64,000 bases of DNA from NCBI GenBank assembly GCA_047495785.1, contig JBLDXI010000032.1:3286001-3350000 (forward strand), read 5' to 3'. Under the pieces are notes generated by a model. The model was not told where the DNA came from and did no database searches. It saw nothing but the letters and a program-made list of their open reading frames with translations. A program made the translations under genes and the position numbers. Shown in pieces: positions 1 through 64,000 of this stretch (positions are counted from its first letter, which is position 1; every line of letters starts with the position of its first letter). This stretch comes from Lepidodermella squamata. Lineage: Eukaryota > Animalia > Gastrotricha.

Positions 1-940
1 TCTGTCTGCAATATGACGAAAGCCAGCAGTAGTGTGGTTGAAAAAACCTATAACAAACTATCATAAACATCTTCTTTAAAATGTGGTAAACTTTTACTGG
101 TCTGTCAGGCATCCTGGCTGGCATAGCTAGAGTTGATAATTGAAGAACTGTTAGTGAGATCGTCGGCACAATTATCGTGAAAACATAAGGCAACCAGATG
201 CGTCTCATCTCGAGGCCGATTGTCATTTTCGACCAGCACTGCAAGTCAGTGTTGTCCAATAAATGATAGCAGGCATCGGGCCGAACATCTGAATCAGCTC
301 TAATGAATTCCCAGTGATCTGTTTTCTCCGTAATAACTTCATCCGGACTCAGATAATCGATTCGGACGCTGCTCAGATTGGTTAACCGATCATTGAGCCA
401 CATTTCGAAGATGAATTCACAGCGCTGCGAGTCGAAAGGGAACAGTTCGTGATTCATAGAGCACTTTGCCTTCCACAAACCGCCCGCATTTGTAAACACG
501 GATCCGTCTGAATAAACGTCGATAGGGTACCCGGCCATGTTTTCATCAACAACGAGAATTGACTCAGTTGCGCTGTTCATGAAGGCTAGTTTCGGTTTCC
601 ACATCTGAACGGCATAAGCGCCGTCGATTGCCAGGTAGGTGGATTGTTGCGAGATACGTTTGTCGAAATGAGGCCACAACTTTATTGCGACTTTGTAAAA
701 ACATTCGTCGCGCCAACTAAGAATCAGGTTCCCTCTAACAGCTATCGTTTGCCGGACGTCATCTATTTCGTCGAAACTGTAGAGGCGAAACTTGGCACCG
801 ATATTGACTGTTTTATTCGAGCGGAAAAATGGGTCGCAAAGTAAGGGATTCCTGACCTTGAGATGCTCTTCCAAGCTATCTTCTTGGCCCTCAACGACGC
901 CGGTTAATATAAAATAGTATAACACGTATGACGCATGCAT
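1..940 (-). CDS. Cys-loop ligand-gated ion channel subunit, paralog 1 (3' end runs off the window start)
   Basis: Hand translation from ATG 940 gives MHASYVLYYFILTGVVEGQEDSLEEHLKVRNPLLCDPF...; open and collinear with the 4299-5153 ORF, including the Cys-loop and M1. 50-nt GT-AG intron at 48-97 after MPDRP. Absent from the ORF track because no stop is reached inside the window. Confidence 0.85.
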   Translation of the reverse strand, partial: MHASYVLYYFILTGVVEGQEDSLEEHLKVRNPLLCDPFFRSNKTVNIGAKFRLYSFDEIDDVRQTIAVRGNLILSWRDECFYKVAIKLWPHFDKRISQQSTYLAIDGAYAVQMWKPKLAFMNSATESILVVDENMAGYPIDVYSDGSVFTNAGGLWKAKCSMNHELFPFDSQRCEFIFEMWLNDRLTNLSSVRIDYLSPDEVITEKTDHWEFIRADSDVRPDACYHLLDNTDLQCWSKMTIGLEMRRIWLPYVFTIIVPTISLTVLQLSTLAMPARMPDRPVKVYHILKKMFMIVCYRFFQPHYCWLSSYCRQ

Positions 941-1499
941 CAGCTAATTTGACTGAACCATTATATCCTCATATAAAATATGGTCTCCGAAGTTAGCATC
1001 AAGCAGTTCTCGTCATTTATTTATTCAATCAGCTGTCATTCGAATGATTTCTTTCTGGCCTTGGGAACGGCGGGATGACTATGCATATATAACAGCTTTT
1101 ACCTTAGCAGCAGGCTCAGCATTGATTTGCGAAAATTCTTTCTGCAAATACAGGTGAGGTATTACTCCAGTCGAAGCTCACAAAATAAAAAGATAATAAT
1201 AATAATCTGCTCATCTAGGGTTGATGTTTTTTCGAAATTGTTTCTTCGAGCCGCGAAGGTGCGAAAACCGTGAAACGCCAGCGCAGCGAGCATCACGGAC
1301 AAGGTTTTTGCGATAAATTATTCTACCTTCCACGATGGTCGTGGTTTTCTTGCACACATGTTCGCCTACTTATTTGAAACTTCGTATTAGGCTGTAATTA
1401 TTCGTGATATGCGCATGATTTGGATCCCTCGGGGCGAGACTTCGATTATTCACGAAGTAATGGGCACATGCGTGAAAAGGCCTCTAATGAAACGTCAAT

Positions 1500-1930
1500 T
1501 TGCGAATTTTTGAGTGGCGGCGCTAGTATATAAACATTTTGCTAGACTGCATTCTCAATGAATATCTGATTTGCATCGTGTGATCATTTGAGCGTTCTAA
1601 TTTTTTTTCTCCGATCAAATTGCAGGTAATTTTTTTCTGAAACGCTCAAATGATCACACGATGTGTTTCATCGGTGACGTATTACTCTATTACCTCTGCA
1701 TATAATAAGTAATTGGCCCATGCGTTGTCCTAGTTCTTATGCTATTATATGTTAGATTTTATAAATTTGAAGTATGGGCGAATTTCCAAAATGCTACGGT
1801 TTTGCTACGGCGCCGTAGTTGACATTGCCAGCAGTACGGCGCGAGTGCCACTTTCGGCCAACTTTGCAAATTTTTCCAATTAGGTACAATTTCCCTAAAT
1901 AGGACTATATTAAGTGTCGGCGCGTGACAT
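1500..1930. repeat. Dispersed repeat (non-autonomous element-like) with CTACGGCGCCGTAG palindrome; inverted copy at ~6590-6900, partial copy at ~5330-5520
   Basis: The 14-bp palindrome occurs at 1805-1818, 5398-5411 and 6694-6707. Flanks align in inverted orientation (cctagttcttatgctatta vs taatagcataagaactagg; gagtggcggcgct vs agcgccgccactc). Confidence 0.7.
1574..1663. repeat. 90-bp hairpin / MITE-like element with perfect 23-bp inverted arms
   Basis: catcgtgtgatcatttgagcgtt (1574-1596) pairs with aacgctcaaatgatcacacgatg (1641-1663). Confidence 0.7.
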
Positions 1931-2764
1931 CATGCAAACGCGTCCTTTTGTAACACCATAAAATCAATCAGGAAACAGGCAATTTCTCTGTTATACTCGT
2001 TCATTTCGTTAATACTTAATTTATTCTTGACGCAATCACGCACGCACGCAATTGTCCACCACCACCCTTCCTTTGTTAGCCTGTAGGTGCGCGCCAGTAA
2101 AAGCTACAACAATGTAATAACGACCGATCAAATAATGGAAACGAGCCCAATCGGTAAACTTTTACAGTATTGTAAGTACGCGAGCGCACCATCAGATAAC
2201 CCTTTGTCGCTGCGCGCAGTTCCAACTCTCCATTTCCATTCCTCCATGATGTGAGCTGAACTTACCGCAGAGAAAGTAATTTTACCGCCTTTGCTTGAGT
2301 GTCGTAGAGTAGTGCCGTTTACGGTAAGTTATTTACCGCAACTAGAGAACATTGGCGAGATGGAGTTACCGTTAAAAGAAGAGTTATACCGAAACGCTAA
2401 CGACCCGTTACTGTAGAATTTCGCCAATGTATAACATTTTCTTGTCCCCGTGAAAGTGGACGATAGTGACGTCAAACTTTAATTCATTCATGTTATGTAG
2501 ATATTATCGGCTGATCGTTGATTTTCCGTTTCATAGAAAATTTTAATTCTTCGTTGCTTCTCAAGTGAACAATTGTTGGCCGCAATATTAAAAGAGCTGA
2601 TGCAAGGGTCCTACGTGTTATATTTGTATGGTATAGCATGAGTAAAGAGTTCATATCTGAACGGAGCCGGCCGAGATTTACGAATCGAAACGAGCCGGAG
2701 GCGAGTTGAGATGAGTAAATCGAGTGCGGCGAGTTCAGATATAAACGATTTACGAATGTTATAT

Positions 2765-3665
2765 CGTAAAATATCGAATTTACAATTTTGAGGAGATCGA
2801 CGACGTCAGGCAAACGATAGCAATTAAAGGGAACATGATGCTTAATTGGCACGACGATTGTTATACTATAAGGTCGCTAAGCAGTTGTGGCCTCATTTTG
2901 AAAAATCCACCTACCTGGTAATTAATCGCGCTTATTGTGCTCAGATGTGGAAACCGCAAGTAGCCTTCATGAACAGCGCAACTGAGTCGATTCTCGTCGT
3001 TGATGAAAACACGGCCGGTTACCCTATCTACGCATATTCAGACGGATTAGTGGTAACAGATGCTGCTGGTTTATATAAAGCAAAGTGCTCGATAAATCAC
3101 GAACTGTTCCCTTTCGACTCGCAGCGCTGTGCATTCATCTTCGAAATGTGGCTCCATGATGGGCTAACTAATGTGAGCAGTGTCCGAACCGATTTCCTGA
3201 ACCCAGAAAAAGGCATTACTGAAAAAACCGACCTTTGGGCCTTCGTCAGAAAGGATTCAGATATTCGTCCTGTTGAGTGTTTTTCCATCTAACAGCAAAC
3301 GTATGCGGTGTTGGTCGAAAATGACGTTCACTCTGGAGATGAGACGCGTCTGGTTACCTTATGTTTTCACGATAATAGTACCGACGATCGCACTAACAGT
3401 TCTTCAATTAGCAATTCTAGCTATGCCAGCCAGGATGCCTGACAGACCCGTAAAAATTTCCTACATTTCATTGAATATGTTGTTAACAGTTTGCTATATA
3501 GGTTTTTATCAACCACACTCCTGTTAGCTTTCGTCATATTGCAGACAGACGCTCGACAAAGCATTCCCGATTCAACAGTTGTGGTTGTTTTACTGGTTTA
3601 TTTCAATATAAACATCGTCGCAGGCACGCTCATGTGCATCTACGTAACAATCATGGTTGCATTCG
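2765..3665 (+). pseudogene. Cys-loop channel subunit pseudogene, paralog 2 (inverted)
   Basis: KYRIYNFEEIDDVRQT..., Cys-loop CSINHELFPFDSQRC and M1-M3 are recognisable. Frameshifts near 2860, 3285 and 3508; signal peptide missing; truncated after M3 (~3665). Confidence 0.8.
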
Positions 3666-3927
3666 CAGATCGGTGCGGAGTGTTCGGTTCTCGGTTCCCA
3701 ATTCTTGGCATTAACTATCAGTTTACCTGCCCTCGTCTATTTGTCACTCTGCTGCACCATCCACATGTAGCAGTACTTTTTGACCGTAACCTTGCCGGGC
3801 CAATTTTTCGCCGCCGGGAACACCAGCTCAGCTGAGGTGTAAATAGCGAAAAACCAACGAAAACCCTCATTCTTGAAACAGACAAATATTTTTTATTTTC
3901 TTCATTTGCGACGCAGTGTTGTCATTT

Positions 3928-5153
3928 TTACAACACATTAGAAACACGCGCGGCGAGATACACGTGTTCTCCGATAAAAATTAAGACGAAAATTAAGAAT
4001 GCAATCAAATCGCATTGCCGAGGGTGAGTCAATGCAAAGAATTTAAACAAAGGGTTCTTATGTCGCCCTATTCTCTTTAGGTGATCTGCATATCCAACCA
4101 TAATTGTAACGTAGATGCACATAAGCGTGCCCGCGACGATGTTTATATTGAAATAAACCAGTAAAACAACCACAACTGTTGAATCGGGAATGCTTTGTCG
4201 AGCGTCTGTCTGCAATATGACGAAAGCTAACAGGAGTGTGGTTGAAAAAACCTGTAAAACAAAGAAGTAAGAAGTAGTAGCAACCTATTCAATGAAAATT
4301 AGGCAATTTTTACAGGTCTGTCAGGCATCCTGGCTGGCATAGCTAGAGTTGCTAATTGAAGAACTGTTAGTGAGATCGTCGGTACTATTATCGTGAAAAC
4401 ATAAGGCAGCCCGATGCGTCTCATCTCAAGAATGATTGTCATTTTCGACCAGCACTGCTTCTGAGAGTTGTCTGATAGGAAATAGCAGGCATCAGGTCGA
4501 ACATCTGAATCAGCTCTAATGAATTCCCAGTGATCTGTTTTCTCAGTAATAACTTTATCAGGACTTAGATAATCGATTCGGACGCTGCTCAGATTGGTTA
4601 ACCGATCATTGAGCCACATTTCGAAGATGAATTCACAGCGCTGCGAGTCGAAAGGGAACAGTTCGTGATTCATAGAGCACTTTGCCTTCCACAAACCGCC
4701 CGCATTTGTAAACACGGATCCGTCTGAATAAACGTCGATAGGGTACCCGGCCATGTTTTCATCAACAACGAGAATTGACTCAGTTGCGCTGTTCATGAAG
4801 GCTAGTTTCGGTTTCCACATCTGAACGGCATAAGCGCCGTCGATTGCCAGGTAGGTTGATGTTTGCGAGATACTTTCTTCGAAGTGAGGCCACGCCTGTT
4901 TAGCGACCTTGTAAAAACAGTCGTCGTGCCAACTAAGGACCAGGTTCCCTCTAACAGCTATCGTTTGCCTGACGTCATCTATTTCGTCGAAATTGTAGAG
5001 CCGAAACTTGGCACCGATATTGACTGTTTTGTTCGAGCGGGCAAACGGGTCGCAAAGCAGAGGATCTCTGAGAGTGAGATGATCTGTTATGCCTTCTTCT
5101 TGAGCTGTAACGGCGCCGGTAAAAATAAAATATAGCAGGTAGGACGCTTGCAT
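3928..5153 (-). CDS. Cys-loop ligand-gated ion channel subunit (divergent nAChR-like), paralog 3, complete
   Basis: Signal peptide, WKPKL loop A, Cys-loop CSMNHELFPFDSQRC, FEMW loop B, M1-M4. Intron 4252-4313 joins ...MPDRP to VFSTTLLLAF... Confidence 0.88.
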
Positions 5154-7664
5154 CAGCTCATTTATAAAACCGTCAATTACGTGCTCGAGAAGTTACGAAG
5201 CATTAAAAATTTCCTACGAGATAGGAAAAATCAAATATCCGCGAAGACATCTAAATACGATAACAAATTAACAAGAATGAATTGAAGTTTGACATCACTA
5301 TAGTACGCTTTCACAGGGGGCGAAAATAATAGCACTCGCACCGTACTGCCGGCACGGTCAACTACGGCGCAACAACGGTGCCGGTACGGCTGGTCATCTA
5401 CGGCGCCGTAGCGATTCCGTAACTTTTTGAAAATTCCCCCTGACTTCAAATTTATGAAATCTAACAAAATATCATATCATCAATTAGGGACACGGATTGG
5501 CCAATAAGCTTAATATGAACCGGTGATAAAAGGTCCCGTTAACATTAATGAAAAATCAGGTAAAGGCTTCAGATAACAGTCTCGCTCTTGAAAACGTTTG
5601 AAAGTATGTATAACCGTGAAACGATGTATTCAATAACTACCTAGAGGTCGACAGTAACAAGGCGGAAAAGAGAATGAAGAATTTGCTGCGGTTCGAACTG
5701 ACCAATGTGCCCTTGAAGTAGTTACACTCTGATGTCGAGCGGCAATAAGCTGATTTCAGACTAGAAAAGTTAGCCCGATTTCACGGGTTCCTGAGAATAA
5801 ATTCCCTGTGGGTAGCCAACGGGTACCCTGGGATCCCAGTTATCAGATGCATGCGCAGGAACCCGCCCGTCATCAATCACCTGGTCAACCTGGGTTCCCA
5901 AAGTTCCCCATAACATAGCATTTTAGGCTGATTTCAGAGGTTGGGTTCCAGCCCAATTTCGCGGGTTCCGAAGACTCCCAAACGTATCGCGGGTTGTCAA
6001 CATCTTCATATAAGACACGTCTTTGTAAGCAGATTGCTGCAATCAGTATTGAGCGCACCTATCACTCGGGATTCAACCGATATACATTCAGCCTATGCTA
6101 TTCAGCTGGCTTCATGCTGATTTTTGAAAATTTGTATCCTAACTGTGTTTTTCAGTTTTCGACTTGTTTTCAGGTAGCCTACCTCTTATCGACGGAGTAT
6201 GCGAAAATTCGTGAAAATCCCATTACGGTTATCATGTTTTAAAAAATGTTTTGAGCTGGCCGTAGCACGCGAAAGTGCTACGTAGCACTGTGGTAGCGCT
6301 GAAATAGCAGTCGCCGTAGCGCTACCGTAGCGGCCCCGTAGTTGTGCTATTTGAGTGCTATTATTTTTGTATACTGGCAGGAAAAATATATACCTTGGCG
6401 AAAATTGTAAACTACGGGTCCAAATACTTAAAATCCATTGGGACCAGTAATAAGTGCGCTCTAACTAGAGAATTGTACCATGAAGTGAAGTAAATGTCAA
6501 CTGTTGTTATAGCGAGGGCTCTATAATACAAACCGATTTCCTTAAATCATTATCCTAATTAATCCTAAATAATGCATGCGTCATGAGTCGACCCGTAATA
6601 ACTGCTTTCTAGGGAAATTATCCCCAATTGGAAAAATTTGGAAAATTATCCCTAATTAGCCGAAAAACTGCACGCACCTGCTGGCACGGTCAACTACGGC
6701 GCCGTAGCAAAACTATAATAGCATTTTGAAAATTCCCCCATGCTTCACAATAATGAAATCTAACATAATAGCATAAGAACTAGGAAAAAGCATGGGCTAA
6801 TTGCCCAATTATAAGCAGAGGTTATTGAATCCCGTGACCGAAAATATCAGGTAATTCTTGGAGAAAAATATATATCCGAGCGCCGCCACTCACTAATTTT
6901 GCCCTTTTAACATATGCAAGAACTTCCTCAATTTTGACGATGGAGTGATGAGAGTATGCTCAACATGTAGGGAAACCTCGATTTTCATTGTGTATTTTCA
7001 ACTTGAGAAACAAAGGGGTTGATATACGCGCAGGAAATCTACTGCAAAACATTTGTGAGCTCGTGTAAAAATATGCCAACGCAAAAATTAATGCATTCAC
7101 GTCTGGCCGTCTTCAGTAACTAAGTGTGGACGACTGATGAACTGGCCACCGTTCAAACCGACCAATATGAACCTGGTTATTGGCTGATTACTGACTAGTT
7201 TGAAGGGTTCCGGAGGCTCCCTTCCCAGGCTGAGCATGTCAGCGTGTTCCTATAGGAGCCCTCTTTGTAAATTGTAGCAAGTTCTAATCATATCGGCTAC
7301 TCGTGACATATCGGAAAAACTGAAGATTAAATTGATGAAATCGTGATAAGACAGGTCTAGTCCAGGCAAAGCAAAAACAAGTTCATAGGTTTCTAGAAAC
7401 CACGACCATCATAGACAACAGTTGAGGGAAATAATTGCTGCCAGGAATAGTTGAGTCTCCAAAGTAAGCAGATGATAGTTTGCTCATTATTTATTTATTC
7501 ATTGAATCAGCTATCATTCGAATGATTTCTCTATGGCCTTCGCAAACGCCGCGACAAGTATGCTTCAATATAACAATGTTGACATTGTAGCAGGCTCAAC
7601 GTTGATTCCTGCAAATACACAGGTGTGGTAGTGATATGAAGAGTGTTTTTTTATCGAATTCCGC

Positions 7665-10600
7665 TCATAGCTTCTCGGTTAGAACTTGCAACGCCGCTGT
7701 ATTTTCGATTTCTTCTATTGACCTCTCTTCCTTGGACGACAACTGCGTCTCTGCGGTATCAAAATACCAGAGACTGATTTTAAATTCTTAAACCTTATAC
7801 GGGTCAACTCACTTAATTCAGAGGATTCGATAATTCTTTCACCACTCTGCTGCTTAGGTCGGGTCCTGAAGTAGTCGATCCACCAGTAGAGTATTTCGAA
7901 CAAATTCAACGGAGGAGGTAGATAGGTAGTTCTGTAGTAATTCGTAACAGCCTTGTAAACCGAGAAGCACCACAAATCGCCGGCCATGACCCGGATCTTA
8001 TCGACTCGATATGCAAACATGCCGATTAAGAGGTTGAACAACAAAAAATTTGTCAATGAAAGATACAAAATCAACAAAATAATAGCCAGAAAATTGCTTC
8101 GAAATTGAATTGGCTCGTCGGTCACCTCCGACTGAGAAATTCCGTGGAAGAATGATTGATTGCCATGATGGACCGTTCCGTTGATAAGGTACACATCAGG
8201 GCCGTCGCAATTTCGGCCTTCGACGAGGCAACGACCTTCTTCCAAACCGATGTTGGCCAGGTTCCACCAACGGTCGTAGACAACGGTGAGGAGTAGTTTG
8301 AAGAAATCAACAACCCCATCAACTGGTTCGCTCGGGTGAAGTAGAGCGTGAAGAGGGATTGAGAAGGCGAACAGCAGGACGATATAAATGAACATGAAAA
8401 CTCCGAAATCGTAAAACTATGAAAATTCAGTTAATTCAAAAATTCAGGATTTTTTCCAAGATTTTACCATTGCGAAAAATGCGATAACTTTCGGCCCGAT
8501 TCTTGTCGGCTGGAAGATTCGAAGAGATCTCAGCCAGTAGAGTAGACAGCTCATGGCATAAGTGTGATGCGCGTATATGTAAGTTTTGCTTTGAAGCCGC
8601 AACAAAGCCGCTACAAGTACAGTCGCCATGGTTAATGTATCCAGAAAGCTGATAAATTCGCGGAACAAGATGTATTTGAAGTAATGCTTGAACTTGAGAG
8701 ACTTTTGCCCAAGAATTACCCTCTAAAAATGTTGATTAGGAGTAATTTTATGGGATAAAGATAGGTTTCCATACCTTGTGTAAAGAGTCACAATAAACTG
8801 TGAAGGACCAAAACCAGATGAAAATCTCGATATGAGTTATGCCAGCTTCGTTGAGAGACGATAGAATGAAGTAGGTGTATAACAGCATGAAAGCCAGCAT
8901 TGAGGTTGTGTGGAACATGTACTTAACCTTTGGAGCTGTGTAGATAGCCTTCAAGGCAGCTTGCAACGATATGTGGCTCTGCCGCGATTCACAAGGAGAC
9001 AGTGAAGCTTTTAAAAATCGTTTCTCTGGCTGTTTCATCGGGCGAGGTTTGCAATCATCATCACCATCGTCACTTCCTGAGTCTGATTCATCCTGAAGCC
9101 CGCGAATACCAATCGGCGACATAGGAATTTCGCTGGCTCGTTCAGATTGGTTCCTTGAAGGCTTGGATATAGGTTCTTCAGTGGTGAATTCGATAAAATA
9201 AAGCAGTGGCCATGATATCAATGGGACCAAGGCGATGAAGTAGATCTAGTTCGAAAAATTAATGACTCCAATTAATATTTTAATAAATTTAATGAAAATT
9301 AATGTGTTTAACGTAGGTAGTACAGCGTGTCCCAGAAGTTGCGCAACCATTTTTTAATTTGGCAACTTTTTGTAGAAAATTCGAAACTTTTTTTTAATTA
9401 AACCTAACAAAATCCATCTTTAATCTGCGATTTAACCGAATAAATGAAAAATTCCGGAGAAAATCCGGAAAACCCCGAGGGTAATTTTCGGAATTTTACC
9501 AAATTTTTCCGGACTAATTTTATCCCAAGTGACATAGTTGATAACTATTCTATTGATTTTTTTTTTAATTTTTCTAACATTTTTCTGGCCGTTGGATGTG
9601 ACTCCGTCTCTCATTTTAGACCTCATTTTAGTTCTGGACCGTTTTCCGTGTATTTTCTATGCTTGCGTTACTTAAGGGATACGCTGTGTAATTGATTTAT
9701 GGCTCTCATATTTTGCAAAACCGAACTTGGAGATCTCTAGGTCTGGAAGTTTAGGGTTTGTGCTTGGCACACTGCGTAAGACCTAATATAAGACCTTTGG
9801 TCTCTTACCAAAAGGCTGGAATTGTAAACTGCCAGTTTTCCGCGCCAAACTTCGCCAAGTTTACTTTGAACAGCCGGGTGGGCGATGAATTTTTTCTCAT
9901 TGCCGTAGAACGCCATTTCAAGAAGGGTCTTATGTTGCCATACAGCACACGTTCTTGTCAAAATTCTGTCAATTTGATCCGGTTGGCGCTCTTGGCATTT
10001 GGTTAACATCTCCAAGTAACGAGCTTGCCAAATGCTTCAAGAATTGTATGAAATTTCTCAATTTGATCTCAAAGTGGGACTTACTCGGCTGATTTCAAGT
10101 AAGATGCTTTCAAGTCTCTCATGTCTAGACGTCCGCTTGTCATAGCCACCGATCTCAGGAAAATGCAGGCCATGAGGGCACTAGCTATTTTATTGCCTGA
10201 TTCAGAATGCTTCCAAATTACTTCCGAGAATTTGCGCCTTTTCGAAATGAGAAAAAGAATGAACAAATCACGCATTTTTTCCCGCATTTGCTGTTTGTTC
10301 TGCGGGCACGAACAGTCGTCCAGATTATGATAATCGCGGTATGGATTGCTCAGGTTGATGCCGAAAATTCTCGAGATAATACGGCCGATGATGAGCAACT
10401 TTTCAAACTTGTCAAATTTGCGTGTTATTAAGCCTCTTTCCGCCTTAACAATGTTCTCAATATTAGATCGATTAATTTACGATAAGGCAAATTACCTCTT
10501 GAGCATTTGCGACGGATTCAGCTCGATTTTTCCGAAAGTTCTCAGCCTCGGGCTTTTTCGGAAGGCCGTTGTACAGATATTGAACTAATCGCAGAGATCT

Positions 10601-12377
10601 TTTCGAAACTCTGACTTCGCCTTTTGACCTGGACGTCCCAAAAAACTAGAGAAAAAAACAATTGTTGTTGATTTTGTAAATACATTGATAGGTTATACCA
10701 TTGAATATAATTCGGCGATTCGACTTGCAGTCAGATATTTTCTCAGATTAATAACCCGATAGCTCAAGAATAGTTCAAAGAAACTGTATTGATTCCTGGT
10801 TATTGCTGTAGTCATAAAGTGCCTTGACATGAGGTCAAAATTGGCGAAAACTAGGTCAAAAGTCGTAGAGTTGCCAACTTTCCGCACGCGGCTCTCGTAT
10901 AAGATTCCGGCAGCAATTTTATCCAAATCCCAAAGTTGAGCGAGCCTCAGTAGCGTTAACTCCGAAAATCCGATATTAGCCTTGCAAATGGCTTTGAGAA
11001 TGATTTCAGCCATCATCTTTTTGTCACTATTCAGCTCAAACACGTCCACAATGGTGATCTTGAAAAAAATGCGAATTCGAAGGTAAAAGCTTGAAAAAAC
11101 ATGATTTTATACCCTATGCCGATATTTGACCGAAATTTCAAGCCAGTTGAGGTATTTATCGATATCATCTTCACTTTTGGCTTGGTGTGTAACGCGCTTA
11201 AAAGCCGGGTGCTTCTTCACTTGCTCCCTAAAGTCGGGCGGAATCTCGCTGATTTCAGCCTCGCTTTTAATTATACATTTAGGTTTATTAGGGTCGAGAA
11301 ATTGAAAACGCACCTGCCGTCGCCTAGGTAAGAAAATTCGGTACTTTTAGCAGCGCTGTTTGGCGCTGTTAGTTCGTAAATGAAGGAAACTAAATCAGCT
11401 GCTCCACCTTGATATCATAAATTTGTTACCCAAGAAACTTTAGAAAAATTAATTTTCACCGAAACCGCGAATAATTATTGTTGGATGAGTCGCTACGGAT
11501 TGAGCCACAGTTTCCAACGTACCAGGCCCACCTCCTATCACGAGAAGTATCAGCGGAATTGAGAAGGCCACGTCATTAGCAGTCTGCCGCTGCTCTTGTA
11601 TAGACTTCTTCATAATGTAAGTCAATAGAGCGTGACGAAATGGTATTTCTTGCCCGAATTTATTCTCGACACCAGAATCAACCAGCAGAAAGTAATTGTG
11701 CCCAGGGTCGAGGCTGGTTTCATGCCGTTGCGGCCATTTGTTGACACTCGTGTCGTAGATGACACCATCAACGCCGTTTTCATCAACTAAATCCTGCCGA
11801 TTAATTACAACTCCCCACGTTGCAATTCCTATACATGGTATTTTAATTTTAGAATTGTCACAGTTCAGTCTAGCTTTCGTCGCAGCCTCCCCGACCATTT
11901 TCATAACACCCCGATTTGTCCCGCCTGTAACCAGCCAAGCGTGTTGGTTCAACGCAGCTTGAATCAGGACTTGGTTAATTGTCTCCAGGGACGCTTCATT
12001 GACGAAAGGCGCGTCTATTGCTGACCCAGTGACCTCTATTATAAGCTCCGGCTTGCCGATATCCCACTCGGAAGTCATAAGTTCGTAAATTTTATCCATG
12101 CGTTTGCCTGTTTCCGACGAGTTTTTAGTTTCCCATTTTGCGTCATCGTAGATTCGAACAAACTTAGCACTGGCGTTGTTGTCAACACTATCGTCCTCAC
12201 ATATCGAATTATTAGCGAATTTAAGGCTTCCATAAGCGTTGCATGATTTGCCGATTTCCTCGCTATAATTACAAAGAAATTCGAATAATTGTGAATAATC
12301 GAGAAATGCATATACCTATTGGGATCTTTCAACAGTTTGAAATGTGCCCGGATAAATTCCTTTGCGGGAACACTCAT
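7665..12377 (-). CDS. TRPM-like cation channel, paralog 1 (multi-exon)
   Basis: MHR1/2 (SLOG) motifs WLVTGGTNRGVMKMVGEA, CIGIATWG, LDPGHNYFLLVDSG, GGGPGTL. Also FIAHPAVQ, IYTAPKVK, S4-S5 RIGPKV, S6 NFLLFNLLIGMF and PPPLN. Last exon reads ...IEEIENTAALQVLTEKL*. Confidence 0.9.
9323..9686. mobile_element. Tc1/mariner-type MITE in a TRPM paralog 1 intron
   Basis: ta|CAGCGTGTCCC...GGGATACGCTG termini; related copy at 19671-19984 shares the internal tgactccg-ctctcattttaga motif. Confidence 0.7.
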
Positions 12378-12656
12378 TTCAAAATAAATTTTATGACTGA
12401 AAATAGGAGTTTGTTTACTTCATATTTGAAGGTTATCTGAGGCAAGCTAAGATAACAAATTTGCTGAATTAGGTATTTCAGGAGCTGGTTTCCTGATAAA
12501 GAAAGCTATAGCGCTGGTTTCATATCGCTTTCACCAATAATTTGTGTTTTATCGCAGATTTATTTTCATTTTGCTTATTCACTATCATTTTTGTCATTGA
12601 ATGAATGCAAAACTTTTAATTAAAGACTTGTTTTTCAATCAAATTTCCTGATCCAG

Positions 12657-14999
12657 CTAATTGACCGAGCTCACAAGTCTAGCGTTAGCGTACATAGGTA
12701 AAAAAGATACCACCGTACTTGTGACGGCTGAGCTAATTATCAAACCAATAGCCGATATCATTTGCTGAGTCACGAAACTGCTGACAGTTATCAGAATTAA
12801 GATAGTCGCAACAAATAGCGACGCCATATTGCTAGCAGCTAACCCGAGAAATTTGACTTCGCGACAAACTTGCAGATCCTGTAATTTTTTCACGATCCTT
12901 TGCGTTTCATGGACGACGAAAAGAGTTATCAACATAGGGATCACTTGCAGGACAGCGATGATGCCTAACCAGACTAGGCCGTATTTGGCCGATAGACAAG
13001 TCGTTGCATGATGGGTGATGTAAGTATCGCTGCTTTGATCATAGACGTAATTCGAATCGATCTGAGCGTTAACTGGGGTTGGCAAGTCCATTGCAAACCA
13101 AATGAGAAGAACTAAGCAATTTACAGCGATTAGGAAACAGCAAATTAATGCAGTGAATTTTCTAGTTTTCCCCTTATTTTCGTAACCAGTGGATTTGATA
13201 ACAGATTTTTCCGAATTAAAAACCCTATTCGTAATAGTTCGAAACGATTTTGTCGCCGTGTTCTCTCGACTATGATGGTGAGCGTTTTTTCTCAAATAAA
13301 TTTCCTGAATTTTGCTCAATTTGTAAAAAATCGAAACTATCATCAGAGCGATGCCCAGTGTAGCGAAAACATAGCGTAGAGGGCATAAAAACGCAAGGTT
13401 CGAGGAGATATCACTCGCCATGGAAGCCGCTGCTGCATCGGCTAGAATACACCCAATCGACACGAAAAATGCGCTCCAGTTCGAGGATTTTCGAAGAAAA
13501 ATCAGACCGAGAACTGAAATTTTCACAGCCATTCCCAACCCAGCTACGGCATAGATCGGCCCTGAAATTGATATAGGAAAAACATCGGTGATTTTTTGGA
13601 ATTGTGGATAATCATTCGGAGTTTTCCCATCGAGCGTAGCCCATACAACTGGGTTCAAGATTTGAACCTCGTAATCTTTGTTATCCATAGAATTTCCATT
13701 AGGCTTCAATTTCACCTCAGCACAAGCTTTCACCCCGCCATTAGGTAGCCATTGTGTGACCAATTGCGGCTCGTCGTCTATTTCCAACCGTTGTGAATAA
13801 CGCAGGCGGCCTACTCTCATTCCGAAAATATCCATTAACGGTGCTGTTTCATTCGCAGCCATCGCGATTTCTTCCGGTGAAGTTGCGTAGTCCTTCAGGG
13901 TCAAATTTCGTTTTTGCAGCAGCTTTTCCGTTTGATCAAGAGTTAAAATTGCTTGAAGCATGACGTCGTAGTAGGAATCACGGCGCATGAAGTCGGGTGG
14001 AAGTTGCTTCACATCCGAAAGGTATCGGCTAGCCAGAATTTTATCGAACTCGAGGCGGCTTTGATTCAGCGAACTAATCCGATTTTCGTCGATAGACGAC
14101 GAAACAGCCCCCACGAAGAACGAATACTTCAGCTGTTCGAGAATAACTGATTTCAAACAAGTCGCCGTCAATTTTTCAGGCATTAATTTAGGGTCGAGGA
14201 AAGAAATTGACGGTAAGACGAAGACGTAATGCGAACCGGTGATGCCAAATTTGTAAAAATGGCAAAGAAAAACGTAGGTCGTTAATAGTTCCGAGACTTC
14301 AAGAACAATCACTCGAGCGTTGCTTTCTTTCAGAGCTTGAACAGCCAAATCATCCTCGGCTGTGAAAACTGAGTCGAATCGTATAATTGCCAGGTCGTTA
14401 TTAGCCGCGTCGAACATTTTCCGAGCCAAAAGTCCGCTGAACGAGCTGAGGACGTGGTTGAAAATCGCAATTTTTCTCCATTTTCCAATTTTAAGAATAA
14501 AAGCTAGCCGAGCGAAGATGATTGAATCGTTCGGCAAACGGGTTCGGTACAAATTTTTGTAGATTCGTCGATTGTTTGAGACTATCGGGGTAGCACAACC
14601 GGGTGATATTGCGACGACGTTCAGGTGATGATAGAGCGGAGCAGCGGCTAGACACCCTGCACTGTAACCACCGTTGATCACCACAGGGCTCATGTATAAA
14701 CCAGGCAGGTTTTCGTATTTTCGCTTGAATTCGACGATATTAGAAACAGATCGCATGCTATTGGGTCCTTCGTCCCTGAAAACGAGCTCGAGTTGATAAT
14801 CTGGTAGGATATCAGTCCTGTTGTTGACATGATCGATGATCAATTGATTGACGGCTTCTGAAATCGTGCTAACCCCACCATCGACTACTATTGATGAGAG
14901 TAGCGCTAAACGGTACTTTTTATTCAGGCCAGATACCGACTCGAAACTTATGGCTAGAACCAATATTATCGTTGTTTTAGTTAGGCTGGTCATTTTCAA
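12657..14999 (-). CDS. Class C GPCR, GABA-B-receptor-like (Venus flytrap + 7TM, no Cys-rich domain), single exon
   Basis: 780-aa ORF with signal peptide, DHVNNRTDILPDYQLEL, YKNLYRT, GKWRKIA, ALKESNARVI, WATLDGKTPND and seven hydrophobic segments. Confidence 0.85.
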   Translation of the reverse strand: MKMTSLTKTTIILVLAISFESVSGLNKKYRLALLSSIVVDGGVSTISEAVNQLIIDHVNNRTDILPDYQLELVFRDEGPNSMRSVSNIVEFKRKYENLPGLYMSPVVINGGYSAGCLAAAPLYHHLNVVAISPGCATPIVSNNRRIYKNLYRTRLPNDSIIFARLAFILKIGKWRKIAIFNHVLSSFSGLLARKMFDAANNDLAIIRFDSVFTAEDDLAVQALKESNARVIVLEVSELLTTYVFLCHFYKFGITGSHYVFVLPSISFLDPKLMPEKLTATCLKSVILEQLKYSFFVGAVSSSIDENRISSLNQSRLEFDKILASRYLSDVKQLPPDFMRRDSYYDVMLQAILTLDQTEKLLQKRNLTLKDYATSPEEIAMAANETAPLMDIFGMRVGRLRYSQRLEIDDEPQLVTQWLPNGGVKACAEVKLKPNGNSMDNKDYEVQILNPVVWATLDGKTPNDYPQFQKITDVFPISISGPIYAVAGLGMAVKISVLGLIFLRKSSNWSAFFVSIGCILADAAAASMASDISSNLAFLCPLRYVFATLGIALMIVSIFYKLSKIQEIYLRKNAHHHSRENTATKSFRTITNRVFNSEKSVIKSTGYENKGKTRKFTALICCFLIAVNCLVLLIWFAMDLPTPVNAQIDSNYVYDQSSDTYITHHATTCLSAKYGLVWLGIIAVLQVIPMLITLFVVHETQRIVKKLQDLQVCREVKFLGLAASNMASLFVATILILITVSSFVTQQMISAIGLIISSAVTSTVVSFLPMYANARLVSSVN

Positions 15000-15376
15000 T
15001 AAAAATAACAGATCTTTCCAGGATCTTACTCTTTTACTCGTCTTTTATACCATGGGCAACGTACTTCCGAAATTGAATCCGGCTAATTCAAAGAAATTCC
15101 TAAGGATATAAATATCGCGTTCCTCAACCCTTCTTTCCGTGACATTCATGTCAGAAAAGAGAGGAAGGCGGGGGTGAATTGTGCTAAATCACACTAAATC
15201 GCTATCAGGACCAGGACCGGCGTCGATTTCCAGCTTCAGTTCAGCCCTTTATTAGTATGAAAATTCAAAGTGGACGAATATCGGAGTTAAAAATGGCTTG
15301 TTAGCCCACTCATGACTTCATGTCCACTAGATTGAAATACAGCACCTTCGTGTCAATGGGGTATGTCGTAGATTTA

Positions 15377-18300
15377 TTACTCAGCGATGGTTTCTGATAC
15401 TTTGCCTGTTTTTTCCTCGCAAAGAACTTTGTTTGCCACACTCTGTTCAATCAGGTCAAGCCGCGTGTACTCAGGGCCATTTTGATCAAGGTAGACTTCT
15501 GAAAAACAGGAAACGATTAACGGCGGTTGAACTAATTTGCCGCTCAACTTACTCAATTCGCAGTTGATCTTTTTCATACCCCGTCGTTTCGTGAGTCTTA
15601 GAACGAAAAAAATAGCGTCATAAACAATTCGAACAATGCTCAAAGGAGCTGGCAATAACAGTTTGTAATAGTGACTAGTAACAATTCGATAATAGCTGAA
15701 ACTCCACATCAACGTCGCGTCCGACCGCGTTTCCTCCACCTTAATCGACAACATGGCGATCAACATGTTCAACAGCATGATGTTGGTAAGGAAAATATAG
15801 ACAATCAGCAGCATAACAGCGACTAGATGATAATGCTTGCCCTCAGAGTCGCTTCGAATTATCAAATTAGCGAGGAAAGATGAGCTGTTAAGGTGGGTTT
15901 CGTTGTAGTAGACACTTTCAACATCTTCACGGCTAGTTTCCAACCCGACCCCGGCCAAGTTCCACCATCTGACATACAGGACCTGGAGTAGGATTGCGAA
16001 GAAATCGCCGACATCTCCGACTTCTTGCTTCGGGTTCAGTAGAGCGTGAATTGACACGGAAAACGCGAACAGTAGAATTATGTAAATTATCAAGAAAAAG
16101 ACCAGTTCCTGGACCTGTAAAAGAGATTTTAGAATTTTTAATAAATATTTTCCAAACTATACCATTTTGAAGAGGGTCATGACCTTGGGACCAAGCGCTT
16201 CGATGACGTAGAGAAATCGTAGCGAATTTATCCAGAAAATGAGGCACGAAAGCGCGTATGAAGTGTGGGCTAACGCGTACATTTCATTCGGTAAGATGCA
16301 CCTCAGGGCTATTGAAATCAACGTGAAAATAACAGCGACGGCGCTGATCATTCCGCTAGAATCTGACGAAAATGACTCGTTGATTTGATCGAAGGTCTGG
16401 GTCTCTTTCGAAAAGCTCTGAAAACAACGAATTTCGCAAAACGTAATTCTGGGTCGGATTCAGGACTAACCGAGTGGACTTCTTCAAGGAAGAGGCAGAT
16501 AGACCAGACCCAAATCACAACTTCCGTCGCGCTGATAGGCTCGGCATAGGATGTTAAAATGAAGTAGGTGAAAATCAGAAGGAAGACAATCATGGCAAGC
16601 TATAAACAAATGTTTACAAGTTTTCTCAAAAAGTTTAATTCGTGAGCTTACAAAATGGAACATAAATTTGACCATTGGCGCTGAATAGATGAATCTCAAA
16701 GCCTTGCCAGCTGATATGGCATTTCTAGGCAAATGGCGGCGCTTCCTACAGTGGTACAGAATGTAGGGTTCCAACAGGGTTGCTTCATTTTTAAGGCTGA
16801 TATTGCACGTTTCGTCATCACTGTCGTCTTCAGCAGTAGCCGTACTTGCCATAGCTTGTCTGGACATGACAGACGCGGTCGGGCGTTTTCGAAGCAAATT
16901 GTCGGCCCTGCAATCAGCAGTGTCTTCGTTGAAAATAGCTGACTCTACGTCGTGCTGACTATTACTCCTAACAACGACGCTGCCAGTCAGCTTTACATGG
17001 GTATGTTTTGCTTTGTAGTCCGTGGTATCAGGGGAAAATTGCATTTTCATCACAAAAAGCCAAGTCAATATTGGGAAAAGGGCCACGAAATAGACCTAAA
17101 GGAAAAAATATCGAAATATTTATAAAAATATTAAATTAAAATTTAGTTTGAAACTTGAATTATAAAATTTAATGAAATTTTAATATTATTAAAATTTTCA
17201 AACTAAATTTTAATTTAATATTTTTGAGAATTTAATTGAGAATTAATTTGAGAATTTAAAATTCTCAAATTTAAAATTTAAAATTCTCAAATTCTCAAAT
17301 TGAATTTCAAAGTTTTAAAATTCTCACAAGAGTATCAGGCGTGATGGATGCTATCCTTCCGTACCAAACCGAGTTGAGCTTAGCTTGAACAGCCGAATGG
17401 GCAATGAATGGCTTCTCGCGTCCATAAAAAGCCATATCCAGAACCGTTTTGCCCTGCCACATGCTCAGACTGCGGGTCAGCATTTTCAACGTAATTTCAG
17501 GCTTCGTGTCGTAAGCTTTCGTCAGAGTTGCAAGAGTCCTATCTCGCCAAGTGCTGCGGAAATTTAATGGTAAAATATCGATTCGATTTAGCATATTCTT
17601 ACTTGGCGATTGACAGATACTCCTCGGCTAAATCATGCATATCGAGCCGATGAGCGTGCTCACCCAACCGTTTCAAGAAAATTGTGCCGCTTAAGGCTGT
17701 TCCAATGTGTTCAGTCGACTCGCGCCAGACTAACTCGGCGAACTGAGACCGTCTCAGCAATAGGCTGAACAGAAAAATATCGCGAAGTTTTGTCGAATAT
17801 TCTGTCGATTTGAGGTAAGGACTAGATTCAACACCCTGACTCTGGCGTCGTCTCATCCTTGAAGATCGGCTCAAAATTGAAGACGGCCGAGGTAGGACGG
17901 AAGATCGGCGAGATTTTCGGGCTATAGCTAGGAGACGAGGGAAAAGAGGCGGATTGGCTTCGATAGCAGCTATTTCGTCCTCTTGGAAGGGGTTCGCCAG
18001 GATGCACCCCATGATTTCGGACAGAGCATCGCCGATTCGCTTTGCCAAATATCGCTTCGATCTCATCGATTTTTCCGCTAAATCCTCGGCTAGCTATAGA
18101 ATTAATAGTATTTTTCCCATGAAATAGCTTATTAAAATAATTTTACCGTATTTTTCAGCAACAGGCAGCTGAAAAAGCTCACAACAGCTCTCGACGCCTT
18201 CACTGATCGAGTGATGAATATCTAAAAGAATTTAATTTAAATTACAACCTTAAAAAACGGAATCTAACTCACGTTTGAGTAAAAATCGAGCATTTCTTCG

Positions 18301-20629
18301 CGGCAAAAGTAGGTGTTCAAATCGACTACGTCGTATTCGAGAAGCAGTTCGAAAAAGCTGCTTTGACCCATTTGAATAGCCCTAGCCATGCAGCGTTTCG
18401 GGTCGACGAATTCATTCAACATGGCGTGTTTGTCCTGTGAGCTTTTTTGCAATATCGAATGAGCTATTTCATTCTGGTTCCACTGCTGGGCAAGGGTGAA
18501 TAGCGATACAAGCGCCCTTGGGTCCTGCGATTTAGCCTTGAATATCGCCTTTAAAATTGCCTCGTCCAACGGGTCCGTGGATGCTGATTTTGATGCGAAA
18601 ATATTGACTATAGTGATCTGAAAACACGCAAATTAAATTAAAAAAATATTAAAAAAAATGCAAACCAATTTTAGGTCGTTGAGGCATCTCCGCAGTGACT
18701 CGGCTGTGAGTTGAACAATAGCAGGGTCGGAATAAAATTTGGGGCCAAGTAATTTAGCCATTGAAGGGTGACTTTTGACCTTCTCATCAAAATCGGGCGG
18801 GAACAAACTGTCATTGAGAGTTATTGAATTCTGAAAAATTTAGCCAATATCGACTTACTCAGAGCTGCCTGAGACCGTAGTCGAACTGCCCAAGAAACCT
18901 TCTGATGACCCACTTTCTAAAAGCTCGTAAGCATAAGCCAGTAAATCAGCCGCTCCTAATAAATTTTCCAAGAATTCAGTCTGGGATTGTTATCAAATAA
19001 GAGAAAATTACCTCCGAAACCAGGTAAAACCACAACAGGTCGCTTTAGGCCCTCAGTGTGTTCAGCACTACGTTTAGTCTTGGTATCGCCGCCAACACTG
19101 ACTTCAACCGTTTTCAGGGTATTAATACCGCCGCCGATAACCATTAAAACTAGGGGCGTCGAGCTGTTATTGTCATTCGATGCCGTTGATCCGACAGTTC
19201 GAAGCTCTTTCGCCGATAAATACGCCGTTAATTCAGCTCGAAAATTAATTTCCTCGCCGAAACGTTTCTCCCGCCCGTTGTCGATGAGCAGGAAATAATT
19301 ATGACCCGGGTCTATCGGTGAATAGCCGCCGACTCGGCCGCAATTGACGTAGTAGTCTTTAGGTTGCAGAGCAGCTTCTTCGCTTGAATTAACCATATTT
19401 TCGCGCTCGTCGACAATGCCCCAACTTGCGACGCCGATGCACGTGAGTTTCTGATCAGGGTGACTCATGTGGTATTTACTCACGGCCTCGCCAACCAGCG
19501 CCATTACACCGCAATTTGTCCCACCCGTCATCAGCCAAGCGTTGGCACTTTTCACAGCCTGTATGAGGCCTTCGTTAAATTTTTGGACAACTTGCTTGTC
19601 CACATGCGGCAAATCTTGAGCGAAGCCTGTGAAAAATATATTTTTAAATTTTGAATTAATTTTTATTATACAGCGTGTCCCAGAAAAGCTGCGCGATTAT
19701 TTTTTCAATTGTGCAACATTTTGTAGGAAATTCAAATAATTTTATTGAATTAAATCTCCCGAGAGATTATTCTATCTTTTACCCGCGATTTAACCAAAAA
19801 CTCGGAAAACCCCAATGGTAACTGGTTCTTTAATTTTCGGTATTATTTTACCCGGTTGGGCCACATTTCTCCGGACAAGCGACAAACTTAAAAACTATTC
19901 TCGTGATTTTTTGGATTTTTTTCTAAATTTTTCTGGCTAATAGAAGTGACTCCGACTCTCATTTTAGAGTTTCTAAACACGCTGTATTTATAATTGTTTG
20001 ATATAATTTCTATTTTTTTTGCGAAATTACCTGTGACTTCAATGATGAGCTGTGGCCTTGGCATTTTCCAGTGGAAAGTCATTAGATAGTATAAGTTTTC
20101 CTTGTAATCACTATCGCCTAAAATGCCTTGCAGTCGAAGGTATTTCGCCCTGGCGTTGTGAGCAATCGATTTCGGCTTCACATTTTCGCCCGGCTTGAAG
20201 GCAATCTCGCCAAAACTGTCGCATGGATACTCATCGGTATCGTTCAGGGTGGTCCAGGCACGATCTCGTCTAGGCGGCTCAAGACTAGCGGCTTCATTAG
20301 CATCGGCGTGAAGCGAATCCGAGTCGGCATTCGAATTTCTAGCCTCCTTAACTTGCCGCCTAATTGCATTTATTGACAAATTGCCGTGATTTTCATCTGG
20401 CGTCACCAAATTATTCTCACGGTGCCAATCAATTGATTTACCGCAAACACAATCTGTTCTGAAAAAAATTAGGAATTTTTTATTGATTTTAAGGTGGATT
20501 TTAGAAATCATACTTTTCAAGCTTTCCGCATTTCTGTTTCTCCTCTTCCCATTTCACTTGCGAATAACGCAAGCATCGCCGTAGTTTGAAATTCTTCCGA
20601 ATAAAATCAGCCTCATCCTGAGTCGTCAT
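15377..20629 (-). CDS. TRPM-like cation channel, paralog 2 (multi-exon)
   Basis: Start MTTQDEADFIRKNFKLRRC (ATG 20629). Motifs CVCG, DSFGEI, WLMTGGTNCGVMALVGEA, DPGHNYFLLIDNG, FIAHSAVQ, IYSAPMVKF, LGPKV, NIMLLNMLIAM, LPAPL. Confidence 0.9.
17124..17225. repeat. AT-rich perfect 30-bp inverted repeat in a TRPM paralog 2 intron, followed by aattctca repeats
   Basis: aaaaatattaaattaaaatttagtttgaaa (17124-17153) pairs with tttcaaactaaattttaatttaatattttt (17196-17225). Confidence 0.75.
19671..19984. mobile_element. Tc1/mariner-type MITE in a TRPM paralog 2 intron
   Basis: ta|CAGCGTGTCCC...AAACACGCTG|ta with TA target duplication; same family as 9323-9686. Confidence 0.75.
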
Positions 20630-20937
20630 TCCCCTTAGTTATTAAGGTGGTTTCTTAATGAAAATACGAGCATATTAGGTCCGGGTTGTAGTCGGTATTT
20701 AGTTATGCATGATAAACTGCGATATGGAAGACCATAGAATGGGGGTGCGATAAGGCCTTACAGTTATTACGGCTAGCCACGCTCAGACGCCTCCGACTTT
20801 TTATTGACACAAACGCCATGAATAAAATTACAGGAATTTCTTGTATAATCGTTTAGTACCTTGTTTTATTCAAACTATATACTATTTTCACGACCTAAAA
20901 ATCACAAATTGTCTATTATTGAGTTAATTTCAAGGCT

Positions 20938-22998
20938 TCATATGACGTCTGAGAACGAAAATTGCGCCCACCAATCTGCGGGTAGAATTTTCTCGCAGTC
21001 CATGCTCATCAGGATTTGTTTCGGCTGCTGTTCATTCGGGTCTGTGGCCTGGGTCAGACAACGACCTTTGACGCCCTGTGACTCGATAACCCCACTCAGG
21101 GTCATTGTCCACTTTTGCCGGTCATTGTGCGAGTCGCATTTCGAAACAAGGATGTAGCCTCTTTTCGGCGGCATTTCGAGGCAACGGCCGTCTAACAGCG
21201 CGATGAAACCGTTCTCTTGATGCAGGAAAAACTGAAAAAAATCGAGAAAATATTAAAATTTCAAAAAAATAAAAGAACTTGCGTTCGATTTTGAAAATTC
21301 AGAATCGCAGGGTGTGCTTAGCAGATGAGAGCCACCATCAGGATCAGCCTCGAAGCAAACGTGACCGTAAGACGCTAGCCGGCCGGTCTGGAATCTGCCC
21401 AAATTCAGCAGGTTTTCACTGCCACCGGTCATCGGCAAGAATTCTTTGAACGATTTGCAGTTGCTGAAAAGCGACGGGTTCTCTTTGTTAGCTTCAATCA
21501 CGCCAACATCTGGCAGGCCAAGTTTGTGGAAAGCAGCTTTCCGATGAGCTGAATCGTCCAACCACGTGATGATAAGGCGATTTTTCGTCGCCAAACTCAT
21601 CTCCGGGTCGAATTCGGCGCGGTCGTAGACAGACTGCGAGGCGACGCGGGCGCACTCAGCCGTGACAATGTGACCCGGCCGGTCATCGCCGTTGGTCAAA
21701 CACCGCCACGCAAAGTGGGCCAGATCAAGAGTTGTAGCGTCACGAAGCCGCTCTTGGCCGATATGTTCGAGAAAAGCGCGCCAGCCGGGCGAGTGGCTGT
21801 TCACGGCGAAAGCGTCCGGCAAAAACATTGGGCTAATATTTTCGTATGAGACATTCCATTTACCCGGATACGATTGAATAAACGGCTAAAATGAAAAAAT
21901 AGATTTTCACTTAAAAAAAAATTTTAAAATTTTTTTTAAAAATTAGCCAATAAGCAAATTAAAAAATGTTGCTTCTTATTGCTAGAAAATTAATAAAATC
22001 TTTCAACTAATTAATTTAAATTAATTAATTAATATGGGGTGCCAGCAGTATTTTCCCAATTTCCCCCATTTAACAGTAGTTTCACCCGAAATTGTCCTTA
22101 CCGGGTAGAATTGTGGTTTCATATCGATACCGGCATGTAGTTGGTTAAAATTAGGCTGCCTCTCCAGGAGGAGCGATCCGTTGTAGTCGGCTCGGAGTCG
22201 ATCGAAGTACGGCACTGAAATGAACGCATTGTCGCCATCAGTCGCTGGCGATCGAACTATCGGCCACAGCAAGTGCTCCAACCAGGCCGCATTACACTCA
22301 AGACCCGAGTGTAGAAACACCAAAAATTCGCCAGTCGCGTATTTCGACGCAGCTTCAATCATTTCGGCAAATAAAGTGCGTTTCACGGCAGATTTCGTTG
22401 AAACTAGCCGGAATGAGAAGCTAGTTGATTGACTGAGCTGACCAAAAAATTCCCTGTGGTTCTGGGTTCCGACATTTTCGTTAACCAGAACCAGTATTTC
22501 CATCTTTTTCGATAAATGGCTTGTCGTGAGGAGCAGACTTGACACTGTCAACTCGTAATCGTCAATCGTCGAATGACTCGGGTCTGGGACTAAAATCACG
22601 CTGATTTTCGAGTTGAATTGCGAGTTGAACGTTGACAACACGTTGTAAGTCGCCAGGTTTTCACATTCAAACGGCAGGCTGAGGATAGCAGGGTGAATCA
22701 ACTGGTCCAAATCGACGCCTAAAATCGTTTTCAGAGCTTCATCATTCGCCGCGATATCGTGGTCATGTTGCGGCATTTCAGGGATCGTCGACGACTTTTG
22801 AAGGCCGTAGTTGAGCCAGAAGAAGAACACGAAAACCAGGACGCCGAGGCATGTTAGCGAGAGCAAATTTCGAGCGAGGCTTGCGTGGAAACGGCGCCGC
22901 CTTGTCGCGACTTCTTTCATGCGAGACGCGAGAAAATTCGCGTTGAATCGCGATGCGCTAAACGGCTGGCGGTGGTCAGTTGTGAAAATGAACGGCAT
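20938..22998 (-). CDS. Polypeptide GalNAc-transferase-like type II membrane protein with C-terminal ricin-like domain, degenerate active site
   Basis: N-terminal TM, SVIL, EILVL, ATGEFLVFLHSGLECNAAWLEHLL (canonical LxFLDxHCE..GWLEPLL), LDLAHFAWRC, CARVA, ricin-like ...QKWT...CL...QFSF. Confidence 0.7.
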
Positions 22999-23209
22999 TT
23001 TTTCCACAAATTCAACTGAAATTTGAAAATGAACGCTCTTGCTCGATCGATGATATTGGCACGCGTTTTAGAGAAAAGCGTGTAAATTCAGTCATGCGTG
23101 AAAAATATATTTCTATGAATGAAACTAGAATTCACACACGAAGACTTGAAATTACTCCAATTTTATTTCGTATATTCTTATTGTTTACAAATCAAATAAA
23201 TTCTAGATT

Positions 23210-24541
23210 TCAGCTCGGCATATTCGCTGCCAGTCGACCCAGTAAATATTCGGTTGATCTGAAAGTTGAAATTGAATAAAAATTCGAAAATAATAAAAAT
23301 AAAATACCCGCATGCTTGAAGTATGCGTTTTAAGGCGTCGTTCAAAGCTGAAGTCGCATTTGCATCTCGATTTATAGATCTTTTCACAAAATTTTGAGGA
23401 TGAAGCCAGGTCATCTCAAGACTTTTCCTTAGTGAATTACTGTCGGAAAACGAGGATTCAATGTGACCAGGTTTGATTAGAATTTTAGCCTCGGGTACAA
23501 CCACCACTTTCGCGTTGGGCAAACAACGCCAAACGTACTGAGAAACATCGATAGGAAGCGCTTCATCGCCCAAATATTTCAAGAATTCGGTCACATTCTG
23601 CCAGGAATTGAGGCCTCTGTTAATAGCGAACATTGATTCGCCCACAAAATTGATTGCCGGAGATTCACGTTTAGCAACATAAAGAATTTCCTGAAAACAA
23701 ATAATAATTAAAATAAAAATAATAATAATAATAATAAAATATTAAAAAATACCGTGAATTTTAAAACTTGGGGCTGAAATTTTTTGCCCGCTAGAGCGCT
23801 GAGGAACCACGCCGAAATATTTATCGAAGAAGAAACCAGCTCTTTGGACAATAAAGGGGTACTAATAATGACTTCATCCTGCGGTCTGACAAGAGGCCAC
23901 AATAGATTTTCAAGCCATCCACAGCCGAGTCGAACAGTATCACCGCAGGGTGGCATGAAAACAACCAAGTCGTCAGAATCAGGTAGGGTGTCCAAAGCGT
24001 CGAGAAATTTCAAAAATCGCATGTCAACCGATGGTCTCACTTTGACGGTTTCGATAGCGTCGAAATCATGTGGGTAGTGCTTACTCGGGTCGAAAAAATT
24101 AGCCAGTGGTCCTTCCAAGGCGAAGACGTATTCGATACGGTGGAAAACCCGGCTGCCAACTGTCCTGCGGATCTGTTCAACCAAAGGCCGATAGCAGCTC
24201 GCGTGATTTTCGAGCTCAATTAGGAAAAATATTCGAATTTTGACATCAAGGTTTTCGATAATGTCAGCTAGTTGATCGGCTTTATCGGTGTTGAGATCAG
24301 ATTCGGAGCATGAATTAAATTCTTGAGAGATAGGTTCCGAAATCAATTCACCCGCTTGGTCGACTTGGTCAGGCGGGGAGACAACGAAAATTGCGGTTAA
24401 AAATAGGCAAATTAAAATTAAAATTACGACGCAACACGAAATTATTGAGAGCGTAGCCTTGCTTCGACTCTTGCTTCGAAGCCTGGCATCAACTTTAGAG
24501 CCAGAAAGGTCTGCGGGAATTAATTTCTCGTAATTCAGCAT
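23210..24541 (-). CDS. Second, more degenerate ppGalNAc-transferase-like protein, lacking the ricin domain
   Basis: N-terminal TM, GWLENLLWPL, MFAINR, IDVSQYVWRC. The predicted last exon GSTEYLLGRLAANMPS* places the stop at ~23210; the 3' end is uncertain. Confidence 0.55.
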
Positions 24542-24616
24542 TTTTCGAATAACCTCAAAACATGATAACGAGGGTTACAAAAAGATTTTTTACTAAATTA
24601 AAGCACGCGTTTAATT

Positions 24617-26413
24617 TTACAGGAAAAAAATTGGCGTGATCAGTAGTAGCCACACATTTTCTAGAATGAATTTTTTAGCTTCATTAGTTTCAGCTATGAT
24701 TTTCGGAGCCACTGTTCGGTCGTCATCAGGGTCGTCGTTGTCATCAGCCGTTGAATTCTTTTTCCGAGGTTTTGGCGTCAGAGCTTTCTTGCGCCCCTTC
24801 GATCCCTCCGTCACGTTTTTAGGGGGTGCCACTGTTGTAGTTGTGACTTTGATAAGTGACTCAAAGTGTTGGGGCCCTATAATTTCCGGACACGTTCTAT
24901 TTCTTATTTCATTGAATTCTTCATCTGTCAGGGTTGTTCGAAAAATCGATAAACAAAGTAAGGAAGAACCAGCCAAGTACGCAGATCCGATGGTCAGGAA
25001 TTTACCTGGATCGTCCTTATTCGGTAGAACGACCAAGCTGTAATTGAAAGCCAGAAATGTCCAGTTTGCGTTAATTTCCTCCACCATCCGAGGCGCAAAT
25101 CGAAAATAATGCGCATTCTTATCAGAATCCAATGTTTCAATAACCATCTCGAATTTACCGTTTAATAACGTGAAATTAACCGGGCCCCATTGAACTAGAC
25201 TTGAGTTGAGAAATCGATAATTCGGGCTGAAAACGAAGAAAGCAACGGACCATTCTGTATTGAAAGGCGATAGACTAATGTTTTCATATCTACCCAGCCA
25301 ATTGCTAGTTTTTGATGCAGCATCTGAGCCGGTAAATAGGCTCAATTTGCCCCCATTTCCACCAACTAAAAGGCGGCCAATTCCGGGGTTAACCCGATTA
25401 GGTTGTAGATCTTTAGAAATTTCGTCCATGAAATGAGGCTTTTCATACGTAAAAGGCCACAGCCCGACTAGATTGTCTCGATTTGGGACGTGAAACTGCT
25501 TCGGGCTAGGCTTCCCATCGCTGCAAGGCCGGCGATATTTGCACGAGCAGCGAAGTTGGGACATTTCGGCTGGTTTGAGGACAGTTGTGAACAGCATAAC
25601 GCAACTCAAACGGTCGTTATCTACTTTTGGCATCAAGCCAATGCTGATCGATTGAAAGGGTTGGCTCGATGTCATTCCAGGTGGGCTGATTGAACCGCCC
25701 AAAGCTACGCCATCCTCATTGTACAGTGTCACATTTCGCCGCGTGTCTGGTAGATCTGAATGAGTTATGACTAGGAGTTGCCAGGTTTCTTGGCGCAATA
25801 CATGTTGGAAAAACACGTGAGCATTCTCGCTTTGACTAGGCAACCCTGTTAATGCTGATATTGACTGGCCATCATCAATGAGAAGAAACGTATCCGAGTC
25901 CTTGGCGCCGGTGCCTGCGAGGAAAACAACGCCAGGACTTGAATAACCAATGTATTTCGACTTGAAAATGAAAAATGAGAGGGTAAAATCGCCAGATCGA
26001 TTAGCTGGACCTGGCTTCTTCGAGTAGTGATCTAAAACGAAGGTTTGACAGGCAATTAATGGCACAGGGTCGCGGATTTCTTCCGAGGAATAAGCCATCG
26101 GAACATTGCCGAAAGGTCCGACGCCTTTGGTGACCAGTTTCGCAACGCTGGATGTTGAGAATTCGCCGTCACAAAATTTGGCCGGGTTCATGAATTCGTC
26201 CAATCCGGAATAGACATCCAGCGGCCAGTAGGTTGCTAAATGTTCGAAGACGTCACCGAACACCGGGATACAACCTGAAAAATTAAATTCCGCAATCATT
26301 TCAGCCATTTTCTAATTCGAAATTCTTCCCGATTTTCATCATGAAAATCTACTTGGCATGGAAAACTAACCTGCTGAGAAAGTAGCATAGCTTATAAGAG
26401 CTAAATGGAACAT
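24617..26413 (-). CDS. Secreted/GPI-type protein with two LamG/pentraxin-like domains
   Basis: Signal exon MFHLALISYATFSA (ATG 26413). Repeated LATYWPLD / LVGLWPF, FTLSFFI / WSVAFFV, WQLLVITH / WTFLAF, LSCVMLFTTVL / LLCLSIFRTTL. Thr-rich stalk and hydrophobic C-terminus. Confidence 0.6.
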
Positions 26414-26946
26414 GGTGGAATCATGTAGAACGAAGTGATCTATGGGCGGAATTTTCTCATTTTCGATAAAAAGCTGGATTTTTAAGCTGGAATTTTTATT
26501 CATTGAAGATTCAATTGAGCAAATAAATAAAGCTGCCATAAAATCCCCAAAATCTTGCGAAATATTTACAGTTAACGTTAAAGGTTCCGCAGCAAAAAGC
26601 GCGCAACATGAAGAGAAATAATCGATCTTCAATCCTGTTAAAATTAATTTGAGCACGCTGGATGAAGCCTTCGTTACCTATTTATTCAGTTTTACTGCAC
26701 ATTAGAACGTCAAGACAATTTTATATATCACGAACTTGATCAGGACGCATACCTCAACTAAGCCAATATATCGAGCCAAATCCGGCAAAGTGGGAGGCGG
26801 AAGGTGATATTATGTCGCCTCAATTATCAATTATCGTTCGAACGGGAGCATGCAGCTAATTTAGCATGTAAAGATGCGCGGTTTGACTCTTACTAAATCA
26901 AATAACTTTGGATGAAAATTAACGGCAAAAGCGAGATATAGAAAGT

Positions 26947-29435
26947 ATGATGTCAGCTTTATCTCTAATAAGGATCATCTTGATTACAGGGGTGTGCTCG
27001 TCGGTTATTCCAATGAACAGTCTAATGCCGCGCATTCTCAAATCAAGCATTCACAGTGCCAGTCGGAATAAGACGATTCGCATTTTAACGTCGATGTCCT
27101 ACTCCGGCAACCTGCCATTCGGCCCAGCTATAACGGTTCCGCAGCAAATGGCACTGGACTGGCTTCATTCGCAACCAGACTGGCTGCCTGGCTATCGACT
27201 TGAATGCGAATTAATCGACGATTCGGTATAGAAAAACGTGACCTAGAAAATTTATTGCACGCTGCTGTTTGTTATTGAATATAGGTCAACGACGCAATCT
27301 ATTTGTCGCATTTATTGCAAGAGCTTCGAGTTTTCAATGAGGTTGAACTTCGACTGCCATTATTAGGACTCATGGAATATTCGCTATCGAGCTTGTTACA
27401 TTCCGCCTACATGATGAAGTTCTACAACTTGATAGGCGTCAACATCTTCCCGTTGCCGGAAATGTATGGCCTTAGGCACAAATTGACGAATTACTTCCCG
27501 TTTGGAGAAAGGCAGGACTACTACATGGTATCGGAAGCTATTTTCATCGCGAAAATGGGCTGGCACCGCGCGGCCATTCTGACCGATACAAATACGTTCA
27601 ATGTCGTATCAGAATCGCCCCATATTGAAAGTTTGGAGGCTAATAATGTTTCCCTGGTATATTTCGCGAAATTTCGCGAGTACACGACTGATGAATACGA
27701 GTTGGATTCAGCTTTCACTGAGCTGAAACGGCGAGATCCTCGAATTATAATGAATTGCGTTATTAATAGCCTGACAATGGCCTGTTATCTATACAAATAC
27801 GGCATGTATGGACCCGATTACGTAATTATCACCTATTCGTGGACTGGTTTCGACGAAACTTCTGATATACCGGATTTCATCGCTAGTTGGTGTACCAAGA
27901 AAATTCTTCTCGAAGTCCTGGATGGTATGCTGTTTTTCGGCGATGCGCCACTAGCCGACATTTATGGGCCGAATTTCAAGGACATAACTGGCCGAACTCG
28001 GCAGAGCATTATGGACCAAGTAAGGTCAAGTGTTGATCACCCTGAAAAAGCCGTCAGTTTGGACTACTGGGCAGCTATTTACTACGACCGGGGTGTAATT
28101 CTTGGGACAATTTTGAATCACACTGAAAATGCTTTGAAAAATTACAACATGACCCTGTTAGATTGGACAACAAATTCCGGTAATTACGCCCGCGATCCCG
28201 AGTTCATTTTAGACATATTGAAAGAGTCCGTCTATAAGGTGAATCTAAGCGGGGTTCGAGGCGAATGGTCCTACGATCGTTACGACGATTGGCCTAATGG
28301 AAGCATGCCGATTGTCTACACTCAAACGCGGATTATAGACGGAAATCGAAGCATTCAAGAGCCAGTCGCCTATTATAAATCGAATTCAAGGGGCGATAAA
28401 ACGCGCATCTATCAAGATCGGTTCATTTGGCGGACTAAGGATGGGAACCCTCCGAGGGACCGGCTGATAATTGTCAATATCGAAGTAACTCCTATCCCTT
28501 CATTTGTAAGCATCTTGCTCTACGTTGTGGGATGTTCGGAAATTACGGGCATTGCGATCTTAGCTTTGATTTTAACTTATTCGAGCCGCCTTAACCTTTG
28601 GCTATCTGCAGTCCTTATAGCTGACTGTACATTGGCTAGCCAAGTTTTTGCTGTTCCTTACATGGTCGCAAGCCCCAGGCTGGATATCAATTGCTCAGCT
28701 ATTGGAACTATCCTTGTTTTCGGGTTCTCTTGCTTGATTGCCAGTTGCTCTGAAAAGATTCGACGTAGCATTCACATGGCGAGAATTTATCCTAGCGTGA
28801 CTACTTTCAACTTTACTCAAATCAGCGTTTTATTCTACGCCCAAATTTCGATTCCAACCATTCTATTCGTAGCTCTATTAGCCCATCGCCCAATCGAAAC
28901 AGCGCTGAGGAATACAACTGTGGAATTTTCGAAAACAGACGGAAGCTTAGCGTAAAATTATCAGGTTCGAGAATGCCTATTTCTCGAATCGTTTTTCGCT
29001 TCAAACACTTCTCTCGGCTTAATTTCGACCGCTGGACTGATTATATTCGTCTCAATCCTAAGGGCGATATTGCTCTCATTCAAAGGACGATCTTTTCTAA
29101 GCAAGCCCGTTGCCAAAACTAAGCAAAACATTGATACACTGTTGGGTATTATGCAACAATTGAAGTTCGATTGCATCTTCATTTACGGCGTTGTCATTTT
29201 CCTGCTCGGAGGTGTGTTAGTTGGAGCTCTTGTCGGATCCAGCACTGGTTCACTCGCGATTCTTGTTTCAATTTTGGCTCTACTTATCGTGGGAATGAAC
29301 TTTGCGTTAACAGCGGTCGCAATTTTTGCGAGCACGAAAAATGACTATTTTCCCATGAAATTAGCCGCTACGCGGCCGCATGTGACAAATTCCCGACCTT
29401 CAAGGTCCTCATTTCAGCGGAAAAGCATCGCCTAA
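26947..29435 (+). pseudogene. Class C GPCR (GABA-B-like) with one in-frame TAA at 28953-28955
   Basis: Signal peptide, WLPGYRLEC, intron ~27226-27284, MGWHRAAIL, LKRRDPRII, YGPDYVII, WRTKDGNPPRD, TM1-4. After the TAA the same frame continues NYQVRECLF... through TM5-7 to 29435. Confidence 0.7.
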
Positions 29436-29621
29436 TGCCTCGGAATTCAGGGGCAACAGCTGAGCGGCGATAAATCCGCGGTTTCTGAACCTGACCCTGG
29501 ATCATTAGTTATGTGGGAAATCGTACATATGTTGCGCATTAATTTGTGATAAGGTTACTTAATAAAGGTCGCTTTTTAGGCCGATTTGACAGTTTTTCTT
29601 CCAGAGCTATCTAGAGACATA

Positions 29622-30078
29622 ATGGCAACCTTTCTAATCTTGACTGTACTGTTGGCAGTCGCTGCCTCGCCAGCACTCGGAGCTTACACTTGCGATTCGA
29701 AGAAGTACACCCCTTTGGGGGTTTGGTATGGCGAAAGCAAGGAGTGCGTTGCGTTGGTGAAGCACGCCTGCAAGGCCCCGCAAACTTCGCTGTGGGTTCG
29801 CGGCCGTTTGGTCAAAGGTAACAGCATTGCCAAGTACACTGCTATTGCGACCTTCGAGGCTGCAAACAACAAATACGGAGGGCATGCTGCTGTTTATATC
29901 AGCCAAAATAGCGCCGGTATTCAGGTATGTATATTTTCCGATTGTTTCCTCAGTTTAAGATGGATTGCGGATTTAGGTTGTGGATCAATGGAACACCCAG
30001 CCAGCCCATGAACGGACCATTAAATTTGGCGGCAGTGGCGCTTCGAATGACGGCAACAAGTTCTACGTCATCGAATAG
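29622..30078 (+). CDS. Secreted Tae2/BPSL0067-family peptidoglycan amidase (dae2-like), copy 1
   Basis: Exons 29622-29924 and 29977-30078 (52-nt GT-AG intron). Signal peptide followed by ECVALVK..APQTSLWVRGRLVKG..TAIATF..YGGHAAVYISQNSAGIQVVDQW..RTIKF..SNDGNKFYVIE*. Confidence 0.88.
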
Positions 30079-30439
30079 AACTAAAGATGAACTTCTTGAT
30101 TCCGGACATTTAAAAAAATAGATTGCCGAAAGCAAAACTCGCATAACAATCCCAGTTAATTTTTTACAAGGGTTTTAAATAAATCCTTTTTTGAAAACAA
30201 ATGCAGAGGAATTTTCCCAAAATTCAAGCCAGATTTGCCACAGTAAAAACTTGAGACGGATTTGACTTTCGAATTTAATAAAGAACTGCTATGAGGTTAC
30301 AGGTTACAGCTGGATTTCGATTACAGGGAAATTTATTTATTTCAACAACTCTTTTTACAACGATAACATTACCCAGTTAAAACCAAGTCAACCCGATAAC
30401 AGTTATTTCCATTCAGGAAATAACCAATGCCAGTATAGG

Positions 30440-31380
30440 AAAAGGTAGCAACCATAGACATAATTTAAGATGTCTATGGTAGTAGCAACCAACGCGTCTA
30501 GTACTGTGATGAAGCAGCAGCTCGGACACAGGAATACACACAACTGGGGCAGAAGTTCCCAATATATGCGGGGCGTTACTCGCGATGTCATTACAAAAGT
30601 TTTTATCCGTATTGCAATTGTCGGAGCAGCAACGGCAACCCTAAAACGATTCAATTAAATAATTCCGATTTCTCTCAAATTTGAAAAAAACAACTTGGGA
30701 TAACACCTTCGATCCCTCTTTAATCTAAGTGGACACAGTTCGACAGCGGGGCCATGGTTTTTTAGGGTCGTCAGGGTATTCACAAAAGTAAGAAACCAGC
30801 CCAGTACTGAAAACGTACTCTTTCGAAATCATCGAAAGTTTGAAAGTTTAGGAAAATGGATATCAACTTACGCCGCAACGAGAACAATTAGTCAAAGTTA
30901 TCGGAGGTTTAGTTTGATCTAGAATATTGTCCTGGCAGGTTATGAAGTTTATTTTTCGTTCGACGTCCTAGCAGGTAAAGGAAATTGGGATCATCGTGGG
31001 CGCGACAATTATTCACCGAGTTGCACTTGTCAGTACAGCATGAACAAGTCTTGAAAAATCGTTTGAAGCAACATTGAAAACTATTTCAGATCATGGAGTA
31101 CCTTTCTTATGTAAAGACCAGAGGCATCGGCCCTCAAAGAACTGTAGTTGCGGCAAAATGGTTCGGTTAGTTCGGTTTCACAACCGAATTGATCGTTCAT
31201 CCAAAAGTAAGTTCCAGCCGCCTGAGAATACAGGGAGATTTGCTGGGTACATGCCTTGCAACAACTGGCATTTTTCGTGCCCGTATGATCTGTGAAACAG
31301 GTCAGGCTTGCCGATAAATCGAAGTAACGGCAGAGTAAGATAAGCGATGAACTTATTTTTCCAAGATGAGGTAGAGCCGT
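30440..31380 (-). pseudogene. Two-domain Ly6/uPAR (three-finger) gene, type A, pseudogene copy
   Basis: Collinear with 55424-56365, but the start is ACG instead of ATG (31380) and there is a 2-nt deletion near 30967 (gacgtcc|tagc vs gacgtccct|tagc). Confidence 0.75.
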
Positions 31381-31604
31381 AGTCGTTCGCAGCGAAAGAA
31401 ATTCTTATAGCAGGAGCCAAAAACCGAGTGCATTTTCTTGAAAATGTTTTAGCAGCTGTCGAGTCTTTTGTTTGTAAAAAATTGACAAAACGTAAAAATG
31501 CTTCAGTTTATTGCAAGCAGAAATTATTGGAAAAATAAACAAAAAATTAAGGAAGCTGCTTCAGTTGGTGGTCATTGTCAGAATGATCAAAGCAAGACTG
31601 AAGG

Positions 31605-32513
31605 TTACTTTCCCAAAACTCTCCGGCGAAGCAGCAACCAGATGCCGTTAACAGATGCAACAGTTGTTGTTGGTGCTGCTGTTGTCTTAGCCGCGGTCTC
31701 CATTTCAGCTAGCTCAGGGCAAAAGCCATCAGCAGCGTTGCAGTTTTCGGCACAGCATTGACACCCCTGGAAACAATTTGCAGATTTAATTTTACCGATA
31801 TAAAAGAGAAAGCGAACTTTTGCGGCGACTGTGGAGCCTGAATATTCAGTTGATTTGCTGTACCTACAACGAGGCCAAGGTTTTGTGGGATCGACAGGGA
31901 ACGTGCATATGTAGGAGACTGCACCGTCACTAGCCCTGAATTCTTTCTGCATTAAAAATAAAAACGTATTCGGTACCTGCACAGATTTGAAGACTTGCCC
32001 CACATGACGAACAGTTTGTCAGGGTCTGTATCGATTTTCCAGATGAGAAAACGTTGTCTTTGCAGGTAACGAATTTGAACGCCCGTTCATTGTCTCGAAC
32101 AACAGACATGAAAATAGAATCGCCCTCAGCCCAGCAGCTATTCAATTTGTTGCAGTTGTCAGTGCAACAGGTACATTTCTACGTAAGTAAATTAAAGATG
32201 GAATATGTAATCAAGCCACCACTGATCACACCTTCGTGAAGTAAACACCGCTAACGTCCCAGCTAACACTGCTTGAATCTCTGCATGCCGTTTCGGTCGA
32301 ACTTGTGACACAATCGTAAGATGAAGTCCAATAGTAAGTGCCATTTTCGCTTGAATAATCCTTGCTCATCAATGCTGTACATGCCAAGCATCCAGTTGCT
32401 GTTGTATCAGCATTACTCCCTGTGAGGCAAGATATCGCGAGTGAAGATCGGGCGGAGAAAATTCCAAGAAGAAAAATGTGAGTAACAATAATTTGAATAG
32501 TAGAGCTCAGCAT
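31605..32513 (-). CDS. Two-domain Ly6/uPAR (three-finger) protein, type B copy 1, GPI tail lost by frameshift
   Basis: Signal peptide, ISCLTG..CLAC..C..C..CTCCTDNCN and FVTC..CSSC..C..C..CQCCAENCN, four exons. A 5-nt insertion at ~31640-31644 gives the end NGIWLLLRRRVLGK*. Confidence 0.75.
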
Positions 32514-33739
32514 TTTTGTATTTATCAAGGCTAATGAAAAGTGATAGTTTCTAGAATTACAACTTATTTTTCGATTTGATTAATCAAAGTCAGGTTTTAA
32601 GTAAAAGACGAACACATTTTGCTGCATGTAATATATTATAGCGAAATCCTATGAGTGCAAAAAAACGGCGCTTTAGCATGCAGGTGGTTTGGTTACTTTT
32701 CCGCTTTCTAAGTTCCGCTAATTTTTTGAGCTACAATTTTTTCCGCCGAAGACCATTTCCGCTCTTGCGTTTTCCGCTATTGTATGAGTTCCGCCATATC
32801 GTTGGCAGCACGGCAGAAGGAACATACCTATAGGCTTGTTTATATGACGTCAGGCGGTAAAAGTTAATGCGGTCGAAAAAAATTGTCCGATCAATTTACT
32901 TGAACATCGGACAATCGGACAATCGGTGCAATAAAAATGCAGAAAGTTAACGTCAAGTAACATGCGGAAAGTAGTTTTTGCCTTCTATCGTGTCATCTAA
33001 TACGAAGCGCATACTAATGTAATAGTAGTAAAAACTGATAACAATAAAAATTTGAAGTTGTAAAAGTAAGTTGAATGAAATTACCTTTAACAAGTGAAAA
33101 ATGGGGTTTTGCGTATTTTCTGTAGTGTGTTCTGTAGTGTGACTTTAAGTGGGGCGATTCCTACATTTTCTTACTTAGATTTTCTTGAAGATTTTGAATA
33201 AAAAAGAAATATGACCTCTAGGAGGCTCCCATCCTTCTCAAAGACGCGAGATCCCAAAGTGTCGCCGAATCGGCTTATCGATTTCGACTGACGCGAAAGC
33301 ATTCCATCAAATTCTTAGAGCGGCTGCAAAATCTCACGATGTCAAAGATTTCACCAAACCCCACTTTTCACTTATTAGCGGATTTTATTTCAGCGGAAAT
33401 GTCCTGTGGAGGCAATGTTGTGATTCATGCAGCTGAATACTATTTTGGTGGATACCTATTCATTTAGCGGACATTTTAGGGTAAAAATAAACAAGCGTTG
33501 ATTCTAAGGCGGACGCTAAGGTAAAAACCCGTCTGCAAATGATACAGATAATCCTCATCAAACGGCGTTGTCGTGCTGCATCTATATATGTAGCTGACGT
33601 AATGACTTCCACCGCTGCAACTTCATGGCGCATATACTATGACGAGACGAGATAAAAGAGGCGTTATTTCACCCTTTCTTTCAATTTCCAAATTTCACTC
33701 CACTGCCTGAGAACACCTAATTAACTTCTCATTCCTTTT

Positions 33740-33870
33740 ACGGTGTTGTCATTCTCCTGCCCGGAGCTCTTGTTGGATCAATCACTGCTACATCTGCGTT
33801 CCTCGTTTCATTTTTGGCTCTAATTATCGTGGGCATGAATGCCACGTTAACAGGGGTCGCAATAATTGCG
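33740..33870 (+). pseudogene. Duplicated 3' fragment (TM6-TM7) of the 26947-29435 GPCR
   Basis: cggtgttgtcattctcctgc...ggagctcttgt...gtttca.ttttggctcta.ttatcgtggg.atgaa...gttaacag.ggtcgcaat matches 29186-29330. Confidence 0.75.
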
Positions 33871-34134
33871 GGAATTCGGGGATTATCCCTGCTCCAACGA
33901 CGGGCAGAAAACGTCGCTAGCCCATATTTGAGTTAACCCTGGACCATTTTCTGACTATTTATACACTCATTACTTACATTCGAATAATATGCTGGTTTAT
34001 TGAGTTGCAAAACCGAACCCGAAGCCAATAATGCACTAATCAGGGAGCGCTTATTTATGATCTTTAATATCTTTTATAAAGGTTGGTTTTAGGCCGATCT
34101 GACAGTTTTTCTTCCAGAGCTATCTAGAGACATA

Positions 34135-34586
34135 ATGGCAACCTTTCTAACCTTGACTGTATTGCTGGCAGTCGGTGCCTTGCCAGCATTCGGAGCCTAC
34201 ACCTGCGATTCGGTTACTTTGGGAAGATGGTATGGAGAAAGCAGGGAGTGCGCTGCACTGGTGAAGTACGCCTGCAAGGCCCCGCATACGTTGCAGTGGA
34301 AACGCGGCCGTTTGGTCAAAGGTAGCAGCGTTGCGAAGAACACTGCTATTGCGACCTTCGAGGCACCTGGCAACAAATATGGTGGGCATGCTGCTATTTA
34401 TATCAGTCAAAATAATGTCGGCATTCAGGTATGATATTTTCCTTCATCTTCCTCAGTTTAAGATGGAATGCGGAATTATAGGTTGTGGAGCAATGGAACA
34501 CCCGGGCAGCTCAGACGAGGACTATTCGTTTTATTGGCGGCGATGGCGCTTCGAATGACGGCACCAAGTTCTACGTCATCGAATAG
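34135..34586 (+). CDS. dae2-like peptidoglycan amidase, copy 2
   Basis: Exons 34135-34428 and 34482-34586. ECAALVK...TAIATF...YGGHAAIYISQNNVGIQVVEQW...SNDGTKFYVIE*. Confidence 0.87.
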
Positions 34587-34949
34587 AACAAAAGATGAAC
34601 TTATTGATCCGGACATTTCAAAAAATAAGACTGGCAAACTTTATGAGCAGGGTTCTGAAGTAACCTGAAATCTGACCTACATTTTATCCAGATTTTCCCA
34701 AGTGATTTTCCCAAGTGAGATTGAGATTGATTTGACTTCAGAATTTAATAAAGAATTGTTATGATATATAATATAATAATATTTAATTATTTAATCGACA
34801 AGTTTTACAGCAACGAAAACTCAACCAAGTTAAAACTGCAAGTCAAACTGATAAAATTAATGGTAATTGAACTTAGGTATATATGGATCTCGAAGATTTT
34901 CCTGGCTTGTGATGAAGTAAATTTTCCGTTTAACTTTCATAGTTTTTCA

Positions 34950-35430
34950 TACTTTCATAGAAAAATTCATAGTTTTCGACGCTATTTGACACTAATTGCC
35001 ATTCATCCCGATCTCTAGCCGTTATTTCCGCTAATTCTAGATCCGCAATTCTGTGAATTTCAGTGTGTCGCATTAGCAGGGTCGACTTACAAGGTCTGCC
35101 GCGTCTAACAGGCTCGTTTGGGTTTTTAATATGTCTCACATGAATTTCGAACAAACCAATTTTAAGAAGACACCAACTCGGGTCGACCGCTTTCCAATAA
35201 TACATAGCATTCGAGAGACTTTCCATGTCATACTCACCTTGGTGAGCTATGTGGCTGAAATATTTCAAACGATGTTTTTCGATTATTTTGCTCAATTCCG
35301 AAACGTCACAGATCAATCTAATTTCGATGTTCATAGTTATATGGTCTGTTCTGAAAATCCCATAATGGTTCTAAGCCAGCGCATAAAAGTAGCATTATAT
35401 TTAATCTTCTTGTTCTTGGGTAGTGGATGA
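34950..35430 (-). mobile_element. Decayed 3' fragment of the RTE-like LINE (same family as 41265-43275)
   Basis: ATFMRWLRTIMG, IRLICDV, YYWKAVDPSW, RRGRP, ARDRDEW match the C-terminus of the 41265 ORF. Confidence 0.85.
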
Positions 35431-35436
35431 ATTCCA

Positions 35437-37085
35437 GAGTTGCGTTTTTTATGGTGTCCGAGAAGCGATTGTTCAACGCTGTGATCAATATTTCGGACAC
35501 CTCCGCAACACAGAACTAACAATCAAGTATTTAGACTGGAGCTGTCCGAGCTCGAGAGGCAAACAGTTAAGACTAATCACGCCCCGACTTGATTAGATTA
35601 AGCCTTGACAAATCGAGACATGGTTGTAATTAATTTACGACATATCGCCATCTGACCCTCGTTAACTTATGACGACGTGCCATACCATAGAGATGATAGA
35701 GTGCTCACTCGCAGCTAAGAGGGTGGAACGCTATGGGCACCAGATGGCAGGGGATTAACTCATTGTCCTGGGGGAAAAAACTGAACTAATTACAATTCGA
35801 TCGATTGCACTTATTGCTCGATTTCTCGCTTCGATTGCTGGGGCCGAAGCCGAGCGTCGAGTCATTTATTCTTTGAAAGACGACGGATTTTTTTATACCA
35901 AATTTGGTCCAGAAATCTTTTCAGAACTGGTTGAAAGGTGGCCGAGAAGTAAAATTGAGAAAATCGCATTTCTCTTTCCAGGTACTTAACACCTGAAAAC
36001 AAGGCGAAATTGAAGGATGTTTTGAAGCCATTTTGTTCGCCAGGTCGAGACGATCATTTCGACACCTGATTTAGATCTGGGGACGCCATATTTCGATCGC
36101 TACAAATTTTCGAAATCAAAATACCTTAAAAATCTATTTATTTGCGTGAACGACGCTGACACGACGATGATTCATCGCCATAAAATCTCTCAAATCCAAA
36201 ATTTGGCGCAAAATAGCTCTTTCTGAAAATATTACGCAACAATGCTTTTAAGCTTCAATTTTTTTAAATAAATGGCAAATAAATAGATTTTGAAGGTATT
36301 TTAATTTCAAAAATTTGTAGCGATCAAAATAAGGCATCCCCAGATCTAAATCAGGTGTCGAAATGATCGTCTCGACCTGGCGAACAAAATGGCTTCAAAA
36401 CATCCTTCAATTTTACCTTAGTCTCAGGTGTGGACCGCTCCAAACGGTCCGGGTCCAAAGTGGACGTTGACTTCTCGGTCGCTTTTTGATCACTTCTAAA
36501 AAAGCTACCTGGGCAAATTTGGTACCAAAAAATCCGCCGTCTTTCAAAGAATAAATGACTCGACGCTCGGCTTCGGCCCCAGCAATCGAAGCGAGAAATC
36601 GAGCAATAAGTGCAATCGATCGAATTGTAATTAGTTCAGTTTTTTCCCCCAGGACAATGAGTTAATCCCCTGCCATCTGGTGCCCATAGCGTTCCACCCT
36701 CTTAGCTGCGAGTGAGCACTCTATCATCTCTATGTGCCATACGGTCAATTTGTAGCCAAACCTCGTGGGGAAGCCTTTTTTATTTCGTTGGCAATATCCG
36801 CCAAAAATCGAGGGAAATATTGAAATTTGAAATTTTTTGAAATTTACCGAAAATTCTCAATTTTAACTGTCAACTGGCGATTATTTTGAATCCAAATTTG
36901 TCAAATAACTCGGAGTTCAGTATTTCTGAATTTAAAGTTTAACGATTGCTTTGAAAAGCATAAGCTAAGTTATGTGTGTCATCTGGTGTTAATTGATATA
37001 ATTAGCCGGCGGACACCATAAAAAACGAGTGTCCTCTGTTACATTGATGACCATAAAAAATCAAACACCATAAAAAACGCAACTC
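35437..37085. mobile_element. Non-autonomous DNA-transposon-like element with 21-bp GAG...CTC terminal inverted repeats, hosting the P-like foldback
   Basis: gagttgcgttttttatggtgt (35437) pairs with acaccataaaaaacgcaactc (ending 37085). No clear TSD. Confidence 0.55.
35686..36734. mobile_element. P-superfamily (Galileo/foldback-like) non-autonomous element
   Basis: CATAGAGATGATAGAG...CTCTATCATCTCTATG termini. Exact 8-bp TSD tgccatac (35678-35685 and 36735-36742). About 197-bp perfect arms, with imperfect pairing continuing to ~36145/36275. Confidence 0.85.
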
Positions 37086-37209
37086 AGCATAGACATCGAT
37101 GTCTATGCTGAGTTGCGTTTTTTATGGTGTTTGATTTATGTCTATGCTGAGTTGCGTTTTTTATGGTGTTTGATTTTTTATGGTCATCAATGTAACAGAT
37201 CGGACACTC
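37027..37209. repeat. Spacerless palindrome with an internal 39-bp tandem duplication
   Basis: Centre agacatc|gatgtct at 37097/37098 with 40-bp perfect arms; pairing resumes after the duplicated 39-mer. Confidence 0.8.
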
Positions 37210-37565
37210 ACGCACTGCCTGTTTACGTTAAACCATAAATTTGCACACTAAATTGAATGCATTGATTTAAAAGGTGAAAATAGTCGTAGGCCTCGGAATT
37301 TTTTGAAACTTGGACCTAAAAATTCCTCATCTTTCAAGGATGCTAGTGATGCAAACTTCGGGGTGCGGTTCCTTCCCTATGATTTTTAAATTAGGAAAAA
37401 AGATTGTAGCGATTTTTGTCAGTTGTTAAGTCTATTTTCAAGTTTTTTTTTTAGCGCCACTCAAAATTTGATTGTTACGAAAAACGAACATCTGTGGCAT
37501 ACTTCATTTTTATTGCTATTTTTCAGCTTTTGAATTTAAGTTGATCGAAAAATAGTAGATAGATA

Positions 37566-39059
37566 CCGTAACGGGTCCTAACTTTGGACAAAACACCTTT
37601 TTTAATTTTAAAAAATTCGGATTTCGTCTAAAAAAATGGAAAAAATAGCCACACCTCCGCCCAAGGAATCTGCGTGGACAGGTGAAGTTTGGAAAATTTA
37701 GAAGCTCACCTTGATTTTAAAAAAATAGGTAAAGAAACCTCTAAATTTGGACACTCGTTCCCAAATTTGGACACCTCATTTGCATATGCTAATTCGACCT
37801 TACACACATTTTATTCCTTGTAGCGCAATTTTTCTCGTGTTTTTAAAGGCGACTTTTGTAGCCGCTTGAGACTAAAATAATGCTACCGATAGGATTCACT
37901 CATCGTCAGATTTAATGCAGATGTACGCATTAACAATTATACACCAGGCTCTTAATACCGTTAATGAACCATGAATCTTCTCAAAACTATGATAAACCAG
38001 GTGAAAATGTCTCTGAAGCACCGAGTCTCATTTAGAAAGTAGACGGAGGGATATCAGTTTGAGGTTAAACCATGGGTTGAAGTTTGAATGAGTCGTGGAG
38101 TTTCTTTATCGCTGAACTATTGATATTTTTTACCGAAAGTGAACTGTCATTTGTCCCATGGTACCTGCTGTTCACCTGTTTAATTAAAGCTTGGGCGCCG
38201 TCGGATTTGTATTCGGATACATTATTAATCTCTATGCTCTCTAGCCAAAATCATGAAAGCATATGAAGTGTTGGTTTATTAGGTAAATTAGAAAAACAAT
38301 TCCTCAGCCCGCAGGCTAAATAGGAGATTACCGGGCTGTTAGTGGCCCCTCAGTGTTAGCAAATTGAATATACACAGCTACGGCTCCGCGTATTAAGCGA
38401 GGTCGACAGAATGACAAATAACTATAAATATACAGTGTTCATTATAATGTTAATACGGGAATACTTCCAAGCCAACGCCTCGGGCCACCGCTTTGCGCGT
38501 GCCGCCACCCGAGGCCCAACCGCTGCCTGCATCGACGAAAATCTACAGATAGTCCATCAGCCACCAAAAGGAACCATAGCCTAGGCCGGGAGTCATTAAG
38601 CTACTTCCAAGGTTCCATCAATGCGTTGCCATTCTTTTCAAAAACTGACAAAAAGCATACATTTCGTTTGCATATGCATAGAGATAAAAATATCATTAAA
38701 AGTGTCCAAATTTAGAGGCTAAATTCAAAGTCACCTGTATTAAAATTGGCTTGTCCTTCTGCCGAGATTTTTTTACAGAATTTAGTTTAGGTAAATCCCT
38801 ATGTCCAAAACAAATTTCAGCCCCAACCGTTCACAGGTGAGCATTTGGCAAGGGGGGTCCCAAAACACCTTTCTGAGTGATCGAGCTTCGGCAATTTTTC
38901 GCTAATCGATAGTACGTGAAAGTAGTGGCAAATTTGGTACCGTTGGAAAGCCCATGAAGGGAGCTATTTTTCAGTGACATTTTAAAATTTTTATCAGCTA
39001 AGCACAAATTGATATTTGGGTCTAAAGCTCAAAGTGTCCAAATTTAGGGCGCGTTACGG
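37566..39059. mobile_element. pogo/Tigger-like (Tc1/mariner superfamily) non-autonomous element
   Basis: ta|CCGTAACGGGTCCTAACTTTGGACA ... TGTCCAAATTTAGGGCGCGTTACGG|ta; internal repeats of the aaatttggacac motif. Confidence 0.75.
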
Positions 39060-39100
39060 TATCAAAATAGAAAAAAATTGAAGCGTTTTTCATTTTTCAT

Positions 39101-39720
39101 TCACATGTTTTGGTTTTGAGCCGCTTTACGGCTTTTCGTCGGTTGCTTCATAGCCACCTGCCGCATTTTGAGCTCATGGCGAAGGAAAGTTCCAGCCGCA
39201 ACAGCGACAATCGATTTGAAGAGTTGATAAGAGTGTGGCGCAGCACCGGCGTCGAATTCTTGGCATAGGCCGTCAAGAAGCACCGGCCTGGCACAAGCCG
39301 CGTAAAAAAGCGTTCTTTGCACGGCAACGATGGGTAGTGAAGTCCTTAGGTAATAGTCCAGATTTTCACGTATGATCGACCGGACGGATTTCACGATTCG
39401 ATATACCGTCAATGACGGGCGAGTGAGACTGAAATCGTACAACCTTTAGATAACGAATTCCAAGCAAAATGTTTATTACCATAATTTTCCGTCTTGTTTT
39501 CGAAAACTGAAGCCCTTTATCACACGGCATGGAGTCAGAAGGAAATCGCGTGTCAGGGAATCGATAAAGCCGGGGCATTTCAGCTTGTCAGTTAGAAGTT
39601 TTTTGACGCAAAATCCACCAATGTTGGCAATAATTTCTTCCCCAATTAGGGGGAGCGTTGCTTCGTACTCCATTCCTCTTTGCAGTAACTCGTCTTCAGC
39701 TTCAATTTCGGCCCATTCAG
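39101..39720 (-). mobile_element. P-element/THAP9-like transposase C-terminal remnant (frameshifted)
   Basis: IANIGGFCVKKLL..KC, LTRPSLTVYRIV, HSYQLFKSIV..FLRHELK..RK resemble the C-terminal YIAG.VVRKL / L..PS / H..L...I....RL.H motifs of P/THAP9 transposases. Confidence 0.65.
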
Positions 39721-39759
39721 TTAAATCATGAAGCTGATTTGTTTACCAATTGTTTACCC

Positions 39760-40076
39760 TTGTCAGTACAGCATGAACATGTCTCAAAAAATCGCTTCAA
39801 GTAAAATTGGAGTTAAGTTCTTAGTACCTTTCTTATATAGGACTACAGACGAGACGCATATCAGCTCTTTAAGAGCTGTAGTTGTGGCAAACGGGTTCGG
39901 TTAGTTCGGTTTTACAACCTAATTGATCATTCCAAAAGTATCAGATATCCGCCTGAGAATAATCCATTGAGATTTGCTGAGTGCATGCCTTGCAGAAAGT
40001 GGCATTTTTCGTGCCCGTATGATCCGTGAAACAGGTTAATAAGAGATGAGATATTTTCAAGATGAGGTAGAGCCAT
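39760..40076 (-). pseudogene. Three-finger type A gene, truncated and decayed copy
   Basis: MALPHL start at 40076, TCFTDHTGTKNATFCKACTQQ; internal deletions; cut off next to the transposase remnant. Confidence 0.75.
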
Positions 40077-40247
40077 AGTCGTTCGCAGCGAAAGAAATTC
40101 TTATAGCAGGAGCCAAAAACTGAGTGCATTTTCTTGAAAACGTTTTAGCAGCTGTCGAGTCTTTTGCTTGCAAAAAATTGACCAAACGTAAATTTATCGC
40201 AAGAAGAAATCATCGAAAACTTGACAAAAAATTAAAAAAGCTATGCT

Positions 40248-41205
40248 TCAGTTGGTGAAGGTGGTCATGGTTAGAATGATAAAAGTAAGACTGAAGGTCA
40301 TTTCTTCAAAACTTTCTAGCGAAGAAGCATCCCCTTTAACAGATGCAACAGTTGTTGTTGATGGCGCTGCTGTTGTCTTGGCCGCGGTCTTCATTGAAGC
40401 TAGCTTAGGGCAAAAGCCACTAGCGGCGTTGCAGTTATCGGCACAGCATTGACATCCCTTAAAATAATTAACAAAATTACATTTTTATATATAAGAGATA
40501 TCTAACTCTTGAGGCGATTTTGGAGCCTGAATAGGTTGTTGCCGAGCCGTTCCTACAACGAGGCCAAGGTTTTGTGGGATCGACAGGGAACGTGCATATG
40601 TAGGAGACTGCACCGTCACTAGCCCTGATTTCTTTCTACAATTACATAAATATAAAATTATTCATCGACTCGGTAGATTTGAAGACTTACCACACATGAC
40701 GAGCAGTTTGTTAGGTTCAGGATCGATTTCCCAGGCGAGAAAACGTTGTCTTTGCAGGTAACAAATTTGAACGCCCGTTCATTGTCTCGAACTAAAGACA
40801 TGAAAATAGGATCGTCCTTTGCCAAGCAGCTATTCAATTTGTTGCATTTGTCACTGCAGCATGTACATTTCTACGTAAACAAATTCAAGAGGGAGTGTGC
40901 AATCAAACCACTACTGATCACACCTTCGTGAAGTAAACACCGTTAACGTCCCCGCTAACACTGCTTGCATTTTTGCATGCCGTTTCGGTCGAACTAGTGA
41001 CACACTCGTAAGATGAAGTCCAATAATAATTGCCATTTTCTATTGAATAATCCTTGCTCATCAATGCTGTACACGCCAAGCATCCAGTTACTGTAGTTGC
41101 AGCTTTACTCCCTGTGAGGCAAGATATCGCTAGTGAAGATGGGGCGCAGAAAATTCCCAGAAGGAAAATGTGAGTAACAGCAACGTTAATAGTAGATCTC
41201 AGCAT
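40248..41205 (-). CDS. Two-domain three-finger protein, type B copy 2, GPI-type tail retained
   Basis: Four exons, two CCxxxCN ends, Thr-rich stalk, tail ...SFEEMTFSLTFIILTMTTFTN*. Confidence 0.8.
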
Positions 41206-41264
41206 TTGTACTTTCTATCAAGGATATCTAAAAATGGATAATTTCTTGAATCAGAACTAAGCAT

Positions 41265-43275
41265 ATGCCTAGATGTTGCGTACACCCGAATGCAAAACGA
41301 ATGCAGAATGAAAATAATGAATATAAAAAGTCGCTACGGAACCAGAAAAACGGCGGCGCTCAATTATTACAACCGATAAAGAATAAAGACGGTGAACTAG
41401 TCACTGATTTAGACAACATTCTCGATGCGATGAAGGAATACTTTTCGGAGCTCCTCGAGGGCTGCGAGATCGACGACTTCATTGCAGAATGTGACGCAAA
41501 TATTGGCAGCGACGAACCCCCTCCGCCTGATTCGGACGGTATTAGTATTCAAGAAATCAAATCAGCCTTAAATCATATGAAAAATGGCAAGGCCGCCGGC
41601 ATCGATGAGGTGACCCCAGAGATGCTGAAAGCCTTGGATGACGCCGGTATTGAATGGCTCGCGCAAATTCTAAATCAGGCTTGGTCGACCAAGACCATCC
41701 CTGAGGAGTGGTCGACGGCGATCATAGCACCATTATATAAGAATAAGGGCGAAAAATCAGATTGCAAAAATTATCGCGGCATCAGTTTACTGAGCGTTGT
41801 TGGAAAATTATACGCGATCATCCTGGAACGCAAATTGCGAAGTTTAATTGGCGCTAAAATTTCCAAACGTCAATTTGGCTTTCAACCGAGGAAAGGCTGT
41901 TGGGATTGCATTTTTGTGCTTCGAAGACTTATTGAAAAAGTTATTTGCTGCGGCGGTAAGGAAATGCATTTGGTTTTCATTGACCTGGAGAAGGCCTACG
42001 ATCTGATCGATCGCGAGAAGGTCTGGGCCGCGCTCGAGGAACTAGGTGTCGATGCTAACCTTATTGCGGCTGTTAAAAGCTTTTATAAATGTAACAAAGT
42101 AGCAGTCAAAATAAACAATCAACTCTCAGACTTCTTTGTGGTGAAGAGGGGCTTACGGCAAGGCTGTCCCTTGTCTCCGCTACTCTTCATCGCAACGTTC
42201 GATAAAATCTGCCGAAAATTGATGGACACCCCAGGTGGCTTCCCTATTAATACTGAACAATTTTTGAACCTGATTGCTTTCGCGGATGATGGAACTTTAA
42301 TAGGTATGAGTCATGAAGAAATTAAATTATTATTGGATGTTTTCAATAAGGCATGTACGGAGCTAGGCTTGAAAATCAGCATTAGTAAAACACAATACAT
42401 GGTGATCGGTGAGGATAGAAACTACCAACTTGAATTAGACGGCAAACTTTTGGAAAAAGTGACGTCTTTCAAATATTTAGGAAGCATCATCACTTCTGAC
42501 GGGAAAATGGACGAGGAGATCAAGGCACGCATAGCGAAAGCTGGCGGCTGCTTTGGCGCCCTCAATAAACTTATGTGTAATAGAAAACACGTGAGCTTAG
42601 CTACGAAATTGAAAGTCCTTAAATGCGTTGTTATTCCTACCGTCACCTATGCCTGCGAAACCTGGAACCTGACCACCCAACAAGAGCAAAGGTTAATTGT
42701 CACCTTTATGCGATGGCTTAGAACAATTATGGGTCTGTTTAGGACAGATTATATTCCTAATGTTGATATTAGACTGATCTGCGACGTAATGGAATTGAGT
42801 AAATTGATTGAAAAATTTCGTCTGAAATATTTTGGCCATATAATTCGACAGGACGAATATGACCCTGAAAGTCTCACGAGTATTATGTATTATTGGAAAG
42901 CAGTCGACCCGAGTTGGTACTTGCCTCGCGGCAGGCCGCCAACCCGATGGTCTGACTGCCTCCGAAGAAGCCTTCTAAAAATTGGAATTTTTTATATACA
43001 TGAAAAACGTATCAGGGATCCTAATGAACCTAAAAAACGAGGGTGACCCCGTAAATCAACCTTATTGATGCGACGCATCGAAATTCACAAAATTGCGGAT
43101 TTAGAATTGGCGGAAGTAACAGCTAGAGACCGAGAAGAATGGAAGCTACTATGTAACAGTATAGAAAATTATGAATTCATGGGAAAAAGCAGATTTGTTC
43201 GCGACTGTTCCTGAAGCTGATCTCTCGTCGTCAGCCGTCCCCTAAACCCTCACGGGTAAGGCTTGTATATATATT
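41265..43275 (+). mobile_element. 5'-truncated non-LTR retrotransposon (RTE-like LINE) reverse transcriptase
   Basis: KAAGIDE, NYRGISLL, QFGF, FIDLEKAYD, GLRQGCPLSPLLF, AFADD, FKYLGS, YACETW, GRP..RW.D. TGA at 43044 interrupts a frame that continues to 43214 (ARDREEW). (TA)n-like 3' tail near 43266-43275. Confidence 0.92.
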
Positions 43276-43431
43276 ACCATCACTTTTAGCCGAAGGTGGA
43301 CGTAAAATAAAACATTTTCATTTGTTCATTTCATTTGTTCATTAAAAAGTCGCAAGTCATGACTCGCGTCGAGTGTCGAGTGTCGATCTAAATTAACGCA
43401 GTAAGGTCCTTCTAAAGCAGCGGTTCGCAAA

Positions 43432-43515
43432 GTGGCGCACCCGTGCGCATTGGCGCACCCGTGCGCATTGGCGCATTTCGAAAGATAAAATTCGTACGCA
43501 TGCGCATTGGCGCAC
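43432..43515. repeat. Short tandem repeat of tgcgcattggcgca(ccc)
   Basis: Three to four copies of gtgcgcattggcgca visible. Confidence 0.7.
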
Positions 43516-43583
43516 GCGAGGCTATTGAGCCAACTCCCTCTGGCCAGCAATTCCACCACTTTGATAGACGTATTACTTATAGG

Positions 43584-44003
43584 CAGAGCTTTGGATTGGA
43601 TTTGATTGACAGCTTAAATCACGAGCCTCATTCAATCAATCAAAATCAGTCATTGTCCCTAATTTCCAGGACTAAATCAATCATAAAATCAATCAAATCA
43701 AATCATTGACACCTATAAATCACAATAAATCGCGAAACATCTCGATTTTCATTAAGCTTGATGCTTTGAAATGTTGAGAAATTGAGAAAATACCTCGAAT
43801 ACGAAACCACTGTCCCCTATGGAAGCAAATTTTCATGGAAAAAGAGGAGAGTTCTTAGTTTCGTGGTATCACAATTTTCAATTGCATCCCCAAGGGAAAT
43901 CAAAATCAATCAAATCAAAAGGCTTCCCACCATAAATCAATCATTCCAAATCTAAATGAGTGAAAAAGGGCCCAAATCAAATCAAATCACATCAAAAGCA
44001 CTG
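43584..44003. mobile_element. hAT-like MITE
   Basis: CAGAGCTTT...AAAGCACTG termini; near-exact 8-bp TSD cttatagg/attatagg; subterminal AAATC repeats. Confidence 0.7.
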
Positions 44004-44364
44004 ATTATAGGTTGAGAGACACCAGTTTTTTGTCATTTTTAGCTTTTTAAGAATGCCAATAATAAAAATTTGGGTGATTACGCTCTCATAGATGCACTAT
44101 CACAATTCCCCGTAGTCAAACTCATATTCAGCTCCAATGAGGGCCCTTTCTATACGGCACTTCTCATTCGAAGACCGATTGCATGTCGAAGACGCCAAAT
44201 CAGCGGAATCAGCACTTAAAGATTGACGTGGTTGCAACCTTCAAAAGGCTTTAGCTATACCGTAAGCTGGTCTGATTTCGGACGGGGTAACTTCAGACAC
44301 TTTTGACTTTGAAATTAAATTCCTCCACAACCTGGGCGAATATAGAGTCCGTTCAAAATGCAAA

Positions 44365-44622
44365 GGCATCGGCCCTCACAGAGCTGTAGTTGCGGCAAAC
44401 TGGTTCGGTTAGTTCGGTTTCACAACCGAATTGATCATTCCAAAAGTAAGTTCCAGCCGCCTGAGAATAATCCAGGAAGATTTGCTGAGTACGCGCCTTG
44501 CAACAACTGGCATTTTTCGTGCCCGTATGATCTGTGAAACAGGTCAGGCTTGCCGATAAATCGAAGTAACAGCAGAGTAAGATAAGCGATGAAATTTTTT
44601 TTCCAATATGAGTTAGAGCCAT
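44365..44622 (-). pseudogene. Three-finger type A gene, exon 1 only (3'-truncated)
   Basis: MALTHIGK...LTCFTDHTGTKNASCCKAR (conserved Cys changed to Arg); sequence switches to a pogo-like element end (taccgtaa at ~44257). Confidence 0.75.
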
Positions 44623-44731
44623 AGTCGTTCGCAGCGTGTTTGCAAAATAAAGCGTGACAAAACGTAAAAATGCTTCAGTTTATTGCAAGAAAAAATCATC
44701 GAAAAAGTAACAAGAAATTAAGGAAGCTGCT

Positions 44732-45692
44732 TCAGTTGGTGAAGGTGGTCATGGTTAGAATGATAAAAGTAAGACTGAAGGTCATTTTTTCAAAACTTTC
44801 CAGCGAAGAAGCAACCCCTTTAACAGAAGCAACAGTTGTTGTTGTTGGTGCTGCTGTTGTCTTGGCCGCGGTCTCCATTGCAGCTAGCTCAGGGCAAAAA
44901 CCTGTAGCGGCGTTGCAGTTTTCGGCACAGCATTGACATCCCTTAAAATAATTTGCAAATTTATATTTTTTTTACATAATATCAGAGATAACTAACTTTT
45001 GAGGCTATTTTGGAGGCTGTATAGGTTGTTGCCGAGCCGTTCCTACAACGAGGCCAAGGTTTCGTGGGATCGTCTGGGAACGCGCAAATATAGGAGACTG
45101 CACCGTCACTAGCCCTGATTTCTTTCTACAATTAAATACAAAAATGTTCATCGACTCGGTAGATTTGAAGACCTGCCCCACATGACGAGCAGTTTGTTAG
45201 GGTCAGCATCGATTTCCCCGGCGAGAAAACGTTGTCTTTGCAGGCAACGAATTTGAACGCCCGTTCATTGTCCCGAACTAAAGACATGAAAATAGGATCG
45301 TCCTCTGCCGAGCAGCTATTCAATTTGTTGCAGTTGTCACTGCAACATTTACATTTCTACGTAAAAAAAATTCAAGATGGAATATGTAATCATATCACGA
45401 TTGATCACACCTTCGTGAAGTAAGCACCGTTAACGTCCCCGCTGACACTGCTTGCATTTTTGCATGCCGTTTCGGTCGAACTAGTGACACACTCGTAAGA
45501 TGAAGTCCAATAATAATTGCCATTATCGCTTGAATACTCCTTGCTCATCAATGCTGTACAAGCCAAGCATCCAGTTGCTGTTGTAGCAGCATTACTCCCT
45601 GTGAGACAAGATATCGCGAGTGAAGATGGGGCGCAGAAAATTCCCAGAAGGAAAATGTGAGAAGCGGCCACTTTAGTAGCAGAGCTCAGCAT
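44732..45692 (-). CDS. Two-domain three-finger protein, type B copy 3, GPI-type tail retained
   Basis: Four exons, GC-AG second intron, tail ...VKGVASSLESFEKMTFSLTFIILTMTTFTN*. Confidence 0.8.
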
Positions 45693-47333
45693 TTGTATTT
45701 ATCAAGGCTAATTTCTAGAATTACAACTTGTTTATCGATCTGATTAATCAATTTCAGGTTTCAAACGAAAGACGAACACATTTTGCTGAATGTATTATAG
45801 AGAAATCCAATAAGTAAAAAGTGTTTGTGTGAATAACGGCTCTTTAGTAGGTACTGCATAGAAGGCCTGTTTTTTTACGCTCAAGGGACATGTGACACGT
45901 AAAAAAAAGGTTTTTTGTTAATTTTTGTTTCAGCCCTTTGCACATTGTGCAATGTTGAAATTTCGTATTTCGTCCGTGGATGAATAGCACCTTGTACTAT
46001 CAGAAAAGTTGCGATTTGTTGATTCTACCTTCATTACGAGAATTAACTCTACCACAGATTTACAACGCAAATTTTCTCAAAGAAAATGGAAAAAATTTCT
46101 TAGACATTTTCTTCAGCTATTTTCTTTAGCTAGAACTTCTATTTTTCTAAATTCGAAAATTGTTTCGAAAGTTATTTGATCAGTTTAGGGCTCTGATACG
46201 CTGAACAATTTCAAGTATATTTCAGAGTAAATAGCCACGGAAATGCACCGCAAAATTAAAACGAAGCAAGAATAATATCAATTAAAAGGAGGCTGATTAA
46301 ATTGGCAATGCGATGATTGAAGGAAAATGTGAGGAAGAGCAACTTTAATAGTCGATATCAGAATTTTTATTTATCAAGGCTAATAAACAGCGATAATTTC
46401 TAGAATTACAACTTATATTTCTTAGCGATCTTATTCGTATAAAACATGATTATGATCAAAGACGAACACATTTTGCTGCATGTAATATATAATAGCGAAA
46501 TCCTATGAGTGTATATTTGTTTAAAAAACGGCGCTTCAGCATGTAGGTATGACTACAGGCATCTCGTAAAAAATTACTGCGTAGTGAACATGTGAGCCAT
46601 GCTTCTTTACGCTCAAGGGACACGTAAAAATGTTTTTTTTTGTTATTTTTTGTGCAAGGTTGACATTTATTTTTGGGTCCGTGGAAGAAAAAAGGATTAT
46701 TCTGTAGCTAGCCATAGAATAATGCTATTCATACATGCGCACTATCTGGGGCCACTTTTCGGGGTGTTAAAGCAGCATCGCACCCTGTGAAAATGGAAAA
46801 TTAGACAAATTAGTCGCCGCGGCCTTTATAAACATTAAATACGGACTTCGCGCAATATTTTGCCACCCGGCCGCGGCTGATGGCAGACTTCGATCCGAAT
46901 AATTGGTAGCATGTTGACTTGAATTAAAATAGAGCATTTTATGATCATTAGAATCATTGTGAGAACGCGCCGCTGGTTCTGACCAGGCAGGCCGGTGATC
47001 GGGAACACGGTTTCGACCCGCGACAGCAGTGGGGTGTTGGCGGCACCGTCTCGAACGGGTAGCGGCAGTCGGCGATGTCGAACGATTTGACAGGGCCGGC
47101 GTGCTTGCCACCGAGCAGATAGAACTTGCGGCTTGACCAAGTTTTTCTCGGCGAGCACAGGGCTTACAGGGGCTTGAGGGCACGTGAAGGTTGTTTTTTA
47201 TTTTTTACAGAAGACTAACTATGCTGCCAAGCGAACACGTTTAATATTGAAATGATCATAACGATGCCTAATACAAAGGGAAACTATGTTGACCGCTGTT
47301 TTCTGAGAAAAATTGCTTTTCGAAACAATTAAA

Positions 47334-50300
47334 ATGCACCTGGTTAGGTTTCTCGGCCTCTTAATCGGGGTTGCTCTGCTGACCGGCCTAAGCAACACCA
47401 AATGGCTGCCGGTAAGGCTTGAACAATTTCGAAAACATCCTAATCTGTCCTAATCCTATCTTTTCATTAGAATGAAGATGGGAGTATTATTTGTCCTGAA
47501 GGAAAAGTGATCAGACAAGGGGACATCTGCGATGGTTACACCGATTGTAAAGATGAAAGCGACGAAATAGGGTGCATCTGTAAGGAGAATGAGGTCCGCT
47601 GCAATAACACGCGCTGCATTCGAAAAAGGTTGGACATCTTTCGCATTAACGGCCCATAATTTACGATTAAATTGTTTTTCTTTCCAGCTACATTTGTGAC
47701 GGTTACAAGACGTGCACTGATGGTAGTGACGAGTGGGATTGTCCGCCCTGCGCCGCCAATGAATTTCGATGTGCCAGCACCAAATGCATCAACGAAACTC
47801 AGCGCTGCGATGGCAATTTCGACTGCAGTGGGCTAGATGATGAGCTTAACTGCACATGTGAGTTAAATTAGCAGCTTTCAACAATTCCAGCTACAGTGTT
47901 GTGTGTTGTGTATAGCTTGCAGGCCAACTCACTTCCACTGCGAGACCGACAGGTGCATTTCTAGCGTTTTTCAGTGCGACGGTAACGACGATTGCAAAGA
48001 TGATTCATCTAGTGACGAGGATGCAACGATGTGCGAAGCCTACACTTGCCCGGAAGATCGATTCCGTTGCAATGACAACATATGCATTCCTAACTACAGG
48101 GTCTGCGATGGCATTGTACATTGCGAGGATGATGAACTGCAAAATTGCACCTGTTCGGCTGACCAGTTTGAATGCAAGATTCTTCATCAGTGCCTTGCCA
48201 GCCGGAGCTTGCAATGTAACGGCGTAAAGGATTGCTTCGATGGATCCGATGAACTCAACTGCGAAACTGTAAGCTAGATTAATTGATAGACATTACAGAT
48301 CAATTAAAAGCTTCAACGCTTAAATAGTGTCCGATATCCACTCATTTCCACTGCGAAAATGGGACCAAGTGCATACCCGATTTGTAAGAATTTTTAGGAT
48401 TTAAGAGCTCATAGTGTCACTCTTAAATTTCATTGTTTTATAGGAGCTATTGCGATAGGGTCCAAGACTGCGATGATGGAAGTGACGAGCGCTGTACAGA
48501 CTGTCCCGCTTTCTCCAAATTCAAATGCGCTAATTCTTCAAAATGCATCTCCATGAGGTTTGATTGATTTTCTGCGCCAATCTATTAATCAAACGGCTAT
48601 TTTTATTAGTTTCCGTTGTGATGGGGATCAGGTATAATAATTATGAGGTCTATTAAAATACTTACAAGAGTTTTTTCTAGGATTGTGGGACGGACGATTT
48701 GTCTGACGAAATGAACTGTCCACCATGCCCAGAATTCACTTGTGCCAACGGAAAATGTATGAATAATTCTACAATTTGCAACGGCCAGAGGGATTGCTCA
48801 GATGGCAGTGATGAGCAAAATTGCTCAGGTTACATATCGGATATCGCAGCAACTTCTTAGTGAATGGAGGAAATTTACTCTTTTGTGTAGAATGCTACTT
48901 CGACGGATTTTTATGCGCAAACAAACGATGTGTTCAATCGTCTTATCGGTAAAAATTTCGGCTTGTTTTATTCAGTTATTACGCATTTCTCATGAAGATG
49001 CGATGGCGAGAATGACTGCATCGATAGTTCTGACGAGATCGATTGCTTGAACATTCCTTGCGATAACAGCACGCGTTTCCATTGTTCCGATGGATTATGC
49101 ATCCCACAAACGCGACGTTGCGATGGTATAAAGCACTGTTCGGATGACGAAATCAGCTGCCCATGCAGCGGCTTCACTTGTGGCGATGGAACATGCATTC
49201 TTGCCCGCAGCCAGTGTGACGGAAGAAAGGATTGCAGGGACGGATCTGACGAAAATTGCGATGACCCATCAGTATTCATTTGCCTGCGGTGAATAGCTAA
49301 TAAGCCCTTTTAAATTTTATTCCTAGGAATGCCCTACAGGTCGCCCATATTTATGCAATGGCACTACTAACTGCATTCCATCATCGTAGTTTTTGACAAT
49401 TTCCCTTGTTTTCCCATCCGTATTTATCCGCTGCTCAGGTTTGTATGCGATGGTGTGGCCGACTGTCCTACTGGAGACGATGACGATGAAGCAATCTGTG
49501 ACTCGTGCACTTATTTCGGAAATGACGCCAGAACATGGAAATGTGGCAATTCTACAAAATGTGTTAAGCTAAGTGACCGCTGCGATGGCTACAACGACTG
49601 CAATAACAATGCTGACGAACAAAACTGCTTAGGCTGGCCTTGTGCCGATAATAGATTTCAATGCAGCGACGGCATTTGCCTAAAACAAATGCAAGTCTGC
49701 GATTCGACTAGAAACTGCGCGAACGACGAGGTCAACTGCACGTGCAATAGCTTCCAAACAACATGCCCTTCAGGTGATTGCGTTTTCTTGTCAGCATTTT
49801 GCGACGGTAAGGTGGATTGCTACGACGGTTGGGACGAGTCGAACTGCACCATGGTAAATAAGACTATAACCATACGAAGAAGTTCCATTTTGATTTCGTT
49901 TATCATTTTAACCAGTGTCCAAACGCCGATGATTACAAGTGTAACAATTCTACAAAATGCATAGCGGCAAGATACGTCTGTGATAGAAGTACCGATTGTC
50001 CGTTCGGCGACGACCAAAGCAACTGCGACGTTTGCCCACCAGACAGACCTTTTAAATGTGCCAATGCTAGCACTTGCCTTCCTGCTTAGTGAGTCATTCT
50101 TGCTATTGATAGACGGCTCGTGTAAACTTTATAATACAATAGTTACGTCTGCGATGGAGATCCGGTAGGTTATTCTTGGAATCATAATCTGCGGTAATAA
50201 AAGATCCGTTTGAAATTTAGGATTGCGGAAACGGAGACATGTCTGATGAAATATGCCCGCCGTGCTCAGCTGACGAGTTCCGATGCTCGACTGGCAGGTG

Positions 50301-50451
50301 CATTCCAATCTCGAAGAGGTGCGATGGATCGAGTGATTGCCGCAATGACGAATCCGATTGCACGGCCTGCGTTGGTACCGGCGTTTACTGCCCAAGCACT
50401 AGATCTTGCATGTCTTCTGGAATGCCGTGCTCGCCTTTAGCGATGCCGTGA
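47334..50451 (+). CDS. Secreted protein made of about 19 tandem LDL-receptor class A repeats
   Basis: Signal exon [20 protein letters not shown]; repeated F.C..G.CI....CDG..DC.D.SDE..C across many short exons, including two 22-nt micro-exons; no TM segment before the stop. Confidence 0.82.
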
Positions 50452-51020
50452 ATACCGAACCCTATACCGAACCCTTAACCTGCCAGTACTAGGAGTTGTT
50501 TATGCCATGTTTATATGATTGAGCTTCAATGGAATAATAAAGAATCAGACAATATCGTGTTTACCGCTTTAGATCTTATAGTTTTTGAACTAAGGGCCCT
50601 ACAAGGCAATAAGTGAGGCCTGAACAATATGTAAAACAATATCGATTCAACGAAAATTCACGAGTTTTTTCTTTTTCATGGTGGCATTAGTGCGGTCCCC
50701 GCGTTTATTTTTGAATCGACCTACAGCGCACGATGAATTAATTGTTAGGGAAAACTAGCCGTTTGCGGCAATTTAATAGCCGGCGGAAACCCCCGCTGAT
50801 CCGTAAATGTGCCTTATTAAGTTATATGGCTATAATTTGAGTTAAAGCTCGAAACTAGTTCATCATAACGTGCGATGACTGTTTACGCACATCAGTAGCT
50901 TCCACACCACCACGTATGTTGAAATGCTAATGGCCATCAAGGTGCCGATGGGCTTCAATAGAAAGTAAGATTATATACCCATGCTTGGTTTCAGACACAT
51001 TTTTTCTCAAAACAATTGAA

Positions 51021-53562
51021 ATGCACTTCGTAAGGTTTCTTGGCCTCCTACTCGGGTTGGCGCTCTTTACTTGTTTAACTAATACTAAATTGATATTTGT
51101 AAGTCCTGAACTTTTCAGCAGACATTCTAATCTGTCGCATTGTGCCTTTCGAAGAGCGGAAATAGCGGTAAATGCCCTGATGGAGATGTGATTTGGCGAG
51201 GGGAAATCTGCGATGGTTTCGCTCAGTGTAGTGATGAAAGTGACGAAATGGACTGCCCTTGCACGGATGAACAGTTCCGCTGTAACAACACACGCTGCAT
51301 TCATAAGGGGCAAGTATTTATAAACCTGATGGCATTGTTTTTAATCAACTTAATCTATGAAGCCTCGTTTGTGACTTCTCCAAGTCTTGTGGTGATGGCA
51401 GTGACGAGTGGGATTGCCCGCCTTGTGCTACTAACGAATTTCGATGCACTAACAACAGGTGCATCAACGAAACCCTGCGCTGTGATGGCAAAAACGATTG
51501 CAATGGTGGAGAGGATGAAGCTAACTGTACATGTGAGTGGATGAAACAATTAAAAGAATCTAGCAAGAAACAAGACTTTCAAATGATTTTTAGCATGCGG
51601 GCCACGTGGATTTCACTGTAAAACCGGCTTATGCATTAAGGCTTCTTACCTTTGCGACGGTGAAGACGATTGCGAAGATGGCTCTGCAAGTGATGAAGAT
51701 CCAACAATCTGCAATACCTACACTTGCCCGGAAGATCGATTCCATTGCAGTGATAATAAATGCATTCCAAAATACAGGGTCTGCAATGGTGTTGTCAATT
51801 GCGCGGATGATGAATTTCAAAACTGTAACTGCACGACGGACCAGTTCGAATGCAAGATTCGGAAGCAGTGCATACCGGAGAGCTATCAGTGCGATGGTAA
51901 AAAAGATTGCCTCGACGGTACCGATGAACTCAACTGCGAAACGGTAAATTCCATTCATTAATGCAACGAGTAGCAATTTACATACTTAACCAGTGCCCAA
52001 TACCTGGTTTCTTTCACTGCGATAATGTTAACAAATGCATACCTGATTGGTAAAATTTTCAAAGAGCTCGTCCTATTCAAAAATTATACTTTATTTTATA
52101 CTGAGGAAATACTGCAATACGGTCGATGACTGTGGTGACGGCAGCGACGAGCGTTGTGAGGAATGTCCTGCATTTTCCAAGTTCAAGTGTACCAATTCTA
52201 CTAAATGCATCTATAACTAGTTAGCTAGATTATTAGCTAAAATAACATATATCCGTATTTTCTCATTCTTAGCCTCCGATGTAATGGCGATCGTGTAAAG
52301 CCTTGCCCATTTTTGATATTGAGATTTCATACGATTTGATAGGATTGTGGTGATAACGACATATCTGACGAAATTAACTGCCCACCATGCCCAGAATTTA
52401 CCTGCGCCAGCAATCGAAGATGCGTCAAGAATGCCGTTGTTTGTGACGGCTCGTCCGACTGCTTGGATAGCTCGGATGAAACAAATTGCTGGAATGTTCA
52501 GTGTGACAATTCTTCGCGTTTCCGTTGCTCCGATGGATTATGCATCTTACAGTCGCGTCGTTGCGATGGCTACAAACATTGCTCAAATGACGAAATCGAT
52601 TGTCCTTGCAAGGGCTTTATTTGTGGCGATGGAACCTGCCTAACTGCGGAAAGTCAGTGCAATGGAGCCAAGGAATGCACAGACGGATCTGACGAGATAT
52701 TATGTATCGATTCAGCGGTAATAAGATTTGACCATGAACATATATCATACGGAATTGCTCGTTGATTTAATTCTTAGAAATGCCCTGTTGGACGCCCTTT
52801 TTTATGCAGCGGCACAACGAAATGCATTGCATCTTCGTAAATTTCCAACAGTAGCTTAGTCTCGTGAGTTTAATCCCTTTTTTCTAGGCGCCTTTGCAAT
52901 GGTGCGGCTGACTGCTCCACTGGGGATGACGAAGCGGCCTGCGCTTCATGCATTCTTTCTGCTGCTGACGAAAGAACGTGGAAGTGTGGCAATTCTACAC
53001 AATGCGTTAAGCGAAGTCATCGCTGCAATGGCCACACTTACGACTGCTTGAACAATGCTGACGAAGAATACTGTAACTGAACTGAAATATCAATATTCTT
53101 TCGTGAGAAGCGTTAGTGCTGCAAGGAGCCACTTCTAATATTATTAACAGTTAACATAACGTATTCAATAATTACGTTGAGAAGAATGCTGATGAAAATA
53201 AACGACATCTGTGGTGAGGCGCCTTGATAATGCCAATTGCTAAACGTTGAAAATCGGTGATTATGCTGGCCTTGTGCGTGTGATGGTAGATTCCGAAGCA
53301 GTGACGGCATTTGTCTCCATCGATTCGGAGTATGCGATTCAATAAAAAACTGTGCGAACGACGAGGTCAACTGCACTTGCACGCATTCAAACAAGATGCC
53401 CTTCAAGGTATTGCGTTTCATTCACAGCGTTTCGCGACGGAAAAGCGGATTGCTACGACGGCTGGGAAGAGTCGAACTGCACTACTGTAAGATTCGAAGG
53501 CTTTAATCTGGCCCATGGTGGGTCGTTAAACTTCTAGTGCCCGAACGCTGATTATTACAGTG
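51021..53562 (+). pseudogene. Second LDLa-repeat gene, disrupted paralog
   Basis: Same signal exon and repeat order with one repeat deleted. Insertion at ~53075-53260, frameshift and Cys losses near 53290-53440, truncated at ~53562. Confidence 0.72.
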
Positions 53563-53564
53563 AC

Positions 53565-53830
53565 ACGAACACGAAAGTGGGAGTCATTGACCTGAAGATT
53601 TGCATCGAAAATTCGCCGACCCAATTTGAAGACGCTGATAAGATGAAGCGTGAGCACTGCCTGCCCTGCGTTCCTTACCTGATGGAAGTGTACAAATTGA
53701 AGTCTATCGACGTCAGTGGCGTTTTTATTGGAGCCCGTGGCACCGTGAAACGTGGTCTCATTGAACTTTTTCAAATGCTTGATCTTAATAAAAGGCTTAA
53801 TAAAATGATGCCTTAATTTCAGTAATTTAC
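53565..53830 (+). mobile_element. Fragment of an R2/NeSL-like non-LTR restriction-like endonuclease domain
   Basis: VID...E......A...K..(H/Y)...V.GVFIGARGT pattern typical of REL-endonuclease retrotransposon C-termini. Confidence 0.55.
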
Positions 53831-54221
53831 TACAGGCAAGCAGTTAGATTCTATCTGCCATGTGTTATGAAACGGAAACGTTCATAACAACAGCGGAAAT
53901 GTCCTCATAAGGCAGTGTTTGATTCTTGATTAATCGCAGCGGAAGAGTATATTAGCGGAAATGCATTTAGCTGACATACATTTCAAGGTAAAATTTACAA
54001 ACGGAAATTCTAAAGCGGACGCTAAGAGGTGAAACCCAATACACAAATGATACAGATGATTCTCACCAAACGGCTTTGTCGTGCTGATGTAGCTGATGTA
54101 ATAACTTTATGCCATATACTAAAACGAGACCAACAGAAAAGAGCGATATTCCATTTTTTCTTTCATTTTACAAATTTCACTCCGCCAACTCCGCCTGACA
54201 ACGCCAACTTTTCATTCCTTT

Positions 54222-54340
54222 TACCGCGTTCTCATTCTCCTGCTCTGAGGCGTGTTAGTTGGAGCTCTTGTCGCATCAATAAGCCCTGCTTCGCTCGCGA
54301 TTATTGTTTCAACTTTGTCCCTACTAATCGTGGGTTCAGA
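54222..54340 (+). pseudogene. Second duplicated TM6-TM7 fragment of the class C GPCR
   Basis: gtgttagttggagctcttgtcg...ctcgcgatt.ttgtttcaa.tttg..cta.t.atcgtggg matches 29213-29293. Confidence 0.72.
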
Positions 54341-54633
54341 CAATTTTTTCGGGATTTCGGCGATCACCCCTGCTTCAACGACAGCATCTCGGCGAGAATA
54401 CTTTGCTATCCCAAATTTGAGTGAAGAAACTGAACCATTTACAGGCTGACCTATCGTGAAAAGGACCCTAGCTCCATTACTTAAATTTGATTAAACATTT
54501 AGTTTATGGAGTTGCAAAACCGACGCGAAGTCCACACTAATGCGCAACTCAGCGAGCGTTAGATTATGATAAGGCCACCGGCCACCTGATAAAGGTTGTC
54601 TTTTAGGCTGACTTTACAAAACTTACCGACATA

Positions 54634-55103
54634 ATGGCAACTTTTCTAACCTTGACTGTATTGCTGGCAGTCGCTGCCTTGCCAGCATTCGGAGCCTACA
54701 TCTGCAATTCAAGTAAGTATACGCCTTTGGGAGCTTGGTATGGCGAAAGCAGGGAGTGCGTTGCGTTGGTGAAGTTCGCCTGCGGGGCCCCGCAAACGGC
54801 GCAGTGGAAACGCGGCCGTTTGGTCAAAGGTAGCAACGTTACCAAGTTCACTGCTATTGCGACCTTCGAGGCTGCTAACAACAAATACAAAGGACACGCT
54901 GCTGTTTATATCGGTCAAAATAAAGACGGTATTCAGGTATGCTATTTTCCTTTATTTTCCTCAATTTATAAGATGGATTGCGGATTTAGGTTGTGGATCA
55001 ATGGAACACCCCGCCAGCTGTGGCAGCTCACCAGCGGACCATTCGTTTTATTGGCGGCAATGGAATTTCGAATGACGGCACCAAATTCTACGTCATCGAA
55101 TAG
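54634..55103 (+). CDS. dae2-like peptidoglycan amidase, copy 3
   Basis: Exons 54634-54936 and 54990-55103. ECVALVK...TAIATF...YKGHAAVYIGQNKDGIQVVDQW...SNDGTKFYVIE*. Confidence 0.88.
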
Positions 55104-55423
55104 AACCTAAGATGAACTTCTAGAGCCGGAAAGAATTGATTGCTAAAGGCAAATTTCGTATAAAAAAAACTGACACAGTGAAACCGTTTTATGAGAGTTT
55201 AAGGTGCCCTACAAGTATACGTAAATTTAAACAATATTTTCCCGAGTTAGAAATGGAGACTGATTCGACTTCGAAATTAATAAATGATTTCTATGATTTT
55301 AAAGCGAACACAATTTATTTAATAACAATTTTAACAACGATAACCTAAACTAGCTAAAACCGTATAAGTCAACCCGACCAAAGCACTTTGCATTCGGGAA
55401 ATTAGCTATAAACTTGGGGGTAA

Positions 55424-56365
55424 CTATCTCGTAAAAACTAATGCAAGAATGGGAAGAGGTAGCAACCAAAGCGTCCAGTTCTTTGATGAAGCAGAAGCTC
55501 GCACGCATGATAACACAACAGGGGCAGAAGTTCCCCATACCGGGGCGTTATTCGCAACGTCATTACAAAAGTTTTTATCGGTATTGCAATTGTCGGAGCA
55601 GCAACGGCAACCCTAAAATCGATTCAGTTACATAATTACGACTTTTCTTAGACATTTGCAAGAAACAACCTGGGATAACTCCTTCGATCCCTCTTTAATA
55701 GAAGTAGACACAGTTCGACAACGGGGCCATGGTTTTTTAGGATCTTCAGGGTATTCACAAAAGTAAGAAACCAGTCCAGTACTGAAAACGTACTCTTTCT
55801 ACATCATCGAAATCGTCGGAAACTTACAAAATTAGCAAACTATTGATCAACTTACGCCACAACGAGAGCAATTCGTCAAAGTAATCGGAGGTTTAGTTTG
55901 ATCTCGAAGATTGTCCTGGCACGTGATGAAGTTAATTTTCCGTTCGACGTCCCTTAGCAGGTAAATGAAATTGGGATCATCATGGGCGCGACAAGTATTC
56001 ACCGAGTTGCACTTTTCAGTACAGCATGAACATGTCTTAAAAAATCGTTTGAAGTAAAATTGAAAGAAGTAAATTTTATGGAGCACCTTTCTTATGTAAA
56101 GACCAGAAGCATCGGCTCTCAAAGAGCTGTAGTTGCGACAAACTGGTTCGGTTAGTTCGGTTTCGCAACCGAATTGATCGTTCCAAAAGTAAGTTCCAGC
56201 CGCCTGAGAATAATCCAGGGAGATTTGCTGGGTACATGCCTTGCAACAATTGGCACTTTTCGTGCCCGTATGATCTGTGAAACAGGTAAGGCATGCCGAT
56301 AAATCGAAGTAACAGCAGATAATTAAAAGCGATGAGATTATTTTTCCAAGATGAGGTAGAGCCAT
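55424..56365 (-). CDS. Two-domain three-finger protein, type A, intact, GPI-type tail
   Basis: MALPHLGK signal peptide; LTCF..CCKAC..C..C..CSCCTEKCN; FITC..CSRC..C..C..CRCCSDNCN; tail ...SSKNWTLWLLPLPILALVFTR*. Confidence 0.8.
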
Positions 56366-56576
56366 AGTCGTTCGCAGCGAAAGAAATTCTTATAGCAGGA
56401 GCCAAAAACTGAGTGCATTTTCTTGAAATTGTTTTAGCAGCTGTCGAGTCTTTTGTTTGCAAAAAATTGACAAAACGTAAAAATGCTTCGTTTATTGCAA
56501 GAAAAATCATCGAAAAAATTAAGGAAGCTGCTTCAGTTGGTGGCCATTGTCAGAATGATAAGAGCAAGACTGAAGG

Positions 56577-57447
56577 TTAATTTCCCGAACTTTCCGGCGA
56601 AGAAGCAACCTCTTTGACAGATGCAACAGTTGTTGTGGGTGCTGCTGTTGTCTTAGCTGCGATCTCGACTAGCTCAGGGCAAAAGCTATCGGCTGCGTTG
56701 CAGTTGTCGTAACAGCATTGACATCCCTTAAGACGATTTGCAATTCTAAATTAAGTTTAAAAAAGAATTATAACTTACGGTTGTGGTAAATGGATAAGGT
56801 GATTCTCCGCAACGGGCCCAAGGTTTCGTTGGATCGGCAGGGAATACGCATACGTAGGAGATAGCATCTTCACCAGCCCTGATTGTTTTCTGCATACAAA
56901 TTAAAATAAGCCTATTCATCGACTCGGCAGATTTGAAGACTTGCCACACATGACGAGCAATTTCTTAGGGTCAGCATCGATCTATCTGGTGAGAAAACGT
57001 TGTCTTTGCAGGTAACGAATTTGATCGTCCGTTCATATCGTCGAACGAGAGACTTGAAATCACGATCTTCCTCTGCCGAGCAGCTCAATTTGTTGCAGTT
57101 TTCAGAGCAACATTTACATTTCTGCGTAAACAAATTCAAGATGTAATCAAATCATCATTAACGCACACCTTCCTGAAGTTGAGACCTCTTGGGTCAGCAG
57201 TAACAGACATTGAATAATGGCATTCTTCGGTCGAATTTGTGACACAGTCGTAAGACGTTGTCGAATAGTAAGTGCCATTTTCTCTTGAATAATCCTTGCT
57301 CAAGAATGCTGTACACGCCAAGCAATCAGTTGCTGTTGTAGTACCATCACTTCCTGTGAAGCAGGTTATCGCGAGTGAAGATGGCGCGCAGAAAATTACA
57401 AGAAGGAAAACGTGAGAAACAGTAACTTGAATAGTAGAGCTCAGCAT
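56577..57447 (-). CDS. Two-domain three-finger protein, type B copy 4, GPI tail lost by 1-nt deletion
   Basis: Four exons otherwise intact; ends ...VKEVASSPESSGN*. The old hydrophobic tail is still present out of frame to 56533. Confidence 0.75.
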
Positions 57448-58045
57448 TTGTTTTTATTAAGGCCTATAGAACGCGATAATTTTCTAGAATTATAACTTTT
57501 TTATCGATTGGATTAATAAAATTCAAGATTCATCTAAAAGACGAACAAATTTAGCGTAATCCTATAGGTATAAGGTGAATATTTGTGTGAAAAAGCGGCG
57601 CTTTAGCATGCAGGTACTACAACATGGCTCTCTTACTAAAATTACTAGGTGAACATTCCGTAGGCCACGAGAGCCATGCGTGCTGCGTGGAAGAATAGCA
57701 CCTTGGCTTGTACTATCATAAAAATTGCGATTTGTGGATACTGCCTACTTCGGGAATTTCACATCGAAAGAGGAATTTTTACGGAAATATTAGCGGTAAA
57801 ATATTCTCCACTTGTCCTAATCGGAAAATTGCCTCTTATGCAGCATTGATTAGGTCTAGATTCAGTTGAGAGTTCAAGGCCATTTGTATCCAAGGATGAA
57901 GTTCGAAGCCTCCAGTTCATCATAAAAATGACATGAAGATCGACTGAAATGGTTAAAATTTATTTTACAGTAAATTACCAGGGAAATTCAAAGCAAAATT
58001 ATCACACTCAGAAGCAAGAATAATATCAATTAAAAGAAGGCTGAA

Positions 58046-59000
58046 TTAATTGGTCATGATGATTTTGGCAAAAATAGAAATCGCCCAAAGGTTCAGTACT
58101 CCGATTCTTTCAAGTGACGATGCCATCCCTTTCCCGGATGCAGTTGTTGTTGCCGCCGTGGTCGAAGCCATCAGTTCACGTAGCTCAGGGCAAAAAGCGT
58201 CATTCGAGTTGCAATTTGCCGTGCAGCATTGGCATGACTAAAAAATCCAAAATTACCTTCACCCAATTTTAGAATAAAAAAACGAACCTTGGCTGTTGTC
58301 GTAGAGCCTGAGGAATACTTTGTTGTGCTGTTTTTACAGCGAGCCCATGGTTTGGTCGGTTCGGAAGGGAAGGCACATACATAGGAGACAGATGCCGATC
58401 CTATTCTGAATTCTTTCTGTTTTATAAAACCATATCTGAGTTTTTGCGTGATTTTTTCAAATTTGTTTACCGAACAATAAGAGCAGTTAGTAAGGGTTTG
58501 CATCGATTTTGTTGGCGAGAAGACATTGTCTGCGCAAGTTATAAAATTGATCTTGCGTTCATGATCCCGAACTAGAGACGTGAAATTCGGGTCGTCATTC
58601 GTAGAGCAGCTGCCAACTTTGTTACAGTTATCAGCGCAACAGGTACATTTCTGTGGGGGTAAATTGGACAAAACCTTCACTCAGAGCAAAAAACTGGCAG
58701 CTTTATTTTACTCACCTTTAAAAAGTAAAGACCGGTGTCAATACTTGCTTCAATCATGCTTGACTCTTTGCACGTTGGTTCGGTCGAATTGGTTACGCAG
58801 TCGTAGGATGAAGTCCAGAGGTAAGTGCCGTTGGCGGTTGAATACTCCTTATTCACAGTCGCGGTACAAGCCAGGCATCCTAATGCAAGAGACGCTCCGT
58901 TACTACCCGTCAGACAAGTGATCCCATGCGATACGGGTGCCAATAAAATTCTCAGCAACAGGACTCTCAAAACATGATAATTCAAATTTAATTTAGTCAT
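58046..59000 (-). CDS. Two-domain three-finger protein, type C, GPI-type tail
   Basis: ITCLTG..CLAC..; CTCCADNCN; CQCCTANCN; tail ...RIGVLNLWAISIFAKIIMTN*. Confidence 0.8.
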
Positions 59001-59721
59001 TTTGCTAGTGAAGTGAATAAGAAAATATATTAAGACTTAGAGAAAATTCAGCATTCAGCCGATTCGGTGACTCGTGTGTTTTCCCTCATGTTTCTGACAT
59101 AACAAGTGAAAAGCTATATGTTTGCTCGGAATAAAAAACGTCGTGTTTGCAGATAGCTACTACTAGAAGCATAAAAATATGTGCAAATTATTGCATATAT
59201 GAAGAGTATTCATTACTCATACCGTCACTCTGCAAAGCACAGAGCTTCCTCTTACGCGCTTTTTATAAGCAGTTAAAAGCGAAATTATTAATCGACAGTT
59301 CGAACCTGGAAAATTGTGCCGTTGACGTTATAAGAAACTAGAACACGATTTTTGCTTGACAAGATGGGAATAAAAATATTTGAAAACCACAACGCAAAAA
59401 GGAACAAAGATATCGTAATTTATGGATATTGATCCAGTTGTTTCGATATAGCTCCATGTTCCTAATTTTGAAAACACTCGGGCTTCGTTAGCCGAATACA
59501 ACATGTGTATAATAAGATTAAACCTTTTTTTATTCCTTCATCACATTATTATTATTATTGACGGCCCTCTCGGCTACACGTTGAGTATCACTCGGCATAT
59601 GCTCATAGTACCTGGTAGTATTAGAATGCAAACAGTTTTTACTTGAAAAAAATATAACATAAATTTTTCGTTAACACTCGCTCAGTTAAGTGTTCAGAAA
59701 AACACGCAGATTCCCTTAGCG

Positions 59722-61607
59722 ATGGAGTTTTCATACGAAAAACTCTCAAAGTTGATCCAAGACGTAGTCGAGCTGAATACCATTGTCGTCGATAGTTTCT
59801 CCGGAGCTGCTGTCAAGAAGGATGAACAAACCAACACCTGGGCTCTGTATTTCCAAGCTAACCACAAAAACAAGTACGACTTCACGCAGAAACTGTTCGA
59901 TCTCGATGGCATGATTTCGGTGCAACGGAGCGTGAAAATGGGGATGCTTCAATTTTTCCTCATAAATTCTGCGAAACAAAAACTGGAATTGCAGTGCCAC
60001 CAGGTCGTATTTCAGGAGGAAAGCCTTCGAGACTCTATTTTTCAAGAGGTAACATCGAACGCTGACAGCTTTTCAATCAAGAAAAACATGCCCAAAAATC
60101 TACTGATTTACGTCAACCCGATGAGTGGCGAAAATTTCAGAGCTTTTAAGGTGTTCAGATCGGTGGTTAACCCTATTTTCCAAATGGCTGGGATTAACCA
60201 GCATGTAATAAGTAAGTTTATTGACACAATTTTTTCGAAGATCACTTAAGAATTAATTTCCCAAGTTTTGGCTTCAAAGGATAACACCCATTATTTCCGG
60301 AAAGAAGTGTTCGAACAACGTTGGAAACTGCCAGCAGGTTCCGTCGAAGTTCTACCTTGTCGAGCTTACGAAGAGACTAACCCTCGGAATTTTTCGAACT
60401 ACGACGGAGTGATCAGCATAAGTGGAGATGGGACCCTATCAGAGGCTGTAAATGCAGTTCTTCAGGCTAAAATGGGGTCGAAACCTAGCATTAAACCTTC
60501 AACTGAGATAGGAAAAGTCGACAAGCCAGTTTTCGGCATTATCCCAGCCGGATCTACCGATTCCATTGCAATTACAATGCACGGAGATAACGAACCGATT
60601 ACAGCCGTGATTAACATAATTTTCGGCGATAGAAAGGGTTCTGATGTCATCGCAGTGTTTGACTATCGAAAGCGCTTTGATCCGAATCAATCGAGCCCAT
60701 CGAATCAGGATGCTAACAGTAATTTTGAGGTTTTCTCGATTTCTATGGTTGGTGTCGGTTTCCAGCCGAAAGCTATTGACGTCAGCCGTAGAATTCGGCC
60801 CGTTTTCAGCAAGCTTCGATTTGCTGCTGCAGGTATGGAAAAATATTTTTCTCTAATTTCTGATTTTCATTTTTTTGAAAATTAAGCTGCGAAAGTTTTA
60901 ATGTCTAATCGGCCAACTCAACTTGAAGTTCATTACAAAGCGACAGAGGTGCAACCTGCTCAGCTTCAAACCCAATGTGGATTCAAGTTAGGGTGCAAAT
61001 TATTTTATTTCAAAGGAAGATAATTTTGAAATTTTCCAGTTGCTCTTACTGCGCGATTTTCGAAAATCGACCCCGTCACAATATGATGAATCACTCCCCC
61101 GCAGCCTGGGCCAAGGTTGGCTACACAAATATGAGTGGAACAGTGGCGGAACCGAATGCGGCTTTATCGAGATTCATGCGAGAAGGATGCGCACCTCATT
61201 GCCACCTGGGTGATGGATCTGCGGATTTAGTCATCACACGCCATGTCCCTTTCGTGTTAAATTACGAGTACCTGAGGAAAAAGATAGATCGCGTGTCTGA
61301 TGATCTGGTAAATCAACCTTATAATAGTCAAGCATGCTTTGATCTATTGAAAATTTTAACAGTACAACCTAGCTGACAAAGGGTTGGAGATTATCCGGGC
61401 GCATGAATTCATCATTCAGCCATTTCAAGATCAGCCACTACCAGCTGCATGTGATGGTGAACTCTTCTCATGCAAAGCTCTCTATGGAGTGTAAGCTCTA
61501 TCAAATATTTCTGAAATTTCTGAAATTTCACATTTTCTCATCTAAGGTCTCATTGCCAACTCATCAATTTCTACGGCCGCGGACGTCCTTTACCTGAAAA
61601 AGCGTGA
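59722..61607 (+). CDS. Ceramide kinase-like lipid kinase (DAGK catalytic fold)
   Basis: LLIYVNPMSG, DGVISISGDGTLSEAVN, GIIPAGSTD, APHCHLGDGSADL, ACDGE, SHCQLINFYGRG. The start may lie in an upstream exon. Confidence 0.8.
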
Positions 61608-61722
61608 CCAAAATCTGACATTTTGTTATTTTTATTGCGAATTATCTGTCACAAAAACTAAGCACAGCAGAATAGAAATAGCAGAATAAAATAACATGAA
61701 TGCATAGCTAATTTTGATGCTC

Positions 61723-64000
61723 TCATCCTTTCTTTCGCTCCTCCTCGTCGAGAATTTGATCGACAGCACTGCGCTCGAGTTCATCGAATCGTAAATTTTC
61801 AGTGTCTTTCGTGTACCGCCTCATCTCAGAATCGCGGCTTTGCCCGTGATTTAGGACGTAAAGCGCAAATCGTAGCATGAGTTCAATGAAGCTGAACGGA
61901 GCCGGCGTGACACATCGATGGTACCAGGTTCGAACAGCAACGTAGTAGTTGAACGACCAATACTCGATAGCACTAGCCCTGGTGGTTTCAACAGCTCGAT
62001 TCAACGACGCAATCAACATGTTTAGCCAGGTAATATTCGTCAGCCATAAATAGGTCACGAATAGGATAGCAGCCACGAAATTCCTGCCAAGAATCGACCC
62101 GCCCGATTCGCAGCGCTTGATACCAGGGTCGTCGATAGACCCGGTTATCGTAGGTTCGGTTACCCAGGTCAGCGATGAAGTGTTGTAGACTGGGTTGAAT
62201 TTCTGGGCGTAGGACATCGGGCAGGTCTTCTCGATTCTCTCGCGAGTTGTATCGATTGCCACACCGACAAGATTCCACCATCGCTTGTAGACTACGTCCA
62301 TTAGCAGGGAGAAGAAATTGGGCTCTTCCTCGTAACTAGTAGCTAAAGACTGAGGATTCGCCAAGGCGAAAATTGGCGGGGCGAATGTTGCGATTAGCAC
62401 CCCATAGAGCAGCAAGAAATGCAGCAAGATTGGCACCTAAAAATTCAAAAAATTACCTAAAAAATCGGGAAATATTCAGTAAACTTACAATTTTACCCAA
62501 AGTCACGACAAGAATACCGATCGATTTTGATAGATAGAACACGCGGAATGATTTGATCCAGAAGAGCACGCAAGCTAGGGCGTAGAGTGTTTGAGGAAAA
62601 ACATAGTACTCAATCGTAAGCGTATGACGAAGAATAAACGAGCTGACGAGGATAGCTTCAGCTAATAAGTCGAACATCACCGAATTGTAAGACCCGTGTA
62701 GCAAGCGGCGAATGGTTTCAGACACGAAGGCTTTTGTATCGGAGCTGTTTTGCTCCAAAAATACCAACAAGTCCAAACCAAAGCTCTGGAAAAGTTTTGA
62801 TTTTCAGATTGTCAGCTGAGTGAATAGGACTTACCTCATGCAGGGCGTCACATAGCAAACACAGGGACCAAATAAGGATCGTAAATTCAGTTCTCGTAGC
62901 ACCCTCGGGATGTAGAGACGTTGTCAAGATAAATGAAGTAAAAAGCAGTAGAAAAGCGAGTAGAGCACACTATTTAAAAAATCAACCTTAAAAACAATTG
63001 AGGGAAAAAATGAAAAAGTAACGCACCGTATGAAACAGGAATTTGATCATAGGAGACGTATATAAATAGAACCAAGCTTTAGGGAAGAACAGTCGATCTG
63101 GTCCGATTCGATTACAACAACCTTGAAACTCGTATCGTATGCTTGGTTTGACCAGTATAGTTCGTTTCCCGTATAGATTTAGCGCAGTCAGCGTGTGAAT
63201 TTTAACATTCTTGCCACTACCACTTTGGAACTGAATACTGTCGCTTTTGCTCGTCGAGGTTGGATCGCGTTTTTTAATTTCAAAGTCCAGAAGAAAGACG
63301 AGGAACGGAAAGAAGGCAGTGATGTAAATCTAAAGATTAGGAAAATTTTAGATTCAGCCATTTAATCGGGAAATGTCAACGGACCAGCATGGAGCTTGTG
63401 AACGAAGCAATACGACCGTTCCAAATCCTAACCAGCTTTGAAAGAACAGCAGGTTGCTCGGTGAATCGCCTCCGTTTCCCATAGAATGCGATCTCAAGAA
63501 CTGTTCGATTTTGCCAAGTTGGCAAAGCTCGGGTCAATAAATCAGACGCACATTCGGGTCTGGCGTCGTTGCATCGAGAGATTACTTCGATGCTTCGACT
63601 AAGCCATATTCTGTTATGAAAAAATTGAGAGAAAAATCATATATAAAATCCAATAGGCTACACTCACTCGGATTGCTTGGCATAAGGCTCAACTAGGCTG
63701 ATCATATCATTCAGCTGAGCACGATAAGAAAGCTCGTTGAGGAAAATGGACGCCATAAGGGCTGTTCCGATATGATCCCGGCCATCGCGCCACAGATTCA
63801 TCGCGAACTTGTCCTGGTTTAATATCAATTGCATCAAGAAAAGATCGCGGCAACCCCAGACGTAGACATTCTTTTCATTCAACGCCCTCGCGGCCTCGCT
63901 GTCCGACTGAATAGTGAAAGGGTTGGACAGATAGCAGCCAAGCATGTCTGCCAGCAGTTCGCCAATATTGAGTAAAGAAACGTTGCATTTATTCTCGCGA
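61723..64000 (-). CDS. TRPM-like cation channel, paralog 3 (5' part beyond the window)
   Basis: HIGTALMAS, IAFYG, SPMIKF, WIKSFRVF, KRWWNLVGV, NITWLNMLIA, PAPFS, ELERSAV. Confidence 0.88.

Follow-up and report, generated by a model that had tools for sequence, protein, structure and literature searches.

The window, a 64,000-nt stretch of contig JBLDXI010000032.1 of the gastrotrich Lepidodermella squamata, is best read, with a probability of roughly 0.7, as carrying a cluster of three dae2 genes, amplified locally in an animal-type genome, that encode peptidoglycan amidases of the Tae2/BPSL0067 family with an origin in bacterial type VI secretion and that are linked to neighboring cysteine-rich genes by position only. 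A gene for a bacterial cell-wall-cutting enzyme is present there in three intact, intron-bearing copies with predicted secretion.

Structure and affinities of the dae2 genes

Each dae2 copy (Table 1) had an open frame, a signal peptide placed just 5' of the former bacterial start, and a single GT-AG intron of 52-53 nt at the identical codon, compared with introns of 49-65 nt in neighboring genes; an intron of this type was found in none of the related amidase loci. The catalytic Cys and His were present in all three copies, as Cys42 and His88 with VVDQW in dae2A (134 codons), together with VVDQW in dae2C (138 codons), and with VVEQW replacing VVDQW in dae2B (132 codons). With Glu for the conserved Asp of DQW, dae2B may be less active; EQW also occurs in a bacterial relative (L064). 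Exon 1 of each copy scored 47.5-51 bits against NCBIfam NF033857 (BPSL0067/Tae2; cut-off 27 bits), with E = 1.5e-13 for dae2A, and dae2A matched Tae2 of Salmonella Typhi (PDB 6WIN) at E = 2.2e-6, sharing the DQW motif and aligning Cys42/His88 with Cys23/His73 (the catalytic residues of Tae2 are named in 10.1101/2020.04.10.036376). On these matches, the earlier note's assignment of the genes to dae2-type amidases is sound.

The closest bacterial relative found, L081 (Enterobacteriaceae bacterium B14), was 55-58% identical and is the gene immediately following hcp in a cluster for type VI secretion, where the order is VipB - Hcp - Tae2-like - small ORF. As in bacterial Tae2 (S. Typhi 6WIN and L081), the domain spans the whole protein (113-117 mature residues in the window versus 116), the Cys, His, and DQW align, and the C-terminal sequence SNDG..FYVIE hardly differs from that of L081; unlike the bacterial genes, those in the window encode a signal peptide, contain an intron, and lack an adjoining hcp, vipB, or immunity ORF. 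The nearest eukaryotic relatives were a Nematostelium gracile transcriptome protein (57-60%), a Hexamita inflata protein (50-54%), and one on an intron-poor eukaryotic contig, L004 (59-62%), their sources being bacterivorous protists or protist-like contigs. The three window copies formed one clade (support 0.86-0.97), from which it follows that dae2 multiplied in place after its acquisition. Surrounding genes were of animal type (SLOG/TRPM, Cys-loop, 7tm_3, LDLa), GC was even at 0.40-0.45, and the dae2 genes were flanked by animal-type genes and retroelements on a single contig; for the host's other window proteins no close relatives were found in protein databases.

Table 1. Features of the repeated region (window coordinates)
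Feature	Position	Strand	Remarks
Class C-like receptor gene adjoining dae2A	26947..29435	+	ANF_receptor-like ectodomain, seven hydrophobic helices
Copied receptor part	29180..29435	+	helices 6-7, last coding stretch; left breakpoint of unit
dae2A	29622..30078	+	exon 1 29622-29924, intron 29925-29976 (GT..AG), exon 2 29977-30078 incl. stop
Type A copy A, pseudogene	30443..31380	-	ATG to ACG, 2-nt deletion in exon 2, stop in exon 3, acceptor CG
Type B copy A	31561..32513	-	exons 1-3 intact; exon 4 frameshift, hydrophobic tail lost
Non-coding flank	33362..33730 (33362-33703)		matches only 53886-54218 (53886-54191); 0.69-0.85 identity per 100 columns; K = 0.28
Receptor-tail relic copy B	33731..33935	+	open frame, stop immediately upstream, no start, 15-nt deletion
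dae2B	34135..34586	+	exon 1 34135-34428, intron 34429-34481, exon 2 34482-34586 incl. stop
Spacer, dae2B to next cysteine-rich pair	34630..39758		reverse-transcriptase element fragment and palindromes
Reverse-transcriptase element fragment	34930-35522	-	5'-truncated; within spacer
Palindromes	35686-36734; 37035-37199		1 kb; perfect palindromes; within spacer
Type A copy B, truncated pseudogene	39759..40076	-	exon 1 with frameshifts, beginning of exon 2
Type B copy B, intact	40248..41205	-	266 codons; exons 41205-40924, 40870-40691, 40635-40507, 40457-40248
Reverse-transcriptase ORF, open	41265..43046	+	593 aa; Pfam RVT_1 E 6.6e-36; retroelement between two cysteine-rich pairs
Type A copy D	44361..44622	-	only exon 1, Cys-to-Arg change, truncated ~44361
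Type B copy D	44732..45692	-	266-codon open frame; exon 2 donor GCAGGT, non-canonical
Type B 5' end and upstream region, solitary relic	46319..46578	-	70-78% to 32468-32685, 45647-45853, 57402-57646
Two tandem paralogous LDL-receptor class A repeat genes	47306..53490 (47306-49964, 50993-53490)	+	outside repeated unit
Shared flank and receptor-tail relic copy C	53886..54425	+	flank 53886-54218; relic 54219-54425 with in-frame TGA, 20-nt deletion
dae2C	54634..55103	+	exon 1 54634-54936, intron 54937-54989, exon 2 54990-55103 incl. stop
Type A copy C, intact	55424..56365	-	258 codons; exons 56365-56087, 56035-55856, 55798-55670, 55612-55424
Type B copy C, pseudogene	56533..57447	-	exon 3 minus 14 nt; several exon 4 frameshifts
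Type B-like gene E, intact	58046..59000	-	261 codons; old paralogue, dS ~1.4 to others

Duplication of the segment and retention of dae2

Self-BLAST of the window recovered the unit described in the earlier note and bore out the co-duplication of amidase and neighbors: a segment of ~3.5 kb, in which a receptor-gene tail is followed by dae2 and two convergent cysteine-rich genes (types A and B), was present at 29.2-32.7 kb and 54.2-57.6 kb with an identity of ~80% (29616-32685 vs. 54628-57615, 79.6% over 3.1 kb). The third unit also reported there, with receptor tail and dae2, proved to be the left half at 33.4-34.6 kb (29559-30120 vs. 34073-34627, 83.8%; 33391-34613 vs. 53891-55130, 72%). Extra right-half copies at 44.4-45.8 and 58.0-59.0 kb and the solitary type B relic had been overlooked; the type A and type B pair occurred in four copies (31.0-32.6, 39.8-41.3, 44.4-45.8, and 56.0-57.5 kb). 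The non-coding flanks noted at 33390-33730 and 53890-54220 were indeed common to the second and third units, but to no other, and had no match in the sequence upstream of unit A. The presumed transposon island after dae2B did contain a truncated reverse-transcriptase relative and a 1-kb palindrome, but no recognizable element family in its remainder. Because the copies have diverged by 14-25%, the repeat is not an assembly artefact, an outcome that the earlier note had named as refuting, nor a haplotig artefact.

The left duplication breakpoint falls within a receptor exon: homology of the receptor tail begins at ~29180, and identity to units B and C climbs from ~0.45 to 0.68-0.77. The unit is therefore delimited by position, not by function. 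Within the window, the upstream receptor ORF has a 7tm_3 + ANF_receptor paralogue at 12657-14999 (BLASTP E 2e-13). The Pfam ANF_receptor score of the upstream ORF (24.4 bits) is slightly below the cut-off of 25.4, and the ORF contains one in-frame TAA (28953-28955) between helices 4 and 5. The earlier identification of the duplicated tail as class C GPCR TM6-7 is positional: the tail covers the sixth and seventh hydrophobic helices, but by itself it was not significantly similar to the paralogue. The receptor fragments are dead relics.

Among the dae2 copies dN/dS was 0.44-0.66, in the purifying range, with Fisher p values of 0.003, 0.026, and 0.17 for the three pairs and one pair not significantly below 1; dN was 0.13-0.14 per site. 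K was 0.12-0.18 in the dae2 coding sequences versus 0.28-0.46 in the flanks. All coding indels were of 3 or 9 nt and in frame, while the flanks carried 0.013-0.020 frameshifting indels per nt (approximately one per 50-75 nt), a rate that predicts 5-8 per pair of coding sequences (probability of none, 0.005-0.0004). Frames, splice sites, and indels confirmed the earlier contrast of three intact amidases with decayed neighbors and support the retention of all three dae2 genes by selection during decay of the neighbor copies; the pattern fits the selection for amidase dosage or diversity that had been suggested. The dae2 intron and a 167-nt intergenic stretch were no less conserved than the coding sequence, which hints at gene conversion that would blur dating. 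A dN/dS of ~0.5 is high for an enzyme.

We propose that dae2 was acquired from bacteria and then multiplied locally by segmental duplication. Judging from the breakpoints, unequal exchange would have copied a 3.5-4.5 kb segment that by chance took in, besides dae2, the final 250 nt of the receptor gene upstream and the pair of convergent cysteine-rich genes downstream. Afterward the amidase copies were retained under purifying selection, the receptor pieces were dead at once, and most cysteine-rich copies decayed or were cut short when further duplications occurred and a retroelement inserted. By family knowledge, the Dae2 proteins would be secreted and cut peptide cross-links of bacterial walls, as do tick Dae2 and Nematostella Dae4, and three paralogues at this dN would raise the dose or broaden the substrate range. 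Whether the target is pathogens (defense) or food bacteria (digestion) is not told apart by these data. A digestive rather than immune role, in which a small bacterivorous animal lyses ingested bacteria and duplication answers dietary demand, is possible but the less likely case; the protist or protist-like sources of the nearest eukaryotic relatives agree with it, as does the finding of no immune-type promoter motif, yet both characterized animal Daes act in defense (10.1101/2020.04.10.036376; 10.1101/2021.05.13.443009), and sequence does not separate the two uses.

The cysteine-rich neighbors and comparable systems

The cysteine-rich genes have four exons and 258-266 codons and encode a signal peptide, two cysteine-rich domains, each with ten cysteines and a CxCCxxxCN end, a Ser/Thr stalk, and a hydrophobic C-terminal tail; the single LU domain of the earlier note did not hold. 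These features recall GPI-anchored Ly6/uPAR (three-finger) proteins, a group that includes CD59 and the two-domain PLI-gamma inhibitors. The likeness comes from the cysteine pattern (..CxCCxxxCN), the type B start departs from the canonical CxxC spacing, and the proposed three-finger fold was not confirmed by profile (no Pfam match even at E 10), homology search (no relatives among 1.84 billion proteins), or model (low-confidence predictions, pLDDT 35-40). Intact members had dN/dS of 0.24-0.44, indicating purifying selection. On the favored reading they constitute a separate, functional, lineage-restricted family of surface proteins, which are probably GPI-anchored.

A functional antibacterial cassette made up of the amidase and the convergent cysteine-rich (perhaps also LDLa) proteins, and amplified as a unit, is improbable; in it the partners would act as effectors secreted together with the amidase, as bacterial binders, as tethers, or as inhibitors. 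In its favor, co-duplication occurred at least twice, purifying selection acts on the intact cysteine-rich genes, the 3' ends of dae2C and type A copy C lie close together, tail to tail (stop codons 320 nt apart), and GPI-anchored Ly6/PLAUR proteins such as LYPD8 can act on bacteria (PMC5725809). Against such a module, the breakpoint lies within the receptor exon, type A is intact only as copy C and dead in three of four copies, and type B is intact in three of five, tail-less in one, and dead in one. None of the three amidases has a full intact pair: next to dae2A are a type A pseudogene and a type B copy that has lost its tail, next to dae2B there are 5 kb of other sequence, and next to dae2C type A is intact but type B is dead. 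Moreover, no amidase accompanies the cysteine-rich loci at 44.4-45.8 and 58.0-59.0 kb, the genes lie convergently on opposite strands with separate promoters, and no shared kappaB-like site was found. Among 80 related metagenome amidase loci, none from a close relative of the host, 0 had a gene related to the cysteine-rich, receptor, or LDLa genes. Because most neighbor copies decayed, the neighbors look like passengers rather than the partners first supposed. The analogy to effector-immunity pairing is likewise weakly motivated, because animals, to our knowledge, have no peptidoglycan to protect and the host would need no immunity protein. Bacterial contamination or assembly duplication, to which a bacterial protein family and the absence of the window's own proteins from the collections searched might point, is very improbable, being already contradicted by the copies' divergence, the spliceosomal intron and signal peptide in each, and their contig context and GC.

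The amplified dae2 cluster has several counterparts. Tick and mite Dae2 (Ixodes scapularis Dae2; dae2 or dae2-like in I. scapularis and I. ricinus) derives from the same bacterial parent family, Tae2, and is likewise secreted, with a catalytic Cys-His pair, and was kept once it had entered an animal genome; its subsequent duplication has already been reported in Ixodes (10.64898/2026.03.13.711553; 10.1101/2020.04.10.036376). The likeness to tick Dae2 is one of parent family and description, whereas the nearest sequences found were from protists and an enterobacterial type VI secretion cluster, and in the window dae2 occurs in tandem, as three intron-bearing copies within 25 kb. Dae4 of Nematostella vectensis, with two copies, antibacterial and induced by immune signaling (10.1101/2021.05.13.443009), is also a domesticated type VI amidase in a non-arthropod animal, but its parent family is Tae4, not Tae2. 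The ladybird genes cwh1/cwh2, for a bacterial cell-wall hydrolase of an unrelated fold (Hydrolase_2), have acquired introns, to which cwh2 adds a signal peptide, and lie between eukaryotic genes as recent tandem duplicates ~8 kb apart (PMC7807722).

Identity and domestication of the dae2 amidases

The three repeats, units A, B and C, each hold one two-exon amidase gene (dae2A, dae2B and dae2C, respectively) with a GT..AG intron of 52-53 nt at an identical codon in all three copies. Searches were made exon by exon or with natural read-through ORFs, without joining the exons. Against NF033857, the NCBIfam BPSL0067 model (curated cut-off, 27 bits), exon 1 scored 51 bits in copy A, 49.5 in copy B and 47.5 in copy C; it also matched the solved Tae2 of Salmonella Typhi (PDB 6WIN) at E 2.2e-6; no Pfam model picked up the amidase. 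Cys42 and His88 of copy A aligned on Cys23 and His73 of 6WIN, which its depositors named as catalytic residues (10.1101/2020.04.10.036376), and both columns were invariant in the three copies and two eukaryotic relatives. Exon 2 encodes VVDQW...SNDG.KFYVIE, and its DQW motif is common to 6WIN, as seen via a full-length relative (P0001); copies A and C carry VVDQW and copy B VVEQW, with EQW also occurring in a bacterial relative (L064). The Asp of DQW, located after the catalytic His, is presumably catalytic as well. By sequence, the dae2 genes are assigned to the Tae2/BPSL0067 family of papain-like NlpC/P60 amidases.

The first 21 residues were judged by eye to form a typical signal peptide (hydrophobic core and A-x-G cleavage motif), and the mature N-terminus, AYTCDS, aligned with the bacterial start MSYV/MAYV; thus, the secretion signal was added just upstream of the old start. 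The equivalent of exon 2 ran on uninterrupted from exon 1 in every relative, so that the intron was gained in the window lineage. An intron, a predicted secretion signal and eukaryotic neighbours together mark the genes as domesticated in a eukaryote.

A word search of a protein collection that did not contain the window's own proteins returned two proteins only, one from a transcriptome of Nematostelium gracile (57%) and the other a 'BPSL0067 family protein' of Hexamita inflata (54%). Scanning of metagenomes yielded 80 related amidase loci, the closest being L004 and L005 (62%) followed by L001-L003 (52%). The amidase genes of these five loci are intronless, and all except L003 have a signal peptide-like start; in L001 the old bacterial start Met is kept right behind the signal peptide. 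Because the L004 contig also carries kinesin, F-box and ankyrin genes, it was attributed to a eukaryote, while the remaining loci were mostly bacterial-looking. L001, L003 and L004 look like snapshots of secretion being gained. The closest bacterial relative, found by scanning bacterial genomes, was a protein of 116 aa (55-58%) from Enterobacteriaceae bacterium B14 (L081, DF158882.1), where the gene order at L081:367-3649 is vipB, hcp, the tae2-like gene and an overlapping 125-aa ORF (VipB, E 6e-136; Hcp, E 1e-35), a classic position for an effector of the bacterial type VI secretion system (T6SS). The 125-aa ORF, which matched no Pfam family, is probably the immunity gene. Pfam returned no informative N-terminal domain for two long bacterial fusion proteins (L064 and L077). 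In a FastTree phylogeny of the exon 1 region, from which tick Dae2 sequences were left out, the three window copies formed one clade (support of 0.86 and 0.97); deeper nodes lacked resolution since only ~80 exon-1 columns were available.

Dae2 of ticks and mites is a secreted antibacterial amidase, with duplicates reported in Ixodes (10.1101/2020.04.10.036376; 10.64898/2026.03.13.711553), and in Nematostella immune signalling induces both of its Dae4 genes (10.1101/2021.05.13.443009). The ladybird cwh genes (PMC7807722) went through the same pattern as the window dae2 genes, namely transfer, gain of an intron and a signal peptide, and tandem duplication. A digestive rather than defensive role is a live alternative, as the closest eukaryotic relatives of the amidase come from bacterivorous protists.

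Duplication of the locus and retention of the amidases

Self-comparison of the window bore out the repeated unit proposed in the earlier note: 29616-32685 matched 54628-57615 at 79.6% over 3.1 kb, 29559-30120 matched 34073-34627 at 83.8%, and 33391-34613 matched 53891-55130 at 72%. The inventory in that note was incomplete, lacking a fourth copy of the right half of the unit, a fifth type B gene and a 5' relic (see table). GC content was even over the window (0.40-0.45). The divergence of 14-25% between copies identifies them as true paralogues and rules out an origin as an assembly artefact. In the three-way alignment, homology of unit A to units B and C started only at ~29180, and units B and C share an additional non-coding flank of ~340 nt (33362-33703 and 53886-54191; identity of 0.69-0.85), which is absent from unit A.

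Coordinates and state of features in the window and at two metagenome loci
Feature	Position	Strand	Remarks
Class C-like receptor gene beside dae2A	26947-29435	+	ORF 27303-28955
dae2A	29622-29924, 29977-30078		two exons
dae2B	34135-34428, 34482-34586		two exons
dae2C	54634-54936, 54990-55103		two exons
Type A copy A		-	start lost, 2-nt deletion, stop, one acceptor lost
Type A copies B and D		-	truncated
Type A copy C	56365-55424	-	only intact type A
Type B copy A	32513-31561	-	frameshift removes tail
Type B copy B	41205-40248	-	intact
Type B copy C	57447-56533	-	dead
Type B copy D	45692-44732	-	open; exon 2 donor GCAGGT
Type B copy E (older fifth type B gene)	59000-58046	-	intact
Fourth copy of right half	44361-45847
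5' relic	46319-46578
5'-truncated relative of reverse-transcriptase element	34930-35522	-
Palindrome, 1 kb	35686-36734		arms of 268 and 157 nt, 93% complementarity
Perfect palindromes, 40-62 nt	37035-37199
Open reverse-transcriptase ORF, 593 aa	41265-43046	+	RVT_1, E 6.6e-36
Two tandem LDLa-repeat genes	47.3-53.5 kb		between units, outside repeated unit
Intronless Tae2 relatives, eukaryote-like metagenome contigs	L001:1293-1682; L004:9635-10015		secretion predicted

The receptor gene beside dae2A revealed where the duplication broke. Its 550-aa ORF has an ANF_receptor-like ectodomain (24.4 bits against a Pfam cut-off of 25.4) and has a paralogue (E 2e-13) in the window that scores above the cut-offs for 7tm_3 as well as ANF_receptor; a word search with this ORF found no match, and the duplicated tail alone gave no significant match. 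Four hydrophobic helices are followed by a single in-frame TAA at 28953-28955 and then by three helices in the same frame up to 29435, so the gene may be a recent nonsense pseudogene or the TAA may be read through. Only the last two helices were copied with the unit. Tail copy B lacks a start, carries a 15-nt deletion and is immediately preceded by a stop, while copy C is interrupted by an in-frame TGA and has lost 20 nt; both are, to judge by these lesions, dead relics, which implies that the duplication cut through a gene and that unit A represents the original arrangement.

Selective retention of the three amidases, also claimed in the earlier note, was well supported by three measures. Pairwise comparison of dae2 copies (Nei-Gojobori counts summed over per-exon codon alignments) gave dS of 0.21-0.31, dN of 0.13-0.14 and dN/dS of 0.44-0.66, with Fisher p values of 0.003, 0.026 and 0.17 for the three pairs. 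K was 0.12-0.18 in dae2 coding sequence versus 0.28-0.46 in the shared flank, receptor relics, spacers and 3' regions. Finally, all indels in dae2 coding sequence were of 3 or 9 nt, whereas non-coding parts contained 0.013-0.020 frameshifting indels per nt, a rate that predicts 5-8 such indels per CDS pair (chance of none, 0.005-0.0004). Receptor and cysteine-rich copies as old as the amidases decayed, yet the amidases remained intact, which argues that selection acted on the amidase alone.

The simplest account of the locus is that local segmental duplication multiplied dae2 and carried along flanking sequence on both sides, after which the amidases would have been retained by selection and their passengers would have decayed or evolved independently. 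Two segments were much better conserved than elsewhere in the unit (K = 0.14-0.43): the spacer separating type A from type B (31381-31560 versus 56366-56532; K = 0.056) and type A exon 1, which is ~92% identical among 31119-31394, 44361-44636 and 56109-56379, two of these three copies being pseudogenes. Gene conversion or a constrained regulatory element could account for this likeness.

Few examples of an animal acquiring an antibacterial weapon from bacteria are as clear as the domesticated T6SS amidases. The locus leaves the current understanding of Dae biology unchanged, but adds an apparently undescribed lineage with three selected tandem dae2 paralogues. Three stages of domestication can be seen together in it (a signal peptide placed ahead of the former start, intron gain and local amplification), and the decayed receptor and cysteine-rich copies, equal in age to the intact amidases, serve as a natural internal control.

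The cysteine-rich genes and the module question

The cysteine-rich genes, of type A (adjacent to the amidase) and type B, are all encoded on the minus strand, convergent with the amidases. From their splice sites and from alignments of the paralogues, we defined four exons of 93-95, 60, 43 and 62-69 codons separated by introns of 49-65 nt, and the product comprises a signal peptide, two ten-cysteine domains, a Ser/Thr-rich stalk and a hydrophobic tail, with the stalk and hydrophobic C-terminus retained where the gene is intact. Type B genes differ in their exon 2 donor (31998, 45176 and 56944, minus strand), which is GCAAGT in copies A and C and GCAGGT in copy D, while copies B and E have GT donors; the GC donors possibly mark GC-AG introns, and that of copy D may instead be a weakened splice site. 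Intact copies had dN/dS values of 0.24-0.44, and the family is thus functional. AATAAA signals of dae2C (plus strand, ~55279) and of the convergent type A gene (minus strand, ~55319-55314) are ~35 nt apart, and the 3' ends of the two predicted transcripts probably meet or overlap.

The three-finger identity suggested for these proteins in the earlier note agreed with the cysteine pattern but was confirmed by neither family profile, homology nor fold model. Ly6/uPAR proteins commonly, though not universally, carry a GPI anchor. The consensus of their domains comprises eight to ten cysteines with CC-x(3-5)-C-N at the end, and each domain here, as read by eye, ends in CxCCxxxCN (KCTCCSDKCN, TCSCCTEKCN, GCQCCADNCN), which suggests a GPI-anchored two-domain Ly6/uPAR-like protein. 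Pfam, including UPAR_LY6, Toxin_TOLIP and the like, gave nothing at E 0.1, nor at E 10 across 12 pieces; a word search returned no matches, and a 12-piece profile found none among 1.84 billion proteins at E <= 0.001. AlphaFold2 reached a pLDDT of 35.4 with a single sequence and 39.9 with paralogues, residues 24-71 being weakly all-beta (pLDDT of 51-61), and Foldseek with this model retrieved nothing from the PDB at E <= 0.001. The model was handicapped in that the sole contiguous reference for a whole domain was a read-through ORF that includes 17 intron-coded residues. We regard the cysteine-rich genes, which are of modest separate interest, as a selected family with no detectable relatives whose products are probably GPI-anchored.

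The earlier note further proposed that the amidases and the convergent cysteine-rich genes may form a functional antibacterial module. GPI-anchored Ly6/PLAUR proteins acting on bacteria do exist, LYPD8 being an example (PMC5725809), and the partners might, for instance, attach to bacteria or tether the amidase to the cell. Five points nevertheless stand against the module. The duplication breakpoint lies inside an exon; no amidase is accompanied by a complete, intact pair of type A and type B genes; and two cysteine-rich loci have no amidase. The convergent genes have separate promoters without a common kappaB-like site, such sites occurring at chance level in the window and in no promoter. 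Lastly, no such linkage was seen elsewhere: when the cysteine-rich, receptor and LDLa pieces were compared by tblastn with the 80 metagenome loci, none of which comes from a close relative of the host, only the amidase was found, and cassette neighbours thus occurred in 0 of 80.

Bacterial effector-immunity pairs, to which the earlier note loosely likened these genes, are adjacent, co-oriented genes with one immunity gene per effector, as in Tae2-Tai2, whereas the window genes are convergent, separately promoted and unevenly retained. Animals have no peptidoglycan, and an immunity-type partner would therefore have no obvious role in one. We consider it very improbable that these orphan two-domain surface proteins are real amidase partners in a cassette amplified as a unit, with uneven decay reflecting subfunctionalisation; if they were, the animal would possess an antibacterial cassette of two components, assembled around a toxin stolen from bacteria.

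Surrounding sequence

The transposon island reported past dae2B was confirmed only in part, as the 5.1 kb from dae2B to the next cysteine-rich pair contained a 5'-truncated relative of a reverse-transcriptase element and palindromes and nothing else recognisable. Together, the palindromes look like a foldback or MITE-like element of unassigned family. The open reverse-transcriptase ORF sits between two cysteine-rich pairs that are 90% identical, and its retroelement may still be active in the genome. Ldl_recept_a was detected in four ORFs (E 2.8e-24, 8.8e-15, 3e-12 and 1.6e-5), and Rfam and tRNA scans of the window gave nothing.

Gene content and introns of ~50 nt give the contig an invertebrate character, and we do not regard it as human. 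Tandem families of sensory and channel genes abound around the locus. Within 7715-20520 and 61723-63945 (minus strand) there are at least three TRPM-like genes that encode SLOG domains (LSDAT_euk, E 1e-44), and another class C receptor, encoded by a single exon, lies at 12657-14999. In 1-5163, the ligand-binding exon of a Cys-loop receptor is duplicated in both direct and inverted orientation, with 1-950 matching 4205-5163 at 88% and 1-781 matching 3549-2781 in inverted orientation at 80%.
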